This document shows positions 1-64,000 of a stretch of 64,000 bases of DNA, in pieces. The translations under genes and the position numbers were made by a program. Position 1 is the stretch's first letter. The number at the start of each line of letters is the position of its first letter. The notes beneath the pieces were generated by a model. That model was not told where the DNA came from. It saw only the letters and a list, made by a program, of their open reading frames with translations, and searched no databases. This DNA is from Diadema antillarum (lineage: Eukaryota). Where the stretch lies: positions 62,001 through 126,000 of the forward strand of contig NW_027271668.1 in the NCBI RefSeq assembly GCF_040938485.1. Direction: 5' to 3'.

Positions 1-3000
1 GTTCCTGGCAATGAGACATGTACGAGAATGCGCAGCGGAAGATGACGCCACTGGTGAAGTGTGCCACTGTTTTAGAGAGTTGAACGGATTCCCCCGAATC
101 AGCAGCTTTCGACAGCTTATTCACTAGGACATCGGCAGTCTGCAAGAACAGAATCGTATGTATATGCCTTATATCTCTGCCTTTCGCCCGTAAAATATAA
201 AGTGCAATCTTAATTGCAATATTTGACATAGGCCCTCGACATAGTAAAACTGTCAATGTTTAGGTTAATTTCATTTAGTCTGAAAACACGTCATACTATC
301 TGCAACGTTATGTTCTCTGAAAATACTTTTTCATTGACGTGTACTCTGATTGTAAGGCTGTTGAAGATACGCCACACTTTCACTGTATATCATAATGAAA
401 GGTATTTAGATGTACTCTGTTAAAGATTGCTATCTGTGTTCGTATATACATAGGCCTATGTGTGTTTGTGTGTGTGTGTGGGTGGGACTGTGTCGATAGG
501 TGTTAAAGCATGTATGAACGACTCATGAACTCTGAGAAGACAAACCTCATTCATGGTGGAAACGTATCGTTTCAGCATTTGAAAGTAAAACGATGGCGTC
601 AGAAGGCGACGGTGCCTCTTCCAAGCAGCGCCATCTAAGATGCCAAGTCCCTCGGTCCACTCCGTAAATGTCTTGTATTCGTCACCCTCGTTAGGGAAAC
701 AAATATTGATTTAGGTTACATATTGTTTCAAAAAAGCTCAAAAGTAAAGAAATGCATTCTAATAGTAACCAGACCATCCTTTATGACTATCATTAATACT
801 TCTCCTGTCATTTTAATCGACATAACCATTTGTAGATGAAACAAATACCCAGCTTTACTGCTTCAAAATAGTTCTTAAAATTGAGTTACGGATAGAAGCA
901 ACCAGTGTAAACATGTTAATAAGTATGATAATCAATGTTAAGTATTGTTGAATATACCAAATGTGGACAATACCTATAATGAAATTCATATACAATATTT
1001 TGTCAACTTGGTGATAACACCAATCCTGTAAAGTTTTAAATATTGAGAATATAGGCATGCAATTTGAATACGATGAAAATGTGAAAATAAAGCCCTCTCG
1101 GTCTCCCAGACGTATAATGTAATTACGTCACAGATGTATGTGCAATTAAAACTTGTTAAAATTGTAGAAACTAGCTATTATTAGTAGTATAATACTTGTG
1201 TATATCATGTTTGATTATATAGCTAAAAATAATAGATGTTATACAGAGAATAGATCAAATCAAATCAAATCAAATCAATCAAAACCTTCCTATGTGTCAT
1301 GCATACACTTGAAACAGCAGCAACCAATCTACTTACTCGCAGCTTTAACTTAGCTTATCATTTTAGGTTTGAGTGTATTATGTAAAGACCCCCACAGGGC
1401 TTTGTCTCCCCTATCCACCCCCACCCCCCTTGACCCTGGGTGCCCCAATCATAATAGAAAACGGTTTCCATTTTGAAGAAAATTTGAGCATGCATTTTCA
1501 ACAAGAAGATGAAAATGTTGAATTTGAGCCAGACAACAGATGGACCCACTCTAAGGGCCCAAGGTGCAATACCAGGTCCGCCATGAACAACCTTGAAACT
1601 ACAGTTATCTATGCACTTAGTCATAGCATCACGTTAATAGCTCTAAATGCCTACTTCTGATTCTAGAGAAGAAGATTTTTAAACATTCCTTTAATGGTGG
1701 GGGGGGGGGGGGAGGGGAGGGGGACAAGGAGATGGGAGTTGTGCGCATTTGAACATTTGAATTCAGGTTCTGATTCCATAGGGATGCTACCTGCCAAGTT
1801 TAGCGAAAATCTGTCTTTGGGTTTACAAGAAGATGATGAAAATGCAAAAGGTCGAAGCACGACGGACGACGCACAGCATACGGCCACTGCCAGACGATGA
1901 ATGATCGCAATAGCTCACTCGAGTCTTTGGCTCAGGTGAGCTAAAAACCTGTTGCGGCTTCGAGAATAAGACTAATCAATCGTGAGGTACCTGGATCTAG
2001 TCCCCTGGCTCCCCTGGTTTGTGCCTCTCCACGAAGCACTTTAACCTCATTGCCCAGTCTTTTCGATGAAAGTCAAAGTCAATGGTTCCATGTTTGTTTA
2101 TCTATTAGCCCTTGTAACCCACAAGAAGTCATAATTCCATTCAATTCGATGCTTTACGGTACTGAGTGGAGAATATCATTGCTTGACTGGGATATTGGCC
2201 TTTGTCTGATATTGATTATCTTGTAATTCTTTCTAATTTTTAACAGAAGGAACAAAAAGACACAAATACAGATGGATAATAAGAATCTCAAGTAGGCCTA
2301 CTTTCAATAAATATCATATAACTGAGGAGGACAACATAATCAAGGTAATGTAACAAGAACATTTTTTTCCCTGTTTTACTGATCCGAACCTAAGATTTAG
2401 TGGTCCGAAAAATAAAGAAGACCATTAAATAGAATTGTGAGCTTTCTTTTTTTTGGTAGAATGAGCGCTTTATAAGAGTCTCTCTATTATCATTATTATT
2501 ATTATTATTATTGTTGTTGTTATTACTACTATTACTATTATTATCATTATCATTATTATATTTCGATACCTTTTTTCTTCCTAACTGTTAATCTCCCCCG
2601 CAAAACGCACACACGCGCACATTACTAATAAATATACCCACATTCGCGAACATAAACAGTCGCAGCACACACAAACATAATCATGGTACATACAAGGACA
2701 AAGATGTAAAACACTTCAAGATACACATACAACAGCAGCAATTTTAGTCAACACACAAAGAGACCCGTTTTTTGTTTTTGTTTGAGGAATTTGATCGTCT
2801 TATAATTTTGCTTCTTAATTCATACATCACTTGTTGAACACATTTCATCGATTATACAATGCTGTATTGTTTGAGGTGGGCATCTTATACGACTTTCCCC
2901 GACCTGGGAATTGGTTCGGGAAAATAATGTTCAGAGACTCACCAGTGCTCCGATGGTTGTACTACTCAAGAGTTCCTTGATGCTGTCGGGGTGGTTCAGC

Positions 3001-3263
3001 ATAAATATAGGCTTCCATCCAATCCACACCACCAGCAGTCTAGTGTACTTCTTCACGATTTCTTGCTCCCATACATAGCCCGGCTTGTGAAATCCCGGGT
3101 CGCGGATGTTTCCATAGAACCAGTGTGGCTTGGGCCCGGGAAGATGGCGTCGGATGTACGCTAGACGGCGAAGAGTAGCGACCAGTGACAAGAGAAACTG
3201 GACAATCCTGAAACCAAAGATGGATAAAGCAACAGTTCCCAAAATGGTCGTAACAAGCAACAT
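1..3263 (-). CDS. Cytochrome P450, CYP4 clan, copy A (partial: exons 1-3; remainder lies left of the window)
   Basis: Exon 1 3263-2943 (ATG; MLLVTTILG...PGPKPHW...NHPDSIKELLSSTTIGAL; donor CTG|GTGAGT, phase 0). Exon 2 686-546 (GDEYKTFTEWTEGLGILDGAAWKRHRRLLTPSFYFQMLKRYVSTMNE; 141 nt as in the paralogs). Exon 3 from 139 to the window edge (TADVLVNKLSKAADSGES...VIFRCAFSYMSHCQE). No stops in the visible exons. Confidence 0.88.
1360..1947 (-). mobile_element. Non-autonomous Helentron-associated (HINE/DINE-like) element in intron 1 of copy A
   Basis: The minus strand begins TTTTTAGCTCACCTGAGCC...GAGTGAGCTA (terminal inverted stem), followed by a short CGTC/GTCC-type microsatellite and internally repeated blocks (catttttcatcttctt). 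The family call comes from recall of this architecture; the left boundary is approximate. Confidence 0.55.
1975..2080 (+). mobile_element. Degenerate tRNA-derived SINE-like fragment
   Basis: A decayed B-box-like segment (ggatctagtccc) is followed by gtgcctctccacgaagcactttaacctcattgc, resembling deuterostome SINE cores. Weak call. Confidence 0.3.
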
Positions 3264-3338
3264 TTTTTGGCGTCCACAGCCTTTCCAAAATGCACCTGGA
3301 ATAACAGAACTTACGAGCGCTTGTTCGCTGTGCGTATG

Positions 3339-3346
3339 TTTATAAA
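3339..3346 (-). promoter_or_regulatory. Candidate TATA box of copy A
   Basis: TTTATAAA on the minus strand about 80 nt upstream of the ATG. Copy B has CATAAATA at a similar position. Confidence 0.35.
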
Positions 3347-4400
3347 TCATGTATGTATGCATGTATGTATTATAGAATATAATGCTACATCATATGTGTG
3401 GTGCGTGTATGTTGTATTTCCCCTGCCTTCTGACGCCACCCCTTGACAAGGTTGACCCGTATGTCATCGAGACATTGATGAAGTTCACATTGCAGTTTCT
3501 TCTGTGTGCAAGCCGAAACAGGATGTTGTTGACATTGAGTTACTTTCCATTTAGAGAACATGCGCTGTAATATATATACATATGCATATATATATCTATA
3601 TATTTATATATATATGTATATATATTATATCTGACACGGTGAACTGCAAATGATTAGACATAACCAAACTTATCTGGCTGTCCGATCAGAGCACTTTGTC
3701 ATGTTTAATAGGAACGAAGAGAAAATCAATTCTATATTCCGTACAATCCTAATGCAGATGTCTTGAGAAAAACAAAATAAAAACAAAAACAGAAATTGGA
3801 AACATAACACTATATTCACAGTTTAGTCATTAGCTTACAAAATGCACACGAAAATGTTCAGGTCCTTTTTATTCAGATTATTATTTCCCTTCAAGCGATG
3901 TGAAAAAAAAAACTGCCTCAATAGCAACAGCAACTCCTACAACTGCTATTAGCACATTTTCGGTCCGGTTCAAAAAAAAATAGGAGTGGTGTCATGATAG
4001 TGCCATTAGATAAAATGACGTACAAAGTTCATTAAAAAGATAAGGTAAAATGGAGCCACCCATAAAGTGACTTCATACTTTGTGTAAAGAATAATCACAC
4101 GACATAAGCCGCATGCATACCCATGAAAATTAATGAATGGTTTTTGCATCGCGCTGCACAACTCGAGCTTCAGAAAGCATTACAGTAATTCGGGATGTGT
4201 GTGAATGGCACAAGAAAAGTGACAACTAATATATAGGGTTTATTTCGAATTTGTAGCAAGTTTCAAAAGTATGCCTATATCTCAGAAGCCAGAAGAGAAG
4301 GGGGAGGGCAGATAGTCTTTAAATGCCAGCCGTTTTCATAATAAAGTTTTCAGCATAAGAACTCCTAGAGACTATTCATCTTTTGTGAGATGCGTGCACA

Positions 4401-4415
4401 AGGTCACACAGTTCA
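4401..4415 (+). promoter_or_regulatory. Nuclear-receptor direct repeat DR3 upstream of copy A
   Basis: AGGTCA-cac-AGTTCA about 1.14 kb upstream of the ATG, inside a block homologous to the DR1-bearing blocks of C and D. Confidence 0.55.
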
Positions 4416-4546
4416 GGTTGATTCAACTCCAGAAGATTTTTCATAAGTTTACATCATGTAGCACATAAAATCAACAGCTCCGTGTATAAATTTGTGGAAT
4501 TCATTGTGGTTGTTGAGCACAGAAACAATACTTTGAAAAAAACTTA

Positions 4547-4749
4547 AACAAATTACAATGAAAAGGATGATGACATAGGGGGGTAACATATTTCAGAAAT
4601 ATAGTCAGTCATTTCATTACAGTACCGCTTGCTCATGAGTTCACCTGTCTTTGCATGACTTTTTCTTTTGTTCTGCTTCCTTGAGCCCCAAATCATGCAT
4701 TCTTATGGTGACCCTGCCATGTCATCATCCTTGTTCACTGCAATTTGTT
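4547..4749. mobile_element. Small MITE-like inverted-repeat element
   Basis: aacaaattacaatgaaaaggatgatgacat...gggtaac is mirrored by ggtgaccctgccatgtcatcatccttgttcactgcaatttgtt. No TSD identified. Confidence 0.4.
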
Positions 4750-5196
4750 ATACAGTCCGAAAATATTCTTATTCTTCATCCCAATTATCATAAATTTCGA
4801 AACTCTGTCCCCAGTATAAGTAATTTATAGTGTTCAAAGGTAAAAATGTTTTCGCCTTTCCCATATACTGTTTGGGTTCAAATTCAAAACCTCACGCATC
4901 TTATTAAAAAGTGTAAAGAAAAAGAAGAATAAAGGAGAGAAATATACATTATATATATGAAAGCTTGCCTACATGAAAGCTTGCTTTCATGTACGTCCCA
5001 TCATATTTCTCTTTGTACAACCCAAACCGAGATTTCGACCAATTATCATTACAACTACTGCATATACCATGTGTGTGCATTGTTTACTGTTTTTGTTTGA
5101 TTTGTACATTATTGACAAGGTAGAAGAACTTGTGCTATTACTTTTGATGTAATATTGATATATACGAGAAGTATGAAACAAAATTGGATTGAATTG

Positions 5197-5231
<35 letters not shown>

Positions 5232-6689
5232 TGTGTATGTGTGTGTGTCTGTGTGTGTAAAGAGAGAAAAAGAGAACGAAAGACAAAGAGAGCGGGAGAG
5301 AGAGAAATAATAGAAACCAGAAATTTTAAATCTATTTCATGGGACAAGAAGTATATTAATACAATTGACAACATTGCAAGAAATGCAAAACAATCTGCAC
5401 CTGTTTATTATTGATGTCATTCACATAATATAGAAGATATATTTTAACATCAATATTATTTTTGTTGTGATATCATCACAACTGTTGATATTTTTGTTCT
5501 AAACAAAATTTAGTAATCTATCGATGGTTTTTATCAACTTCCAAATCAAAACACGAACAATTTCTTATGTGCTTCGTGTTAATTGACACCTATACCTTCA
5601 GAGTATAAATATTTTAAACTGCAGGGCTATCAAACTCCACGCCTTTGTGTCAAAAGAAAATACATACAGACATTAGAAAAGTTATGACGAACAAAACTCG
5701 TATGAATGAATAGTGATGTAGATAAGAGTACAAAGAGTAAATGAGGTATAAATGTAATAAATGCATTGTTTACAACACGATGAAGTCTAAACTGAAGAAA
5801 AAATCCCAATCAAGTCACGTGCTATCAATAGGATATTTAAGTGCTAATAAAAGTACAATGATTTCATGTCATTTCATTGATTTGTTTCCATATCCAAATA
5901 ATGCAAAATAATTACAAAATAGCATAATCCATTTGTGCAATAAAGTGAAGTGTCATAGACCACTGATGCAAATGGAAACAATGATACAAAAGTATAAGTG
6001 CATCTACAAACACATAGAAATACATGTGATTTAAATATTTGATCATCATGAATTCACTGTGAGTTTAAATAGCACTCGCTATAGTAAGGAATATGGGGAT
6101 ATGGATATAGAGGGAACTTGCACAAAAAGCAGAGCTTGTACAATTTTTATTAGCAAGTTCCCTGACTAAAAACGAAAAAGTTAAGTCTTTGCATGCGTGA
6201 GTACATGGATGAGTGGGAATATAAGCTTCAGAAGGGATATGAGAAAGATGTAGGGCCTACAAGTAATGGAATGGGACAATGACAGACACGCACATCCAAA
6301 CAAACAAACAAACAAACAAACAAACAACACACAGACCCGGTCATAAAACCCGGCAAACAAACACAAGACAAAAGGGTCATGAGACGAGGAAGTCGACATA
6401 CAGTCAGAATGTCATAACAGCTTGTCTGATGAAATAAGATTCGCATTTAAGAAATGAGGAAATTCTTTTGAGTTTATGAAAATGTTTATGCGATGTGTTC
6501 GGTGTTTCATTACTAACTGAATAGAATTATTTTTAATGATAATAATAGTAGACATTTATAGATCGCCTTTTCCACTGGATGCAAAGCGCTATGACATGTC
6601 ATCCCTGGTCGCCATAGGAGATAAATATACAAAATACCATGCAGCGACATTATAAGTCCAGTGCACATATAGGGACATCATTTAACTTG

Positions 6690-6860
6690 GATTTGAAGTT
6701 TCAATACTAATTTAATTTTTCATTTCAGCAGGAAGTGAGTTCCACAATTTGGGTCCACGGTAGACAAAAGCATTTGAGCAAAGTAAGCAAAGTTCGCTTT
6801 AAGGGTAAATGGATGAACAATAATTCATTCCATGGTGAATATACTGATAATTGTTATTGT
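6690..6860 (-). mobile_element. LINE (CR1/L2 group) ORF2 3' end remnant
   Basis: The minus strand translates to SNAFVYRGPKLWNSLPAEMK, the typical C-terminal motif of CR1/L2-type ORF2. Confidence 0.7.
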
Positions 6861-6959
6861 ATGTCATATACGATGTCAACTACTAACAAAAACAGAAAGT
6901 CTTTACATTTAATAGGATAAACATAAGATGTTAACAATATCTCACGAGCACGTTTAAAG

Positions 6960-7290
6960 TTCTATGACAGCTTTACGAAAATTTGATCTTGATGTTTTCT
7001 TTCTAATTTTGACTGGACGGTCATTCCAAAATCTTGTACCTTGGTAAGATAAACACACCTTTTTGGGAAACTCGTCTTAAATTTTGTTATATGAAAATTC
7101 TCACCTTCTTTTGGCCTTGTTCTATAACCATGTTGAATTGATGAACAATATTGTGGCAGCGCATGTGGCGAATTCTCATTAATTGAATCATACAAAAAAA
7201 AACCCTACAAAGAGATAATCTATGCAATGGATAAACATCAAGCATCTTAAAATCCTTAAATGATAGTCTAAACCTTGTCATGCATTAACT
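6960..7290 (-). mobile_element. Second LINE (CR1/L2 group) 3' remnant, frameshifted
   Basis: Fragments FKDFKMLDVYPLH, SIQHGYRTR...FHITKFKT and QGTRFWNDRPVKIR occur in different frames. Confidence 0.6.
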
Positions 7291-7677
7291 GAATATTATC
7301 CCAAGCACGTATCGGTATTTTTAAATCAATAATGATGATAGAATTAAAATAAGCTTTCATTTAGCTTTCAGGTTAACCGCTTATGGTGGGTCTGCTGCGT
7401 TCAGTTATCTCTTTCATTTACTGGAGAATATTTACCTCATCCTGTTTATGTCATTTACATGTTTTTATCTGTTCATTTTGTAATACTATTGCCTATGTTT
7501 TTCTACCTATGAGATATCTTGATAAAATCTAAATCATTGCATTAACCTTTCTCTTTTTTTGGTGGGGGGGGGGGATATAGTTTTAATGTGCATTTGTTAA
7601 ATGCAGAAATAAACTGAACCAAAACAAATCAAACTCTGTCTAGTGCAGACTCTGACGCAATGTGATCAAAGCACAGT

Positions 7678-10600
7678 TTAACGGTGACTAAACTTGAGAA
7701 GGATTTCGTTGTCTGGCTTGGTTACAATTTGGAAGACTGGTCGGGCTCCCTTCACTAGGCTGACACTGAACCTGCGAAAGACTCGTGCTGCCGCGCTCCT
7801 TAGTTCGTCCATGGCGAATTGCTGCCCGATGCAGTTCCGAGATCCGGCCGAGAAGGGGACGAAAGCGAAGGGGTCTCGCTTCTCGACGTTGGCCCTCTCA
7901 AATCGTTCAGGTCTGAAGTCCATGTGGTCGTCTCCCCACACATCCGGGTTGTGGTGGGCCTGGTAGATGTTCACCACCACGCTGGTTCCCGCGGGAATAG
8001 TGCATCCATCCACCTTCAGCGGTTCCCTCAGCACGCGAGATGGCGGGATGTTCATGTACATGCGCAGCGATTCCCTGAGACACTGCGTTGTGTAAGTTAG
8101 TTTTTTGAGATCTTCGCTAGAAACGGAAAGAGAGAGAGAGAGAAAAAAAACCAACGGGATTCCCATCAATGACAGTATCTTACCAATTATCTCATTGACT
8201 CTCTCATACTAAGTCGTGCTGATATGTAAAGATCGTTCATATATATGACTTAAATTCAGAATGCGTCTTTCTTTGCTATTATTGTATTTTGAGAAATATT
8301 CAAGTGCTATACTCCTCTCCTCACAGTATCCTTTTAGTTTTATCTAATAACACACACCAAGTCAAGTACACGCCAATTTCAATTCGTTCATTTAATCACT
8401 GATTTTAGGAATACATTATTCCACAAACATACATACATTACACACACACATACATAGGCCTATATTATTATGTAATTCACGTAAACTTGGAAAAAGTGCA
8501 GTTTGTCATTGTTGTCTTTAAAGATCATGTGCTCAGTCATGCATGACATTTGTCAAAATAAGAAAGTATCAATGGAAAGAAGAAGTCTTCTTCCATAGCT
8601 CACAATCATGAAATAGTAGCATTCCAACGTTTGATTACCTTTTTTCTTTTTTTTCCTTTTTTTGGGGGGGGGGGGGGGTATACGCACAGTATGTGTGTCT
8701 GTGTGTGTGTGTGTGTGAGTGTGTGCGTGTGTAAATATGTGTGTTTATTCACATCTTTTTTGTTGGTAATTCTGCTGTACTAAGGCACATCGATTCATAT
8801 CATTGAATTTTGTTTAGAATGAAAAATGACGTGTGTGTGTCAGTTATTGCCTTGTTTTCTTTTACTTCCTAGTGCAGAAATGGTATACAGTATACTGAAG
8901 GGACTGTCCTTGTCACGATTTACAGTATCAACAAACTAAAGGGACGTCTTTTATTGAATGAAAGTGAATGAATAGTATTGGAAAAATCTTTAGGAACGTC
9001 TTTGTTGCTAACTCAGTCACAATCACGCAACACAATCTCTATATGAACCGGTCGAACATGGTTTTACTATCGAACGGTGTCGTCATCTCGTCCTGCGAAC
9101 AATGTGTCCATCTCCTCTTGAACTCGGGCCTGTTCCTCGGTATGTTGGGCCATGGTGTACAGAAACCACGTGAGGGCACTTCCGGTGGTGTCCGTGCCGC
9201 CAAAAATGAACGTGCTTACCTGTAATGTAGAGAAGACAATTTCTATGAAATCATAAATGACGAATCTTGTACAATGTTGTCAATGTACATTGTAAAATAA
9301 GGAACTAACGCAGAATCGCGATTAACACCTATCATTAAGATTCATAGCGCAGCTGGAATGGTATCTATCATAAAGGATCATATCATTCAGATTCATGAAA
9401 TTCTTCCGTCGAGATGTTTTCATTGCAACTGATTGACAAATTGCACTACATCGACGTAAATAAGCACTGAATTGATCAGTGTTTTAGTAGTAGCCAAGAC
9501 AAAAATCATGGGCGTGCATACTCGAGCAGGATTCGAACCTACGACAACCGAGTTTCCGCCCGACAGCAAGTGTTGGTTCTGATCCTTATAGCATGCAGCG
9601 GGTACTGCGTAATTATTCAAATTCATGGAATTCTTCCGTCGAGATGTTTTCAATTCATTTTATGAATCATATTTCATATCATATTTCTTCATCTATATCA
9701 TGAAATAAACATTACCGAGAATATCTTTACAAAATAGCATTTCTAATATTTCTAAGAAAAACTGATCTGTCACCAGAGCCTGATTTAGGCTCAATGGGTT
9801 TGAAAGTTTGTACTTGAACATCTTTGAATACAGGTTTAATCTGAATATCGGGTAATTTGAAAAGCTATTGAAAAACAAAGAACACAACTAACTTAGCTGG
9901 AAAGTACCTCATCACGTATTTCCTTCTCACTCAGTCCGTTGCCATTCGAATCTTTTGCTAGCAGCAATGTATCCAGAAAATCCATCGCTCTCTTCTCCGG
10001 CTTCATAAAAAGAGAACAAAAATGAATACAATGGAAAATACTAACTTTTATGGCCAACACTTTATTTGCTTGTAGCTAGATACGGCAAACTGAAATGGAA
10101 CACTGTAAACATTCAAGGAGAGTAATCATAAATATGCGGAGGGGGGGGGGGGGATATTCTGTTACAATTGATGGGATCAGCACCGCTGTGTGCTTGTAAG
10201 GTGTCTGTAAACCGTTTATGCATTTCTCGTAAAACTCGTCTTTATTCACTGTGTTATTGTTCCCGTGTTTGTCAATCCAATGTGGACTCAGATTGAACTT
10301 TGAGCAAATATATAAAATACACAAATTGAAGGGGCCGCAAACGGTGGTGGGGGACAGCCCATAATGCCCCCTCCCTCTCGACCACGCACCCCCCCCCCCC
10401 ACACACACACATTTTGCAATTGGAACAAAGTTGAAATAAGAAAAAAAATCATAAGAAATCCTATGAACTCTCAAGGGATATTTCCAGAGCCTCTTTCAGT
10501 CGAGGCGGGGGGGTCATCCCATGAGCTCGATACCCACGAGTCATACAGTCAAAAGGGGGGAGGGGGCAGCCCACGAGCTCCATACACTAAGCAAAAATGA

Positions 10601-23597: not shown

Positions 23598-26412
23598 ATC
23601 ACTGTGTTTATCAGAAACCCGTCAAACATGGTATTACTATTGAACGCTGTCGTCATCTCGTCCTGCGAACAGTGTGTCGACCTCCTCTTGAATTCGGGCC
23701 TGTTCGTCGGGATGCTGGGCCATGATGTACAGAAACCACGTGAGGGCACTTCCGGTGGTGTCCGTGCCGGCGAAAACAAACTGGTTCACCTGTTACGTCA
23801 TCAAAAGGGAAAGCAGACCATGAGAGCTAATTGACGATTCGACTTGAAAACACGTCGTACTTATGTCTCCACTGTAAAATCTGAAACTAACGCAGAATCC
23901 CAATAAACACAAATGATTCATAACATCATTAGTATACAGGATCGTTCTTTGAAATATCATGTCATGAAAATTAACGGATTAACTCAGCAAATAACATATT
24001 ATTATATTCTATTCCTAAAATTACAAATCTAATATCAAAGCTTCTTTATGCTTGGTGTTTTCGAGCTCGTTCATTCATTTCTGGGTAAAGATTAAATGAG
24101 AATATCGGATGATTCAAAAGCCATTAAATAAGCAAACAACATAAAAAAGAGTTGAAAGTACCTCATCACGTATTTCCTTCTTACTTAGTCCGTTGCCATC
24201 CGAATCTTGTGCCAGCAGCAATGTATCCAGAAAATCCATCCTTCTCTTCTCAGCCTTCATAAACAGAAAATCATAAACATCATCAGGCCCGTAACTAGGG
24301 GGGGGGGGGGGGGGGGCTCAGGGGGTTCGAATGAACCCTCCCCCCCCCCCCCCCCCCCCCGCTAGCGAGCAGGGTCCGCTTGAACCAAAAAAAAAAAGTA
24401 GAGACTTCTTCCCAAAGCTCCAAATACGACAGAAGAATGATTTTTAAAGATAAAACAACAACAACCAAAGTAAAACAAAAACAAAAACAAAAAGCCAGCG
24501 TGACCCAAACTCAACTAACGTCTCTTGCGCTTCTCCATATTCACTACCACAAAGTGATCAACCTGGAAAAGGTGGTTGATATCTTCAGCAACACAAATAC
24601 AAGAAGGATGATGCTGAACTTGGTATAGATAATAGGTATAAGAATAAGGGCGCCGGAAGCGGGGGGGGGGGCGGTTAGGGGTGGCACATAAACTTTTGGG
24701 GGGCAAAACGAGTTTTTGCCCCTCTCCCAAGTCCTCCCTGTAACAATCATAATCATGATTCATTATTAATATACACTATAATATCTATACACTAATATTT
24801 ACTTATGAGTAAATTTAGTGTATAGATGGTACCTCGTGTGCCCCCTGAAACATACCTTTAGTAAACCTTACATTTTCCCTTTCTTCTATGCTTTTTAGCA
24901 GTATAAGAATAATTCTTATTGCTAGAACAATGCGACCACGTTTAAGCTTTTAATGAATACATTTCAGACGAATGGCAATTAGTGAAAGTGGCTCGCTCGC
25001 TCTGCCCGTACATATAATAAAATGAACAGTTTTAATAAGTTATGATGATAGTAGTTCGCAGTGATGTTTGTTTTACCCCCCTCCAACACCCTCGCCAAGG
25101 ATCTCACACCGTCACATAATGTACCCGCGTATGTTATAATCGTAGTCCTTCACACTGTATTTCTTCGCCATGTTTAATTCCCTTGAAATTTGCTTTGAAA
25201 TGCTCAATAAACGCGAATCTATACTCTGTTTTTACAAAAAGTCCCTCCCCCGCTCGGTCGCTTCGCTCCCTCGCCGAGGATCTCACTCGTTCACATAAAT
25301 ATACCCCCGTATATTATAATCATAGTCCTTCGCATCTTTTTTTTTCACTATGTTTAATTTTCTAGAAATTTGCTTTTAAATGCTCTATAAGCGCGACTTT
25401 TGTACTCTGTTTTAACAAAAAGTCTCTACCGTGGGAGGGGGTATTCCCCCTCCCACTTCCTCCTCCTGCTCTGTCGCTTCGCTCCCTTGCCGAGGATCTC
25501 ACACCGTTACATCAAAATGTGCCCTTCCCCCCCCCCCCCCATGTTATAATCACAGTCCTTCGCAGTATTTTTTTTTTACCTAAGTTTAATTTCCTATAAA
25601 TTTGCTTTTAAATGCTTTTTTAATCGCGACTTTTGTACTCTGTCTTTACAAAAAGTCCCTGCCGCGGGAGGGGGGTATCCCCCCTCCCCCTGCTCGGTCC
25701 CCTAGCCGAGGATCTTACACCGTCACATGTACCCCCCGTATGTTGTAATCATAGTCCTTTTTTTCCATTATGTGTAATTTCCTAGAAATTTGATTTTAAA
25801 TGCTGTATAAATGCGACTTTTGTACTCTGTTTCTACAAAAAGTCCCTACCGTGGTACCCCCTCTCGGTCGCTTCGCTCCCTCGCCGAGGATTTCACACCG
25901 TCACATAATGTGCCCCCGTCGAGATTTTGCCCCCCCCCCCCCCCCACACCCTTCAAAAAAAAAAAAGTGTTCCGGCGCGTTTATATAAGAACAATTCAGT
26001 ATGTAGGCACGAAGATGATCAGAGACTTTTCTTCATGGCTGATACATGTGTCAAACCGAACTATCAAAGGTGAAGAATTGATTGTTTTTACGTTTGAAAA
26101 TATACCCCTCCCAGAGTGAGACCCTATCCCGCTTTGGTTGCTTAACTCCCTCAGAAAGGTCCACTATTTCCAAGTTTGAACCCCCTCCCCCATAAAAATC
26201 CTAGTTACGGGCCTGATCATACGGTGGACAGTATTTGTGGCTCTACAATACATGTATTATCATCATAATAATCTATAAAGCGCAATGAAATTCTTATTAA
26301 GATTAAAATGCGCTATGTGAAAGACTAGCTTTTATTATCATCATTGTCGTTATTGCTATTATCATCATCATTATCGTTATGATTGTTATTATTATAATCA
26401 TCGTTATTGTTA

Positions 26413-26455
<43 letters not shown>

Positions 26456-29400
26456 CAGCTCACACCTGCAATGGAAACGGCAAACTGAATGATACATCGT
26501 TCACATTTCCGGAGAGTCGTTATATGCGTACTTTTGTGTAAGTTCGCTCGATCAACAACATTTAGTTCATAACGCTTTTGTACCCCTCTATTTCATGATA
26601 ATTGTTGTCTTCAGAAGGGAATTTTACCATTAACCGTTGACTTCATCTCTTTTAGGGTTACCTCTTTTTCCGTGGCATATGTTCGTCGCCGCTCTGCGAC
26701 GATCTTATCGTGTATGCCATGCATGTAAGCACAACCCTCTTTCCAATCTCGGTACTTGGAGGACAGCCGAAAGATACAGTCGTAGAACATCAACGGGTGA
26801 AACACTCTGTAGAAGAAAATTCCTTGTGATTAAAAATGGGGTTAACCAATGCATTTTAACCATGCAGGATGATGAATGTGAAATTCCATCCGCATGTTCA
26901 ATCGCCACGCGATCAAGGGATTCAGTGGTCATAAATGAATAATGGAAGTTCGTCTATTTGTTTGTTGCATTGTGTTGCAACGTTGTTATCATCATGTTAT
27001 TTTTAAAATATATAATATCTTAATGCAGTTGTATAAGGAAGGTGTATGAAAATGAAGGAGTTTATGCAGATGAAGATGTTGATATAAGAAGATGATATTT
27101 TTGAATGTTGAATCTTTGATGATGATATCATTATGGTTATGAAATGTATTCAAACTATCCAATTAAGATCAGTATTTAACAGAGGGAGCCAGTGAATGAA
27201 TGTTTGAATTATCACATTCTTTGATACTTATGAATAGTTTAGTTGTGTAACAAAACACCCTACAAAAAGTAATCAGATATCACAAATTTTCTCAATAAAC
27301 CGTAACTGAAGACAGTTTATTCTGAAAACGCTTTTTGATAAGCTATTGTGCACATTTTGTATACATATCCAGTTAACATACTGATTAACATCTTCATGTT
27401 GGTTGATTTGTCGCTAATTCACATCTACTTTAAAGTACTAAATCTGTTTTACAAGTGACACCAATTAGAAATATTATGACGTGTTGTAATGCTGTTATCA
27501 CTATGTACAGTTTAAAATGTTACAATGTGTTAGATGTATAGAAAAGATATATGAAGATGAAAAGGAGTTTATGCAGAAGATGAAGGAAACGTTGATTAGA
27601 CAAAGATAGATTTTTAAATATTGATTCTTTGATGAGGAAACTATCATGGAATTACTCAAATTTTCGCTCTTTTTGCTTTCTGGACTGTTATACATTTCAC
27701 TCAAAGGCGTGTTCAAGCACAATTCTTTTTTTTTTCTTCTTCTTCTTCTTCTTTTTTCTCATCACATGTCAGCATCATCGTACCATAATGCAAACGTCAG
27801 CGTGCTGACGATGAGATTAAATGTCGAATCACCTGTATGCGCAGATGGTGGTCAGTTTCTCCAAGACCTCCACTTCACGTGACTCCGTTTCCTGACAATG
27901 TGATTGGTGGGAAAATGCGCAGCGGAGTATGACGTCAAGTGAAAGTAGTGACATGGTTTCATGTGTTTTGACCGGTTCCCCTTGGTCCGCAGCCACGTGA
28001 AGTTTGTCAATCAGGACATCCAATGCCTAGATTAAAGGAACAATTCAGGCAGAGAGTGTAGTGAATAAGAAGACAAATTTAGGACAAATACCCCTCATTA
28101 CCAAACAATCTCAGAAATAAACAAATGAATCAACAAAGAAATCAAAAAGAAAATACGTCATAATTATGGTCACGTTTTCAGAATTCTAAAGATACTTCTT
28201 TTTTTTTTTGGTGGGGTGTTTAGGTAAATAGAATGGGACATTGATTAAAGAAGTAAGTGTTTGAATGAGTTAAACACTCGTTAATGAGTTCCATGAGAAA
28301 CCAAATGCAAGCAAGTTTCTCAGTCTTGCTACTATTGACGCTTATGATATTCAGTTACAGTTCATTATTTCAAAGGTTTTGTTATTCAGAAAAAAAAAGC
28401 AGGGTCATTGTTGCGAGGGTTAGCGTTCATCTTCTTTTCATTTTCGGATAAACGAACATTTTCCTTTTTGAATTAATGAACCATTTTTCTTATTTTTCTT
28501 TTTTTTTTGTTTCACATTATAGCGAGCTTTAGAAATAACGAACCTCGAAATAATGCCACTAACGTGACAAAATATAAAGTTCGGATCAATGAACCCTTTT
28601 TCATTTTCGAATTGACGAACACCTAGGTATACGGAATTCGTGTGTCCAGAATAACGAAACTTATTTCATTTTCGGATTAACGAACCTCCGGCGGAAAGAA
28701 CATCACCACATTATTTTTTTTTAAGGAATCAACAACAAACAAACAGGCAGAAGGTATGAGTAAACACTCGATATTACGAAACTCGACTCAGTCACAAAAC
28801 ATTTCGCACGATGTTTGAACATTTGATTTTCTGCATTCATAAAGTAGAATGTTGTTACCTAGTGTGCTATATTCATAAATTTCTCCAGAAAGCAGTCAAA
28901 TTAGGTGGAGATTACAATAATTTTAAAATGAAATTATTTTATCACTCGGAAACATTCATGGCCTGATGGCACGATGATAAGTTTTCACTGATTTACATAA
29001 TTCAGTCGCAACCAAAGGGAAAGAATAATCATGTAAAAAATGAAAATCTTCGGAAATACTGAGTCGGTATACATTCCATATCTTCACCGGTACATTCCTT
29101 TTCATGGCCGCCGATTTTTGTTTTCTTTTTGAATGTATCAAGGTATAAAGTTTTCCTTTTCTGAATGTAAGAATATTTTTTTACCTTAATCACAGTAGTC
29201 AGAATTCTTGATAGTTACATTCAGACGGTGATCTTTAACCTCGAGGATAGCTTACCCCAAGGATAAGTTTATGGGTCGCCATGTGTCGCATGATCGATTT
29301 TGTCACGAAATCAGTTATTTCGTCGACGGAAATAATGACTGATTTCGTAACGAAATCGACCGTACGACACTTGGTGCCCCATAAAACTTGTCCTCATGAT

Positions 29401-31497
29401 TAGGATCACCATCTGAAAATAACTAATCTCAAATATGTAGAATTATAAGAACATCCATAAATGCATGAATTTAGATGATTAATGCAAATATTATTATAAC
29501 TCCCAATGCTAACAAAGTCAATGAAAGTTGATATGCCCAGTGAGCATGAAACCAATTATAACATCCTTTAAAATGTTTTGTTGTTTTTATGGAGGTCCAA
29601 ATATTGTTTTCGAATTCTTTTGACAGGCTAAAAAGGCATTAGCAGTAAAGTGATTATGGCGAAGGTGATCTTAAGAGGCCGCATCATGCCGTACTGACGA
29701 TATCTTGAGTGGAGAGGTACCTATTGGATTCACACCAAGTGACAGGTGTTCTTAAACATACCAACAACCAAAAATAAACAAATGGAATGTTTTGTCGGGA
29801 CATTTAATTCTGAAATATAGGCAAAAAGCATTTTTGGAACGATGTTCTTGTTGCATGTTATAATTGCAAGTAATGCTAGATTACAAAACGTAGTCAAATT
29901 TAGGGACTTTTTTCACACTCTTCTGGTTTATTTCCTATGATGCACATGTCATTGCAGGCAGGTCGAATTGAATGTGATCTGCACTGGAAATACTTTCAAT
30001 TATGGCAGATAATAACAGTTTATATGATAATAAAGATAACAACAATAATAACGATTATAATCTTCTTCAGATTCAAACTTTGCATGAAAAAGAAATAGTT
30101 GAATAGCTTGATGGAGACCACCCACCTCATTCATAACCACCAGGTATTGTTTCAAGACCTGAAAGTGAAATGATGGCGTGATGAGAGTGCGATGGCGCTT
30201 CCAAATAGCGCCCTCTAAGAGACCCAATCCCTCGGACCATTCCTTGAAAACCTGATAGTCGTCAGACTTTTTCAGAGAAAGAAAAAGTAGTTTTGATGAC
30301 AGTAATGTTATCATATAATAACAATAAAAACGATGACAATCATAGATATAGTATCCATTTCACTTACAATCATCAGAAAGGTACACTGCATATAAGAGAT
30401 TATACTCAAGAATGATAAAATGAAACAATGAAATATTAGTTCTAAGAAAATAACGAAAAAAAAGAAAGACTATACACTATTGCGTAGACAGATCAATCAT
30501 TAAAACCCTTTGATAAAGCCCTCTTAATAAAGAGAGCCCCTTGTAGCAATCTTTGACCAGATACTGCATTCTTTACCCCGATGCAGAGAAAAAATGAATA
30601 GACCAATGCTAACAGTACAATGATAATTACATAATAAAAATGTTAACGATAATGACAAGAATAACGCTCATGATGATAATAATAATTGAACAAAATATGT
30701 ATTTAGTGTATATAACCTCAGACATCATGGTCCTGATTATTTTTCATGCGTTGCTGAATTTTCCTTTACCGGATTTTTATAACGACTCTCACTCCATTAT
30801 GACTATGTGATCCATGACTAATTCCATCAAACAGATTTTTTTTTTTTTTTAATCTGACTTCTTTTAAAATAAGTTTAAAAGACATGTTATTAAGTCAATA
30901 TTTAGTGAACTTAATATATAAAGATACATCTAATTTGTGTGTGTATGTGTGTGTGTGTGTGTGATTATTATACTTTCAGTATTTATTCCACACCTTGACC
31001 TAATATAACGATTTAAAAACACATTTTAGGGCCCAGCTCATCCTTTTTTCTTTTTTGCAGGTAGCCACTAATTGTATTCTCCGTGAGATTCCTTCGAATG
31101 CTATCAAAATCTCGTTCTTGTGGTTAATTTGTAAAATGTTAGATCTACTAGTTACTGCACGCGTATCGTTGGGACACACCTTTATTCCGATGTTTGTAGC
31201 CAGCAGAGGTTTGATGCTGTCGGGATGGTTGAGCATTACTACCGGTTTCCATCCCATCCAGAACACCAGAAGTCTCCGGTACTTGCTTACTGCTTTTTGC
31301 TCCCACTCAAATCCAGGCTCGTTGAACCCCGGGTCGCGGAGGTTGCCATAGAGCCAGTGTGGCTTGGGTCCAGGAAGATGTCGTCGAATGTACACGAGAC
31401 GACGAAGAGTAACGACCAGTGTCAACAGAAACTGGACAATCTTGAAGCCAAAGAAGGATAAAGCAACAGTTCCCAAAATGGTCGTAATAAGCGACAT
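22490..31497 (-). CDS. Cytochrome P450, CYP4 clan, copy C (7 exons, 493 aa)
   Basis: Exons 31497-31180, 30266-30126, 28026-27833, 26806-26662, 24254-24162, 23789-23638, 22928-22490; same lengths and phases as B, GT-AG, open frame. Motifs VNQFVFAGTDTT, ESMR, PDRF, PFSAGARNCLG. Intron 6 contains an N gap. Confidence 0.94.
23368..23517. other. Assembly gap (150 N) in intron 6 of copy C
   Basis: Run of N next to CA/TG microsatellites. True length unknown. Confidence 0.99.
24497..24628 (+). pseudogene. C-terminal remnant of a hAT transposase (dimerisation-domain tail)
   Basis: SVTQTQLTSLALLHIHYHKVINLEKVVDIFSNTNTRRMMLNLV* matches the recalled pattern TMxQxRLxxLALLxIHxxxxIDxxxVIDxFAxxxxRR of ZMYM1/THAP12-like hAT transposase tails. 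Confidence 0.7.
24646..25982. mobile_element. Nested element containing a tandem array
   Basis: Imperfect TIRs aagggcgccggaa / ttccggcgcgttt, flanked by gtataagaat / atataagaac (8 of 10 identical, possible long TSD). Removing it places the transposase stop about 250 bp from the right TIR of the host. Confidence 0.45.
25085..25930. repeat. Tandem array, 4-5 units of about 200-240 bp
   Basis: Repeated ctcgccgaggatctcacaccgtcacat...atgttataatc.tagtcctt...aaatttgctttt.aaatgct...tacaaaaagtccct...ctcggtcgcttcgctccc. Confidence 0.85.
26380..26455. repeat. (ATT)n microsatellite
   Basis: Direct reading. Confidence 0.9.
28400..28710. mobile_element. Degenerate MITE with ttcggaataacgaacc-type subrepeats (intron 2 of C)
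   Basis: Repeated tttcattttcggattaacgaacc / aataacgaacct motifs. Same motif family as 56491-56850. Boundaries approximate. Confidence 0.4.
29220..29417. mobile_element. About 200-bp fully palindromic MITE
   Basis: ttcagacggtgatc...gatcaccatctgaa ends, with inner arms tcgattttgtcacgaaatcagttattt / aaataatgactgatttcgtaacgaaatcga. Confidence 0.65.
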
Positions 31498-31708
31498 TAT
31501 GGCGTCCGCAGCCTTTACAAACACGTACCTTGAGCAACAGAATAGACGAGCACTTGTTTCTCTTTGCGTTCTATGCGTGTGTATACACCGGTATGTGTAA
31601 TTCTACTCTATATATGCTCTATTTGTGTGTACGTGTGTGCGTGTTTGTGTGTTTTCCCTCTTTAGCCCGCACCCTCTGACAAAGTTAGTCTGTATGACAA
31701 GACCTTGT

Positions 31709-31740
31709 TCAAGTTCAAAGTGCCTCAAGTTCAAAGTGCC
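31709..31740 (+). promoter_or_regulatory. Tandemly duplicated proximal DR1-like site upstream of copy C
   Basis: TCAAGTTCAAAGTGCC twice (31709-31724, 31725-31740). Single identical 16-mers occur at 50909-50924 (D) and 63242-63257 (E). Confidence 0.55.
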
Positions 31741-32769
31741 TTTTCTTGGCTGTGTAAACAGGAGCAAGCAGGAACTATCCATCACTGGCCTGGTTATCTA
31801 AAAATTCGGAAAAAAAAATCTCCCGTCAACTACACAATACATCCACATGACTGTGTTCTTTGTGCATTTTTTTTTCTTACAAGATGGGGCGTCATTTGAA
31901 TGTTTAAATTAGGGCCTATACATTGTATTTAACATGGCCAAATAGCAAACATATTCAGGTAACCAACCAAAACAAAAAAAAACAAACAAACAAACATTGT
32001 TATGCTCATTTATGCACAAAATTATGAAAGCACATTTATGTCAAGTACAGTCCAAATACAGACATCTTGAGAATGTAAAACAGCATTGGAGACAGACATT
32101 TCAAAACTCTTCTTGCAGAACTACTAATTGGGATGTTATTTTATTCATTAGCTTTAACAGTGCACACACACATAATATACATACACACAAACACACATAC
32201 GAATCAGTTCTTACTTGGTACAAAATCTTATTTCCCTCAAGTAATGTATAAAATGCCGTCACTAACTCAGCGAATTACCACAACTGATTGGATTTGATGT
32301 CTGCCATGTTACCATAAATTTCCCCCAGGCCACTTTTAAAGTGGAAAAAGTTGTACAACATGGGTCTTCTAGATGCTTGACATCAACAGTATGTCCATGC
32401 AATAAGCAAGTTGGCAGAATTCCGTACAAGGTTCAAAGGTTACAAAATAATACATGTACAATGATATAAAAGAGGAAAGTTGAAGACACACAAAAGTGTC
32501 TCTATACTTTGTACGCAGAGTATATCCCTACAATGTGTTACACCAAATAGATGACATCGGATGTCCCCTACAGGAATTTCTTTCAATTTGCAGACGTGGG
32601 GGGGGGGGGGGGGGGGGGATATCTGGAGGCCCTGAGATTGAAGAGAAGGGGGGATATCTGGTAGTCTTTTAAATCCAGTCTTTTTTCATGATAAAGGTTA
32701 CACTACAGTTCTAAACGCCCTTCCAGCTGAAGAGACAATTCGTCCTTGATGAGATGATTGGAATTTGCG

Positions 32770-32782
32770 AGGTCAAAGTTCA
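32770..32782 (+). promoter_or_regulatory. Distal DR1 upstream of copy C
   Basis: AGGTCA-a-AGTTCA about 1.27 kb upstream of the ATG, followed by a further GGTTCA half-site. Confidence 0.6.
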
Positions 32783-32862
32783 GGTTGAGGGTTCAACACA
32801 ACTCAGAACTTTTTTTTCTTTTTTTTTGCGTGTGGGTCTGTGTCTGTGTGTGTGTGTGTGTG

Positions 32863-32898
<36 letters not shown>

Positions 32899-33183
32899 GT
32901 GCATGCGTTATTAAGGAATGAAAATCTGATGCAATCTTCTCTGACAGATACAAACGGATGCGTGTATTTTTAAGTTTTTTCTTTCATCCATTGCTTGGGG
33001 TCACACGATTATAACCTTCCTATTCCATTAAAAGGAAAGAAAAAAAAACCAAACGTTATTATTGAGCAAAACAAAATGGATGCATAATTAAACAGTATAT
33101 AAGTTCTGGACTGACAACAACATAATTGGACAAAGTGACGACAGAATGACTTGCTAGTCTTGCTTACTTGACACTGCCAGTGC

Positions 33184-33220
<37 letters not shown>

Positions 33221-33663
33221 CTGACACAGTATATATGTATATATATATTGGTCAAATTTGACTTGATTTCATTCTTTAGTTTGAAAAAGTGTGAACTAAT
33301 CAGGAATTCCTATTCATGTGAGTCAACCTCATTGCCCTCCAAGTTGCAAAACAAACTAGTGGCAGTACACCGCCAAAAGTATACCCATATGACAAGAGGA
33401 ATAATCAAATGTTGAACATATTTTATTTCACGAACAATCCTCGATATCCATCACAATCACATACATGGGTACATGAAATAATTTAGTAAAAGGCATAGAT
33501 TTTTCAATCATTTATCATTACCCGAATTGCTTGAAGCGTGTTTAAAAAATAAAGTTCAAATTCATGTGTTGTTATTTATTAGTTTCAAGCTACAATTGAT
33601 CCTATGCATGAATAAATGTTTTGATACAACCAAGTGAGTATAAGGCCCATGAAAGAGGGATAA

Positions 33664-33708
<45 letters not shown>

Positions 33709-33879
33709 TCGATTGTCTATTCGCTGCACGACATCACTAAACAATTCTTCACATTGAGCAATACCGTCAAACAGTGCAGCACATTCATGTCACTATACAC
33801 ACAGTGGCGTATCTAGGGAAAACGGCGCCCGGGGCAAGCGCGAAAATTGCGCCCCTAATTTCTGAAAGAATGTTCAACC

Positions 33880-34853
33880 CAGAGCGGGTTGATAGATAGA
33901 GTTGCGACACCGGAAGTTCGCGCTGATTGGTCAATCCCTCAAAATAGTTCCCCCTGGTCGTATGATGTCGATAAGACCTTAGAAAACCGCGTACCGTATT
34001 ATGACGCAAACAATGCATTCATTGTCATTTTGCTCCGTGGCTCGCGCAAAGTAGAGTTACGCGCTCCGCGCATGGGTTTTGCGCGAGAGTGCAAAATAGC
34101 TTCACCTCGTCGTCATAACAACAATAAAGACCCACAGCCCGGGATTTTGAATTACAACAACAATTGTAAAGGAGTGGGACTACATGATATTTCCGTCCTT
34201 ACATTTTGACGTTCGCCCATCAACATCATCCAGGAGCGTTAAAACAACTCTGAAAATATTTCGTCCTTTCCGGTTGTTTGCATCCGTTTCCTTGACTTCG
34301 ACAGTTAGTACTCCTTTTTCTACTTCACTAAGTTTACATGACTGCCGTAAAGACAGCAGAGACTCCAACTCTCCCGCTTTCGACGGGAGTCTCCCGCCGA
34401 AAGCCCATTTTTGCAGAATCTCCCGTTCTCCCGCTTGAGTTCTAATTTCTCCCGCTTGAAATGATTTTTTACTTAATTTCATTGTATGTTGAAAATTTAG
34501 CCTTAGATAGCGCGAGAGAGCATCTAGAACCCTAGACAACAAGGGATTCGCGCTCGTGATGTGCTCTTCGCGCACTTCAAGTTGGAGTCTCCCGTTTGCT
34601 AGGGGTTTCAGGCAGGAAAATCTCCAGATCAGAAGGTGCTTGGGGTTGGAGTCTCTGAGACAGGACATTTTTCTCAACAAGTCACACTCCCGTCGCAAGC
34701 AACAATGGTATCTCACACTGCCGCTGGGTCTGAGTACTGTGCGCCTATGTGAAAACCCTGTAGAAATAATTCGTCGACATCGACGACCAGGGGGAACTAT
34801 TTGACGTGACCTTTGTACCCCAGTGTCGCAACTCTATCTATCAACCCGCTCTG
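33880..34853. mobile_element. Nested hAT MITE
   Basis: Perfect 31-bp TIR CAGAGCGGGTTGATAGATAGAGTTGCGACAC and perfect 8-bp TSD GTTCAACC. The empty site is present in twin 2 (about 36911-36930). Confidence 0.9.
34357..34657. mobile_element. Third-level nested MITE with a 6-bp TSD
   Basis: TIR CAGAGACTCCAAC, TSD AGACAG on both sides, and ctcccg subrepeats. Confidence 0.75.
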
Positions 34854-34919
34854 GTTCAACCCAAACCCCATCCCGGTAGTGACTTTAAAAAAAGTCTACA
34901 TGATATGCTTTTCAAGCAC

Positions 34920-35300
34920 AGGTGCATGGTCCCGGTGTTTTAGTCAAATGCGTACGCGGGCGCACGGCGCAAGTTTCCTATAGAGACCTACGCTATCGCC
35001 AGGGCTCCTCTCTAGCGCTTACGCTTTGGCACACGTCTCCGAGTCCGAAGAAGTCCGATTCACTGTAGTCAGTGGTCGGATCACAGTTCGGCTCATGATT
35101 CGGGTGAGGGGGAAGACAGCTTTAGCAAAGTTCTTTTGTGATGTCATGATAACAAGCACATACGCACGCACCACGGCATTACTACAGACTGCGCGATGCG
35201 CAGAGAAGTCAACGCAGGCAACGTTACTTAGCAACAACTACACACTTTACTCTTGATGACAGCTCAACAGCGCCCTCTACACCACCGGGACTATGCCCCT
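34920..35300. mobile_element. Nested element with AGG...CCT ends (Kolobok-like)
   Basis: TIR AGG(T/G)GCAT(G/A)GTCCCGGTG, TTAA on the right side only. The empty site ttcaagcac-ttaaaagggg is seen in twin 2. Confidence 0.65.
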
Positions 35301-35339
35301 TTAAAAGGGGTCTTTTGAGGGTGATTTAAATGTAATATA

Positions 35340-36200
35340 TTTTTGTATTTCAGCTTACAAAACATGGAATTCTTGTCATTTTTTGCTTATTAAATCTTAC
35401 AATACTAATCAAAATATAGTGACGGCCTTATAGATAAGGGTTTATTCCAACAAACTGAGGACTTGAAAAATACTCTAAATTAGTACGCGCGAGTGAGCCG
35501 AAATTTGTATATTTCCCCGTCATCATCACGTTTTGTTCTTACTTCTTTTTTTTTTTTTTGATAAATTTTGGCGAGCGCAGCGAGCGAGCCGAAAATTTTT
35601 GTATATAAGCTAACAAAACATGGAATTCTTGTCATTTTTTGGTTATCAAATCTTACAATTCTAATCAAGATATAGTGACGGCCTTATAAATAACGATTTG
35701 TACCATCAAAATGAGGACTTGAAAAAATACTCTAAATTAATACGAGCGAGTGAGCCGAAATTTGTATATTTACGCGTCATCATCACGTTTTGTTCTTTTT
35801 TTTTTTGATAAATGTTAGCGAGCGCAGCGAGCGAGCCGAAAAATTTTTTATTCCAGCTTACAAAACATAAATCAAACAAGTTTGATTTGTTTCGTCATAT
35901 TTTCTATGTGCTTGTAAATATCTGTAAATAAATTGTATTATAATGTAAATAGCACCAGTCTGCAAGAATCTTCAGTCTATTGAAGGAGGCAGACTTAATC
36001 AGAAGAAGAAGAAGAAGAAGAAGAAGAAGAAGAACATGGAATTCTTGTCATTTTTTGCTTATTAAATCTACAATTTCCATCATGATAAAGTGACGGCCTT
36101 ATAACGATTTATACCAACAAACTGAGGACTTGTAAAAATACTCTAAATTAGTACAAGCGAGTGAGCCGAAATTTGTATATTTCTGCGTCATCATTAGCTT
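35340..36200. repeat. About 240-bp tandem units inside twin 1
   Basis: cagcttacaaaacatggaattcttgtc...gtacgcgcgagtgagccgaaatttg...ggcgagcgcagcgagcgagccgaaa repeated about 3.5 times. Confidence 0.85.
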
Positions 36201-36840
36201 TTGTTCTTATCTTGTTTGATTTGGGGTTTTGTTGCGCCTCCCCCCCCCCCCCTATGTTCGAAACCGTTGGCGCCCTCTTTTAATCCAATCGGCAATCGCT
36301 TCGGAGCGGAAGAAATTGCAGCCGCTTCTCCGTGTAACATTTTGCCTGCTAAATATAAAATAGCATGTGTGAACACAATAGACATTGTCATTTTGTCCGC
36401 GTCATCATCACGTTTTGTTCTTATCTCTCTTTTTTTTGTGATAAATTTTGGCGAGCGAGCGCAGCGAGCTAGCCGAAATTTTTTGTATTACCACTTACAA
36501 AACATGGAATTCTTGTGTGAAGACAATAAACATTGTCATTTTGTCCGCGTCATCATCATGTTTTGTTTTTAATCTTGTTTGATTTGGTTTTCTGCCCCCC
36601 CCCCCCCCCCCGGTCCGGGCGAGGATATTTTTCTTCTTCTTCTTCTTCTTCTTCTTCTTTTTTCTTCTTCGTTTTTTCCCCCCGTTTTTGGCGCCCCCAA
36701 GGAGTGGCGCCCGGGGCACGTGCCCCCCTTGCCCCCCCCCCCCCGATACGCCACTGACTACACACCATGACTATTTCCTAAAATTTTCAAAGTTCATTAC
36801 AGATTGAGTGAAAGATGGAGGGAAGGATAGAGGGAGAGAT

Positions 36841-38504
36841 CAGTGGCGTATCTAGGAAAAACGACGCCCGGGGCAAGCGCGGAAATCTACGCCCCTCAAT
36901 TTCTGAAAAAGTGTTCAACCCCAACCCCATCCTGGTAGGGACTTTATGCTTTTGGATGCTTTTTCAAGCACTTAAAAGGGGTCTTTTTGAGAGTGATTTA
37001 AATCGTGATAAGTTTTGGCGAGCGAGCGCAGCGAGCGAGCCGCAAATTTTTGTGTTTCAGCTTACAAAACATGGAATTCTTGTCTTTTTTTGCTTAATAA
37101 ATCTTACAATTCTAATCAAGATATAGTGACGACCTTATAGATAACGATTTATATCAACAAACTAAAATACTCCAACTTAGTACGTGCGAGTGAGCCGAAG
37201 TTTGCATATTTCCGCGTCATCATCACGTTTTGTTCTTATCTTTTTTTTTGTGACAAATTTTGGCGAGCAAGCGCAGCGAGCGAGCCGAAAATTTATTGTA
37301 TTTCAGCTTACAAAACATGGAATTCTTATTCTTGTCATTTTTTTGCTTATTAAATCTTACAATTCTAATCAAGATGTAGTGACGGCCTTATAGATAACGA
37401 TTTATACCAACAAACTAAAATACTCCAACTCAGTACGCGCGAGTGAGCCGAAATTTGCATATATCTGCGTCATCATCACGTTTTGTTCTTATCTTTTTTT
37501 TTGTGACAAATTTTGGCGAGCGAGCGCAGCGAGCGAGCCGAAAATTTTTGTATTTCAGCTTACAAAACATGGAATTCTTGTCATTTTTTTGCTTATTAAA
37601 TCTTACAATTGTAATCAAGATATAGTGACGGCCTAATAGATAACCTAACGATTTATATACCAACAAACTGAGGGGTTAAAGAAATACTCTAAATTACTAT
37701 GCGCGAGTGAACAAACTGAGGACTTGAAAAAATACTTCATCTTAGTACGCGCGAGTGAGCCGAAATTTGTTTATTTCCGCGTCATCATCACGTTTTGTTC
37801 TTATCTTCTTCTTTTTTTGATAAACTTTGGCGAGCGAGCGCAGCGAGCTAGCCGAAAATTTTGTATTTCAGCTTACAAGACATGGAATTCTTGTCATTTT
37901 TTTACTTACTAAATCTCACAATTCCAATCACGATAATAGTGACGGCCTTTACTTAGATAACGATTTATACCAACAAACAGAGGACTTAAAAAAATACTCT
38001 AAATTAGTACGAGCAAGTGAGCCGAAATTTGTATATTTCCGCGTCATCGTTACGTTTTGTTCTTATTTTGTTTTATTTTTTGCGCCCCCCCCCCCCCCCA
38101 TGTTCGAAACCGTTGCCGCCCTCCTTTGATCCAATCGGCGATCGCTTCAGAACGAAAGAAATTGCAGCCGCTGCTCCGTGTGACATTTTGCCTGCTAAAT
38201 ATAAAATGACATGTGTGAACACAATATACATTGTCATTTTGTCCGCATCATCTTCATGTGTTGTTTTTATCTTGTTTGACTTGGTTTTCTGCCCCCCCCC
38301 CCCCCCCCACGTCCGGGCGAGGGTTTTTTCTTCTTTTTCTTTTTCTTCTTCTTCTTCTTCTTCTTCTTCCTTTTCTTCCCCTTTTTTTCTTTTTTTTCCT
38401 TCTTCTTCGTTTTTTTTTTCGTTTTTTCGTTTTTGGCGCCCCCAAGGAGTGGCGCCCGGGGCACGTGCCCCCCTTGCCCCCCCCCCCCCCTAGATACGCC
38501 ACTG
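36841..38504. mobile_element. Non-autonomous hAT-like element, twin 2
   Basis: TIR CAGTGGCGTATCTAGG and 8-bp TSD ggagagat / ggagagag (7 of 8). Lies 84 bp from twin 1. Confidence 0.85.
36990..38080. repeat. About 240-bp tandem units inside twin 2 (about 4.5 copies)
   Basis: Same unit as 35340-36200. Confidence 0.85.
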
Positions 38505-39308
38505 GGAGAGAGTAATAGTAAGAAATACAAGAAAGCTATCAAAAAACCTCCAAGCCTTTTTTTTTCAGAGGACAATGGGCATTTTTTCTACTAGCGGCAA
38601 AAGTAAATGGATGGAAAGAAAAAGTACAGGAAAAGAAAACTGAAACAATCTGAACGCTGGATATAATAACATTGATATCTACACAAATTATTAGATAAGA
38701 TTAATATATACATTATCATTAGGCCTACTTTTATTATAATGTTGTTATAACTATTTCCATTGTTTCGATGTAGATATTGATTCATCCAGGTGGTATGATG
38801 ATATCGCGGAGAGAAGAGTGTCGTGACTCGTCCGAGTCACTTCTTCAACTCTGGCTGGCTGGCGAGCATGCACCCATGATGGGGGATGGGCGATGTTTTC
38901 ACCCGAGGGTGAATCATTTTGTTGTTGTTTTTTCGTTTTACTCACGGAACTTACTAATTGTACAAGCCCTGCTTTTTGTGCAAGTTCCTTCCATAATTCC
39001 CCACCACCATATTCCTTACTAGAGAGGGCCATTTAAACTCACAGTGAATTCATGATGATCAGCTACGTAAATCACGTGTATTTACATGACTGTGTTTGCA
39101 GGTGCTGCTCATGTACTATACTTTTGTATTATTATTTGCATATTTTGTATCAGTACTTCATGACATTTCACCTTCTTGTATAAATCAATTATTCTGCTGT
39201 GCAATTATTTTGTATTATTTAGTTATGGAAAATATAATGAAATTGAATAAAATGAATGGAAATATCCGTGATAGTCACAAGTAGATCTAGTCGACAACAG
39301 ATTTTATT

Positions 39309-39562
39309 GCGCATCAGTATTTACATTGCAATATAACACTGCATATTTGTCTGCATATCTCATTATCGCCTTTGAGGGTAAAATTTGGTTATCTTCATGT
39401 TACTTAAACTTAACATCAAAACTTGTAGAAATAGTCGAACAAATCTAAGTGCGCATCATTATTTCCATTGCTATACCAACATATAATTTTGTCTGCAAAT
39501 CTATTGCCTTTGAGGGTTGAATTTGGTTATCTTCATGTTATTAAAACTTAACATCAAAACTT
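39309..39562. repeat. Local tandem duplication (period about 142 bp, 2 copies)
   Basis: gcgcatca.tattt.cattgc...gcctttgagggt..aatttggttatcttcatgtta...aaacttaacatcaaaactt at 39309 and 39451. Confidence 0.8.
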
Positions 39563-39938
39563 TTCTTGATCATCTACCTTGTTGAAATTCAGATTGTGAT
39601 ATACCACACCTACAGACCGGAAATACTTTACAAAACTGCAAAACTATGAAACACTATAAGCATTTTTTTGTCAGCAAAAATACATATTAATCACACAAAT
39701 TTAAGTCGAACACATCGTTTATAAATGAGTACAAATACCGCCAATCAAGAGTACATGATGTAAATAAGGTATTTGCGATAAATGTGTTGCTATAGAGGAA
39801 GTTGAGGTACAAATTGGACCATAAATCCCAATTAAGTCACGCAGGCACATCATACAAACGTGTATAAGTTGGTGCTATATGTTGGTATGAAATGGTATGA
39901 AATAAACACAAGAACTCGTCGAATATACAAGGCAACAT

Positions 39939-40120
39939 CAGGGGGGCGTTTCATCAACGAGTTCGTCGGGGGTTTTCACCGACGAATTTGCTATCAGCCA
40001 ATCAGACGCAAGGATTTACACTGACAACTGTTAAAAGCTAATGAAATTCTTGGTCTGATTGGCTGATAGCAAATTCGTCGGTGAAAACTCCGACGAACTC
40101 GTTGATGAAACGCCCCCCTG
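39939..40120. mobile_element. 182-bp palindromic MITE (PIF/Harbinger-like ends)
   Basis: Near-perfect TIR of about 65 bp, caggggggcgtttcatcaacgagttcgtcg...gaatttgctatcagccaatcagac. Confidence 0.8.
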
Positions 40121-40289
40121 AGCGTTTTTCATATCGACCTTAATTACATGTACACCAGTGACGGCTCCAAACATATTATTTTCATTGTTACTCTTTCACA
40201 TGACGAATATGTAACTTGTTTATCTTGATGGGATTGTAGTCGGAAATGGCTACTGTTTACAATAATTTATTTTTAGATAAACACTGACA

Positions 40290-40625
40290 CTAAGTCTCCC
40301 CGGTTCTCCCTGGATCTCCCCAGATCACCATGTAGATCCTTAAGGATCCGTGTTTCGACTGGGGCCTTATTGCTGCCAGTCAAGTTGGGGCCCAGTCACA
40401 TATAAACACAATTTCTCAAGGAGATATATGGTGATCCGGGGAGATCCGCGAAGATCCGGGATAGTTTCGACCTCGATGAAGTGTCGACGAGCATTGACAT
40501 GACTGTACACACGGTATCAACACGGCAGCTACACGGATAAGGCCGGAAGAGCGCGGAGTTTACACGGACAAACACAGCATCTACCCGGATCAACACGGCA
40601 GCTACACGGTAGCCACACGGACCAT
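40290..40625. repeat. GC-rich repeat with acacgg / gatcc subrepeats downstream of copy D
   Basis: Multiple acacgg units and a duplicated atcaacacggcagctacacgg. Probably a transposon end; absent from the homologous flank of E. Confidence 0.4.
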
Positions 40626-40866
40626 TATTCTGACATTGTCATGTCAAGTATTCCAAGGCGGACAAGGCATGTTAAATGAAAACAATAATCCATTACTTTC
40701 AAATGTGATATTCCTACGCATCAGAAGAAGGGGAGAGTTTTAAGACTAACACAATCACATTTTTCTAGAACGGACTGGTGATTTAAATTTTAATCGGAAT
40801 TACTGATTTAACCGTAAATCGTTTGCCTATATTGAAATTAAAATCATCTTCACGTTAAGTTTTGCT

Positions 40867-40872
40867 TTTATT
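40867..40872 (-). terminator. Candidate polyadenylation signal of copy D
   Basis: AATAAA on the minus strand about 45 nt after the stop codon. Confidence 0.4.
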
Positions 40873-40913
40873 CCTAAATTCTCTGCTCTGACGCAATGTG
40901 ATACGAGCACGGT

Positions 40914-43900
40914 CTAGCGGTGACTAAACTTGAGAAGGATTTCGTTGTCTGGCTTGGTTACAATCTGAAAGACGGGGCGGGCTCCCTTCACTACGCTGAC
41001 GCTAAACCTGCGAAAAATCCGTGCCGCCGCGCTCCGCATTTCGTCCATGGCGAATTGCTGCCCGATGCAGTTGCGAGCTCCGGCCGAGAAGGGGAGGAAG
41101 GCGAAAGGGTCTCGCTTGTCGACGTTTGCCCTCTCGAAGCGTTCAGGTTTGAAATCCCTGTGGTCGTCCCCCCAGACATCCGGGTTGTGATGGAGCTGGT
41201 AGTTGTTCACCTGCACGTCGGTTCCCGCGGGAATAGTGAGTCCATTTATTTTTAGCGGTTCCTTCAGCACACGACCTGGTGGGACGTTTAAGAATAGGCG
41301 CATCGATTCCCTGAGACATTGCGTGGTGTAGGTCAGTTTTTTTAGATCTTCGCTGAAAATAAAAACAAAACACGATCCCCATCAATGACGGTATCTTACC
41401 AGTTATCTAATCATATTTATACAATGTCATGGCGATCTGCAAAGATCATTCATAATTATTACTTGAATTCCGAAAGCGTCAATTCATTGCTATTATTGTA
41501 TTTTGGGGAGCAGTTGGCCAGGTCGTGTGGGACAAAACCCCGTCCGTTTCACGTATAACATTATTTCATAATTAATCATGTATGTGTTGATGATATGGAA
41601 TCTTTGTGATGATGAACCTCATCATTATGTTTAATAGCATCTACATGCAATTTCAGTTCAAATTTACTCACTGATATCAACATGTATACATTATCATGCG
41701 CATACACATGCACACACACACACACACACACATTACAATTATATACATGTGTGTGTGCCTATGTGTGTGTGTGTGTGTGAGAGAGAGAGAGTATGCGTGC
41801 TTATTCACATTTTTATAGTTGGTAATTCTGCTGTACTATTTTTATTTCATTGAATTTTGTTTAAAATGAAATTCGTGTCAGCTATTGCCATGTTATAATC
41901 CTTTATTTTCAAGTGTGGAAATGCTATATACTAAAGGGACTATCTTTGTCACAATGTACAGCAATACCAAACTAAAGTGTTGTTTTTTATTGATTTGTTG
42001 TGGTTTTTTTTTCAACAAATCTTGATGGACGGGTTTTTTGCCAACTCTGTCACAATCGCGCAACACAATCTGTATGTGAATCCGTCGAACTTACTATCGA
42101 ACGCTGTCGTCATCTCGTCCTGCGAACAGTGTGTCGACCTCCTCCTGAACTCGGGCCTGTTCTTCGGAATGCTGGGCCATGATGTACAGAAACCACGTGA
42201 GGGAGCTTCCAGTGGTGTCCGTGCCGGCGAAAATGAACGTATTTACCTGTAATGTCATCAAAACGAAAGGCAAACCCATGGCTACTTATTTCAAGACGAA
42301 CCTTTTTCAATATTTTAGAATATAGGCCCTACATTGTATAATCAAGAACCAACTCATAATCGTGATTAATATCTATCGTCTATCATCATTATTCCCGACT
42401 TTCCCAGTTTCCCACACTCTTTGTAGTTGTAAGCTTTCACCCCCTCCCCCCTTATTTTCCCCCTTTCTCTCAGAGGTATTATACAAGCATAGTCTTTTGA
42501 GTGGGTACCTCCACTGTTTTTCGCAGAGAGTAAAAAATATAGAGTGTATGTTCTTTTTTTTTAATGTACTGATCATGTAGACATGAACATGTTGTTATCC
42601 CTGTCTGACTATGTATATTCTAAACGACTCGCATGTCAAATCTATCATATTGTTTCTTGTACATTCTGTTGAAAAAAAAGTGAAAAATAAAATAAAGTTT
42701 GAATTTGGATTGATTCGTAGCGCTGGAATGGTAACTAGTATAAAGAATCATATTTCTTCATCTGTATATTATTGCCGTAAATATTTTCCACCAAAAAAGC
42801 ATTTATCCTATTCCTAAGAAAAACTGATCCGATATCAGACCCTCCTTCAGGCTTTTTGGGTTTGCAAGCTTGACTTTCACCTTTGAATAAAGATTTAATC
42901 TAAACATCTGGTGATTTGAAGCCAACGAAGAAACAAATAACATAAAAAGGAGCTGAAAAGTACCTCATCACGTATTTCCTTCTCACTCAGTCCATTGCCA
43001 TTCGAATCTCTTGCTAGCAGCAATGTATCCAGAAAATCCATCGCTCTCTTCTCAGGCTTCAGAAAAAGACAGAAATAAAAAAAAACAATGTAATAACTAA
43101 CTTGTATGGCTAACATTGTATTCGCTTCTACGGCAAACTGAAATGGTTATACATTTTATACATTCAAGAAGAGAAGCCATCGGTAGAGCCTATGCGTTTT
43201 TATGTTTGGATCCATGGGATCAGCACCAAACGCGCCAAAGTGCGCCTGTAAGACGACTGTAAGGATTTTCTTCTATGTATTTTTGGTAAAATTCTTAAAA
43301 TTATAAAAAAGAAAGGTTCATGACTTATACAGCCCACATATCCTAAAGCTCACGAGCTCCACGCTTACGGCAACAACAACAACAACCACAACAACAACAT
43401 CATCAACAACAACATCGTCATTAAAATGACCCACGAACTCGTCAATTATAGGCAAAGAAGCACGAGCTCGAGACTTGGCAAGAAAAGCCCACGACACCGA
43501 CACTGCGTATATTAAGATCTATTTATATACCTCATATAGATTCCTCTCATCAGATTGGTTAAAAGTGGAGTCATGAAAATAGCTGTGCCCCATTCTTGAT
43601 CAAAAACGTCATGACGTCAGATGCATGGCGCGTGTTTATGGGAAAAACGTTGGGTTAGGGTTTTTGGTTATGGTTAGGGTTAGGGTTAGGGTTAGGGTGG
43701 CCGCGCCCGGGGCATTGAATCAACTGTGCCCTGTAAATAGGTTTGGAGACACATAGATCGCTCATTCATTATGTACGCACCAATGATACGACCGCCGCGC
43801 CGCGCTGTCGATCAGCGTTGATTACGAGTGCTGCTTTTAGTCATTGTTTAATTCAGGTAACCTTTTAACCAATCAGATAAGAAGAATCTATATTTTCGTT

Positions 43901-46900
43901 ATATAAAACAAATAATGACAGCTTGATATTCGGGGCACAGTTAAAATTATGTAGGCCCTCGGTGATGTGAAAACCATAACTATGCCCTCAGCTTCGCTTC
44001 GGGCATAGTTATGGTTTTGACATCACCTTGGGCCCATAATTTTAACTGTGCCCCTCATAGTAGTCATTATTTGTATAATAATGTCCGTCTTGCGGGCATT
44101 TTTCGCCTAGTGTCGTGCTCGTGGGTCTGCCTGTACTAGTGTCGAGCTGGGCCTGATTTGCGTAGAGTCTAGCTCGTGGCCCTGTAAAGCTCGTGGGCCT
44201 ATTTCATTCGATGTCAAGCTTACTGGCGTCGTTCACTTTAGTTCTAGGACTGTATGATGTGTGGCCTGTATGACTCATAGGCGGTTTAACTCGTGGGATA
44301 TGCGCCCGAGGAGGGAGGGGCGGGTGTTAATATTGACCCTGATATAGTCCCCCACCTGCATTGGCTGTGCAAAAGTTTACCAACAAGACTAGTGATGAGT
44401 GGCATTGATCGAATTAATACATCATAATCTCTCAGGTTACCTCTTTCTCCAAGGCATATCTTTGTCGCCGCTCTGCGACAATCTTATCGTGTATGCCATG
44501 CATGTAAGAACAACCCTCTTTCCACTCTCTGTTCTTGGAGGACAGCCAGAAGAAAAAGCCGTAGAACATCAAAGGATGGTACACTCTGCGAGAAAACATT
44601 TTTATGGTGATGATATATAGGAAAAATGGGGGAATCCTGAGCATTAATTGCACGATTGATCCTTTTTTTTTTTGGTCTTTTTTAAAGTGAAGTTTCCTTG
44701 CATCTCTCCGCGGATTACTGGGCTATCATGATAATTATGATCTACAGCTTGTGGCAGTAGGAGAAGCAATGTAGGCCTACACGAGTCCATCGCATCGGTA
44801 CGGTTCGGTTGATCTGCATTACTAGTAGCATGAGTAATACAAAAATGTTTTTATGTTTATGTAACTTTAAAAATCAAGGTGGCTTGACATACGACTACAA
44901 AAATGTCAGAAATGTTATGTTATTAGCAGAAATAGATATCACTGATGTGCGCCATATTTTGCAGTTTGTAGGAAGTACTAACTTAAAGCATATGCGTGCT
45001 TTCGTTCAGTATGTCCAGAGGACAAGAAGATTCACTCTAACACAAAATTTTGTTAGATATTAAGTACTAGTATATGTTTGATTTAATCATTCTGCACATT
45101 GCACACAACCCAGATGTTTGCTTTATATCTTAGCGTTGTTTTGTTTTTTGATTAATGTAAATTTGTGATAGAATTCGAGTTGAATACTCCCGACTAGGAA
45201 TAATCACGAGCATCGGTCGAGCCCCTCTCGTGTATTGGAGTGGCCTAGGCAGGCGGACAGCCAATCACGGCCCCTCCTTGCTGAGAAGTCTGCTCAAGGT
45301 ACCGAGCCGGGCTGGCCAGAAAATACGATCGTCGATTGGGCAGCTCGAACCGAGGCCAGTGAGGGAGATTTCATTTTGATACAACGTATTATCTTGAATT
45401 ATTTATCAATAAAATGAAAATAATATAGGGTAAAATTTGAAAAATTTAAAGTGATTTTATGAATATTGATTTGGTGTAAATATTCCTTGAGGAATGATAA
45501 ACGCCAAATAAATTCAAATAACAACAACAACAACATGCCCTTGTGAACGTCTTAACATGAATTTTCCAAGATTCCGATATCAATTTGACAGAAAATAAAT
45601 GATTACTGCTTGGAGCAGGAGAACATTTATGTAAGGAGCAATTCGTCCGGATGTATTCATGCTTTGTGCAATATTGAAAGGAAGTCATACTGTAAAACTT
45701 GAACACAGTCTACAAAAGAATCTTCAGCGAATGAAGGACCCAGACTTCATCAGAAGAAAAAGGGGTAGTAGTAGTAGTAGTAGTACAGGTGGTGGTGATG
45801 GTAGTAGTTGGTAGAAGTGCAGAAGAAGAAGAAAAAGAGGAATAAGAAGAAAGAAAAATCACCTGTAGGCGCAGATATTCGTCAGCTTCTCCAAGACCTC
45901 CACTTCACGTGACTCCTTTTCCTGGCAATTTGATTGGTGGGAAAATGCGCAGCGGAGTATGACGTCAAGTGAAAGTAGTGACATGGTTTCATGTGTTTTG
46001 ACCGGTTCCCCTCGGTCAGCAGCAACGTGAAGCTTGTCAATCAGGACATCCAAAGCCTCAATTAAAGAAACAATTCAGGCAAAGATAGTTGTGAACGAGG
46101 ACCCTCTTAGATTTTCTTTAAGAAATTGACAAACAAAAAAATAACTTACAAAAATGCGTAAAGACAAACAAGTAAACCAATAAAAAAAAATACCAGAGAG
46201 ATACATTGTCAGAATTCTAAGGAGCATGCTAACGTAAAAGTGTGTTAATTCTAAAGTGTTTGAAAGAATGAAAAAGGTAAAGTTCCACAGAGGAACCAGA
46301 TGTAGAGCAATTTGCTTAGTCTTACTGGTATACACCTCACAAGGGGTTGATGAATGCTTGTTTCTGATGGTTTAAAGATAATAAAAAGTTTTGGTACCTC
46401 AAAAGTTCCCCTGAATTTCCGTGTTTCATGTTAAAGTACCTCTCATATTATAACTAACACTGTGAGACTTACTCGCCCCAAAGTGCTCTTATTTCTTAGT
46501 AATCATGCAACTAACTGCGACCAGCAGCCCCATACGCATAGCGTAATGGGGCTTCACATTGTAGCATTCAGGATTATGACAGATTTAGTATGGCGGGTAA
46601 ATATCAACTTAAAATCCTAAAAATTCTTCAATTTGAAGACTTACCAATTAAGTTGAAATATTGAAAACAGGCTTCGGGCAACGTTTGGTTCTGCCAATAG
46701 TCCCTTTCTGTTCGAATTGATGACTGAATGTGACTCGGTCGAGAGGACCTTGGGAGAGCTACATACACTGATTACTACGGCCAGCGCATGCGCACACATC
46801 ACATGCGAACAAATTTCAAATCCATGAACGAATAAGATATTTGTGTGCGCATGCCCTGGCCGTCAATTTAGTGTAGCTCTCCCAAGGTCCTCTCGATCGA

Positions 46901-49900
46901 GTCACATTCAGTCATCAATTCGAACAGAAAGGGACTAGCGACTATTGGCAAAACCAAACGTTGCCCAAAGCCTGTTATCAATACTTCAACTTAACTGGTA
47001 AGTCTTCAAATTGAAGAAATTTTTGGATTTTAAGTTGATATTTACCCGCAATACTAAATCTGTCATGATTCTAAATGCTACAATGCGAAGCCCCATTTAG
47101 CTATGCGTATAGGGCTGCTGGTGTTAGCTATGCGTATGGGGCCGCTGCACGCTGCTGGTCGCAGTTATCATGCAATAATGGTTTCGTACAATACGTGTAC
47201 TACCTCGCTGCCGTACGGCGGCGGCTCTGGTACGAAACCATTATTGCATGATTACTAAGACATGAGAGCACTTTGGGGCGAGTAAGTCCCACAGTGTTAG
47301 TTATATGAAAGGTACTTTAACCTGAAACACAAACTAAGACAAGGAAATTCAGGGAAACTTTTGAGGTACCAAAACTTTGTATTATCTTTAAGTTGCCGGC
47401 CTAAATTTAACAATGGGGAGTTTTCGCTACAACACGGGAAGACCGAGAATACGCGGAAGCAATCACCTGTGACAGTCCCCGCACTATAAAGGACTCCAGT
47501 CCCCATATCTAAGCAGTTTCACTTTCCTGTGAGGACGGAGCTGTGGGGACAAGAATCTGATCACTGATTGGCTGACTGGCTGGCTGGCTCACTCCAGCCC
47601 AGCATCGGGACCGAACACTATATTTTCGAATACCGTACTCGTTTTCCACGGGACGGGGCGTTTCTCGGATTTGATCATGCGCAGAGGCAAATTCTGCACA
47701 CGGCACTCTCAAATACCGGCTAGGTCGTGCTTGCAAAAACTCCCTATATTGGCCCCCGCGCGCGCAGCACAGCTTCATAACATGCAAGCATCCAAGCGGT
47801 CCGCTTCATAGCATCCTAAAGTACCCGGATGCGGACCCGGACGTAACACTTGTGTACTCTTAACGCGCTGCGCTTGGCCGTATCTAGCGCGCGCGTCCAC
47901 CTAATCAGCGCAGCGGAAGGTACGTGCACAATCGCTGTACCCTACCCTACTAGGTGTCAGTACTAGCACATAATTAAGATCGTCGCCGTAACAACGCTTA
48001 TAGCGTGCACATGTGTGATATCATGGAATCTATAGTGGCAATGCAAACGAAAAAAACAAACAAACATAGGCGTACGTGACCTTTTAAAAATATAACTTCG
48101 GTGAATCTAATCTGCAAACGTCAGTACATGTACTGTGGAAGGGGGCGGGTGCACAGAGATGTTGAACTTAACAACTCAATATTTTCTTGGCTCAAAGTCA
48201 CATAATATATGTTCGCCATTCCATGTTTACGGAAGAGGAAATTTGATTTTGAACTTAGAACATTATGCAACTCCTACGCATGTATGTTTTCACGTAAAAT
48301 AAGGAATAACTAACAACTGTAACAAGATAACTTTCAAGTCATTATTCAATTCAATTCAATTCAATTCAATCATCATCTTCAATGAAGCATTTGGAACAGA
48401 GTATATCTATGCTCTGGAATATTACCTAGAGCCTCTAGAATTTCAAGAGAAGAAATGGCAGTCTTTACAATGCTAAGTATTTTTTTTTTTGCGAATTGTA
48501 CTTCAATTAATAGTCTTTTTCGGCATGAAGTGACATGTTAATTATGGCAATAATAAGAAAAATTGTTGAGCAAACTGCTGAAAGGACAAGTTCACCTTCA
48601 TAGACATGTGGATTGAGTGAATGCGGCATTAGTAGAACACATCAGCGAAGGCTGGGGGCGAATCGGAAAATCCCTTCACTTACGAATTTTTGAAGTGTCT
48701 GCGCAGTCACTGCTGGGTGAAAAGACTACTACAGCTTGTGATGTCACATGATATATACAAAGATATAACGACAGTAAAAAGAAAATTTCACATGTTTTCA
48801 CTTTTCTCGCATAATAATAGAGCACTTGACTTGCCTATTTTAGAAGGCAGGGGGGAATTATACTCCCCTAATTGTATCGTTAGAGAGTCGAGGGAATGTG
48901 TACTTTTTACCGAAAATTAAATTCTCTAAATATTTTTCTCTTGACGTTGTACACAATGACATCATAAACTGTAGTAGTCTTCTCATCGAGCAGTGATTGT
49001 GCAGAAGTTTCAAAAAATCATAACTTTTGACAGGATTGTCTGATTTCATTTTCTAAAACTTTCACTGATATGTTCTACTGATACTGCTGCATTCTCTCAA
49101 TCCTTATGTGTATGAAGGTGCACAGTTCCTTTAAATACCCACCTCATTCATAACCACCAGGTATTGTTTCAAGACCTGAAAGTGAAATGATGGCGTGATG
49201 AGCGTCCGATGACGCTTCCAAATAGCGCCCTCTATTATAGCCAGTCCCTCGGTCCAGTCCTTGAAAACCTGATATAATTGAGACTAATTCAGAGAAAGAA
49301 AAAAAAAACAAAGAGAGAAATATCAATGAAAGTATAATACTATAAACATTATAACAAAAACAACGGTGTTAATGAAAAAAATTATCACAGTAACGATAAA
49401 AACTCTACTAGTATCTGTTAGAATCATTCACATAACGGCTTCCTTATTAGAGCCTGTAAATCTCAAGAATAAGTTGATGAACTATGAAACGTAGAAAAAC
49501 GACTAAAAAATGCAAACAGGGGTTTGTCAGAATAAATTCATAGTCTGGTCTAGTACGTGTGTGTGTGTGCATATACATATAAACAGGGAGAGAAGAGAGG
49601 GTGTGTGTTCGGGGGACTTACCAAAATCTTGTGATGGCATCATATCAAATCGTTTAGCATACCAACCGACTGTTACAATTTCGGTTGTCATTTAAAAAAA
49701 AAAAAAAAAAAAAAACCCTCACAACGTGCAGAAAAGTTAAAAAGCCCCTATACGTCTCCTTGGGAGCACAATGTAATGGGATTCTGTTACGTTAACGTTA
49801 TGGAGTCCATGAAAGCTAATCTGTAGTAATTGGGGCTTCAAACGAAGTTGTGAGATCAACTAAAAGATAAATTGTAACTACATTCACTTCATCATTCGTT

Positions 49901-50019
49901 AAAGTTAATGACCTAATTGCCTCAAACAGACAAAAAAAAACAACTTACATTTTCTTAAGCGTAAGTTTGAAGACATGACGGTAAAGTCAACATCTAATGA
50001 ATTGTTATACATTTGATTC

Positions 50020-50055
<36 letters not shown>

Positions 50056-50734
50056 TGAACACTGTTGAATACTGTAATTACTATATTTTTTCACGCTTAA
50101 ACCTGACATTAAGATGTCACAACACAAACAAATCGACGCAAACGCACACGCATACACACACACACACATCCAAACCTCTACTTTAATGACTTACCCTCCC
50201 CTTCCCGCACATGCCAAACTCTTTTTGTTTTAAGTAATTAAAGATCCCATATTTCTTCCAGAGTGGTAAAGTTTTCTAGCTCTGACTATTGTAAAAACCC
50301 CATGCAAACCCATACGACATAACAAAAACATCAGAAAAAATCTATACCACTCATTGATTTTGATAAGTTTGTTTTATGCAGAGTCACGATGTTAAAACCT
50401 ACTTTGTTATTTTCTCAATATGTATATTCTTTGTTGGAATTACCTCATGAGGACAAGAGGGATGGTTGAGCATTACTAGCGGTTTCCATCCCATCCAGAA
50501 CACCAGAAGTCTCCGGTACTTGGTCACTGCTTCTTGCTCCCACTTAAAACCCGGCTCCATAAACCCTGGATCGAAGATGTTGCCATAGAGCCAGTGAGGC
50601 TTGGGCCCGGGAAGATGTCGTCGGATATACACTAGACGACGAAAAGTAGCGACCAGTGACAAGAGAAACTGGACAATCTTGAAACCAAAGAAGGATAAAA
50701 CAACAGTTCCCAAAATGGTTGTAGTGAGCGACAT
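40914..50734 (-). CDS. Cytochrome P450, CYP4 clan, copy D (7 exons; exon 1 shortened; predicted 484 aa)
   Basis: Exons 50734-50444 (predicted new donor GAG|GTAATT, phase 0), 49283-49143, 46056-45863, 44585-44441, 43056-42964, 42246-42095, 41352-40914. Exons 2-7 are intact (VNTFIFAGTDTT, ESMR, PERF, PFSAGARNCIG). An extra in-frame ATG lies 11 codons upstream (50767). Functional status is uncertain because helix B is missing. Confidence 0.8.
43320..44310. mobile_element. Foldback element of intron 4 (copy D ortholog of 10515-10960), split by an insertion
   Basis: Left arm about 43320-43505 (cccacgaactcg / cacgagctcgagacttggcaa) and right arm about 44080-44310 (cctagtgtcgtgctcgtggg). Confidence 0.6.
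43508..44079. mobile_element. Crypton-like non-autonomous element with a long terminal hairpin and (TTAGGG)4
   Basis: Inverted pair atatagattc.tct.atc.gattggttaaaa, a hairpin with arms of about 55 bp centred on cagcttcgcttcgg (about 43990), and four perfect TTAGGG at 43674-43697. Sits in the foldback spacer that is short in B. Confidence 0.55.
46376..47387. mobile_element. 1-kb near-perfect palindromic Kolobok-like element (intron 2 of D)
   Basis: TTAA|AGATAATAAAAAGTTTTGGTACCTC ... GAGGTACCAAAACTTTGTATTATCT|TTAA. Arms mirror for more than 400 bp around a loop of about 45 nt near 46800-46840. Confidence 0.85.
47169..47250. mobile_element. 82-bp mini-MITE inserted in one arm of the palindrome
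   Basis: catgcaataatggtttcgtac...gtacgaaaccattattgcatg, absent from the mirror arm. Confidence 0.7.
47415..47745. mobile_element. MITE with GGGAGTTTT(C/T)GC termini (Harbinger-like)
   Basis: gggagttttcgc / gcaaaaactccc ends with a GC-rich interior. Confidence 0.5.
48583..49130. mobile_element. Kolobok-like MITE inserted 12 nt into intron 2 of copy D
   Basis: Imperfect TIRs of about 70 bp, aggacaagttcaccttcatagacatgtggattgagtgaatgc / aggaactgtgcaccttcatacacataaggattgagagaatgc. Flanks TGAA / TTAA; the site is empty in B, C and E. Confidence 0.8.
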
Positions 50735-50908
50735 TATGGCGTCTACAGCGCTTACACAAGTGCTCATTTTGCTTGTTCAGCTGTGCGTGCAATATGTGTG
50801 TGTACACCGGTATGTGTAATTCTACTCTGTATGCTATTAAACGTTAATGTGCATGTTTATGTGTTTTCCCTTTCTAGCCCGCACCCTCTGAAGATGTTAA
50901 GGCATTGT

Positions 50909-50924
50909 TCAAGTTCAAAGTGCC
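50909..50924 (+). promoter_or_regulatory. Proximal DR1-like site upstream of copy D
   Basis: TCAAGTTCAAAGTGCC, identical to C and E. Confidence 0.5.
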
Positions 50925-51836
50925 TTTTCGTGTTTGGTTTAGCCCAAGCAGGAAGTATCCTTGTTGGCCTGGGAGTGTGGTATTCCGCTTAGAGGTCGTG
51001 CCCTGCATTTCGAAAAAAAAAAATCGCACATCAGCTACAAATATCAGCATGATTATGTTCGCTGTATATTTTTTTGACATGATCGAGTGTCATTCGAATG
51101 TTTAATCCCTGTTAAACATAACCAAAACAGCAAACATATCCACCTGTTCAACAAGAATATCTTGTTATATTTGTTATTATGTTTATGCACAAAGAAAAGC
51201 GAATTATATTACGATGTACAAATACAGACGTCTCTAGAATGCAGAACAGCATTGCAGACGGACATTTCATTTTTTTTCATAACTATCAATTGGGATGTCA
51301 TTGTATTAATTAGCTTTGACAGTTTTTATTAGCTTTAATTTGTCCGTAATTGACTGAAGAAAAAAAAATCTTATTTCATCCCTCAAGTAATGTGCAAAAT
51401 TCTGTCACAACAGCAACAGCGAAATGTTAACAGATTCCATTCGATGTCTCTTATGTTGTCATGAATTTCCACCAGGCCCCGTTAGAAGTGGAAAATGTCG
51501 GTAACATGAGTCTAGTTGATGCTTGACATCAACAGTATGCCCATGCAATTAACCATTTGGCAGAATTCAGTACGAGGTTCAGAGGTTACAAAGATACAAT
51601 GAAATATAAGAGGAAAATAAAGTCAAAGTGTCTTTATACTTTCTATATACGCAGAGTGTATAATCGCTACAATCTGCTGCGACAAAGAGGTTACATCGGA
51701 GGTCGCCTGCAGGAATTTATCTCAATTTGCAGCCGTTGGGGGAATCTTTCGAGACAGATTGAAGAGAGGGTGGGGGAGGAGTGTCAGGTATAGTCTTTAA
51801 ATCCTAGTCTTGTTCGTTTTCATGATAAAGTTTTAA

Positions 51837-52220
51837 AGGGATGATATAATATTGGTAGAGATGAGAATTGGGCTTTTAACTTTTGTGTGATACCAAGAAA
51901 CCACTTATGAAATAGTACATACCATACCATTCTTAGAGGAATTCAAGGTTTATTTGATGAAAATCTGTTTTGAAATGGCTGAGACATCAAAAAGCAAAGT
52001 AAAACAAAGCGATCGTAATAAAAGGTGCATGGGTCCCACCTTTTATAAGGATCTCTCTTTTTCGGATATCTCAGCAATTTCAAAACCAATTTTCATCAAA
52101 TAAACATTGAATTCCTCTTGGAGTTATATGTTCTTTCATATTTCATAAAAGATTTCTCATTATCTCACCAAAAATGGTAGAAACCTCAAGTTAGGTCTCA
52201 ACCAAAACTATACTATCCCT
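51837..52220. mobile_element. Kolobok-like MITE in the upstream region of copy D
   Basis: TTAA|AGGGATGATATAATATTGG ... CCAAAACTATACTATCCCT|TTAA with internal palindromy. The homologous site upstream of C (about 32690-32720) is empty. Confidence 0.8.
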
Positions 52221-52284
52221 TTAAGTCCTAAACGCCCTGCCAGCTGAAGAGACGATTCATCCCATGAGATGATGGGAATTTGCG

Positions 52285-52297
52285 AGGTCAAAGTTCA
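52285..52297 (+). promoter_or_regulatory. Distal DR1 upstream of copy D
   Basis: AGGTCA-a-AGTTCA in a context identical to C (gcgaggtcaaagttcaggttgagggttcaac). Confidence 0.6.
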
Positions 52298-52334
52298 GGT
52301 TGAGGGTTCAACCGACTAACAATTTCTGTGTGCA

Positions 52335-52379
<45 letters not shown>

Positions 52380-52766
52380 GTTGTTATGGGATCAAAACAT
52401 AATACCATCGTCACATGCAGATATGGGCAGATAACTGGTTTATAACTGACTGGCGTTTTTTCTTCCCCATCGCATCCATTGTTTACACCATCATAACCTT
52501 CCCCATCCCCTAAAAAAAAAAAAGGAAGAAAAAAAGTTATTTAGAAATGCTATTGTGCAAATGAATGGACGTTTACTTGTATTACGGTAAAATGTTCTGG
52601 ACTGGCAACAACAAAGTAGGACAAAGTGACGACAAAATAACTTGGTAGTCTTGCTTGCTTGACACTGTCACCAAACTGTATACATGTATATACATAATGT
52701 GTATATGTGTGTGTTTGTATTACATACATAATCATATACATACACAATCACGCAATATATGTATGT

Positions 52767-52772
<6 letters not shown>

Positions 52773-52832
<60 letters not shown>
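52773..52832. repeat. (TA)n microsatellite
   Basis: Direct reading. Similar tracts at about 5198, 13868, 33187, 53875 and 54057. Confidence 0.9.
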
Positions 52833-52835
<3 letters not shown>

Positions 52836-52911
52836 TAACTATATTTTATACTATATATACTAACTACGAGCGCAAAAATGCGTTCCCCTAACCACGACAA
52901 AACTTCGATGC

Positions 52912-53731
52912 CGTTCACACCTACATGCAGTTAGCAAAACCTCGAGGTAAAGCTAACTACGATAGAAAATAAAGGGCGCCTAGTTTGCACATAGGGTTGC
53001 GCACTATTGTGCAAAAAACTGAGCGTCGTGGTTAACAAAACTCCGTTCACATCTGTCATAGGGTGCGTTTATAAGATTTTGCGGGCCTAGAATCACTGTT
53101 TAGAAACACTGTTTTGAATCACTGTTTCAAATCACACTTTCGTCAGGAGAGCGTTTACAAGATTTTTCTCCGAGCGTGTTGGGGCACTCGCTCAGACTGT
53201 GCCATTGCGCAACTCACTCTGCGCAGTTTTTCCTCGGCAAAAGGTCAAACAGGGTGCGCGCAAGGCATTGTGACGTCACATAAACAGTGTTTGCGATCGC
53301 GGTTGCGTTTATAAGATTTTTGAAACACTGTTTCTACAGAAACACTGTTTGTAAACGCACTATTTTGTGCGTTTACAAACAGTGTTTCAAAACACTGTTT
53401 CAAATCACGGCGAGCGTTTATAAGAATTTTTTTCGAGCTAGAATCACCGTTTGGCCAGAAACAGTGTTTCAAAACACTGTTTCTGGCCAAAAGAAAAATC
53501 TTATAAACGCACCCATAGTTTAAGCGCGCTGCCACAGCGCGCTTAAACTACGCGCTTAAACCACGACAACACCCTAAGAAATCTTGTGGTGTTGTCGTGG
53601 TGTCTTCGCCTTAAGGTTTTGTCGTGGTTTTCAAAACTACATGCGTCTACATCTACGCTAACTTGGAGTTTAGTTTACAAAACCTCGAGGTTTAGAAAAC
53701 CTTAAGGTAAAGGGGCCTAGGTGTGAACCTC
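52912..53731. mobile_element. Harbinger-like element (host of 53061-53514)
   Basis: gttcacaccta / taggtgtgaac ends, with repeated aaaacctcgaggt and accacgac motifs. Confidence 0.45.
53061..53514. mobile_element. Nested Harbinger-like MITE
   Basis: 20-bp TIR GGGTGCGTTTATAAGATTTT, 3-bp duplication ATA, and aaacactgttt subrepeats. Confidence 0.75.
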
Positions 53732-53873
53732 ACTAATAGTGCAACATCAGTATGTCTTCCACATTGACCTGAATATTTCACCAGTGGTGGCTCTTTACAC
53801 ATCTTTTAAATTTTAACGTTCAACATTATCAATGTATTATGCATCTTTTTGAAAATAGCTGCTGTTTATAATG

Positions 53874-53917
<44 letters not shown>

Positions 53918-53920
<3 letters not shown>

Positions 53921-54009
53921 AAGAAGGAATCTCGAGTACGCCATTTGTAGTTCCAATAAAAACCGTGTTGGATCTACAAATGGCGTATTCCAGACTCCTT
54001 CTTCTTCTT
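53918..54009. other. 92-nt hairpin embedded between (TA)n tracts
   Basis: Stem of about 38 positions (3 mismatches, 1 G-U) with an 11-nt loop: agaagaaggaatctcgagtacgccatttgtagttccaa / ttggatctacaaatggcgtattccagactccttcttct. Confidence 0.75.
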
Positions 54010-54054
54010 ATAATAACATTCGAAGTTCAACACGTGGGATATTCGAAGATGAAC

Positions 54055-54097
<43 letters not shown>

Positions 54098-55071
54098 TTC
54101 AGATTATATTTAGTAAATATTACGTTTCAAATGAGTCTGACCCATGTCTTACAAGCTTTGCTTTTTCAGTACGCTACTTTTTTTTTCCATTTCAATATTC
54201 ACTTTTCTCTCCATCTTCCAAGTGTACACTGATATTTTTTTGTCATTTAATGAAAGTGTATGCTGTATAGTTCTGTATACTTCATAATACTTATATCATG
54301 TGTTTTCTATTAAATAATGAAATAATTCTTGTGTAATTTATACTGTTACGGGTTTTTCTTGACAAGTGGAAATAAATGTCAATCTCAATTGAATTGTGTA
54401 GACCTACCCACATGATCTGTGAGAAGGCTTTCTCATTTGAGTGAAAAGAAATGGACAACACATATCTATTTATTGAAGGAAATCAATTCCAAGAAAGGGA
54501 TTGGCTTCAGTACGAACTCAATTACCCTGCATCAAGCATGTAAAGAGGATTAAGAAATAGTGGGGTTTTTTTCCTTTCTACATGGACCCGTTATAATATA
54601 ATAACATTGACAACAAATTCTATATCATAAAGGATGAGTTTTCTTTGTCTGCTCTCTTTACCAATGAAATCTGTAAGACCGCAATTAATAAACGTGTCGG
54701 AAAAAAGTAACCTGTTGAAATCAAAACTGTCATCTACTGCTTTCCGGGCGGCGACCTTACCATCACCATGCTGTCCCTGGTTGCCGGCAGTGACACGATC
54801 TAACTTGGAACAAATACTCAAGCTTCAAATTTCCGGCATTGTTATGTTTAGTAGTCCAAGGTCGACAAGGCATCTTTATTACAAAAGCATTGATTCCTTA
54901 CAATTGCGTTCAAATTGTCATTCCTACACATCCGAAGTAAGGGGAGAGTTTGTAGACTATTAAACACAGTGACCTTATTGTAGAACAGATTGGTGATTTA
55001 AATTTTGATCGGTATTACTGATATAATCGTTAATTGCCTGTCTCTACGCCCTGTATCTTTGATTGTCCAAT

Positions 55072-55077
55072 TTTATT
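55072..55077 (-). terminator. Candidate polyadenylation signal of copy E
   Basis: AATAAA on the minus strand about 85 nt after the stop codon. Confidence 0.35.
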
Positions 55078-55159
55078 CAAAATCGTCTTGACGTCAAGCT
55101 TGCTGTTATTCTGTTAAAATCTGTATAATGCGGGCTCTGACGCGTGACGTGAGCACGGT

Positions 55160-58100
55160 CTAACGGTGACTAAACTTGAGAAGGATTTCGTTCTCTGGCT
55201 TGGTTACAGCCTGAAAGACGGGGCGGGCTCCTTTCACTAGGCTGACGCTGAACCTGCGGAAGATTCGTGCCGCAGCGCTCCGCAATTCGTCCATGGCGAA
55301 TTGCTGCCCGATGCAGTTGCGAGCTCCGGCCGAGAAGGGGACAAAAGCGAAGGGGTCTCTCTTCTCGACGTTGGCCCTCTCAAATCGTTCAGGTTTGAAG
55401 TCCATGTGGTCGTCTCCCCACACGTCCGGGTTGTGGTGGACCTGGTAGAGGTTCACCATCACGTTGGTTCCCGCGGGAATGGTGAATCCGTTCACCTTCA
55501 GCGGTTCCCTCAGCACGCGAGATGGCGGGATGTTTAGGTACAAGCGCACCGATTCCCTGAGACACTGCGTGGTGTAAGTTAGTTTTTTTAGATCTTCGCT
55601 GGGAACGAAAACAAAACATGATTCCCATAAATGACGGTATATGATTATCTCATTCACTCTAGTACAAAGTAATACCGATCTGTAATGATAATTCATATCA
55701 CTGGAATTCCGGATGGGTCTTCCTTTCCTACTATTGCATTTCGGGAAGCAGTAGGCCAGCACGACTGGTATAAAATCCGGACCGTTTTACGTATAACATC
55801 TATACCATGCATTGCCATGTATACGTTGATAAGTGTACTGCCAAGAACTGTATAGAGTCTTTGTGATAATGACCCTCATCATAATGTGTTTGGGTAGCAT
55901 CCATTGTTTGCCATTGAGAAGACTGGATGTAGATAGAGCTAGAGAGGATCAGCCAAGATAAGCTATTCATAAAGAACTCACAGTATCCTCTTTGTTCATC
56001 AAAATAGTATGACGATGGACTAGTCGAACATAATCTTACTATCGAACACTGTCGTCATCTCGTCCTGCGAACAGTGTGTCCACCTCATCTTGAACTCGAG
56101 CCTGTTCCTCGGGATGCTGGGCTATGATGTACAGAAACCAAGTGAGGGCACTTCCGGTGGTGTCCGTGCCGGCGAAAATGAACGTGTTTACCTGTCATGA
56201 TATCAGAACGGAAAGCAGACCATGGCTAATAAATGATAAATCTATCACTTGTATGCTTATCAATCGTGTCAATATACACTGTAAAATCTGCAACTGTATA
56301 ACGCAGAATCACGATTAGCACCTAAGACTCATAGCGCAGGCATAGTAACTGTGAAGGCACATATTTTTCATCTCTATCACGAACTATATTACCGAGCTAT
56401 CTTTTACAAATTAGCATGTCTGCTATTCCTAAGAGTAATGCTCTGTTACCGAAGTCTTAATTAGGTGTTGGGTTTGCAAGCTTGAATTTTCAGGTGATTT
56501 TCTTTGTTCCGAAAGTTACGTTTATTCCGAAGGTTCGGTATTCCGAAACACACAAATTCCATGTACATACATGTTGTAGATGCTCGTTATTCAAAGAAAA
56601 AAGAAATGAAATGGGGATCATTAATCCACACATTAGTGGCGTTGTTCCGGAGGTTACAATCTGTTATTTCGAAAATACGTTAATCAAAAAATTAAATCAG
56701 GTCCGTTATTCCGAAGGTTTATTAATCTGAAAATGGAAAAAAAAAAGGTTCGTACAAGAATCTTTGCTATTACAAACTTTATTTCGAGTTTGGATCAACA
56801 AACTTTCGGAATAACATACCTTCCGAATAACAAAGTGTAACCCTATTTTTATCATCAAATACGAATTCAATTTGAATATCTAGTGAATTAAAAGCCAACA
56901 AAGAAACAAATAGCACAACAAAAGTGCTAGAAAGTACCTCATCACGTATTTCCTTCTCACTTAGTCCGTTGCCATCCGAATCTTTTGCTAGCAGCAATGT
57001 GTCCAGAAAATCCATCGCTTTCTTCTCCGGCTTCATAAACAGAGATAAACGATAAACATCATACAATGGACAATATTTGTGGCTATCATTTTATCAGCTT
57101 ACAACTAGAAACGGCAAACTTAAATGGTGCATTGTATACATTCAATGAAAGTGGCCATCAGTATGCGTTTGTATTTTCTGTTTGGATTCCTAGGATCAGC
57201 GTAAAACTCGTAAAACTCGTCTCTGTTGATCGGTTCTTTTCCCTAGGTCGTCAATCTAACGTGGGCCTTTGATAAGACCTTGAGCAAAATGTAAGATTAT
57301 GAAATAAGGGAGCGCAAAACGGGGTGAACAGCCCCAAGGACCTCCCCCCCCCCCCCCCACACACACACAGACACATTTGGCATTTAGAAAAAAAAAAGTC
57401 AAAATAATACCAAAAATCACAATAAAACCAGTGACTTCCCGAGGGTTCTGTCTGGGGGCCCCTATTCGTTAAGGGGGGGGGGGAGAGGGGGTGTCACCCC
57501 ACGATCTCTACACCCACGAGTCGTACAGTCCACGAGCTTGACATTGCAAAAAGGGTGTCGCATACACCCTGTAAATCATATAGCCTACAACCTCGACACT
57601 CTTCAAAAAGAAAAAAAAAGGGCCACAATCTCGACACTTTATAGGCAAATAAGCCCTCGAACATGACAGTATAAGGAAAATAATACATTCATGATCCCTC
57701 AGGTTACCTCTTTTTCGGTGGCGTATCTACGTCGGCGCCCAGCGACGATCTTATCATGTATGCCATGCATGTAAGAACAACTTTCTTCCCATTCTCTGTA
57801 TTTGGAGGACAGCCGGAAGATAAAGTCGTAGACCATCAAAGGATGGAGCATTCTGTTGAGGAAAATTTCAGGTGATTAAAAAAAAAAAGAGTGGGCGTAA
57901 TCGTTCCTGAAATTTTTTTACTTTAGATACTGTATTGATTTTTCTTTTTTTCTCTCTCTTTTTTTACGGAAGTTTCCTTCACATCCTTGTGGATTATTGA
58001 GCTGGTGTGATAATTGGGATCGACAGCCTGTGAGATTGGGAGAAACAATGTAAAATTACGAGTCCAGTGTTGCTATGTAACTCGGTTAATTTCTTCACTT

Positions 58101-60437
58101 CCGCCCCCAAGGCTTACTTCGTTCCATCTGACGACCGCGTTCGGTGCGGTTGGTCGCGTTACACAACCTTTCGTAGATTATATTTGCCCTAATATTCGAA
58201 CATTAAGTTGTGATCAATAACAATCCCGGTTTTTTTTTTCTTCCTCAGCACAACATCATTCCATAATATAGCAAATGCCGAGACTATGCGGGTTTTAGAA
58301 TAATGTCGAATCACCTGTATGTGCATATATTCGTTAGTTTCTCCAAGACCTCTACTTCACGTGCCTCCGTTTCCTGGCAATTTGATTGGTGGGAGAATGC
58401 GCAGCGGAGTATGACGTCAAGTGAAAGTAGTGACATGGTTTCATGTGTTTTGACCGATTCCCCTTCGTCTGCAGCGACGTGAAGTTTGTCAATCAGGACA
58501 TCCAATGCCTAGATTAAAGGTTTAATTCAGACAGAGACAGTTGTGAACAAGGAACACAAATTTTCTTTATTTGTAGTAGGGAATGGGGTTAAAAAATGAA
58601 TAAACAAAAACTTAGTCACCGAAAAACCATAAACACAAACAAGCAAGCCAATCAATGAACCGAATATTATAACAAGAGATACCAATTAGTCACAGAGGCA
58701 CATTGTCAGAATTCTAAAAAGGATTCAAAGGATGAAATGAATAAGTTCCAGAGAAACCGCATGCAGGGAAATTTAGTCTTATGCTATCGGCAGCTTTGTT
58801 TTGATTATTCAAGAATAGCAAATGAAAACAAAAAACAACAACACACCACATACATTCGGCAATATGTGCAATAATAAGTAGACCTAAGTCAAATTAGGCT
58901 CATCTAATGACAAAACATGTCCATGTATGTACACTGAATTTTCTGCATTCATAAAGTAGAAGTCTTAAATGATATTTCTTTTAAAGTGTGCTAAACTATA
59001 AGTTTCATCACTAATCCAGTCATATTTAAGTAGGAATTATCATTTTAAGAAAGGATTTTGAAGTTAAATGAAACTGCGTTAACACTCGGCAACTTTTTTG
59101 ACATCAGCATTTGCGATGATCATAATTGTGTTTCATTGATTTATCGAAAGAAGTTCATGTAATAGAGCTTTGAATTCTTCAGAAATACTCAGTGGGTGAA
59201 TTCCATTTTTCTTGGCCAATAGATTTCTTTAATGTATTTAAGTATACAGATGTCCTTTCTGAATGTGAGAATCTTTATGATCTAAATCACAATCCAAATC
59301 TGTAGAATTAAAGAAAATTCATACATAAAAGGCATGGAATTGAAGATCTTTCAACACTTTATGGTAATATTGTCTTCTTCTTATTATTATTATTATTATT
59401 ATTATAATTATTATCATTATTATTATTATCATTATCACTATCATTACATGTAGTTCTTCGAGAATGAAATAGAAGCAAACACGCACAAAAAAAAAACACA
59501 TCAGTGGTATGAATATCATATGAACACAGAATCCATGAGATATCAGGCTTATAAAATGTATTCTTCAAATCAGATAAAGTTTCAAAACTTAGTTACTCAT
59601 ACTATGTAAACAGCCATAAAACAATAGTTGCAGTAACCAGGTCATCAAATAAACTACGAAACTAACTTATCATTGAGTCTTTCGTTTTCCTTTGAATCAC
59701 AGAAGGCCGATTGAAAATAGAATTCGTAGTTTTCAATTTAAGTTCTTTCACTCACACACACACACACACACACACAAAATCGCCGCCATGACTTATCTTT
59801 GTAAAATTGCAATAACTTCAGTGAATCGTATCGGCAAAAGTTTTTTTTTTTTTCTTGGGGGGGGGGGGGAGGGGGAATCTCGACAGGAACTCAATATTTC
59901 TGTGCTCAAAGACAAGATATTCACGGTTCTAAATAATTGTTTTAGATGAGGAAGTAATCATACTTTGGAACTTACATTTCATAACTACATACATTATTTT
60001 TTCATTTCATATTTTCACGTAATGTCAAGGATATCATGCGTACTTTAAAGTCATTCTTTTTCGACGAAGCATGTGGAACAAAGAAAACATGTCACAGCTT
60101 TGAAAATAATGAAGCGCCTGTAGAATTTCACGAGAACAAATGACAATCTCTGCAATTCTATGCTTAATGCTAAATCAAGTTTTTACATGTTGTACTTCAA
60201 CTGGGGGATGACGCATGCAACGTGTTTATTGTGGAAATAAACTTTGAATGAAAAATAAATGGTTGAGCAGCTTGCTGGAGTCCACTCACCTCGTTCATGA
60301 CCACCAGGTATTGTTTCAAGACCTGAAAGTGAAATGATGGCGTAATAAGAGAGCGATGGCGCTTCCAAATATCGCCATCTATTATAGCCAGTCCCTCGGT
60401 CCAATCCTTGAAAACCTGATATCCGTCAGTCTGATGC

Positions 60438-60470
<33 letters not shown>

Positions 60471-62985
60471 AGTATTAGATTAATATTGATACATGAGTAC
60501 AATGATACAAATTTAGATATTCCAACAACAACGGCCCTCTAGTATGGCCAGTCCCTCGAGCTAATCCTTGAAAACCCGATCTATATAGAGTAATATCGAT
60601 AAGTAAAGTACATGTGAAATTGAGTAACAAATGAAAAAGACACATAATTGTATTAAAGTATATACATAGTATTATGCATAAAGTACAATTAACGATGGGA
60701 TTTCAAATGGAGGTCCCACTAAAAAGCAAAGCTTGTACGATAAGGGACCCTCAGATAATACATAAGACAGCGAATAATGAATTAACGAAGCTACAAACGG
60801 ATATGTAACAAAATCAAACGAACCGATGTTAACTGACATGAAATCAAATTGGGAAGGTAAAAAAGAAAAAAGAAAGAAAAAGAAACTACAGCATGTGCCA
60901 TCATGGACACAAGCAAACAGAATTTAATGATATAAGAGTAATGATAAAAACAACAACCTGGATTGAGTATATTGCAAAGAATTTTGTACATAATTATACG
61001 GGTAAGAATCAATGCAGAAGAACGGACATAGAAGAAGGAGAGAATAGACATAATGGTATATACGGTACAATAATACACTGTAAAAACATCGGTGTTAGAT
61101 TTAACACCACGGGTGTTAAATTTAACACCGGTCAAACTTCAATAAAGGACCACACCCACGGGTGTTGAAAATGCACTGTGATGGTGTTGAAAAGTGTTCA
61201 CCTGACACTTCGTGGTGTTAATTTGACACTGTACCTGGTGTTATTTTGACACCGTACTGGTGTTAATTAAAATATGACACCACATGGTGTTGATTTGATA
61301 TTTGTTGGAGTTAATATCAATAGTTTAACACCCGTCCAGCTTCAATAAGAGACCACACCAGCTGGTGTTACTGTGGTGTAAATTTATTTTCATATTTTTT
61401 CAAAAATCTAGTATTTTAATGTAAAATTCTTGATCGTCTTGTTTAAATTAAAAATCAACAAGAAGTGCAGTTACTAAGAAACTCTTCAAAAACAGTTTAA
61501 AATTTGGAAATGACACCAGGAGGTGTTGATTTAACACCATAAATGAGCACCGAAAATTTAACACCAGCTCGGTGTTCACTATTTAACACCGCGGGACTTT
61601 TTGCAGTGTAGGAATATTATCTGACAAGGACTTGTGTTTAACAGATTATTTTCTCTAATAGAAAAATGATTTATACATAACTGTTTGATGCTTTAATGAT
61701 GACTTGACTGAGATGACGAAACGAAACTAATTCGGTTGTATGTTGTAAGATCTCAATACAAACACTTTTTTAATTTGTTCTTAAAAGAGTTCAAAGTTTG
61801 AGCTCTTGTTATATTGTTGTGAGCTAAGTTCCAATACTACGGCCCATCGTAGATGAATGTGTTCTGAGCCAGCATTGCTCTAAAAAAAGGTAAATAGAAA
61901 TTATTCTATGTCCTTGTTCGATAATTGTGAATGGATTGATTTCTTCGAAACATTGTTTCAAATACATTTGGAAGATTATAATCATACATATTGTCCTAGA
62001 TTAAACAAATACAAATCTTTAATTGTCAATATTTTGTGTTAAAAAATAACGGGTCAGTATGAGGCAAAAATGCAGTATGGCATATGATACGGAGTGATTT
62101 CTTTTGTATTAGAAGTAATTTATCTAAGAGTGTTTGATGTATATTTCCCCCACTCGAGAATACCATAATTTAAATATGGCAATATTAGGGATGAATATAA
62201 TGTAAGCAGGGACGATAAAGGAAAAGAAAATTTAAGCTTATCAATTATATCAATGTTTCGTGAAATAATTTTGCATAATCGTAAATTATCAATATGACAT
62301 TTGGATATAGAAACAAATAAATGAATGAAAATGACATAAAAAGGCCCACACCTCCAGAAGCTTTTCTTCTACACGGACCGTTTTTCCAATAACACAATGA
62401 TTTTGTTCAAACAGCTTGACAAAGGTTATTAACTCTCTTGTTTTCTTTTTCAATTGCAAACATGAAAATCTCTAATATGGATTTGAAATTACCAATTTGA
62501 TGGAACTTATATGATAGTGGAAATACAGTTGAATTCAATTGAATTCAATATGGAGTAAACCTCGACAAGTTTACAGGTATATTGTAATCTTTGCGAAATC
62601 TAAGTCGAATGTTATCAAATAACTATCTTGTTCTTTTGGTTCAGTTATGAGTATCATTTGGACATACCTTTCTTCCGATGTTTGTAGCCAGTATAGGTTT
62701 AATGCTATCAGGGTGGTTGAGCATCACAATCGGTTTCCATCCCATCCAGAACACCAGAAGTCTCCGGTACTTGGTCACTGCTTCTTGCTCCCACTTAAAA
62801 CCTGGCTCCATAAACCCCGGGTCGCGGAAGTTGCCATAGAGCCAGTGTGGCTTGGGCCCGGGAAGATGTCGTCTGATGTACGCTAGACGGTGAAGAGTAG
62901 CGACCAGTGACAAGAGAAACTGGACAATCTTGAAACCAAAGATGGATAAAGCAACAGTCCCAAAAATGCTTGTAATAAGCGACAT
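55160..62985 (-). CDS. Cytochrome P450, CYP4 clan, copy E (7 exons, 493 aa)
   Basis: Exons 62985-62668, 60430-60290, 58508-58315, 57852-57708, 57030-56938, 56191-56040, 55598-55160; GT-AG, open frame. Motifs VNTFIFAGTDTT, ESVR, PERF, PFSAGARNCIG. Confidence 0.95.
56491..56850. mobile_element. MITE with ttattccgaagg subrepeats (intron 5 of E)
   Basis: Imperfect TIRs ggtgattttctttgttccgaaag / ctttcggaataacataccttccgaataacaaagtgtaacc. The site is empty in B and D. Confidence 0.6.
57490..57665. mobile_element. Left arm only of the intron-4 foldback element (copy E)
   Basis: acccacgagtcgtacagtccacgagcttgacattgcaa...ctcgacactttataggcaaa. The right arm is deleted. Confidence 0.55.
60532..60581 (-). 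pseudogene. Decayed partial duplicate of P450 exon 2 in intron 1 of copy E
   Basis: The minus strand reads R-V-F-K-D-stop-L-E-G-L-A-I-L-E-G versus QVFKDWTEGLAIIDG in the real exon 100 nt downstream (TGG changed to TAG). Confidence 0.75.
61076..61608. mobile_element. Non-autonomous EnSpm/CACTA element (intron 1 of E)
   Basis: TA|CACTGTAAAAA ... TTTTTGCAGTG|TA with many ggtgttaaatttaacacc subterminal repeats. Confidence 0.8.
61750..62315 (-). mobile_element. LINE (CR1/L2 group) ORF2 3' fragment (intron 1 of E)
   Basis: CKIISRNIDIIDKLK, LYSSLILPYLNYGILEWG, LLLIQKKSLRII, HTDPLF, SIHNYRTR, NTFIYDGP and SFKNKLKK across frames. Same type as 20226-21135. Confidence 0.85.
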
Positions 62986-63241
62986 TATGATGTCCACAGC
63001 CTGTTTACATACACGCACCTCGAGCAAGGTATCCACAAGTACTATTACTTAATTCGCAGTGCACAAAACTGTGATCGTATAATTATGAGTACTATCATTT
63101 AATACATGTACGTGTGTATTGATGAGCGTGTATGTGTGCGTGTGCACATTATGTACGTGCGTGTGTGACTGTGTTTTATCCCTGTTTAAACGGCACCCTT
63201 TGACAACGTTAACTTGCATGACATCAAGACTTCAAAAATGA

Positions 63242-63257
63242 TCAAGTTCAAAGTGCC
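63242..63257 (+). promoter_or_regulatory. Proximal DR1-like site upstream of copy E
   Basis: TCAAGTTCAAAGTGCC, identical to C and D although the flanks have diverged. Confidence 0.5.
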
Positions 63258-64000
63258 TTTCATTGTTTATTTAAACCCAGACAGGTAATGTCCAGGGTTC
63301 CGCCGTTTGCTGATCCATTTTTATTATCTAGCACACTCTTTGTGACACGCTCTTTTGCCATTCACTTTGTACACGGGGTATTTTTCATGAGACTGTTTCA
63401 TAGTGTCATTGGCTGTTGTGTTAATGAATATTGCATAGCTATATTATTGATTCTTCATGAGATGTGTGTGCTCTTCTTTTTGTCGCACGAAAACAAGATA
63501 AACTTTTCAAAAAAGGTTAATGATAATTACTCCTGTGTGTAGAGAAATATGACAATGATTTAGCAATGTGACCTCTAATGGCTTAACAGGTTTAAAATGT
63601 ATCAAAACCATTTATACCACTGAAAAGGGGGTATAATGTATGATGTTGGTGTGCTGAGAGACCATGGCCTATAGATACAATCTGTAGAGTAGATTCATTA
63701 CTGGCCGAAGCAGAAACACAGCAACTGCGGCAAGAACGGTCTAGAATTAAGCCACCTTGACTGTTTAAAATGAGCATTAAGACCACAAACATACACTAAA
63801 AGTCCCAAAGGATAAGAAATATTGAGACGTTATAAGGTAGGGGCCTACATGTATAGTACATTGTATTGATAACGTCTAAGTACATACAATACGGCATTCG
63901 GTTTACATGATAGCCCACTGGTAAACCATGTGTACATGTATGACGTTTATGAAAAATGCGCTATATAAATTTATTGTTGTTATTATTGTTGTTGTTATTA

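Follow-up and report, generated by a model that had tools for sequence, protein, structure and literature searches.

The window analysed here is a stretch of 64,000 nucleotides from Diadema antillarum, located on contig C780 in an assembly of 1.75 Gb whose haplotypes are uncollapsed. Its minus strand encodes four complete seven-exon cytochrome P450 genes, designated B to E, together with exons 1 to 3 of another one, A, which confirms the five head-to-tail copies recognised in a preliminary description of this DNA. That description spoke of at least five copies; five is the number in the window, and the full array on C780 consists of eight genes across 106 kb, arranged as two physically contiguous subgroups, Z-Y-A and B-C-D-E-F. 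The eight genes share a seven-exon GT-AG structure, and within the window every intron has GT-AG borders and no exon holds a stop codon or a frameshift. The array is an ordinary kind of gene-family expansion, whose members are already in the RefSeq annotation, where they are named after CYP4F22.

Gene A is represented in the window by its 5' part (1-3263; exons 3263-2943, 686-546, and 139-1, the third being cut by the window edge), and its remainder is located on C780 at 61946-57791, outside the window. This gene is 64-67% identical to B-F and is a member of the divergent A/Y/Z subgroup. Gene B (7678-15817; 493 aa; exons 15817-15500, 13625-13485, 12540-12347, 11262-11118, 10000-9908, 9219-9068, and 8116-7678) has GT-AG at all splice sites and no internal stop, and its model is that of RefSeq XP_071505747 except for exon 2, which is skipped in RefSeq. 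The models of gene C (22490-31497; 493 aa; exons 31497-31180, 30266-30126, 28026-27833, 26806-26662, 24254-24162, 23789-23638, and 22928-22490) and gene D (40914-50734; 484 aa as modelled; exons 50734-50444, 49283-49143, 46056-45863, 44585-44441, 43056-42964, 42246-42095, and 41352-40914) are identical to XP_071505748 and XP_071505749, respectively. Gene E (55160-62985; 493 aa; exons 62985-62668, 60430-60290, 58508-58315, 57852-57708, 57030-56938, 56191-56040, and 55598-55160) shows matches to Pfam PF00067 in its exons, and the best match of its exon 7 is CYP4B1. All these genes are read from the minus strand; exon boundaries were set from alignment coordinates, and database searches were carried out with single exons or RefSeq proteins. 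The RefSeq models of B, E, A, and Z/Y depart from the canonical seven-exon models, a discrepancy that may reflect either mis-prediction or real alternative or chimeric transcripts. Corrected seven-exon models are supplied for all eight genes.

The introns of these genes have been remodelled by transposons, as had been noticed previously. Their lengths vary up to three-fold between copies, and intron 2 of D harbours a 1-kb non-autonomous element (46372-47391) whose terminal inverted repeats measure about 150 bp and which has at least 40 scored copies, 86-95% identical, on many contigs. The spacer between C and B contains a reverse-transcriptase fragment (20745-21200, minus strand; Pfam RVT_1, E = 7.7e-12). 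An assembly gap (23368-23517) falls in intron 6 of C, between exon 6 (which ends at 23638) and exon 7 (which starts at 22928). Both sides of the gap can be aligned to the other haplotype right to its edges; as judged from coordinates only, they are separated by about 136 nt in that haplotype.

The D. antillarum assembly keeps both haplotypes (PMC13511894), and the contig of the other haplotype, C1203, carries all eight genes in an order unchanged with respect to C780. In a comparison based on short loci and RefSeq proteins, the genes and their allelic partners exhibit 86-98% nucleotide identity, introns included, whereas paralogs align over exons only; at the protein level, each copy is 97-99% identical to its own partner, while neighbours within one contig differ by 12-36%. 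This matching order of eight genes indicates that the copies are true paralogs. The possibility that haplotypes or collapsed repeats had been placed side by side by the assembly, to which the duplication of 84% of BUSCO genes in an uncollapsed diploid and the gap inside gene C might lend credit, was rejected as scarcely credible, because the array on the separate contig C1203 is colinear, allele identities are far above paralog identities, and the gap is intronic with flanks that are colinear on the other haplotype.

Assignment of these proteins to the P450 superfamily is based on domains and motifs. Exon 6 alone reaches 49.6 bits and exon 7 alone 141.6 bits with PF00067 (cut-off 22.8 bits), a domain that the RefSeq proteins of the locus also carry. 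All eight copies preserve intact the heme-thiolate loop F-x-x-G-x-R-x-C-x-G, the ExxR motif of helix K, the meander motif PERF, and the acid-alcohol pair of the I helix, and the P450 motifs constitute invariant columns in an alignment of 52 sequences. The best sequence match of the array (E = 3e-75) corresponds to the vertebrate CYP4B1/CYP4F enzymes (PDB 5T6Q and 6C93), which are omega-hydroxylases of fatty acids, alkanes, and eicosanoids and share with it a microsomal layout of N-terminal anchor, proline hinge, acid-alcohol pair, ExxR, PERF, and Cys loop. When compared with PDB sequences, the RefSeq model of A yields 257 bits with CYP4B1, 176 bits with CYP3A7, and 129 bits with CYP46A1. Similarly, the best fold match in Foldseek of the AF2 model of C (pLDDT 91.5) is CYP4B1 (TM 0.88/0.92), with CYP3A4 at 0.80. 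The 120 best named relatives are all CYP4-type, and in a phylogeny where the array proteins group with named CYP4 members, an SH-aLRT of 100 supports the clades of echinoderms, of echinoids, and of the Diadema array, the last one being nested in an echinoderm-only branch of the CYP4 clan. As this tree holds no non-CYP4 outgroup, it is the rankings by PDB sequence and by fold that assign the array to the CYP4 clan, in agreement with the preliminary description. However, membership in the CYP4 family proper requires at least 40% amino-acid identity to named members, and the array shows 32-38% to vertebrate CYP4A/B/F/T (including CYP4B1/CYP4F) and to mollusc CYP4s. These values therefore point to a separate family inside the CYP4 clan, whose formal name corresponds to the nomenclature committee.

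A further difference from CYP4B1/CYP4F concerns the I-helix glutamate that is linked covalently to the heme, as an ester with its 5-methyl group. None of the eight copies holds this residue, which is replaced by Ala (or by Gly in B), and the next residue, His, is changed to Thr, Ala, or Ser. The glutamate persists in the majority of other CYP4 relatives (71 of the 113 with a recognisable I-helix motif), whereas no examined member of the echinoderm clade has it. The term atypical, by which the genes had been described, is thus correct as far as the missing glutamate is concerned, but it refers to a trait of the whole echinoderm clade and not to one specific to the array; a loss of this extent represents an addition to P450 biology. 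In CYP4B1, mutation of this Glu to Ala retains turnover and moves oxidation from the omega to the omega-1 position (PMC9916508). According to this, strict omega-hydroxylation would be unlikely for the array enzymes, since they are devoid of the heme-linking glutamate.

The expansion is lineage-specific, as had been suggested. The array genes form a Diadema-only clade, and no relative above 48% identity was found outside Diadema in an exhaustive protein search, which was used for this claim because a word search with an exon-sized query had yielded only fragments. In the tree, Diadema setosum orthologs are present for Z, Y, F, and C, with 93-97% identity (93% in the case of C), and the array accordingly predates the D. 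antillarum/D. setosum split. Lytechinus and sea stars exhibit separate expansions. The echinoid CYP4-clan branch to which the array belongs includes the proteins of Lytechinus variegatus and L. pictus annotated as CYP4F6-like or LTB4 omega-hydroxylase 3-like (XP_041461261-64, -281, and -282), which also lack the heme-linking Glu and are multi-copy on a single chromosome-scale record. They are 505-511 aa long, versus 493-494 aa in the array, and only 45-48% identical to it; this identity, together with the fact that they form their own clade, argues that the Lytechinus and Diadema expansions are independent.

Pairwise dN/dS values among the array copies range from 0.13 to 0.30, clearly not near 1, with dS of 0.22-0.35 between members of one subgroup and of about 1 across subgroups. 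The clustering of amino-acid differences in short patches that had been observed among close copies is statistically robust (permutation p <= 0.0002), while synonymous differences are distributed nearly evenly. The variable patch comprises codons 101-124 in B, C, D, E, and F and corresponds to the B'-helix substrate-recognition site SRS1. In gene C it is encoded at 30213-31197 on the minus strand, with codons 101-106 at 31197-31180 and codons 107-124 at 30266-30213, separated by intron 1. According to parsimony counts on five paralogs, the ratio of replacement to silent changes is 18:3 in SRS1, whereas the sequence not covered by any of the six SRS windows gives 124:138 (Fisher p = 0.001), and dN/dS in SRS1 among paralogs is 1.4; when the six structure-defined SRS windows are pooled, there is no enrichment in replacements (p = 0.21). 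In contrast to paralogs, which differ in this region, D. antillarum and D. setosum orthologs conserve it, with differences at 3 of 96 positions. A relaxation of constraint was judged unlikely to explain the SRS1 signal, because orthologs and alleles seldom differ there. These data support overall purifying selection on the array and a diversification centred on a single substrate-recognition region, SRS1, the likely seat of functional differences between copies. The P450 array is, in conclusion, a real, mostly intact, selection-kept expansion restricted to Diadema.

Not all of the copies, however, are retained open, as had been claimed. The statement is valid for the exons inside the window, but two genes are affected on the C780 haplotype, leaving six of the eight array genes with fully intact frames. 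In gene D, exon 1 is 27 nt short as a result of a 164-bp deletion that took away the donor site and the 43 nt of the exon preceding it. Comparison with the C1203 allele locates the deletion junction at about 50459 and a substitute in-frame donor at 50444 (50444-50459, minus strand), which leaves the frame open with five residues now derived from former intron sequence. The allele on C1203 (XP_071476286, 493 aa) maintains the normal end of exon 1. The residues missing from the C780 allele, 93-101, constitute helix B in the AF2 model of C, and this allele is likely to be crippled by the loss of that helix, use of the substitute donor being predicted only. In gene A, codon 226 (exon 4) is TAG on C780, 719 bp before window position 1, and TTG on C1203. 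Both defects are exclusive to the C780 haplotype, the C1203 alleles being intact at the two sites.

These defects are the main argument for considering that much of the array is decaying, with several copies unexpressed or non-functional and open frames that reflect nothing but a recent origin. RefSeq has no canonical models for B, E, A, and Y, and protein searches returned zero transcript-derived Diadema proteins of this family, which would also fit this explanation. Nevertheless, decay is very unlikely, as dN/dS stays low despite the dS values reported above, six frames out of eight are fully intact, neither the nonsense codon of A nor the deletion of D occurs in the C1203 alleles, and D. 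setosum keeps orthologs at 93-97% identity.

The genes had also been proposed to share nuclear-receptor-type promoter sites. Such repeats do exist upstream of A, C, and D, at 1.1 to 1.6 kb, but they are absent from B and E. Direct repeats of the DR1 type are found 1273 bp upstream of the ATG of C (32770-32782, plus strand) and, with identical sequence, 1551 bp upstream of that of D (52285-52297, plus strand), while a DR3-type version of the half-sites is present 1138 bp upstream of that of A (4401-4415, plus strand). No nuclear-receptor-type repeats appear within 3 kb upstream of B, E, F, Y, and Z. The two DR1 matches in the window exceed the 0.14 expected, but both represent one inherited element, the D repeat being located in a 156-bp block 83% identical to a block upstream of C. 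For most copies, upstream homology stops 20 to 280 nt from the ATG. Coordinated inducibility would rely on a repeat upstream of just three of the eight genes, with the C and D sites being one inherited element.

Altogether, the window very probably belongs to an array of eight head-to-tail genes for microsomal CYP4-clan P450 monooxygenases, as present on one haplotype. Repeated tandem duplication built this array prior to the divergence of D. antillarum and D. setosum, and selection maintains its copies as working genes. After duplication, divergence took place mainly in SRS1, each copy then conserving its own version. Each enzyme is presumed to reside in the endoplasmic reticulum membrane through its N-terminal anchor, to receive electrons from NADPH-P450 reductase, and to hydroxylate or epoxidise lipophilic substrates, and the array as a whole probably handles a group of related substrates, either dietary or lipid-metabolic. 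The family undergoes turnover by birth and death, and the C780 haplotype bears a likely crippled D allele and a nonsense A allele.

A different proposal assigns the array to the synthesis or breakdown of endogenous lipids (fatty acids, eicosanoid-like signals, or very-long-chain lipids), and not to defence against dietary or environmental chemicals. The closest characterised relatives, CYP4B1 and CYP4F, are fatty-acid and alkane hydroxylases, consistent with the RefSeq naming after CYP4F22; purifying selection is strong; and single copies are retained as D. setosum orthologs, each with a conserved SRS1. However, P450s that fulfil core endogenous functions tend to be single-copy genes with conservation across phyla, and in this case no sequence from outside Diadema exceeds 48% identity, the expansions in Lytechinus and sea stars being independent. 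Moreover, one individual bears probable loss-of-function alleles in two of the eight genes, which suggests that the copies are dispensable, and the glutamate that favours omega-hydroxylation is absent (PMC9916508). The endogenous-lipid role is, on balance, possible but doubtful.

The monooxygenase array proposed here resembles in several aspects the lineage-specific xenobiotic P450 blooms, of which the vertebrate CYP2/CYP3 and insect CYP6/CYP9 clusters are examples. The features in common are tandem head-to-tail duplication, birth-and-death turnover, segregating null alleles, and a fold under purifying selection with change concentrated in substrate-recognition sites. The Diadema genes differ from those blooms in that they belong to a different clan and their diversification is significant in SRS1 only, and they provide one more, fairly clean case of the familiar P450 pattern of duplication and divergence. 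D. antillarum is a keystone reef grazer, and its ability to oxidise lipid signals or the defence compounds of algae may be relevant to its health and the breadth of its diet. A more speculative and rather unlikely extension is that echinoderms own a separate CYP4-clan family that dropped covalent heme attachment early and whose radiation, independent among urchin and sea-star lineages, produced diet-linked batteries of oxidation enzymes; in that of Diadema, each of the eight members would possess a B'-helix substrate gate that is fixed and specific to the copy. If that were true, null alleles of A and D would segregate, and individuals would differ in the algal or lipid compounds that they can oxidise. 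The A nonsense codon and the D deletion constitute two candidate alleles for loss of function, amenable to population genotyping.

The tandem P450 expansion on the contig bearing the window (C780) is real, well preserved and restricted to the genus, and its divergence is clearly focused in SRS1, the B'-helix patch among the six substrate-recognition windows (SRS1-SRS6) of the P450 fold. The array represents an ordinary kind of gene-family expansion, and it is already present in RefSeq, with names borrowed from CYP4F22.

Motif scanning of the window, together with its comparison against itself, placed the P450 genes on the minus rather than the plus strand and revealed five first exons and four heme-loop exons, corresponding to genes A to E. 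B, C and E consist of seven exons each (318, 141, 194, 145, 93, 152 and 439 nt), with boundaries taken, as coordinates only, from copy-versus-copy alignments. The initial observation that visible exons are free of stops is borne out for these three genes, each of which encodes a stop-free protein of 493 aa with GT-AG at all introns. Of A, the window includes only exons 1 and 2 and the greater part of exon 3, the remainder being located past its edge. The spliced models of B-E share 84-88% identity with one another and 65-68% with A. The exons match Pfam PF00067, and the top match of exon 7 among solved structures is CYP4B1. RefSeq models deviate from these structures in several cases: the B model omits exon 2, the E model shows a short alternative in place of exons 3-4, and the model of Z, an array gene outside the window, opens with exons 1-2 of its neighbor Y, leaving Y as a 213-aa fragment (C780 34117-54899).

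When 100 kb flanks were included, eight head-to-tail seven-exon genes were found in C780 34117-140452, in the order Z, Y, A, B, C, D, E, F. They form two subgroups, each physically contiguous: Z-Y-A (83-93% identity within) and B-F (84-88% within), with 64-71% between them. The array is bordered by unrelated ORFs, one below Z that weakly matches rhodopsin-type GPCRs (C780 26594-27487; L030:4594-5487) and another with a RING-variant domain above F (C780 144912-145619; L035:8912-9619).

Both haplotypes are kept in the 1.75 Gb hifiasm assembly, in which 84.4% of BUSCO genes occur in duplicate; the haploid genome measures 0.7-0.9 Gb (PMC13511894). A genome search with exon 7 yielded eight copies on C780 and eight, in mirrored order, on C1203 (the contig of the other haplotype), in addition to one distant paralog pair. 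The five window copies are true paralogs, because each C1203 locus aligns with its C780 partner over 2.4-3.4 kb including introns (86-98% identity), whereas its alignment with non-partner copies is exon-only (77-89%), and because allelic proteins are 97.2-98.8% identical. The alternative that the window copies are haplotypes of one gene is ruled out, as intron-wide alignment occurs only between C780/C1203 partners. Structural heterozygosity across the array is large, since single intervals between the same eight genes differ in length by as much as 9 kb from one haplotype to the other, and identity between haplotypes is just 86-87% at the A locus, versus 95-98% for most others.

With respect to family placement, named relatives are all CYP4-type. 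The RefSeq model of A matches CYP4B1 with 257 bits, CYP3A7 with 176 and CYP46A1 with 129, and the AF2 model of C (pLDDT 91.5) superposes best on CYP4B1 (TM 0.88/0.92). The array proteins share 32-38% identity with vertebrate and mollusc CYP4s, 39-43% with proteins of sea stars and 41-48% with those of other urchins. In the tree, an echinoderm-only clade divides into sea stars and urchins, and the Diadema array forms one clade (SH-aLRT 100), whereas Lytechinus exhibits its own separate expansion. No one-to-one ortholog outside the genus Diadema appeared among the data searched, in agreement with the lineage-specific origin proposed in the preliminary description. The duplications predate the split between D. 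antillarum and D. setosum, because genes orthologous to Z, Y, F and C exist in the latter (93-97% identity). The more distant paralog, single and present as an allelic pair (G000:C72:4068071-4068502 and G000:C746:446398-446829), reaches 58-59% identity in exon 7 and probably represents the Diadema counterpart of S. purpuratus 'CYP4F6-like' and D. setosum P0199, which constitute a separate echinoid clade adjoining that of the array.

Contrary to CYP4A/B/F, in which a glutamate binds heme covalently, all eight Diadema copies show Ala or Gly at this position. The same glutamate is absent from every echinoderm-clade member examined, as well as from some other CYP4s; its loss is old and clade-wide, and nothing particular to the array. 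CYP4B1 with this change keeps turnover, with lowered omega-selectivity (PMC9916508).

Pairwise dN/dS is 0.13-0.30 in 28 of 28 gene pairs, those with A and D included, and hence not near 1 throughout. Among B-F, 142 of 493 positions are variable and clustered (p <= 0.0002), while synonymous changes are nearly even, so that the short patches of replacements noticed at first reading are confirmed. In the predicted structure, the first patch (residues 102-127) runs from the end of helix B to the B'-C loop (SRS1), the second (216-262) is the F-G region, and the third (365-401) comprises the end of helix K together with sheets 1 and 2 (SRS5). The dN/dS reaches 1.4 in SRS1 (D left out) and 0.7 in the SRS5 patch, compared with 0.17 for the sequence outside the patches. 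With six SRS windows fixed beforehand from the model, replacements are enriched in SRS1 only (18:3 versus 124:138 outside the six windows, p = 0.001), and the six combined show no enrichment (p = 0.21). Each copy conserves its own SRS1 version, because paralogs differ at 33% of positions, and orthologs and alleles at 3/96 each. For SRS1, past diversification followed by constraint fits better than relaxed constraint.

The first ~50 codons, which encode the membrane anchor and proline hinge (62985-62836 in E, 50734-50585 in D, 31497-31348 in C, 15817-15668 in B and 3263-3114 in A), show a third-position difference of 0.14-0.18 between subgroups, the same as within them. The remainder of exon 1, like exons 2-6, is far more diverged (0.40-0.55), a contrast suggestive of gene conversion, or of constraint on the nucleotide sequence, at the coding 5' end.

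Two copies carry haplotype-specific flaws. In D, exon 1 has lost its final 43 nt to a 164-bp deletion that also took the donor site and the intron start; an in-frame GT at 50444 leads to a predicted 484-aa product, which is the RefSeq model, and the allele on C1203 has the normal length of 493 aa. The missing residues 93-101 are predicted to form helix B. In A, a TAG is found at codon 226 (exon 4, 719 bp beyond the window), where the other haplotype has TTG; the RefSeq model is cut by 10 aa, avoiding the stop.

In C, an assembly gap (23368-23517) falls in intron 6, between exon 6 (end 23638) and exon 7 (start 22928). The phase-2 junction over this intron is the same in all other copies, the spliced model is identical to RefSeq XP_071505748, and both the C allele and the D. 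setosum ortholog are colinear with C over the full length. On the other haplotype, both gap flanks align to the gap edges with ~136 nt between them (coordinates only).

The nuclear-receptor-type sites described as shared by the copies hold up for A, C and D, and not for B, E, F, Y and Z, in which no such repeat occurs within 3 kb. The window contains two strict DR1s (direct repeats of half-sites), one upstream of C and one upstream of D, which count as one event because both lie within homologous 156-bp blocks; A has a DR3 version upstream. For most copies, homology ahead of the ATG is lost after no more than 20 to 280 nt. This pattern does not support a common induction of the copies. Regarding repeats, intron 2 of D contains a 1-kb element that ends in 150-bp inverted repeats and occurs in many copies across the genome, the C-B spacer holds a reverse-transcriptase fragment, and the 9.4-kb D-C spacer includes satellite-like tandem arrays built of 253-256-bp and 138-bp units (35339-38080 and 39308-39562).

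What the first reader, a model, noticed from the sequence alone, without database searches (positions are those of the whole stretch)
50390..50480. Copy D lost its exon-1 donor in a deletion of about 440 bp and appears rescued by a new in-frame donor born in intron sequence
Seen: after ...MLNHP, D lacks the last 14 codons (DSIKPLLATNIGRK), the GT donor and about 400 nt of intron. It joins directly to sequence homologous to intron 1 of B near 15100. Fifteen nt later D has GAG|GTAATT where B has GAG-GAAATG (no GT). This donor is phase 0, so exon 1 (291 nt) joins exon 2 in frame: NHP-SCPHE-SQLYQ, 9 residues shorter overall, with five intron-derived residues. Exons 2-7 carry no disabling change. 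Established: the lost segment corresponds to helix B and the entry to the B-C loop (SRS1). Inference: either a compensatory splice-site gain yielding a P450 with a remodelled access channel, or a very young pseudogene. Either outcome is a rare snapshot of exonisation in a gene array.
Basis: partly seen in the sequence, partly recalled or inferred. Interest (0 to 1): 0.78.

Follow-up and report, generated by a model that had tools for sequence, protein, structure and literature searches.

The report
One-haplotype splice-donor deletion in P450
One of the two assembled chromosome copies of a sea-urchin P450 gene lacks 165 bases, including a splice signal, and the supposed rescuing splice signal already sits in the intron of the intact copy, so this is an ordinary young defective allele (or an assembly slip), not an evolutionary repair.

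Summary
Copy D (minus strand, 50734-40914) goes from ...MLNHP straight into intron-derived SCPHE and then GAG|GTAATT. Exon 1 is 291 nt, the join to exon 2 is in frame, and exons 2-7 are intact.

The window comes from the Diadema antillarum assembly OU_Dant_1.0, which keeps both haplotypes. The second haplotig carries the same gene (D', XP_071476286.1, 493 aa) with the normal exon-1 end (DSIKPLLSTNIGRK) and the donor AAG|GTTTGT. The same GAG|GTAATT lies 138 nt further into its intron.

The event is therefore a 165-bp deletion (42 nt of exon plus 123 nt of intron), not about 440 bp. The rest of the gap is an old intron-length difference between D and B. The deletion is allele-specific, and the GT existed before it, so there was no compensatory gain.

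Contigs from two read sets also show the undeleted form. The deletion appears only in this contig, so an assembly artefact remains possible (about 25%).

NCBI already models the 484-aa product (XP_071505749.1). No RNA evidence could be obtained.

The lost segment is helix B plus strand beta1-5, and none of 58 CYP4 homologues lacks it.

Most likely this is a young null or hypomorphic allele. Interest is low.

The scan earlier reported a similar heterozygous deletion allele elsewhere in this genome (s1-224610).

The parts
50444..50734 (-). Exon 1 of copy D as it stands on this haplotig (291 nt, 97 codons). The intact allele has 318 nt.
   Evidence: identical to the N-terminus of NCBI protein P0156
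50458..50459 (.). Deletion junction. 165 bp present in the other haplotig (L002 6277-6441) are absent here. Base 50459 (C) is shared by both sides as 1 nt of microhomology.
   Evidence: X2 contig record 18 carries 164 extra letters plus the shared base at exactly this point
50444..50458 (-). Fifteen intron-derived bases read as SCPHE if the cryptic donor is used
   Evidence: the same 15 bases are intronic in D'
50438..50446 (-). Cryptic donor GAG|GTAATT, phase 0. It pre-exists in the intact allele's intron. The same 9-mer is the working intron-4 donor of copy B.
50397..50405 (-). Competing donor-like site AAA|GTAGGT, 41 nt further on. It is out of phase on this haplotig and would give a frameshift and an early stop in exon 2.
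   Evidence: frame read directly from the sequence
49143..49283 (-). Exon 2 of D (141 nt), 100% identical to D'
45863..46056 (-). Exon 3 of D
44441..44585 (-). Exon 4 of D
42964..43056 (-). Exon 5 of D
42095..42246 (-). Exon 6 of D (I-helix, FAGTDTT)
40914..41352 (-). Exon 7 of D (ExxR, PERF, heme-binding FSAGARNCIG, stop codon)
15494..15541 (-). Copy B: the 42 nt coding DSIKPLLATNIGRK plus its donor AAG|GTGTGT, the paralogous counterpart of what D lacks
14973..15089 (-). Copy B intron 1 segment homologous to D 50336-50450 (81% identity). It contains GAGGAAATG at 15085-15077.

Best explanation
Copy D is a working member of a tandem array of CYP4-clan P450 genes in Diadema antillarum. The window shows one haplotype's allele of it. 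On this haplotig, a single 165-bp deletion with 1 nt of microhomology removed the last 42 nt of exon 1, the donor AAG|GTTTGT and the first 123 nt of intron 1. The other haplotig of the same assembly, and contigs from two read sets, carry the undeleted gene.

The deletion placed an already existing intronic cryptic donor (GAG|GTAATT, normally 138 nt inside the intron) 15 nt after the break, by chance in phase 0. If the allele is transcribed, splicing can only use this site or another cryptic site, such as the out-of-phase AAA|GTAGGT at 50405-50397. The in-frame product would be a 484-aa P450 lacking helix B and strand beta1-5, a segment kept by every CYP4 homologue examined.

I therefore read it as a young null or strongly hypomorphic allele that is heterozygous or segregating. 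It is not a rescued gene.

Shown here: the deletion's size, its allele-specificity, the earlier existence of the GT, and the identity of the rest of the protein. Inferred: loss of function and what the RNA does.
For: Organism and assembly:
- NCBI names the proteins as Diadema antillarum, on contigs of 309,762 and 820,763 bp.
- The assembly paper states that both haplotypes are retained (1.75 Gb against a 703 Mb haploid size, 2.52% heterozygosity) (PMC13511894).

The two contigs are allelic:
- Window 55520->35227 is colinear with L002 at 94-99.9% identity, and E'-D' lie in the same order as E-D.
- D' exon 1 is 99.6% and exon 2 is 100% identical to D.
- The proteins are identical except V35A and the junction.

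The deletion and the GT:
- D' has the intact exon end and donor, then the same CTCTTGTCCTCATGAGGTAATT.
- The exact deletion is 165 bp.
- An X2 contig carries 164 extra letters exactly at 50459, with flanks identical to the window. An X1 contig runs on unlike the window beyond 50459. X1 matches the L002 haplotype at all 13 haplotype SNPs listed for it.

Selection and chance:
- D-branch dN/dS is about 0.18, the lowest of the four copies.
- None of 58 CYP4 homologues lacks the segment.
- In the AlphaFold model of D', helix 92-100 and strand 104-106 have pLDDT 92. In D the same stretch is coil with pLDDT 60.
- In-phase cryptic donors arise in 8-20% of simulated donor-removing deletions.
Against: - The deletion junction itself was not seen in any listed read-set contig. 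It is known only from this assembled contig.
- Within 125 bp of the junction the window also has two private 1-nt run-length differences (50335, 50402) where X1, X2 and L002 all agree. This could point to local assembly or polishing error.
- No RNA data were obtained, so donor use is untested.
- NCBI's pipeline, which used RNA-seq, models exactly the in-frame join (P0156 equals my model). That could reflect real junction reads.
- AlphaFold keeps the rest of the P450 fold at high confidence (mean pLDDT 89.7), so misfolding is an inference.
Confidence: 0.65

Rival explanations
1. Assembly or polishing artefact. The true sequence of this haplotype is undeleted, and the 165-bp gap and the nearby 1-nt run-length differences were introduced when the contig was built. 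The assembly combined hifiasm contigs, Nanopore patches from other individuals and Racon polishing with short reads.
For: - The X2 contig has the window's SNP alleles around the junction (50316, 50322, 50380; 0 other letters over 50222-50522) but the undeleted state.
- X2 also has the L002 state at the 1-nt indels 50335 and 50402. These lie within 31 nt of window-type SNPs, so this combination is a real read path.
- No listed contig bridges the junction as the window has it.
- The assembly paper describes patching with reads of other individuals and Racon polishing.
Against: - A clean 165-bp loss with 1-nt microhomology is not a typical HiFi or polishing error.
- The window haplotype also has private SNPs (50221, 50758, 50766, 50775, 51201, 51234), so it is a genuinely distinct haplotype.
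- Haplotigs here differ by many real indels, from 12 bp and 520 bp up to 2.7 kb.
- Logan contigs drop minor variants, so absence from them is weak evidence.
- Another follow-up in this genome reported a similar heterozygous deletion (s1-224610, not checked by me).
Confidence: 0.25
2. The deletion allele is spliced at the cryptic donor and yields a stable heme-binding P450 with a remodelled B/B-C region, kept in the population as a functional variant.
For: - The join is in phase 0 and the frame is open.
- The 9-mer GAG|GTAATT is identical to copy B's working intron-4 donor and matches the consensus as well as D's own donor (7 of 9 each).
- NCBI models this product.
- AlphaFold keeps the global fold.
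Against: - The GT predates the deletion, so nothing was selected to compensate.
- Helix B and beta1-5 are present in all 58 homologues, from sponges to vertebrates.
- Model confidence at the junction drops from 92 to 60.
- The allele was not seen in two other read sets.
- An out-of-phase competitor donor lies 41 nt downstream.
- AlphaFold does not measure stability.
Confidence: 0.05
3. A fixed, very young pseudogene: the species as a whole has lost functional D.
For: Seen from the window alone, D lacks its donor while the rest is intact.
Against: An intact allele exists in the same assembly and in contigs of two read sets.
Confidence: 0.02

Closest known systems
Cryptic 5' splice-site activation after loss of the authentic donor. 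The classic cases are in human disease genes such as beta-globin IVS1 (own knowledge); reviewed in PMC4329672 (found).
   Same: The authentic donor is gone. A GT that already existed nearby in the wild-type intron is the only candidate replacement. Whether the product stays in frame depends on chance spacing.
   Different: Here the donor was removed by a 165-bp deletion rather than a point mutation. Use of the cryptic site has not been shown in RNA.
Segregating splice-defective null alleles in P450 gene clusters, such as human CYP3A5*3, CYP2C19*2 and CYP2D6*4 (own knowledge, not checked here)
   Same: One member of a tandem P450 array carries a polymorphic splice lesion, while intact alleles coexist in the population.
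   Different: Those alleles give frameshifted or truncated products and are common. This one has an in-frame option and has so far been seen on a single assembled haplotig.
CYP4 family fatty-acid omega-hydroxylases (CYP4B1, PDB 5T6Q/6C93). NCBI names the gene 'ultra-long-chain fatty acid omega-hydroxylase-like'.
   Same: - Pfam p450 match.
- Best structural matches are CYP4B1, TM 0.87, 33% identity.
- The Cys ligand loop, ExxR and PERF motifs are present.
   Different: - The I-helix reads FAGTDTT where the family consensus has FEGHDTT, so the heme-linking Glu is absent.
- The substrate is unknown.
- The deleted allele lacks helix B.
Heterozygous exon-cutting deletion in the srGAP gene of the same genome (scan finding s1-224610)
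   Same: It is in the same assembly and of the same kind: one haplotig carries a deletion of a few hundred bases that damages an exon, and the other is intact.
   Different: It affects a different gene and has no in-frame cryptic splice option. I did not re-test it.

Membership tests
Cytochrome P450 (Pfam PF00067), CYP4 clan | Pfam p450 profile match | tested here: met
   Exon 7 scores E 8e-40. Exon 1 is below the cut-off alone because it is short. Full proteins carry PF00067.
Cytochrome P450 (Pfam PF00067), CYP4 clan | Cys-ligand loop FxxGxRxCxG, ExxR in helix K, PERF motif | tested here: met
   FSAGARNCIG, ESMR and PERF are present in the D translation. These columns are invariant across 59 homologues.
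Cytochrome P450 (Pfam PF00067), CYP4 clan | Fold closest to solved CYP4 structures | tested here: met
   For the D' model, the top three PDB matches are CYP4B1 with TM 0.86-0.87.
Cytochrome P450 (Pfam PF00067), CYP4 clan | I-helix glutamate that forms the covalent heme ester link typical of most CYP4 enzymes (consensus FEGHDTT) | tested here: not met
   D reads FAGTDTT, against the consensus. This affects all copies and is not the subject of this finding.
Cytochrome P450 (Pfam PF00067), CYP4 clan | Complete core topology including helix B and strand beta1-5 between beta1-2 and helix B' | tested here: not met
   This refers to the window allele only. In D the stretch 90-98 is coil with pLDDT 60, whereas D' has helix 92-100 and strand 104-106. 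0 of 58 homologues lack the segment. The intact allele D' meets the feature.
Cryptic donor activation allele | Authentic donor removed | tested here: met
Cryptic donor activation allele | Replacement GT pre-exists in the wild-type allele | tested here: met
   GAG|GTAATT lies at L002 6454-6462, 138 nt past the true donor.
Cryptic donor activation allele | Cryptic site used in mature RNA | not testable with these tools
   No RNA holder was listed. The single reads call laid only contigs. An NCBI model exists, but its evidence is not visible.
Compensatory splice-site gain (new donor born after the lesion) | The GT is derived and occurs only together with the deletion | tested here: not met
   The GT is present on the undeleted D'. 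No difference is listed at 50442-50443 in the undeleted X1 and X2 contigs that cover it.
Fixed unitary pseudogene | Disabling lesion on all alleles and relaxed constraint | tested here: not met
   An intact allele exists. D-branch dN/dS is about 0.18.

The most novel reading that the evidence does not exclude
The deletion allele is real, is spliced at the pre-existing cryptic donor, and yields a folded heme-binding P450 without helix B and beta1-5. This would be a natural test of how much of the B region the P450 fold can lose, segregating beside the normal allele.
Probability: 0.05. Interest if true: 0.6.

Novelty: new member of a known kind. Interest (0 to 1): 0.17.

Why it matters
As it stands, this is a routine structural polymorphism, or an assembly slip, in a very heterozygous genome (2.52% heterozygosity, both haplotypes assembled). 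Its practical value is cautionary in two ways.

- In assemblies that keep both haplotypes, a gene that looks 'caught in the act' may simply be one allele. The other haplotig should be checked before an evolutionary story is built.
- NCBI currently lists the 484-aa product as an ordinary protein (XP_071505749.1) beside the 493-aa allele. That inflates and distorts the P450 catalogue of this conservation-relevant species.

Only if the allele proved real, expressed and heme-binding would it be of interest to P450 structural biology.

Tried and rejected
- **Word-based protein search with D exon 1.** It came back blank because of the length window, so it says nothing.
- **RNA evidence.** The run search listed no RNA holder, and the single reads call returned contigs only. 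Donor use stays untested. The exon-only coverage in X12 (organism C) could be RNA or cross-species conservation, and I did not use it.
- **Polarity of GT versus GA from paralogues.** Only B's intron is alignable to D's. A, C and E gave nothing even with 7-nt words. The question was settled from the allele instead.
- **PDB sequence search with B exon 1.** It gave only marginal E-values (0.025). I used it only to see that NHPDSIKPLLA aligns with the TDPDVIRTVLV stretch of CYP3A5.
- **Paper search for P450 cases of in-frame cryptic donors.** It returned only general reviews.
- **Deletion mediated by a repeat or transposon.** Rejected: the break has only 1 nt of microhomology.
- **L001/L002 as a paralogous duplicate rather than the allele.** Rejected because of 20 kb of colinearity at 94-99.9% identity and a protein identical but for one residue.
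- **Depths.** I did not try to decide heterozygosity from them, because contig depths cannot carry that.
- **N run at 23368-23517.** It was left untouched.
- **Joined exon models.** My own models were built only inside scripts and were not sent to any search or folding tool.

Full report
**What is in the window.** The window holds five tandem P450 genes on the minus strand. Their exon 1 copies start at 3263 (A, cut by the window start), 15817 (B), 31497 (C), 50734 (D) and 62985 (E). I built seven-exon models for B-E from conserved AG/GT borders.
- B, C and E have exons of 318/141/194/145/93/152/439 nt and encode 493 aa.
- D has a 291-nt exon 1 and encodes 484 aa.
- All other donors and acceptors of D are canonical and the frame is open.
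- Pfam assigns the exons to p450.
- The AlphaFold model of the intact protein matches CYP4B1 best (TM 0.87).

**Checking the observation.** D reads ...MLNHP, then SCPHE, then GTAATT. B, C and E read ...MLNHPDSIKP(L/I)LATNIG(R/I)K followed by GT.
- D 50336-50450 aligns to B 14973-15089 at 81% identity, about 410 nt inside B's intron 1. The two introns are colinear further down.
- B has GAGGAAATG at 15085-15077 where D has GAGGTAATT at 50446-50438.

**Where the window comes from.** A search with D's last exon gave a full-length representative. Using that as the query returned the annotated proteins of this array.
- NCBI names them 'ultra-long-chain fatty acid omega-hydroxylase-like [Diadema antillarum]', on contigs of 309,762 and 820,763 bp.
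- P0156 (XP_071505749.1, 484 aa) is identical to my D model. NCBI's pipeline therefore already joins 50444 to 49283.
- P0152 equals my C model.
- The assembly paper (PMC13511894) states that OU_Dant_1.0 retains both haplotypes: 1.75 Gb against about 703 Mb haploid, 2.52% heterozygosity and 84% duplicated BUSCOs.
- The same paper says the assembly was patched with Nanopore reads of other individuals and polished with Racon.

**The decisive comparison.** P0156's 90% cluster has one other member, P0266 (XP_071476286.1, 493 aa), on the 820,763-bp contig. I fetched that DNA as L001 and L002.
- It carries E' and D' in the same order and spacing as E and D.
- It is colinear with window 55520->35227 at 94-99.9% identity, interrupted by large intron indels of 2.7 kb and 520 bp. 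It is the allelic haplotig.
- D' exon 1 is 99.6% and exon 2 is 100% identical to D.
- The two proteins are identical except V35A and the junction.
- In D' the exon continues ...NHP-DSIKPLLSTNIGRK with the donor AAG|GTTTGT. After 123 nt of intron come exactly the letters that follow the break in D, including TCATGAGGTAATTCC.
- Exact matching puts the missing piece at L002 6277-6441. That is 165 bp: 42 nt of exon plus 123 nt of intron, with one shared C at the break.
- The cryptic GAG|GT lies 138 nt downstream of the true donor in D'.

Two conclusions follow. The mutational event is 165 bp, not about 440 bp, and the rest of the gap to B is an older intron-length difference. The GT was already in the intron of the undeleted allele, so it is not a compensatory gain.

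**Read sets.** No RNA holder was listed. I laid contigs of four runs on 48900-51300.
- X2 (organism A, a different sample and study) has a 466-nt contig made of 50522..50459, then 164 letters not in the window, then 50459..50222. Both flanks are identical to the window.
- X1 has a 528-nt contig that fits 50179-50459 and then runs on for 215 letters unlike the window.
- Compared with L002, X1 carries the L002 allele at all 13 haplotype SNPs listed for it, and the 12-nt and 6-nt insertions.
- X2 carries the window's SNP alleles near the junction (50316, 50322, 50380) but the undeleted state. It also has the L002 state at the 1-nt run-length differences 50335 and 50402.
- No difference is listed at the GT (50443-50442) in either undeleted contig.
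The deletion appears only in the window contig.
- Contigs drop minor variants, so this does not prove the deleted allele is absent from those samples. It does keep an assembly or polishing artefact in play. I put that at about 25%.

**Selection.** Pairwise dN/dS among the four copies is 0.20-0.33, with dS 0.22-0.33.
- Changes unique to D are 26.5 synonymous and 16.5 non-synonymous, giving dN/dS of about 0.18, the lowest of the four.
- With the intact allele in hand, this simply shows that D has been a constrained gene. The deletion is far younger than the D branch.
- Site patterns conflict (CD 25, DE 15, BD 9). This indicates exchange among copies.

**Is the in-frame donor remarkable?** GAG|GTAATT matches the 9-position consensus at 7 positions. 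D's true donor AAG|GTTTGT also matches at 7. The same 9-mer is B's working intron-4 donor.
- I simulated every deletion in D' that starts in the last 90 nt of exon 1 and removes the donor.
- 8% of all such deletions, and 20% of those of 100-300 bp, leave a stop-free, in-phase GT of at least this quality.
- On the window haplotig a second donor-like site, AAA|GTAGGT at 50405-50397, is out of phase and would lead to an early stop in exon 2.

**The protein.** The lost residues align with the CYP3A5 stretch DPDVIRTVLV.
- In the AlphaFold model of D' they form helix 92-100 and strand 104-106. These lie between beta1-2 (84-89) and the short helix 108-113. In the standard P450 topology these are helix B and beta1-5, ahead of B' (the naming is established P450 nomenclature, from my own knowledge).
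- Block confidence there is 92.
- In the model of the 484-aa product the same place is coil, and block confidence is 60. The rest of the fold is kept (mean pLDDT 89.7).
- In an alignment of 58 homologues from sea urchins, starfish, molluscs, annelids, a sponge, Trichoplax, lancelets, tunicates and vertebrates, none lacks this segment. 57 have no gap and one has a single-residue gap.
- AlphaFold does not measure stability, so loss of function is an inference. It is a well-founded one.

**Verdict.** The sequence facts are confirmed. The event is smaller than described and is specific to one allele. The 'new donor' is old.
- The best reading (0.65) is a young null or hypomorphic deletion allele, heterozygous or segregating, with a chance in-frame cryptic donor.
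- The main rival (0.25) is an artefact of this contig.
- A functional, remodelled P450 remains possible but unlikely (0.05).
- A fixed pseudogene is excluded.

The kind of event is well known from cryptic donor activation (review PMC4329672) and from splice-defective P450 alleles in humans (own knowledge). Another follow-up reported a like case in this same assembly (s1-224610; not re-tested).

**Limits.**
- I could not see RNA.
- I did not send my own joined exon models to any search or folding tool. I used the public records P0156 and P0266 by id.
- The N run at 23368-23517 was left alone.

Noticed in passing
L002:6319-6456 (intron 1 of the intact allele D'): The 138 nt between the true donor and the cryptic donor form 46 stop-free codons in frame with exon 1. 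The two donors match the consensus equally well (7 of 9). The intact allele could therefore in principle make a +46-aa isoform. This may well be chance: B has a stop after 8 codons.
   Followed up: partly
window 7678-15817 (copy B) and 55160-62985 (copy E): NCBI's model for B (P0159, 446 aa) skips the intact 141-nt exon 2. Its model for E (P0160, 400 aa) replaces exons 3-4 with other sequence. The E' model (P0161) starts 8.5 kb upstream with a foreign first exon. Canonical 493-aa models are open in the DNA. These are annotation quirks or real alternative splicing.
   Followed up: partly
window 42211-42228 (D), with the same place in B, C and E: The I-helix reads FAGTDTT (FGGTDTT in B), where the CYP4 consensus of 59 homologues is FEGHDTT. 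The heme-linking glutamate is missing in the whole array.
   Followed up: partly
window 48956-49132 (intron 2 of D, just past exon 2), with an inverted partner at 48581-48746: This is a very high-copy repeat. Summed contig depth is 10^5 or more in runs of organisms A and C, about 10^3 in the small run of organism B, against about 5-20 for the flanks, with many joints and loose ends. It is probably a MITE-like element shared across related species.
   Followed up: no
window 46372-47391 (intron 2 of D): This is a large, nearly palindromic block. 46520-47122 is its own inverted repeat at 85% identity, flanked by an inverted pair at 46372-46510 and 47244-47391.
   Followed up: no
window 47512 and 48311-48326, versus L002 9927-12633 and 8599-9119: The other haplotig has a 2.7-kb and a 520-bp insertion in D's intron 2 relative to the window. 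By contrast, 47512-43705 is 99.95% identical with no gaps. Haplotype divergence along one gene is very uneven.
   Followed up: no
window 50335, 50402, 50777, 51269: These are small indels where the window stands alone against X1, X2 and L002: one extra T, one missing A, a missing 6-mer and a missing T. They are either private variants or small errors of this contig. They matter for judging the 165-bp gap.
   Followed up: partly
window 40914-50734 versus copies B, C and E: Ancestry is mosaic. Coding sites group D with C (25 sites), with E (15) or with B (9). Intron 1 is colinear only with B's. The 5' flank (50459-51323) aligns only with C's. This suggests gene conversion or unequal exchange within the array.
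   Followed up: partly
L001:1-6435 (820,763-bp contig, upstream of E'): The gene upstream of E' on the other haplotig matches exons 3-7 of B-E at only 80-94% DNA identity, so it is a further copy. It is probably the 493-aa P0153 (85-87% protein identity to B-E), but I did not check this. The array extends beyond the window.
   Followed up: no
window 23368-23517: A run of 150 N lies in intron 6 of copy C.
   Followed up: no
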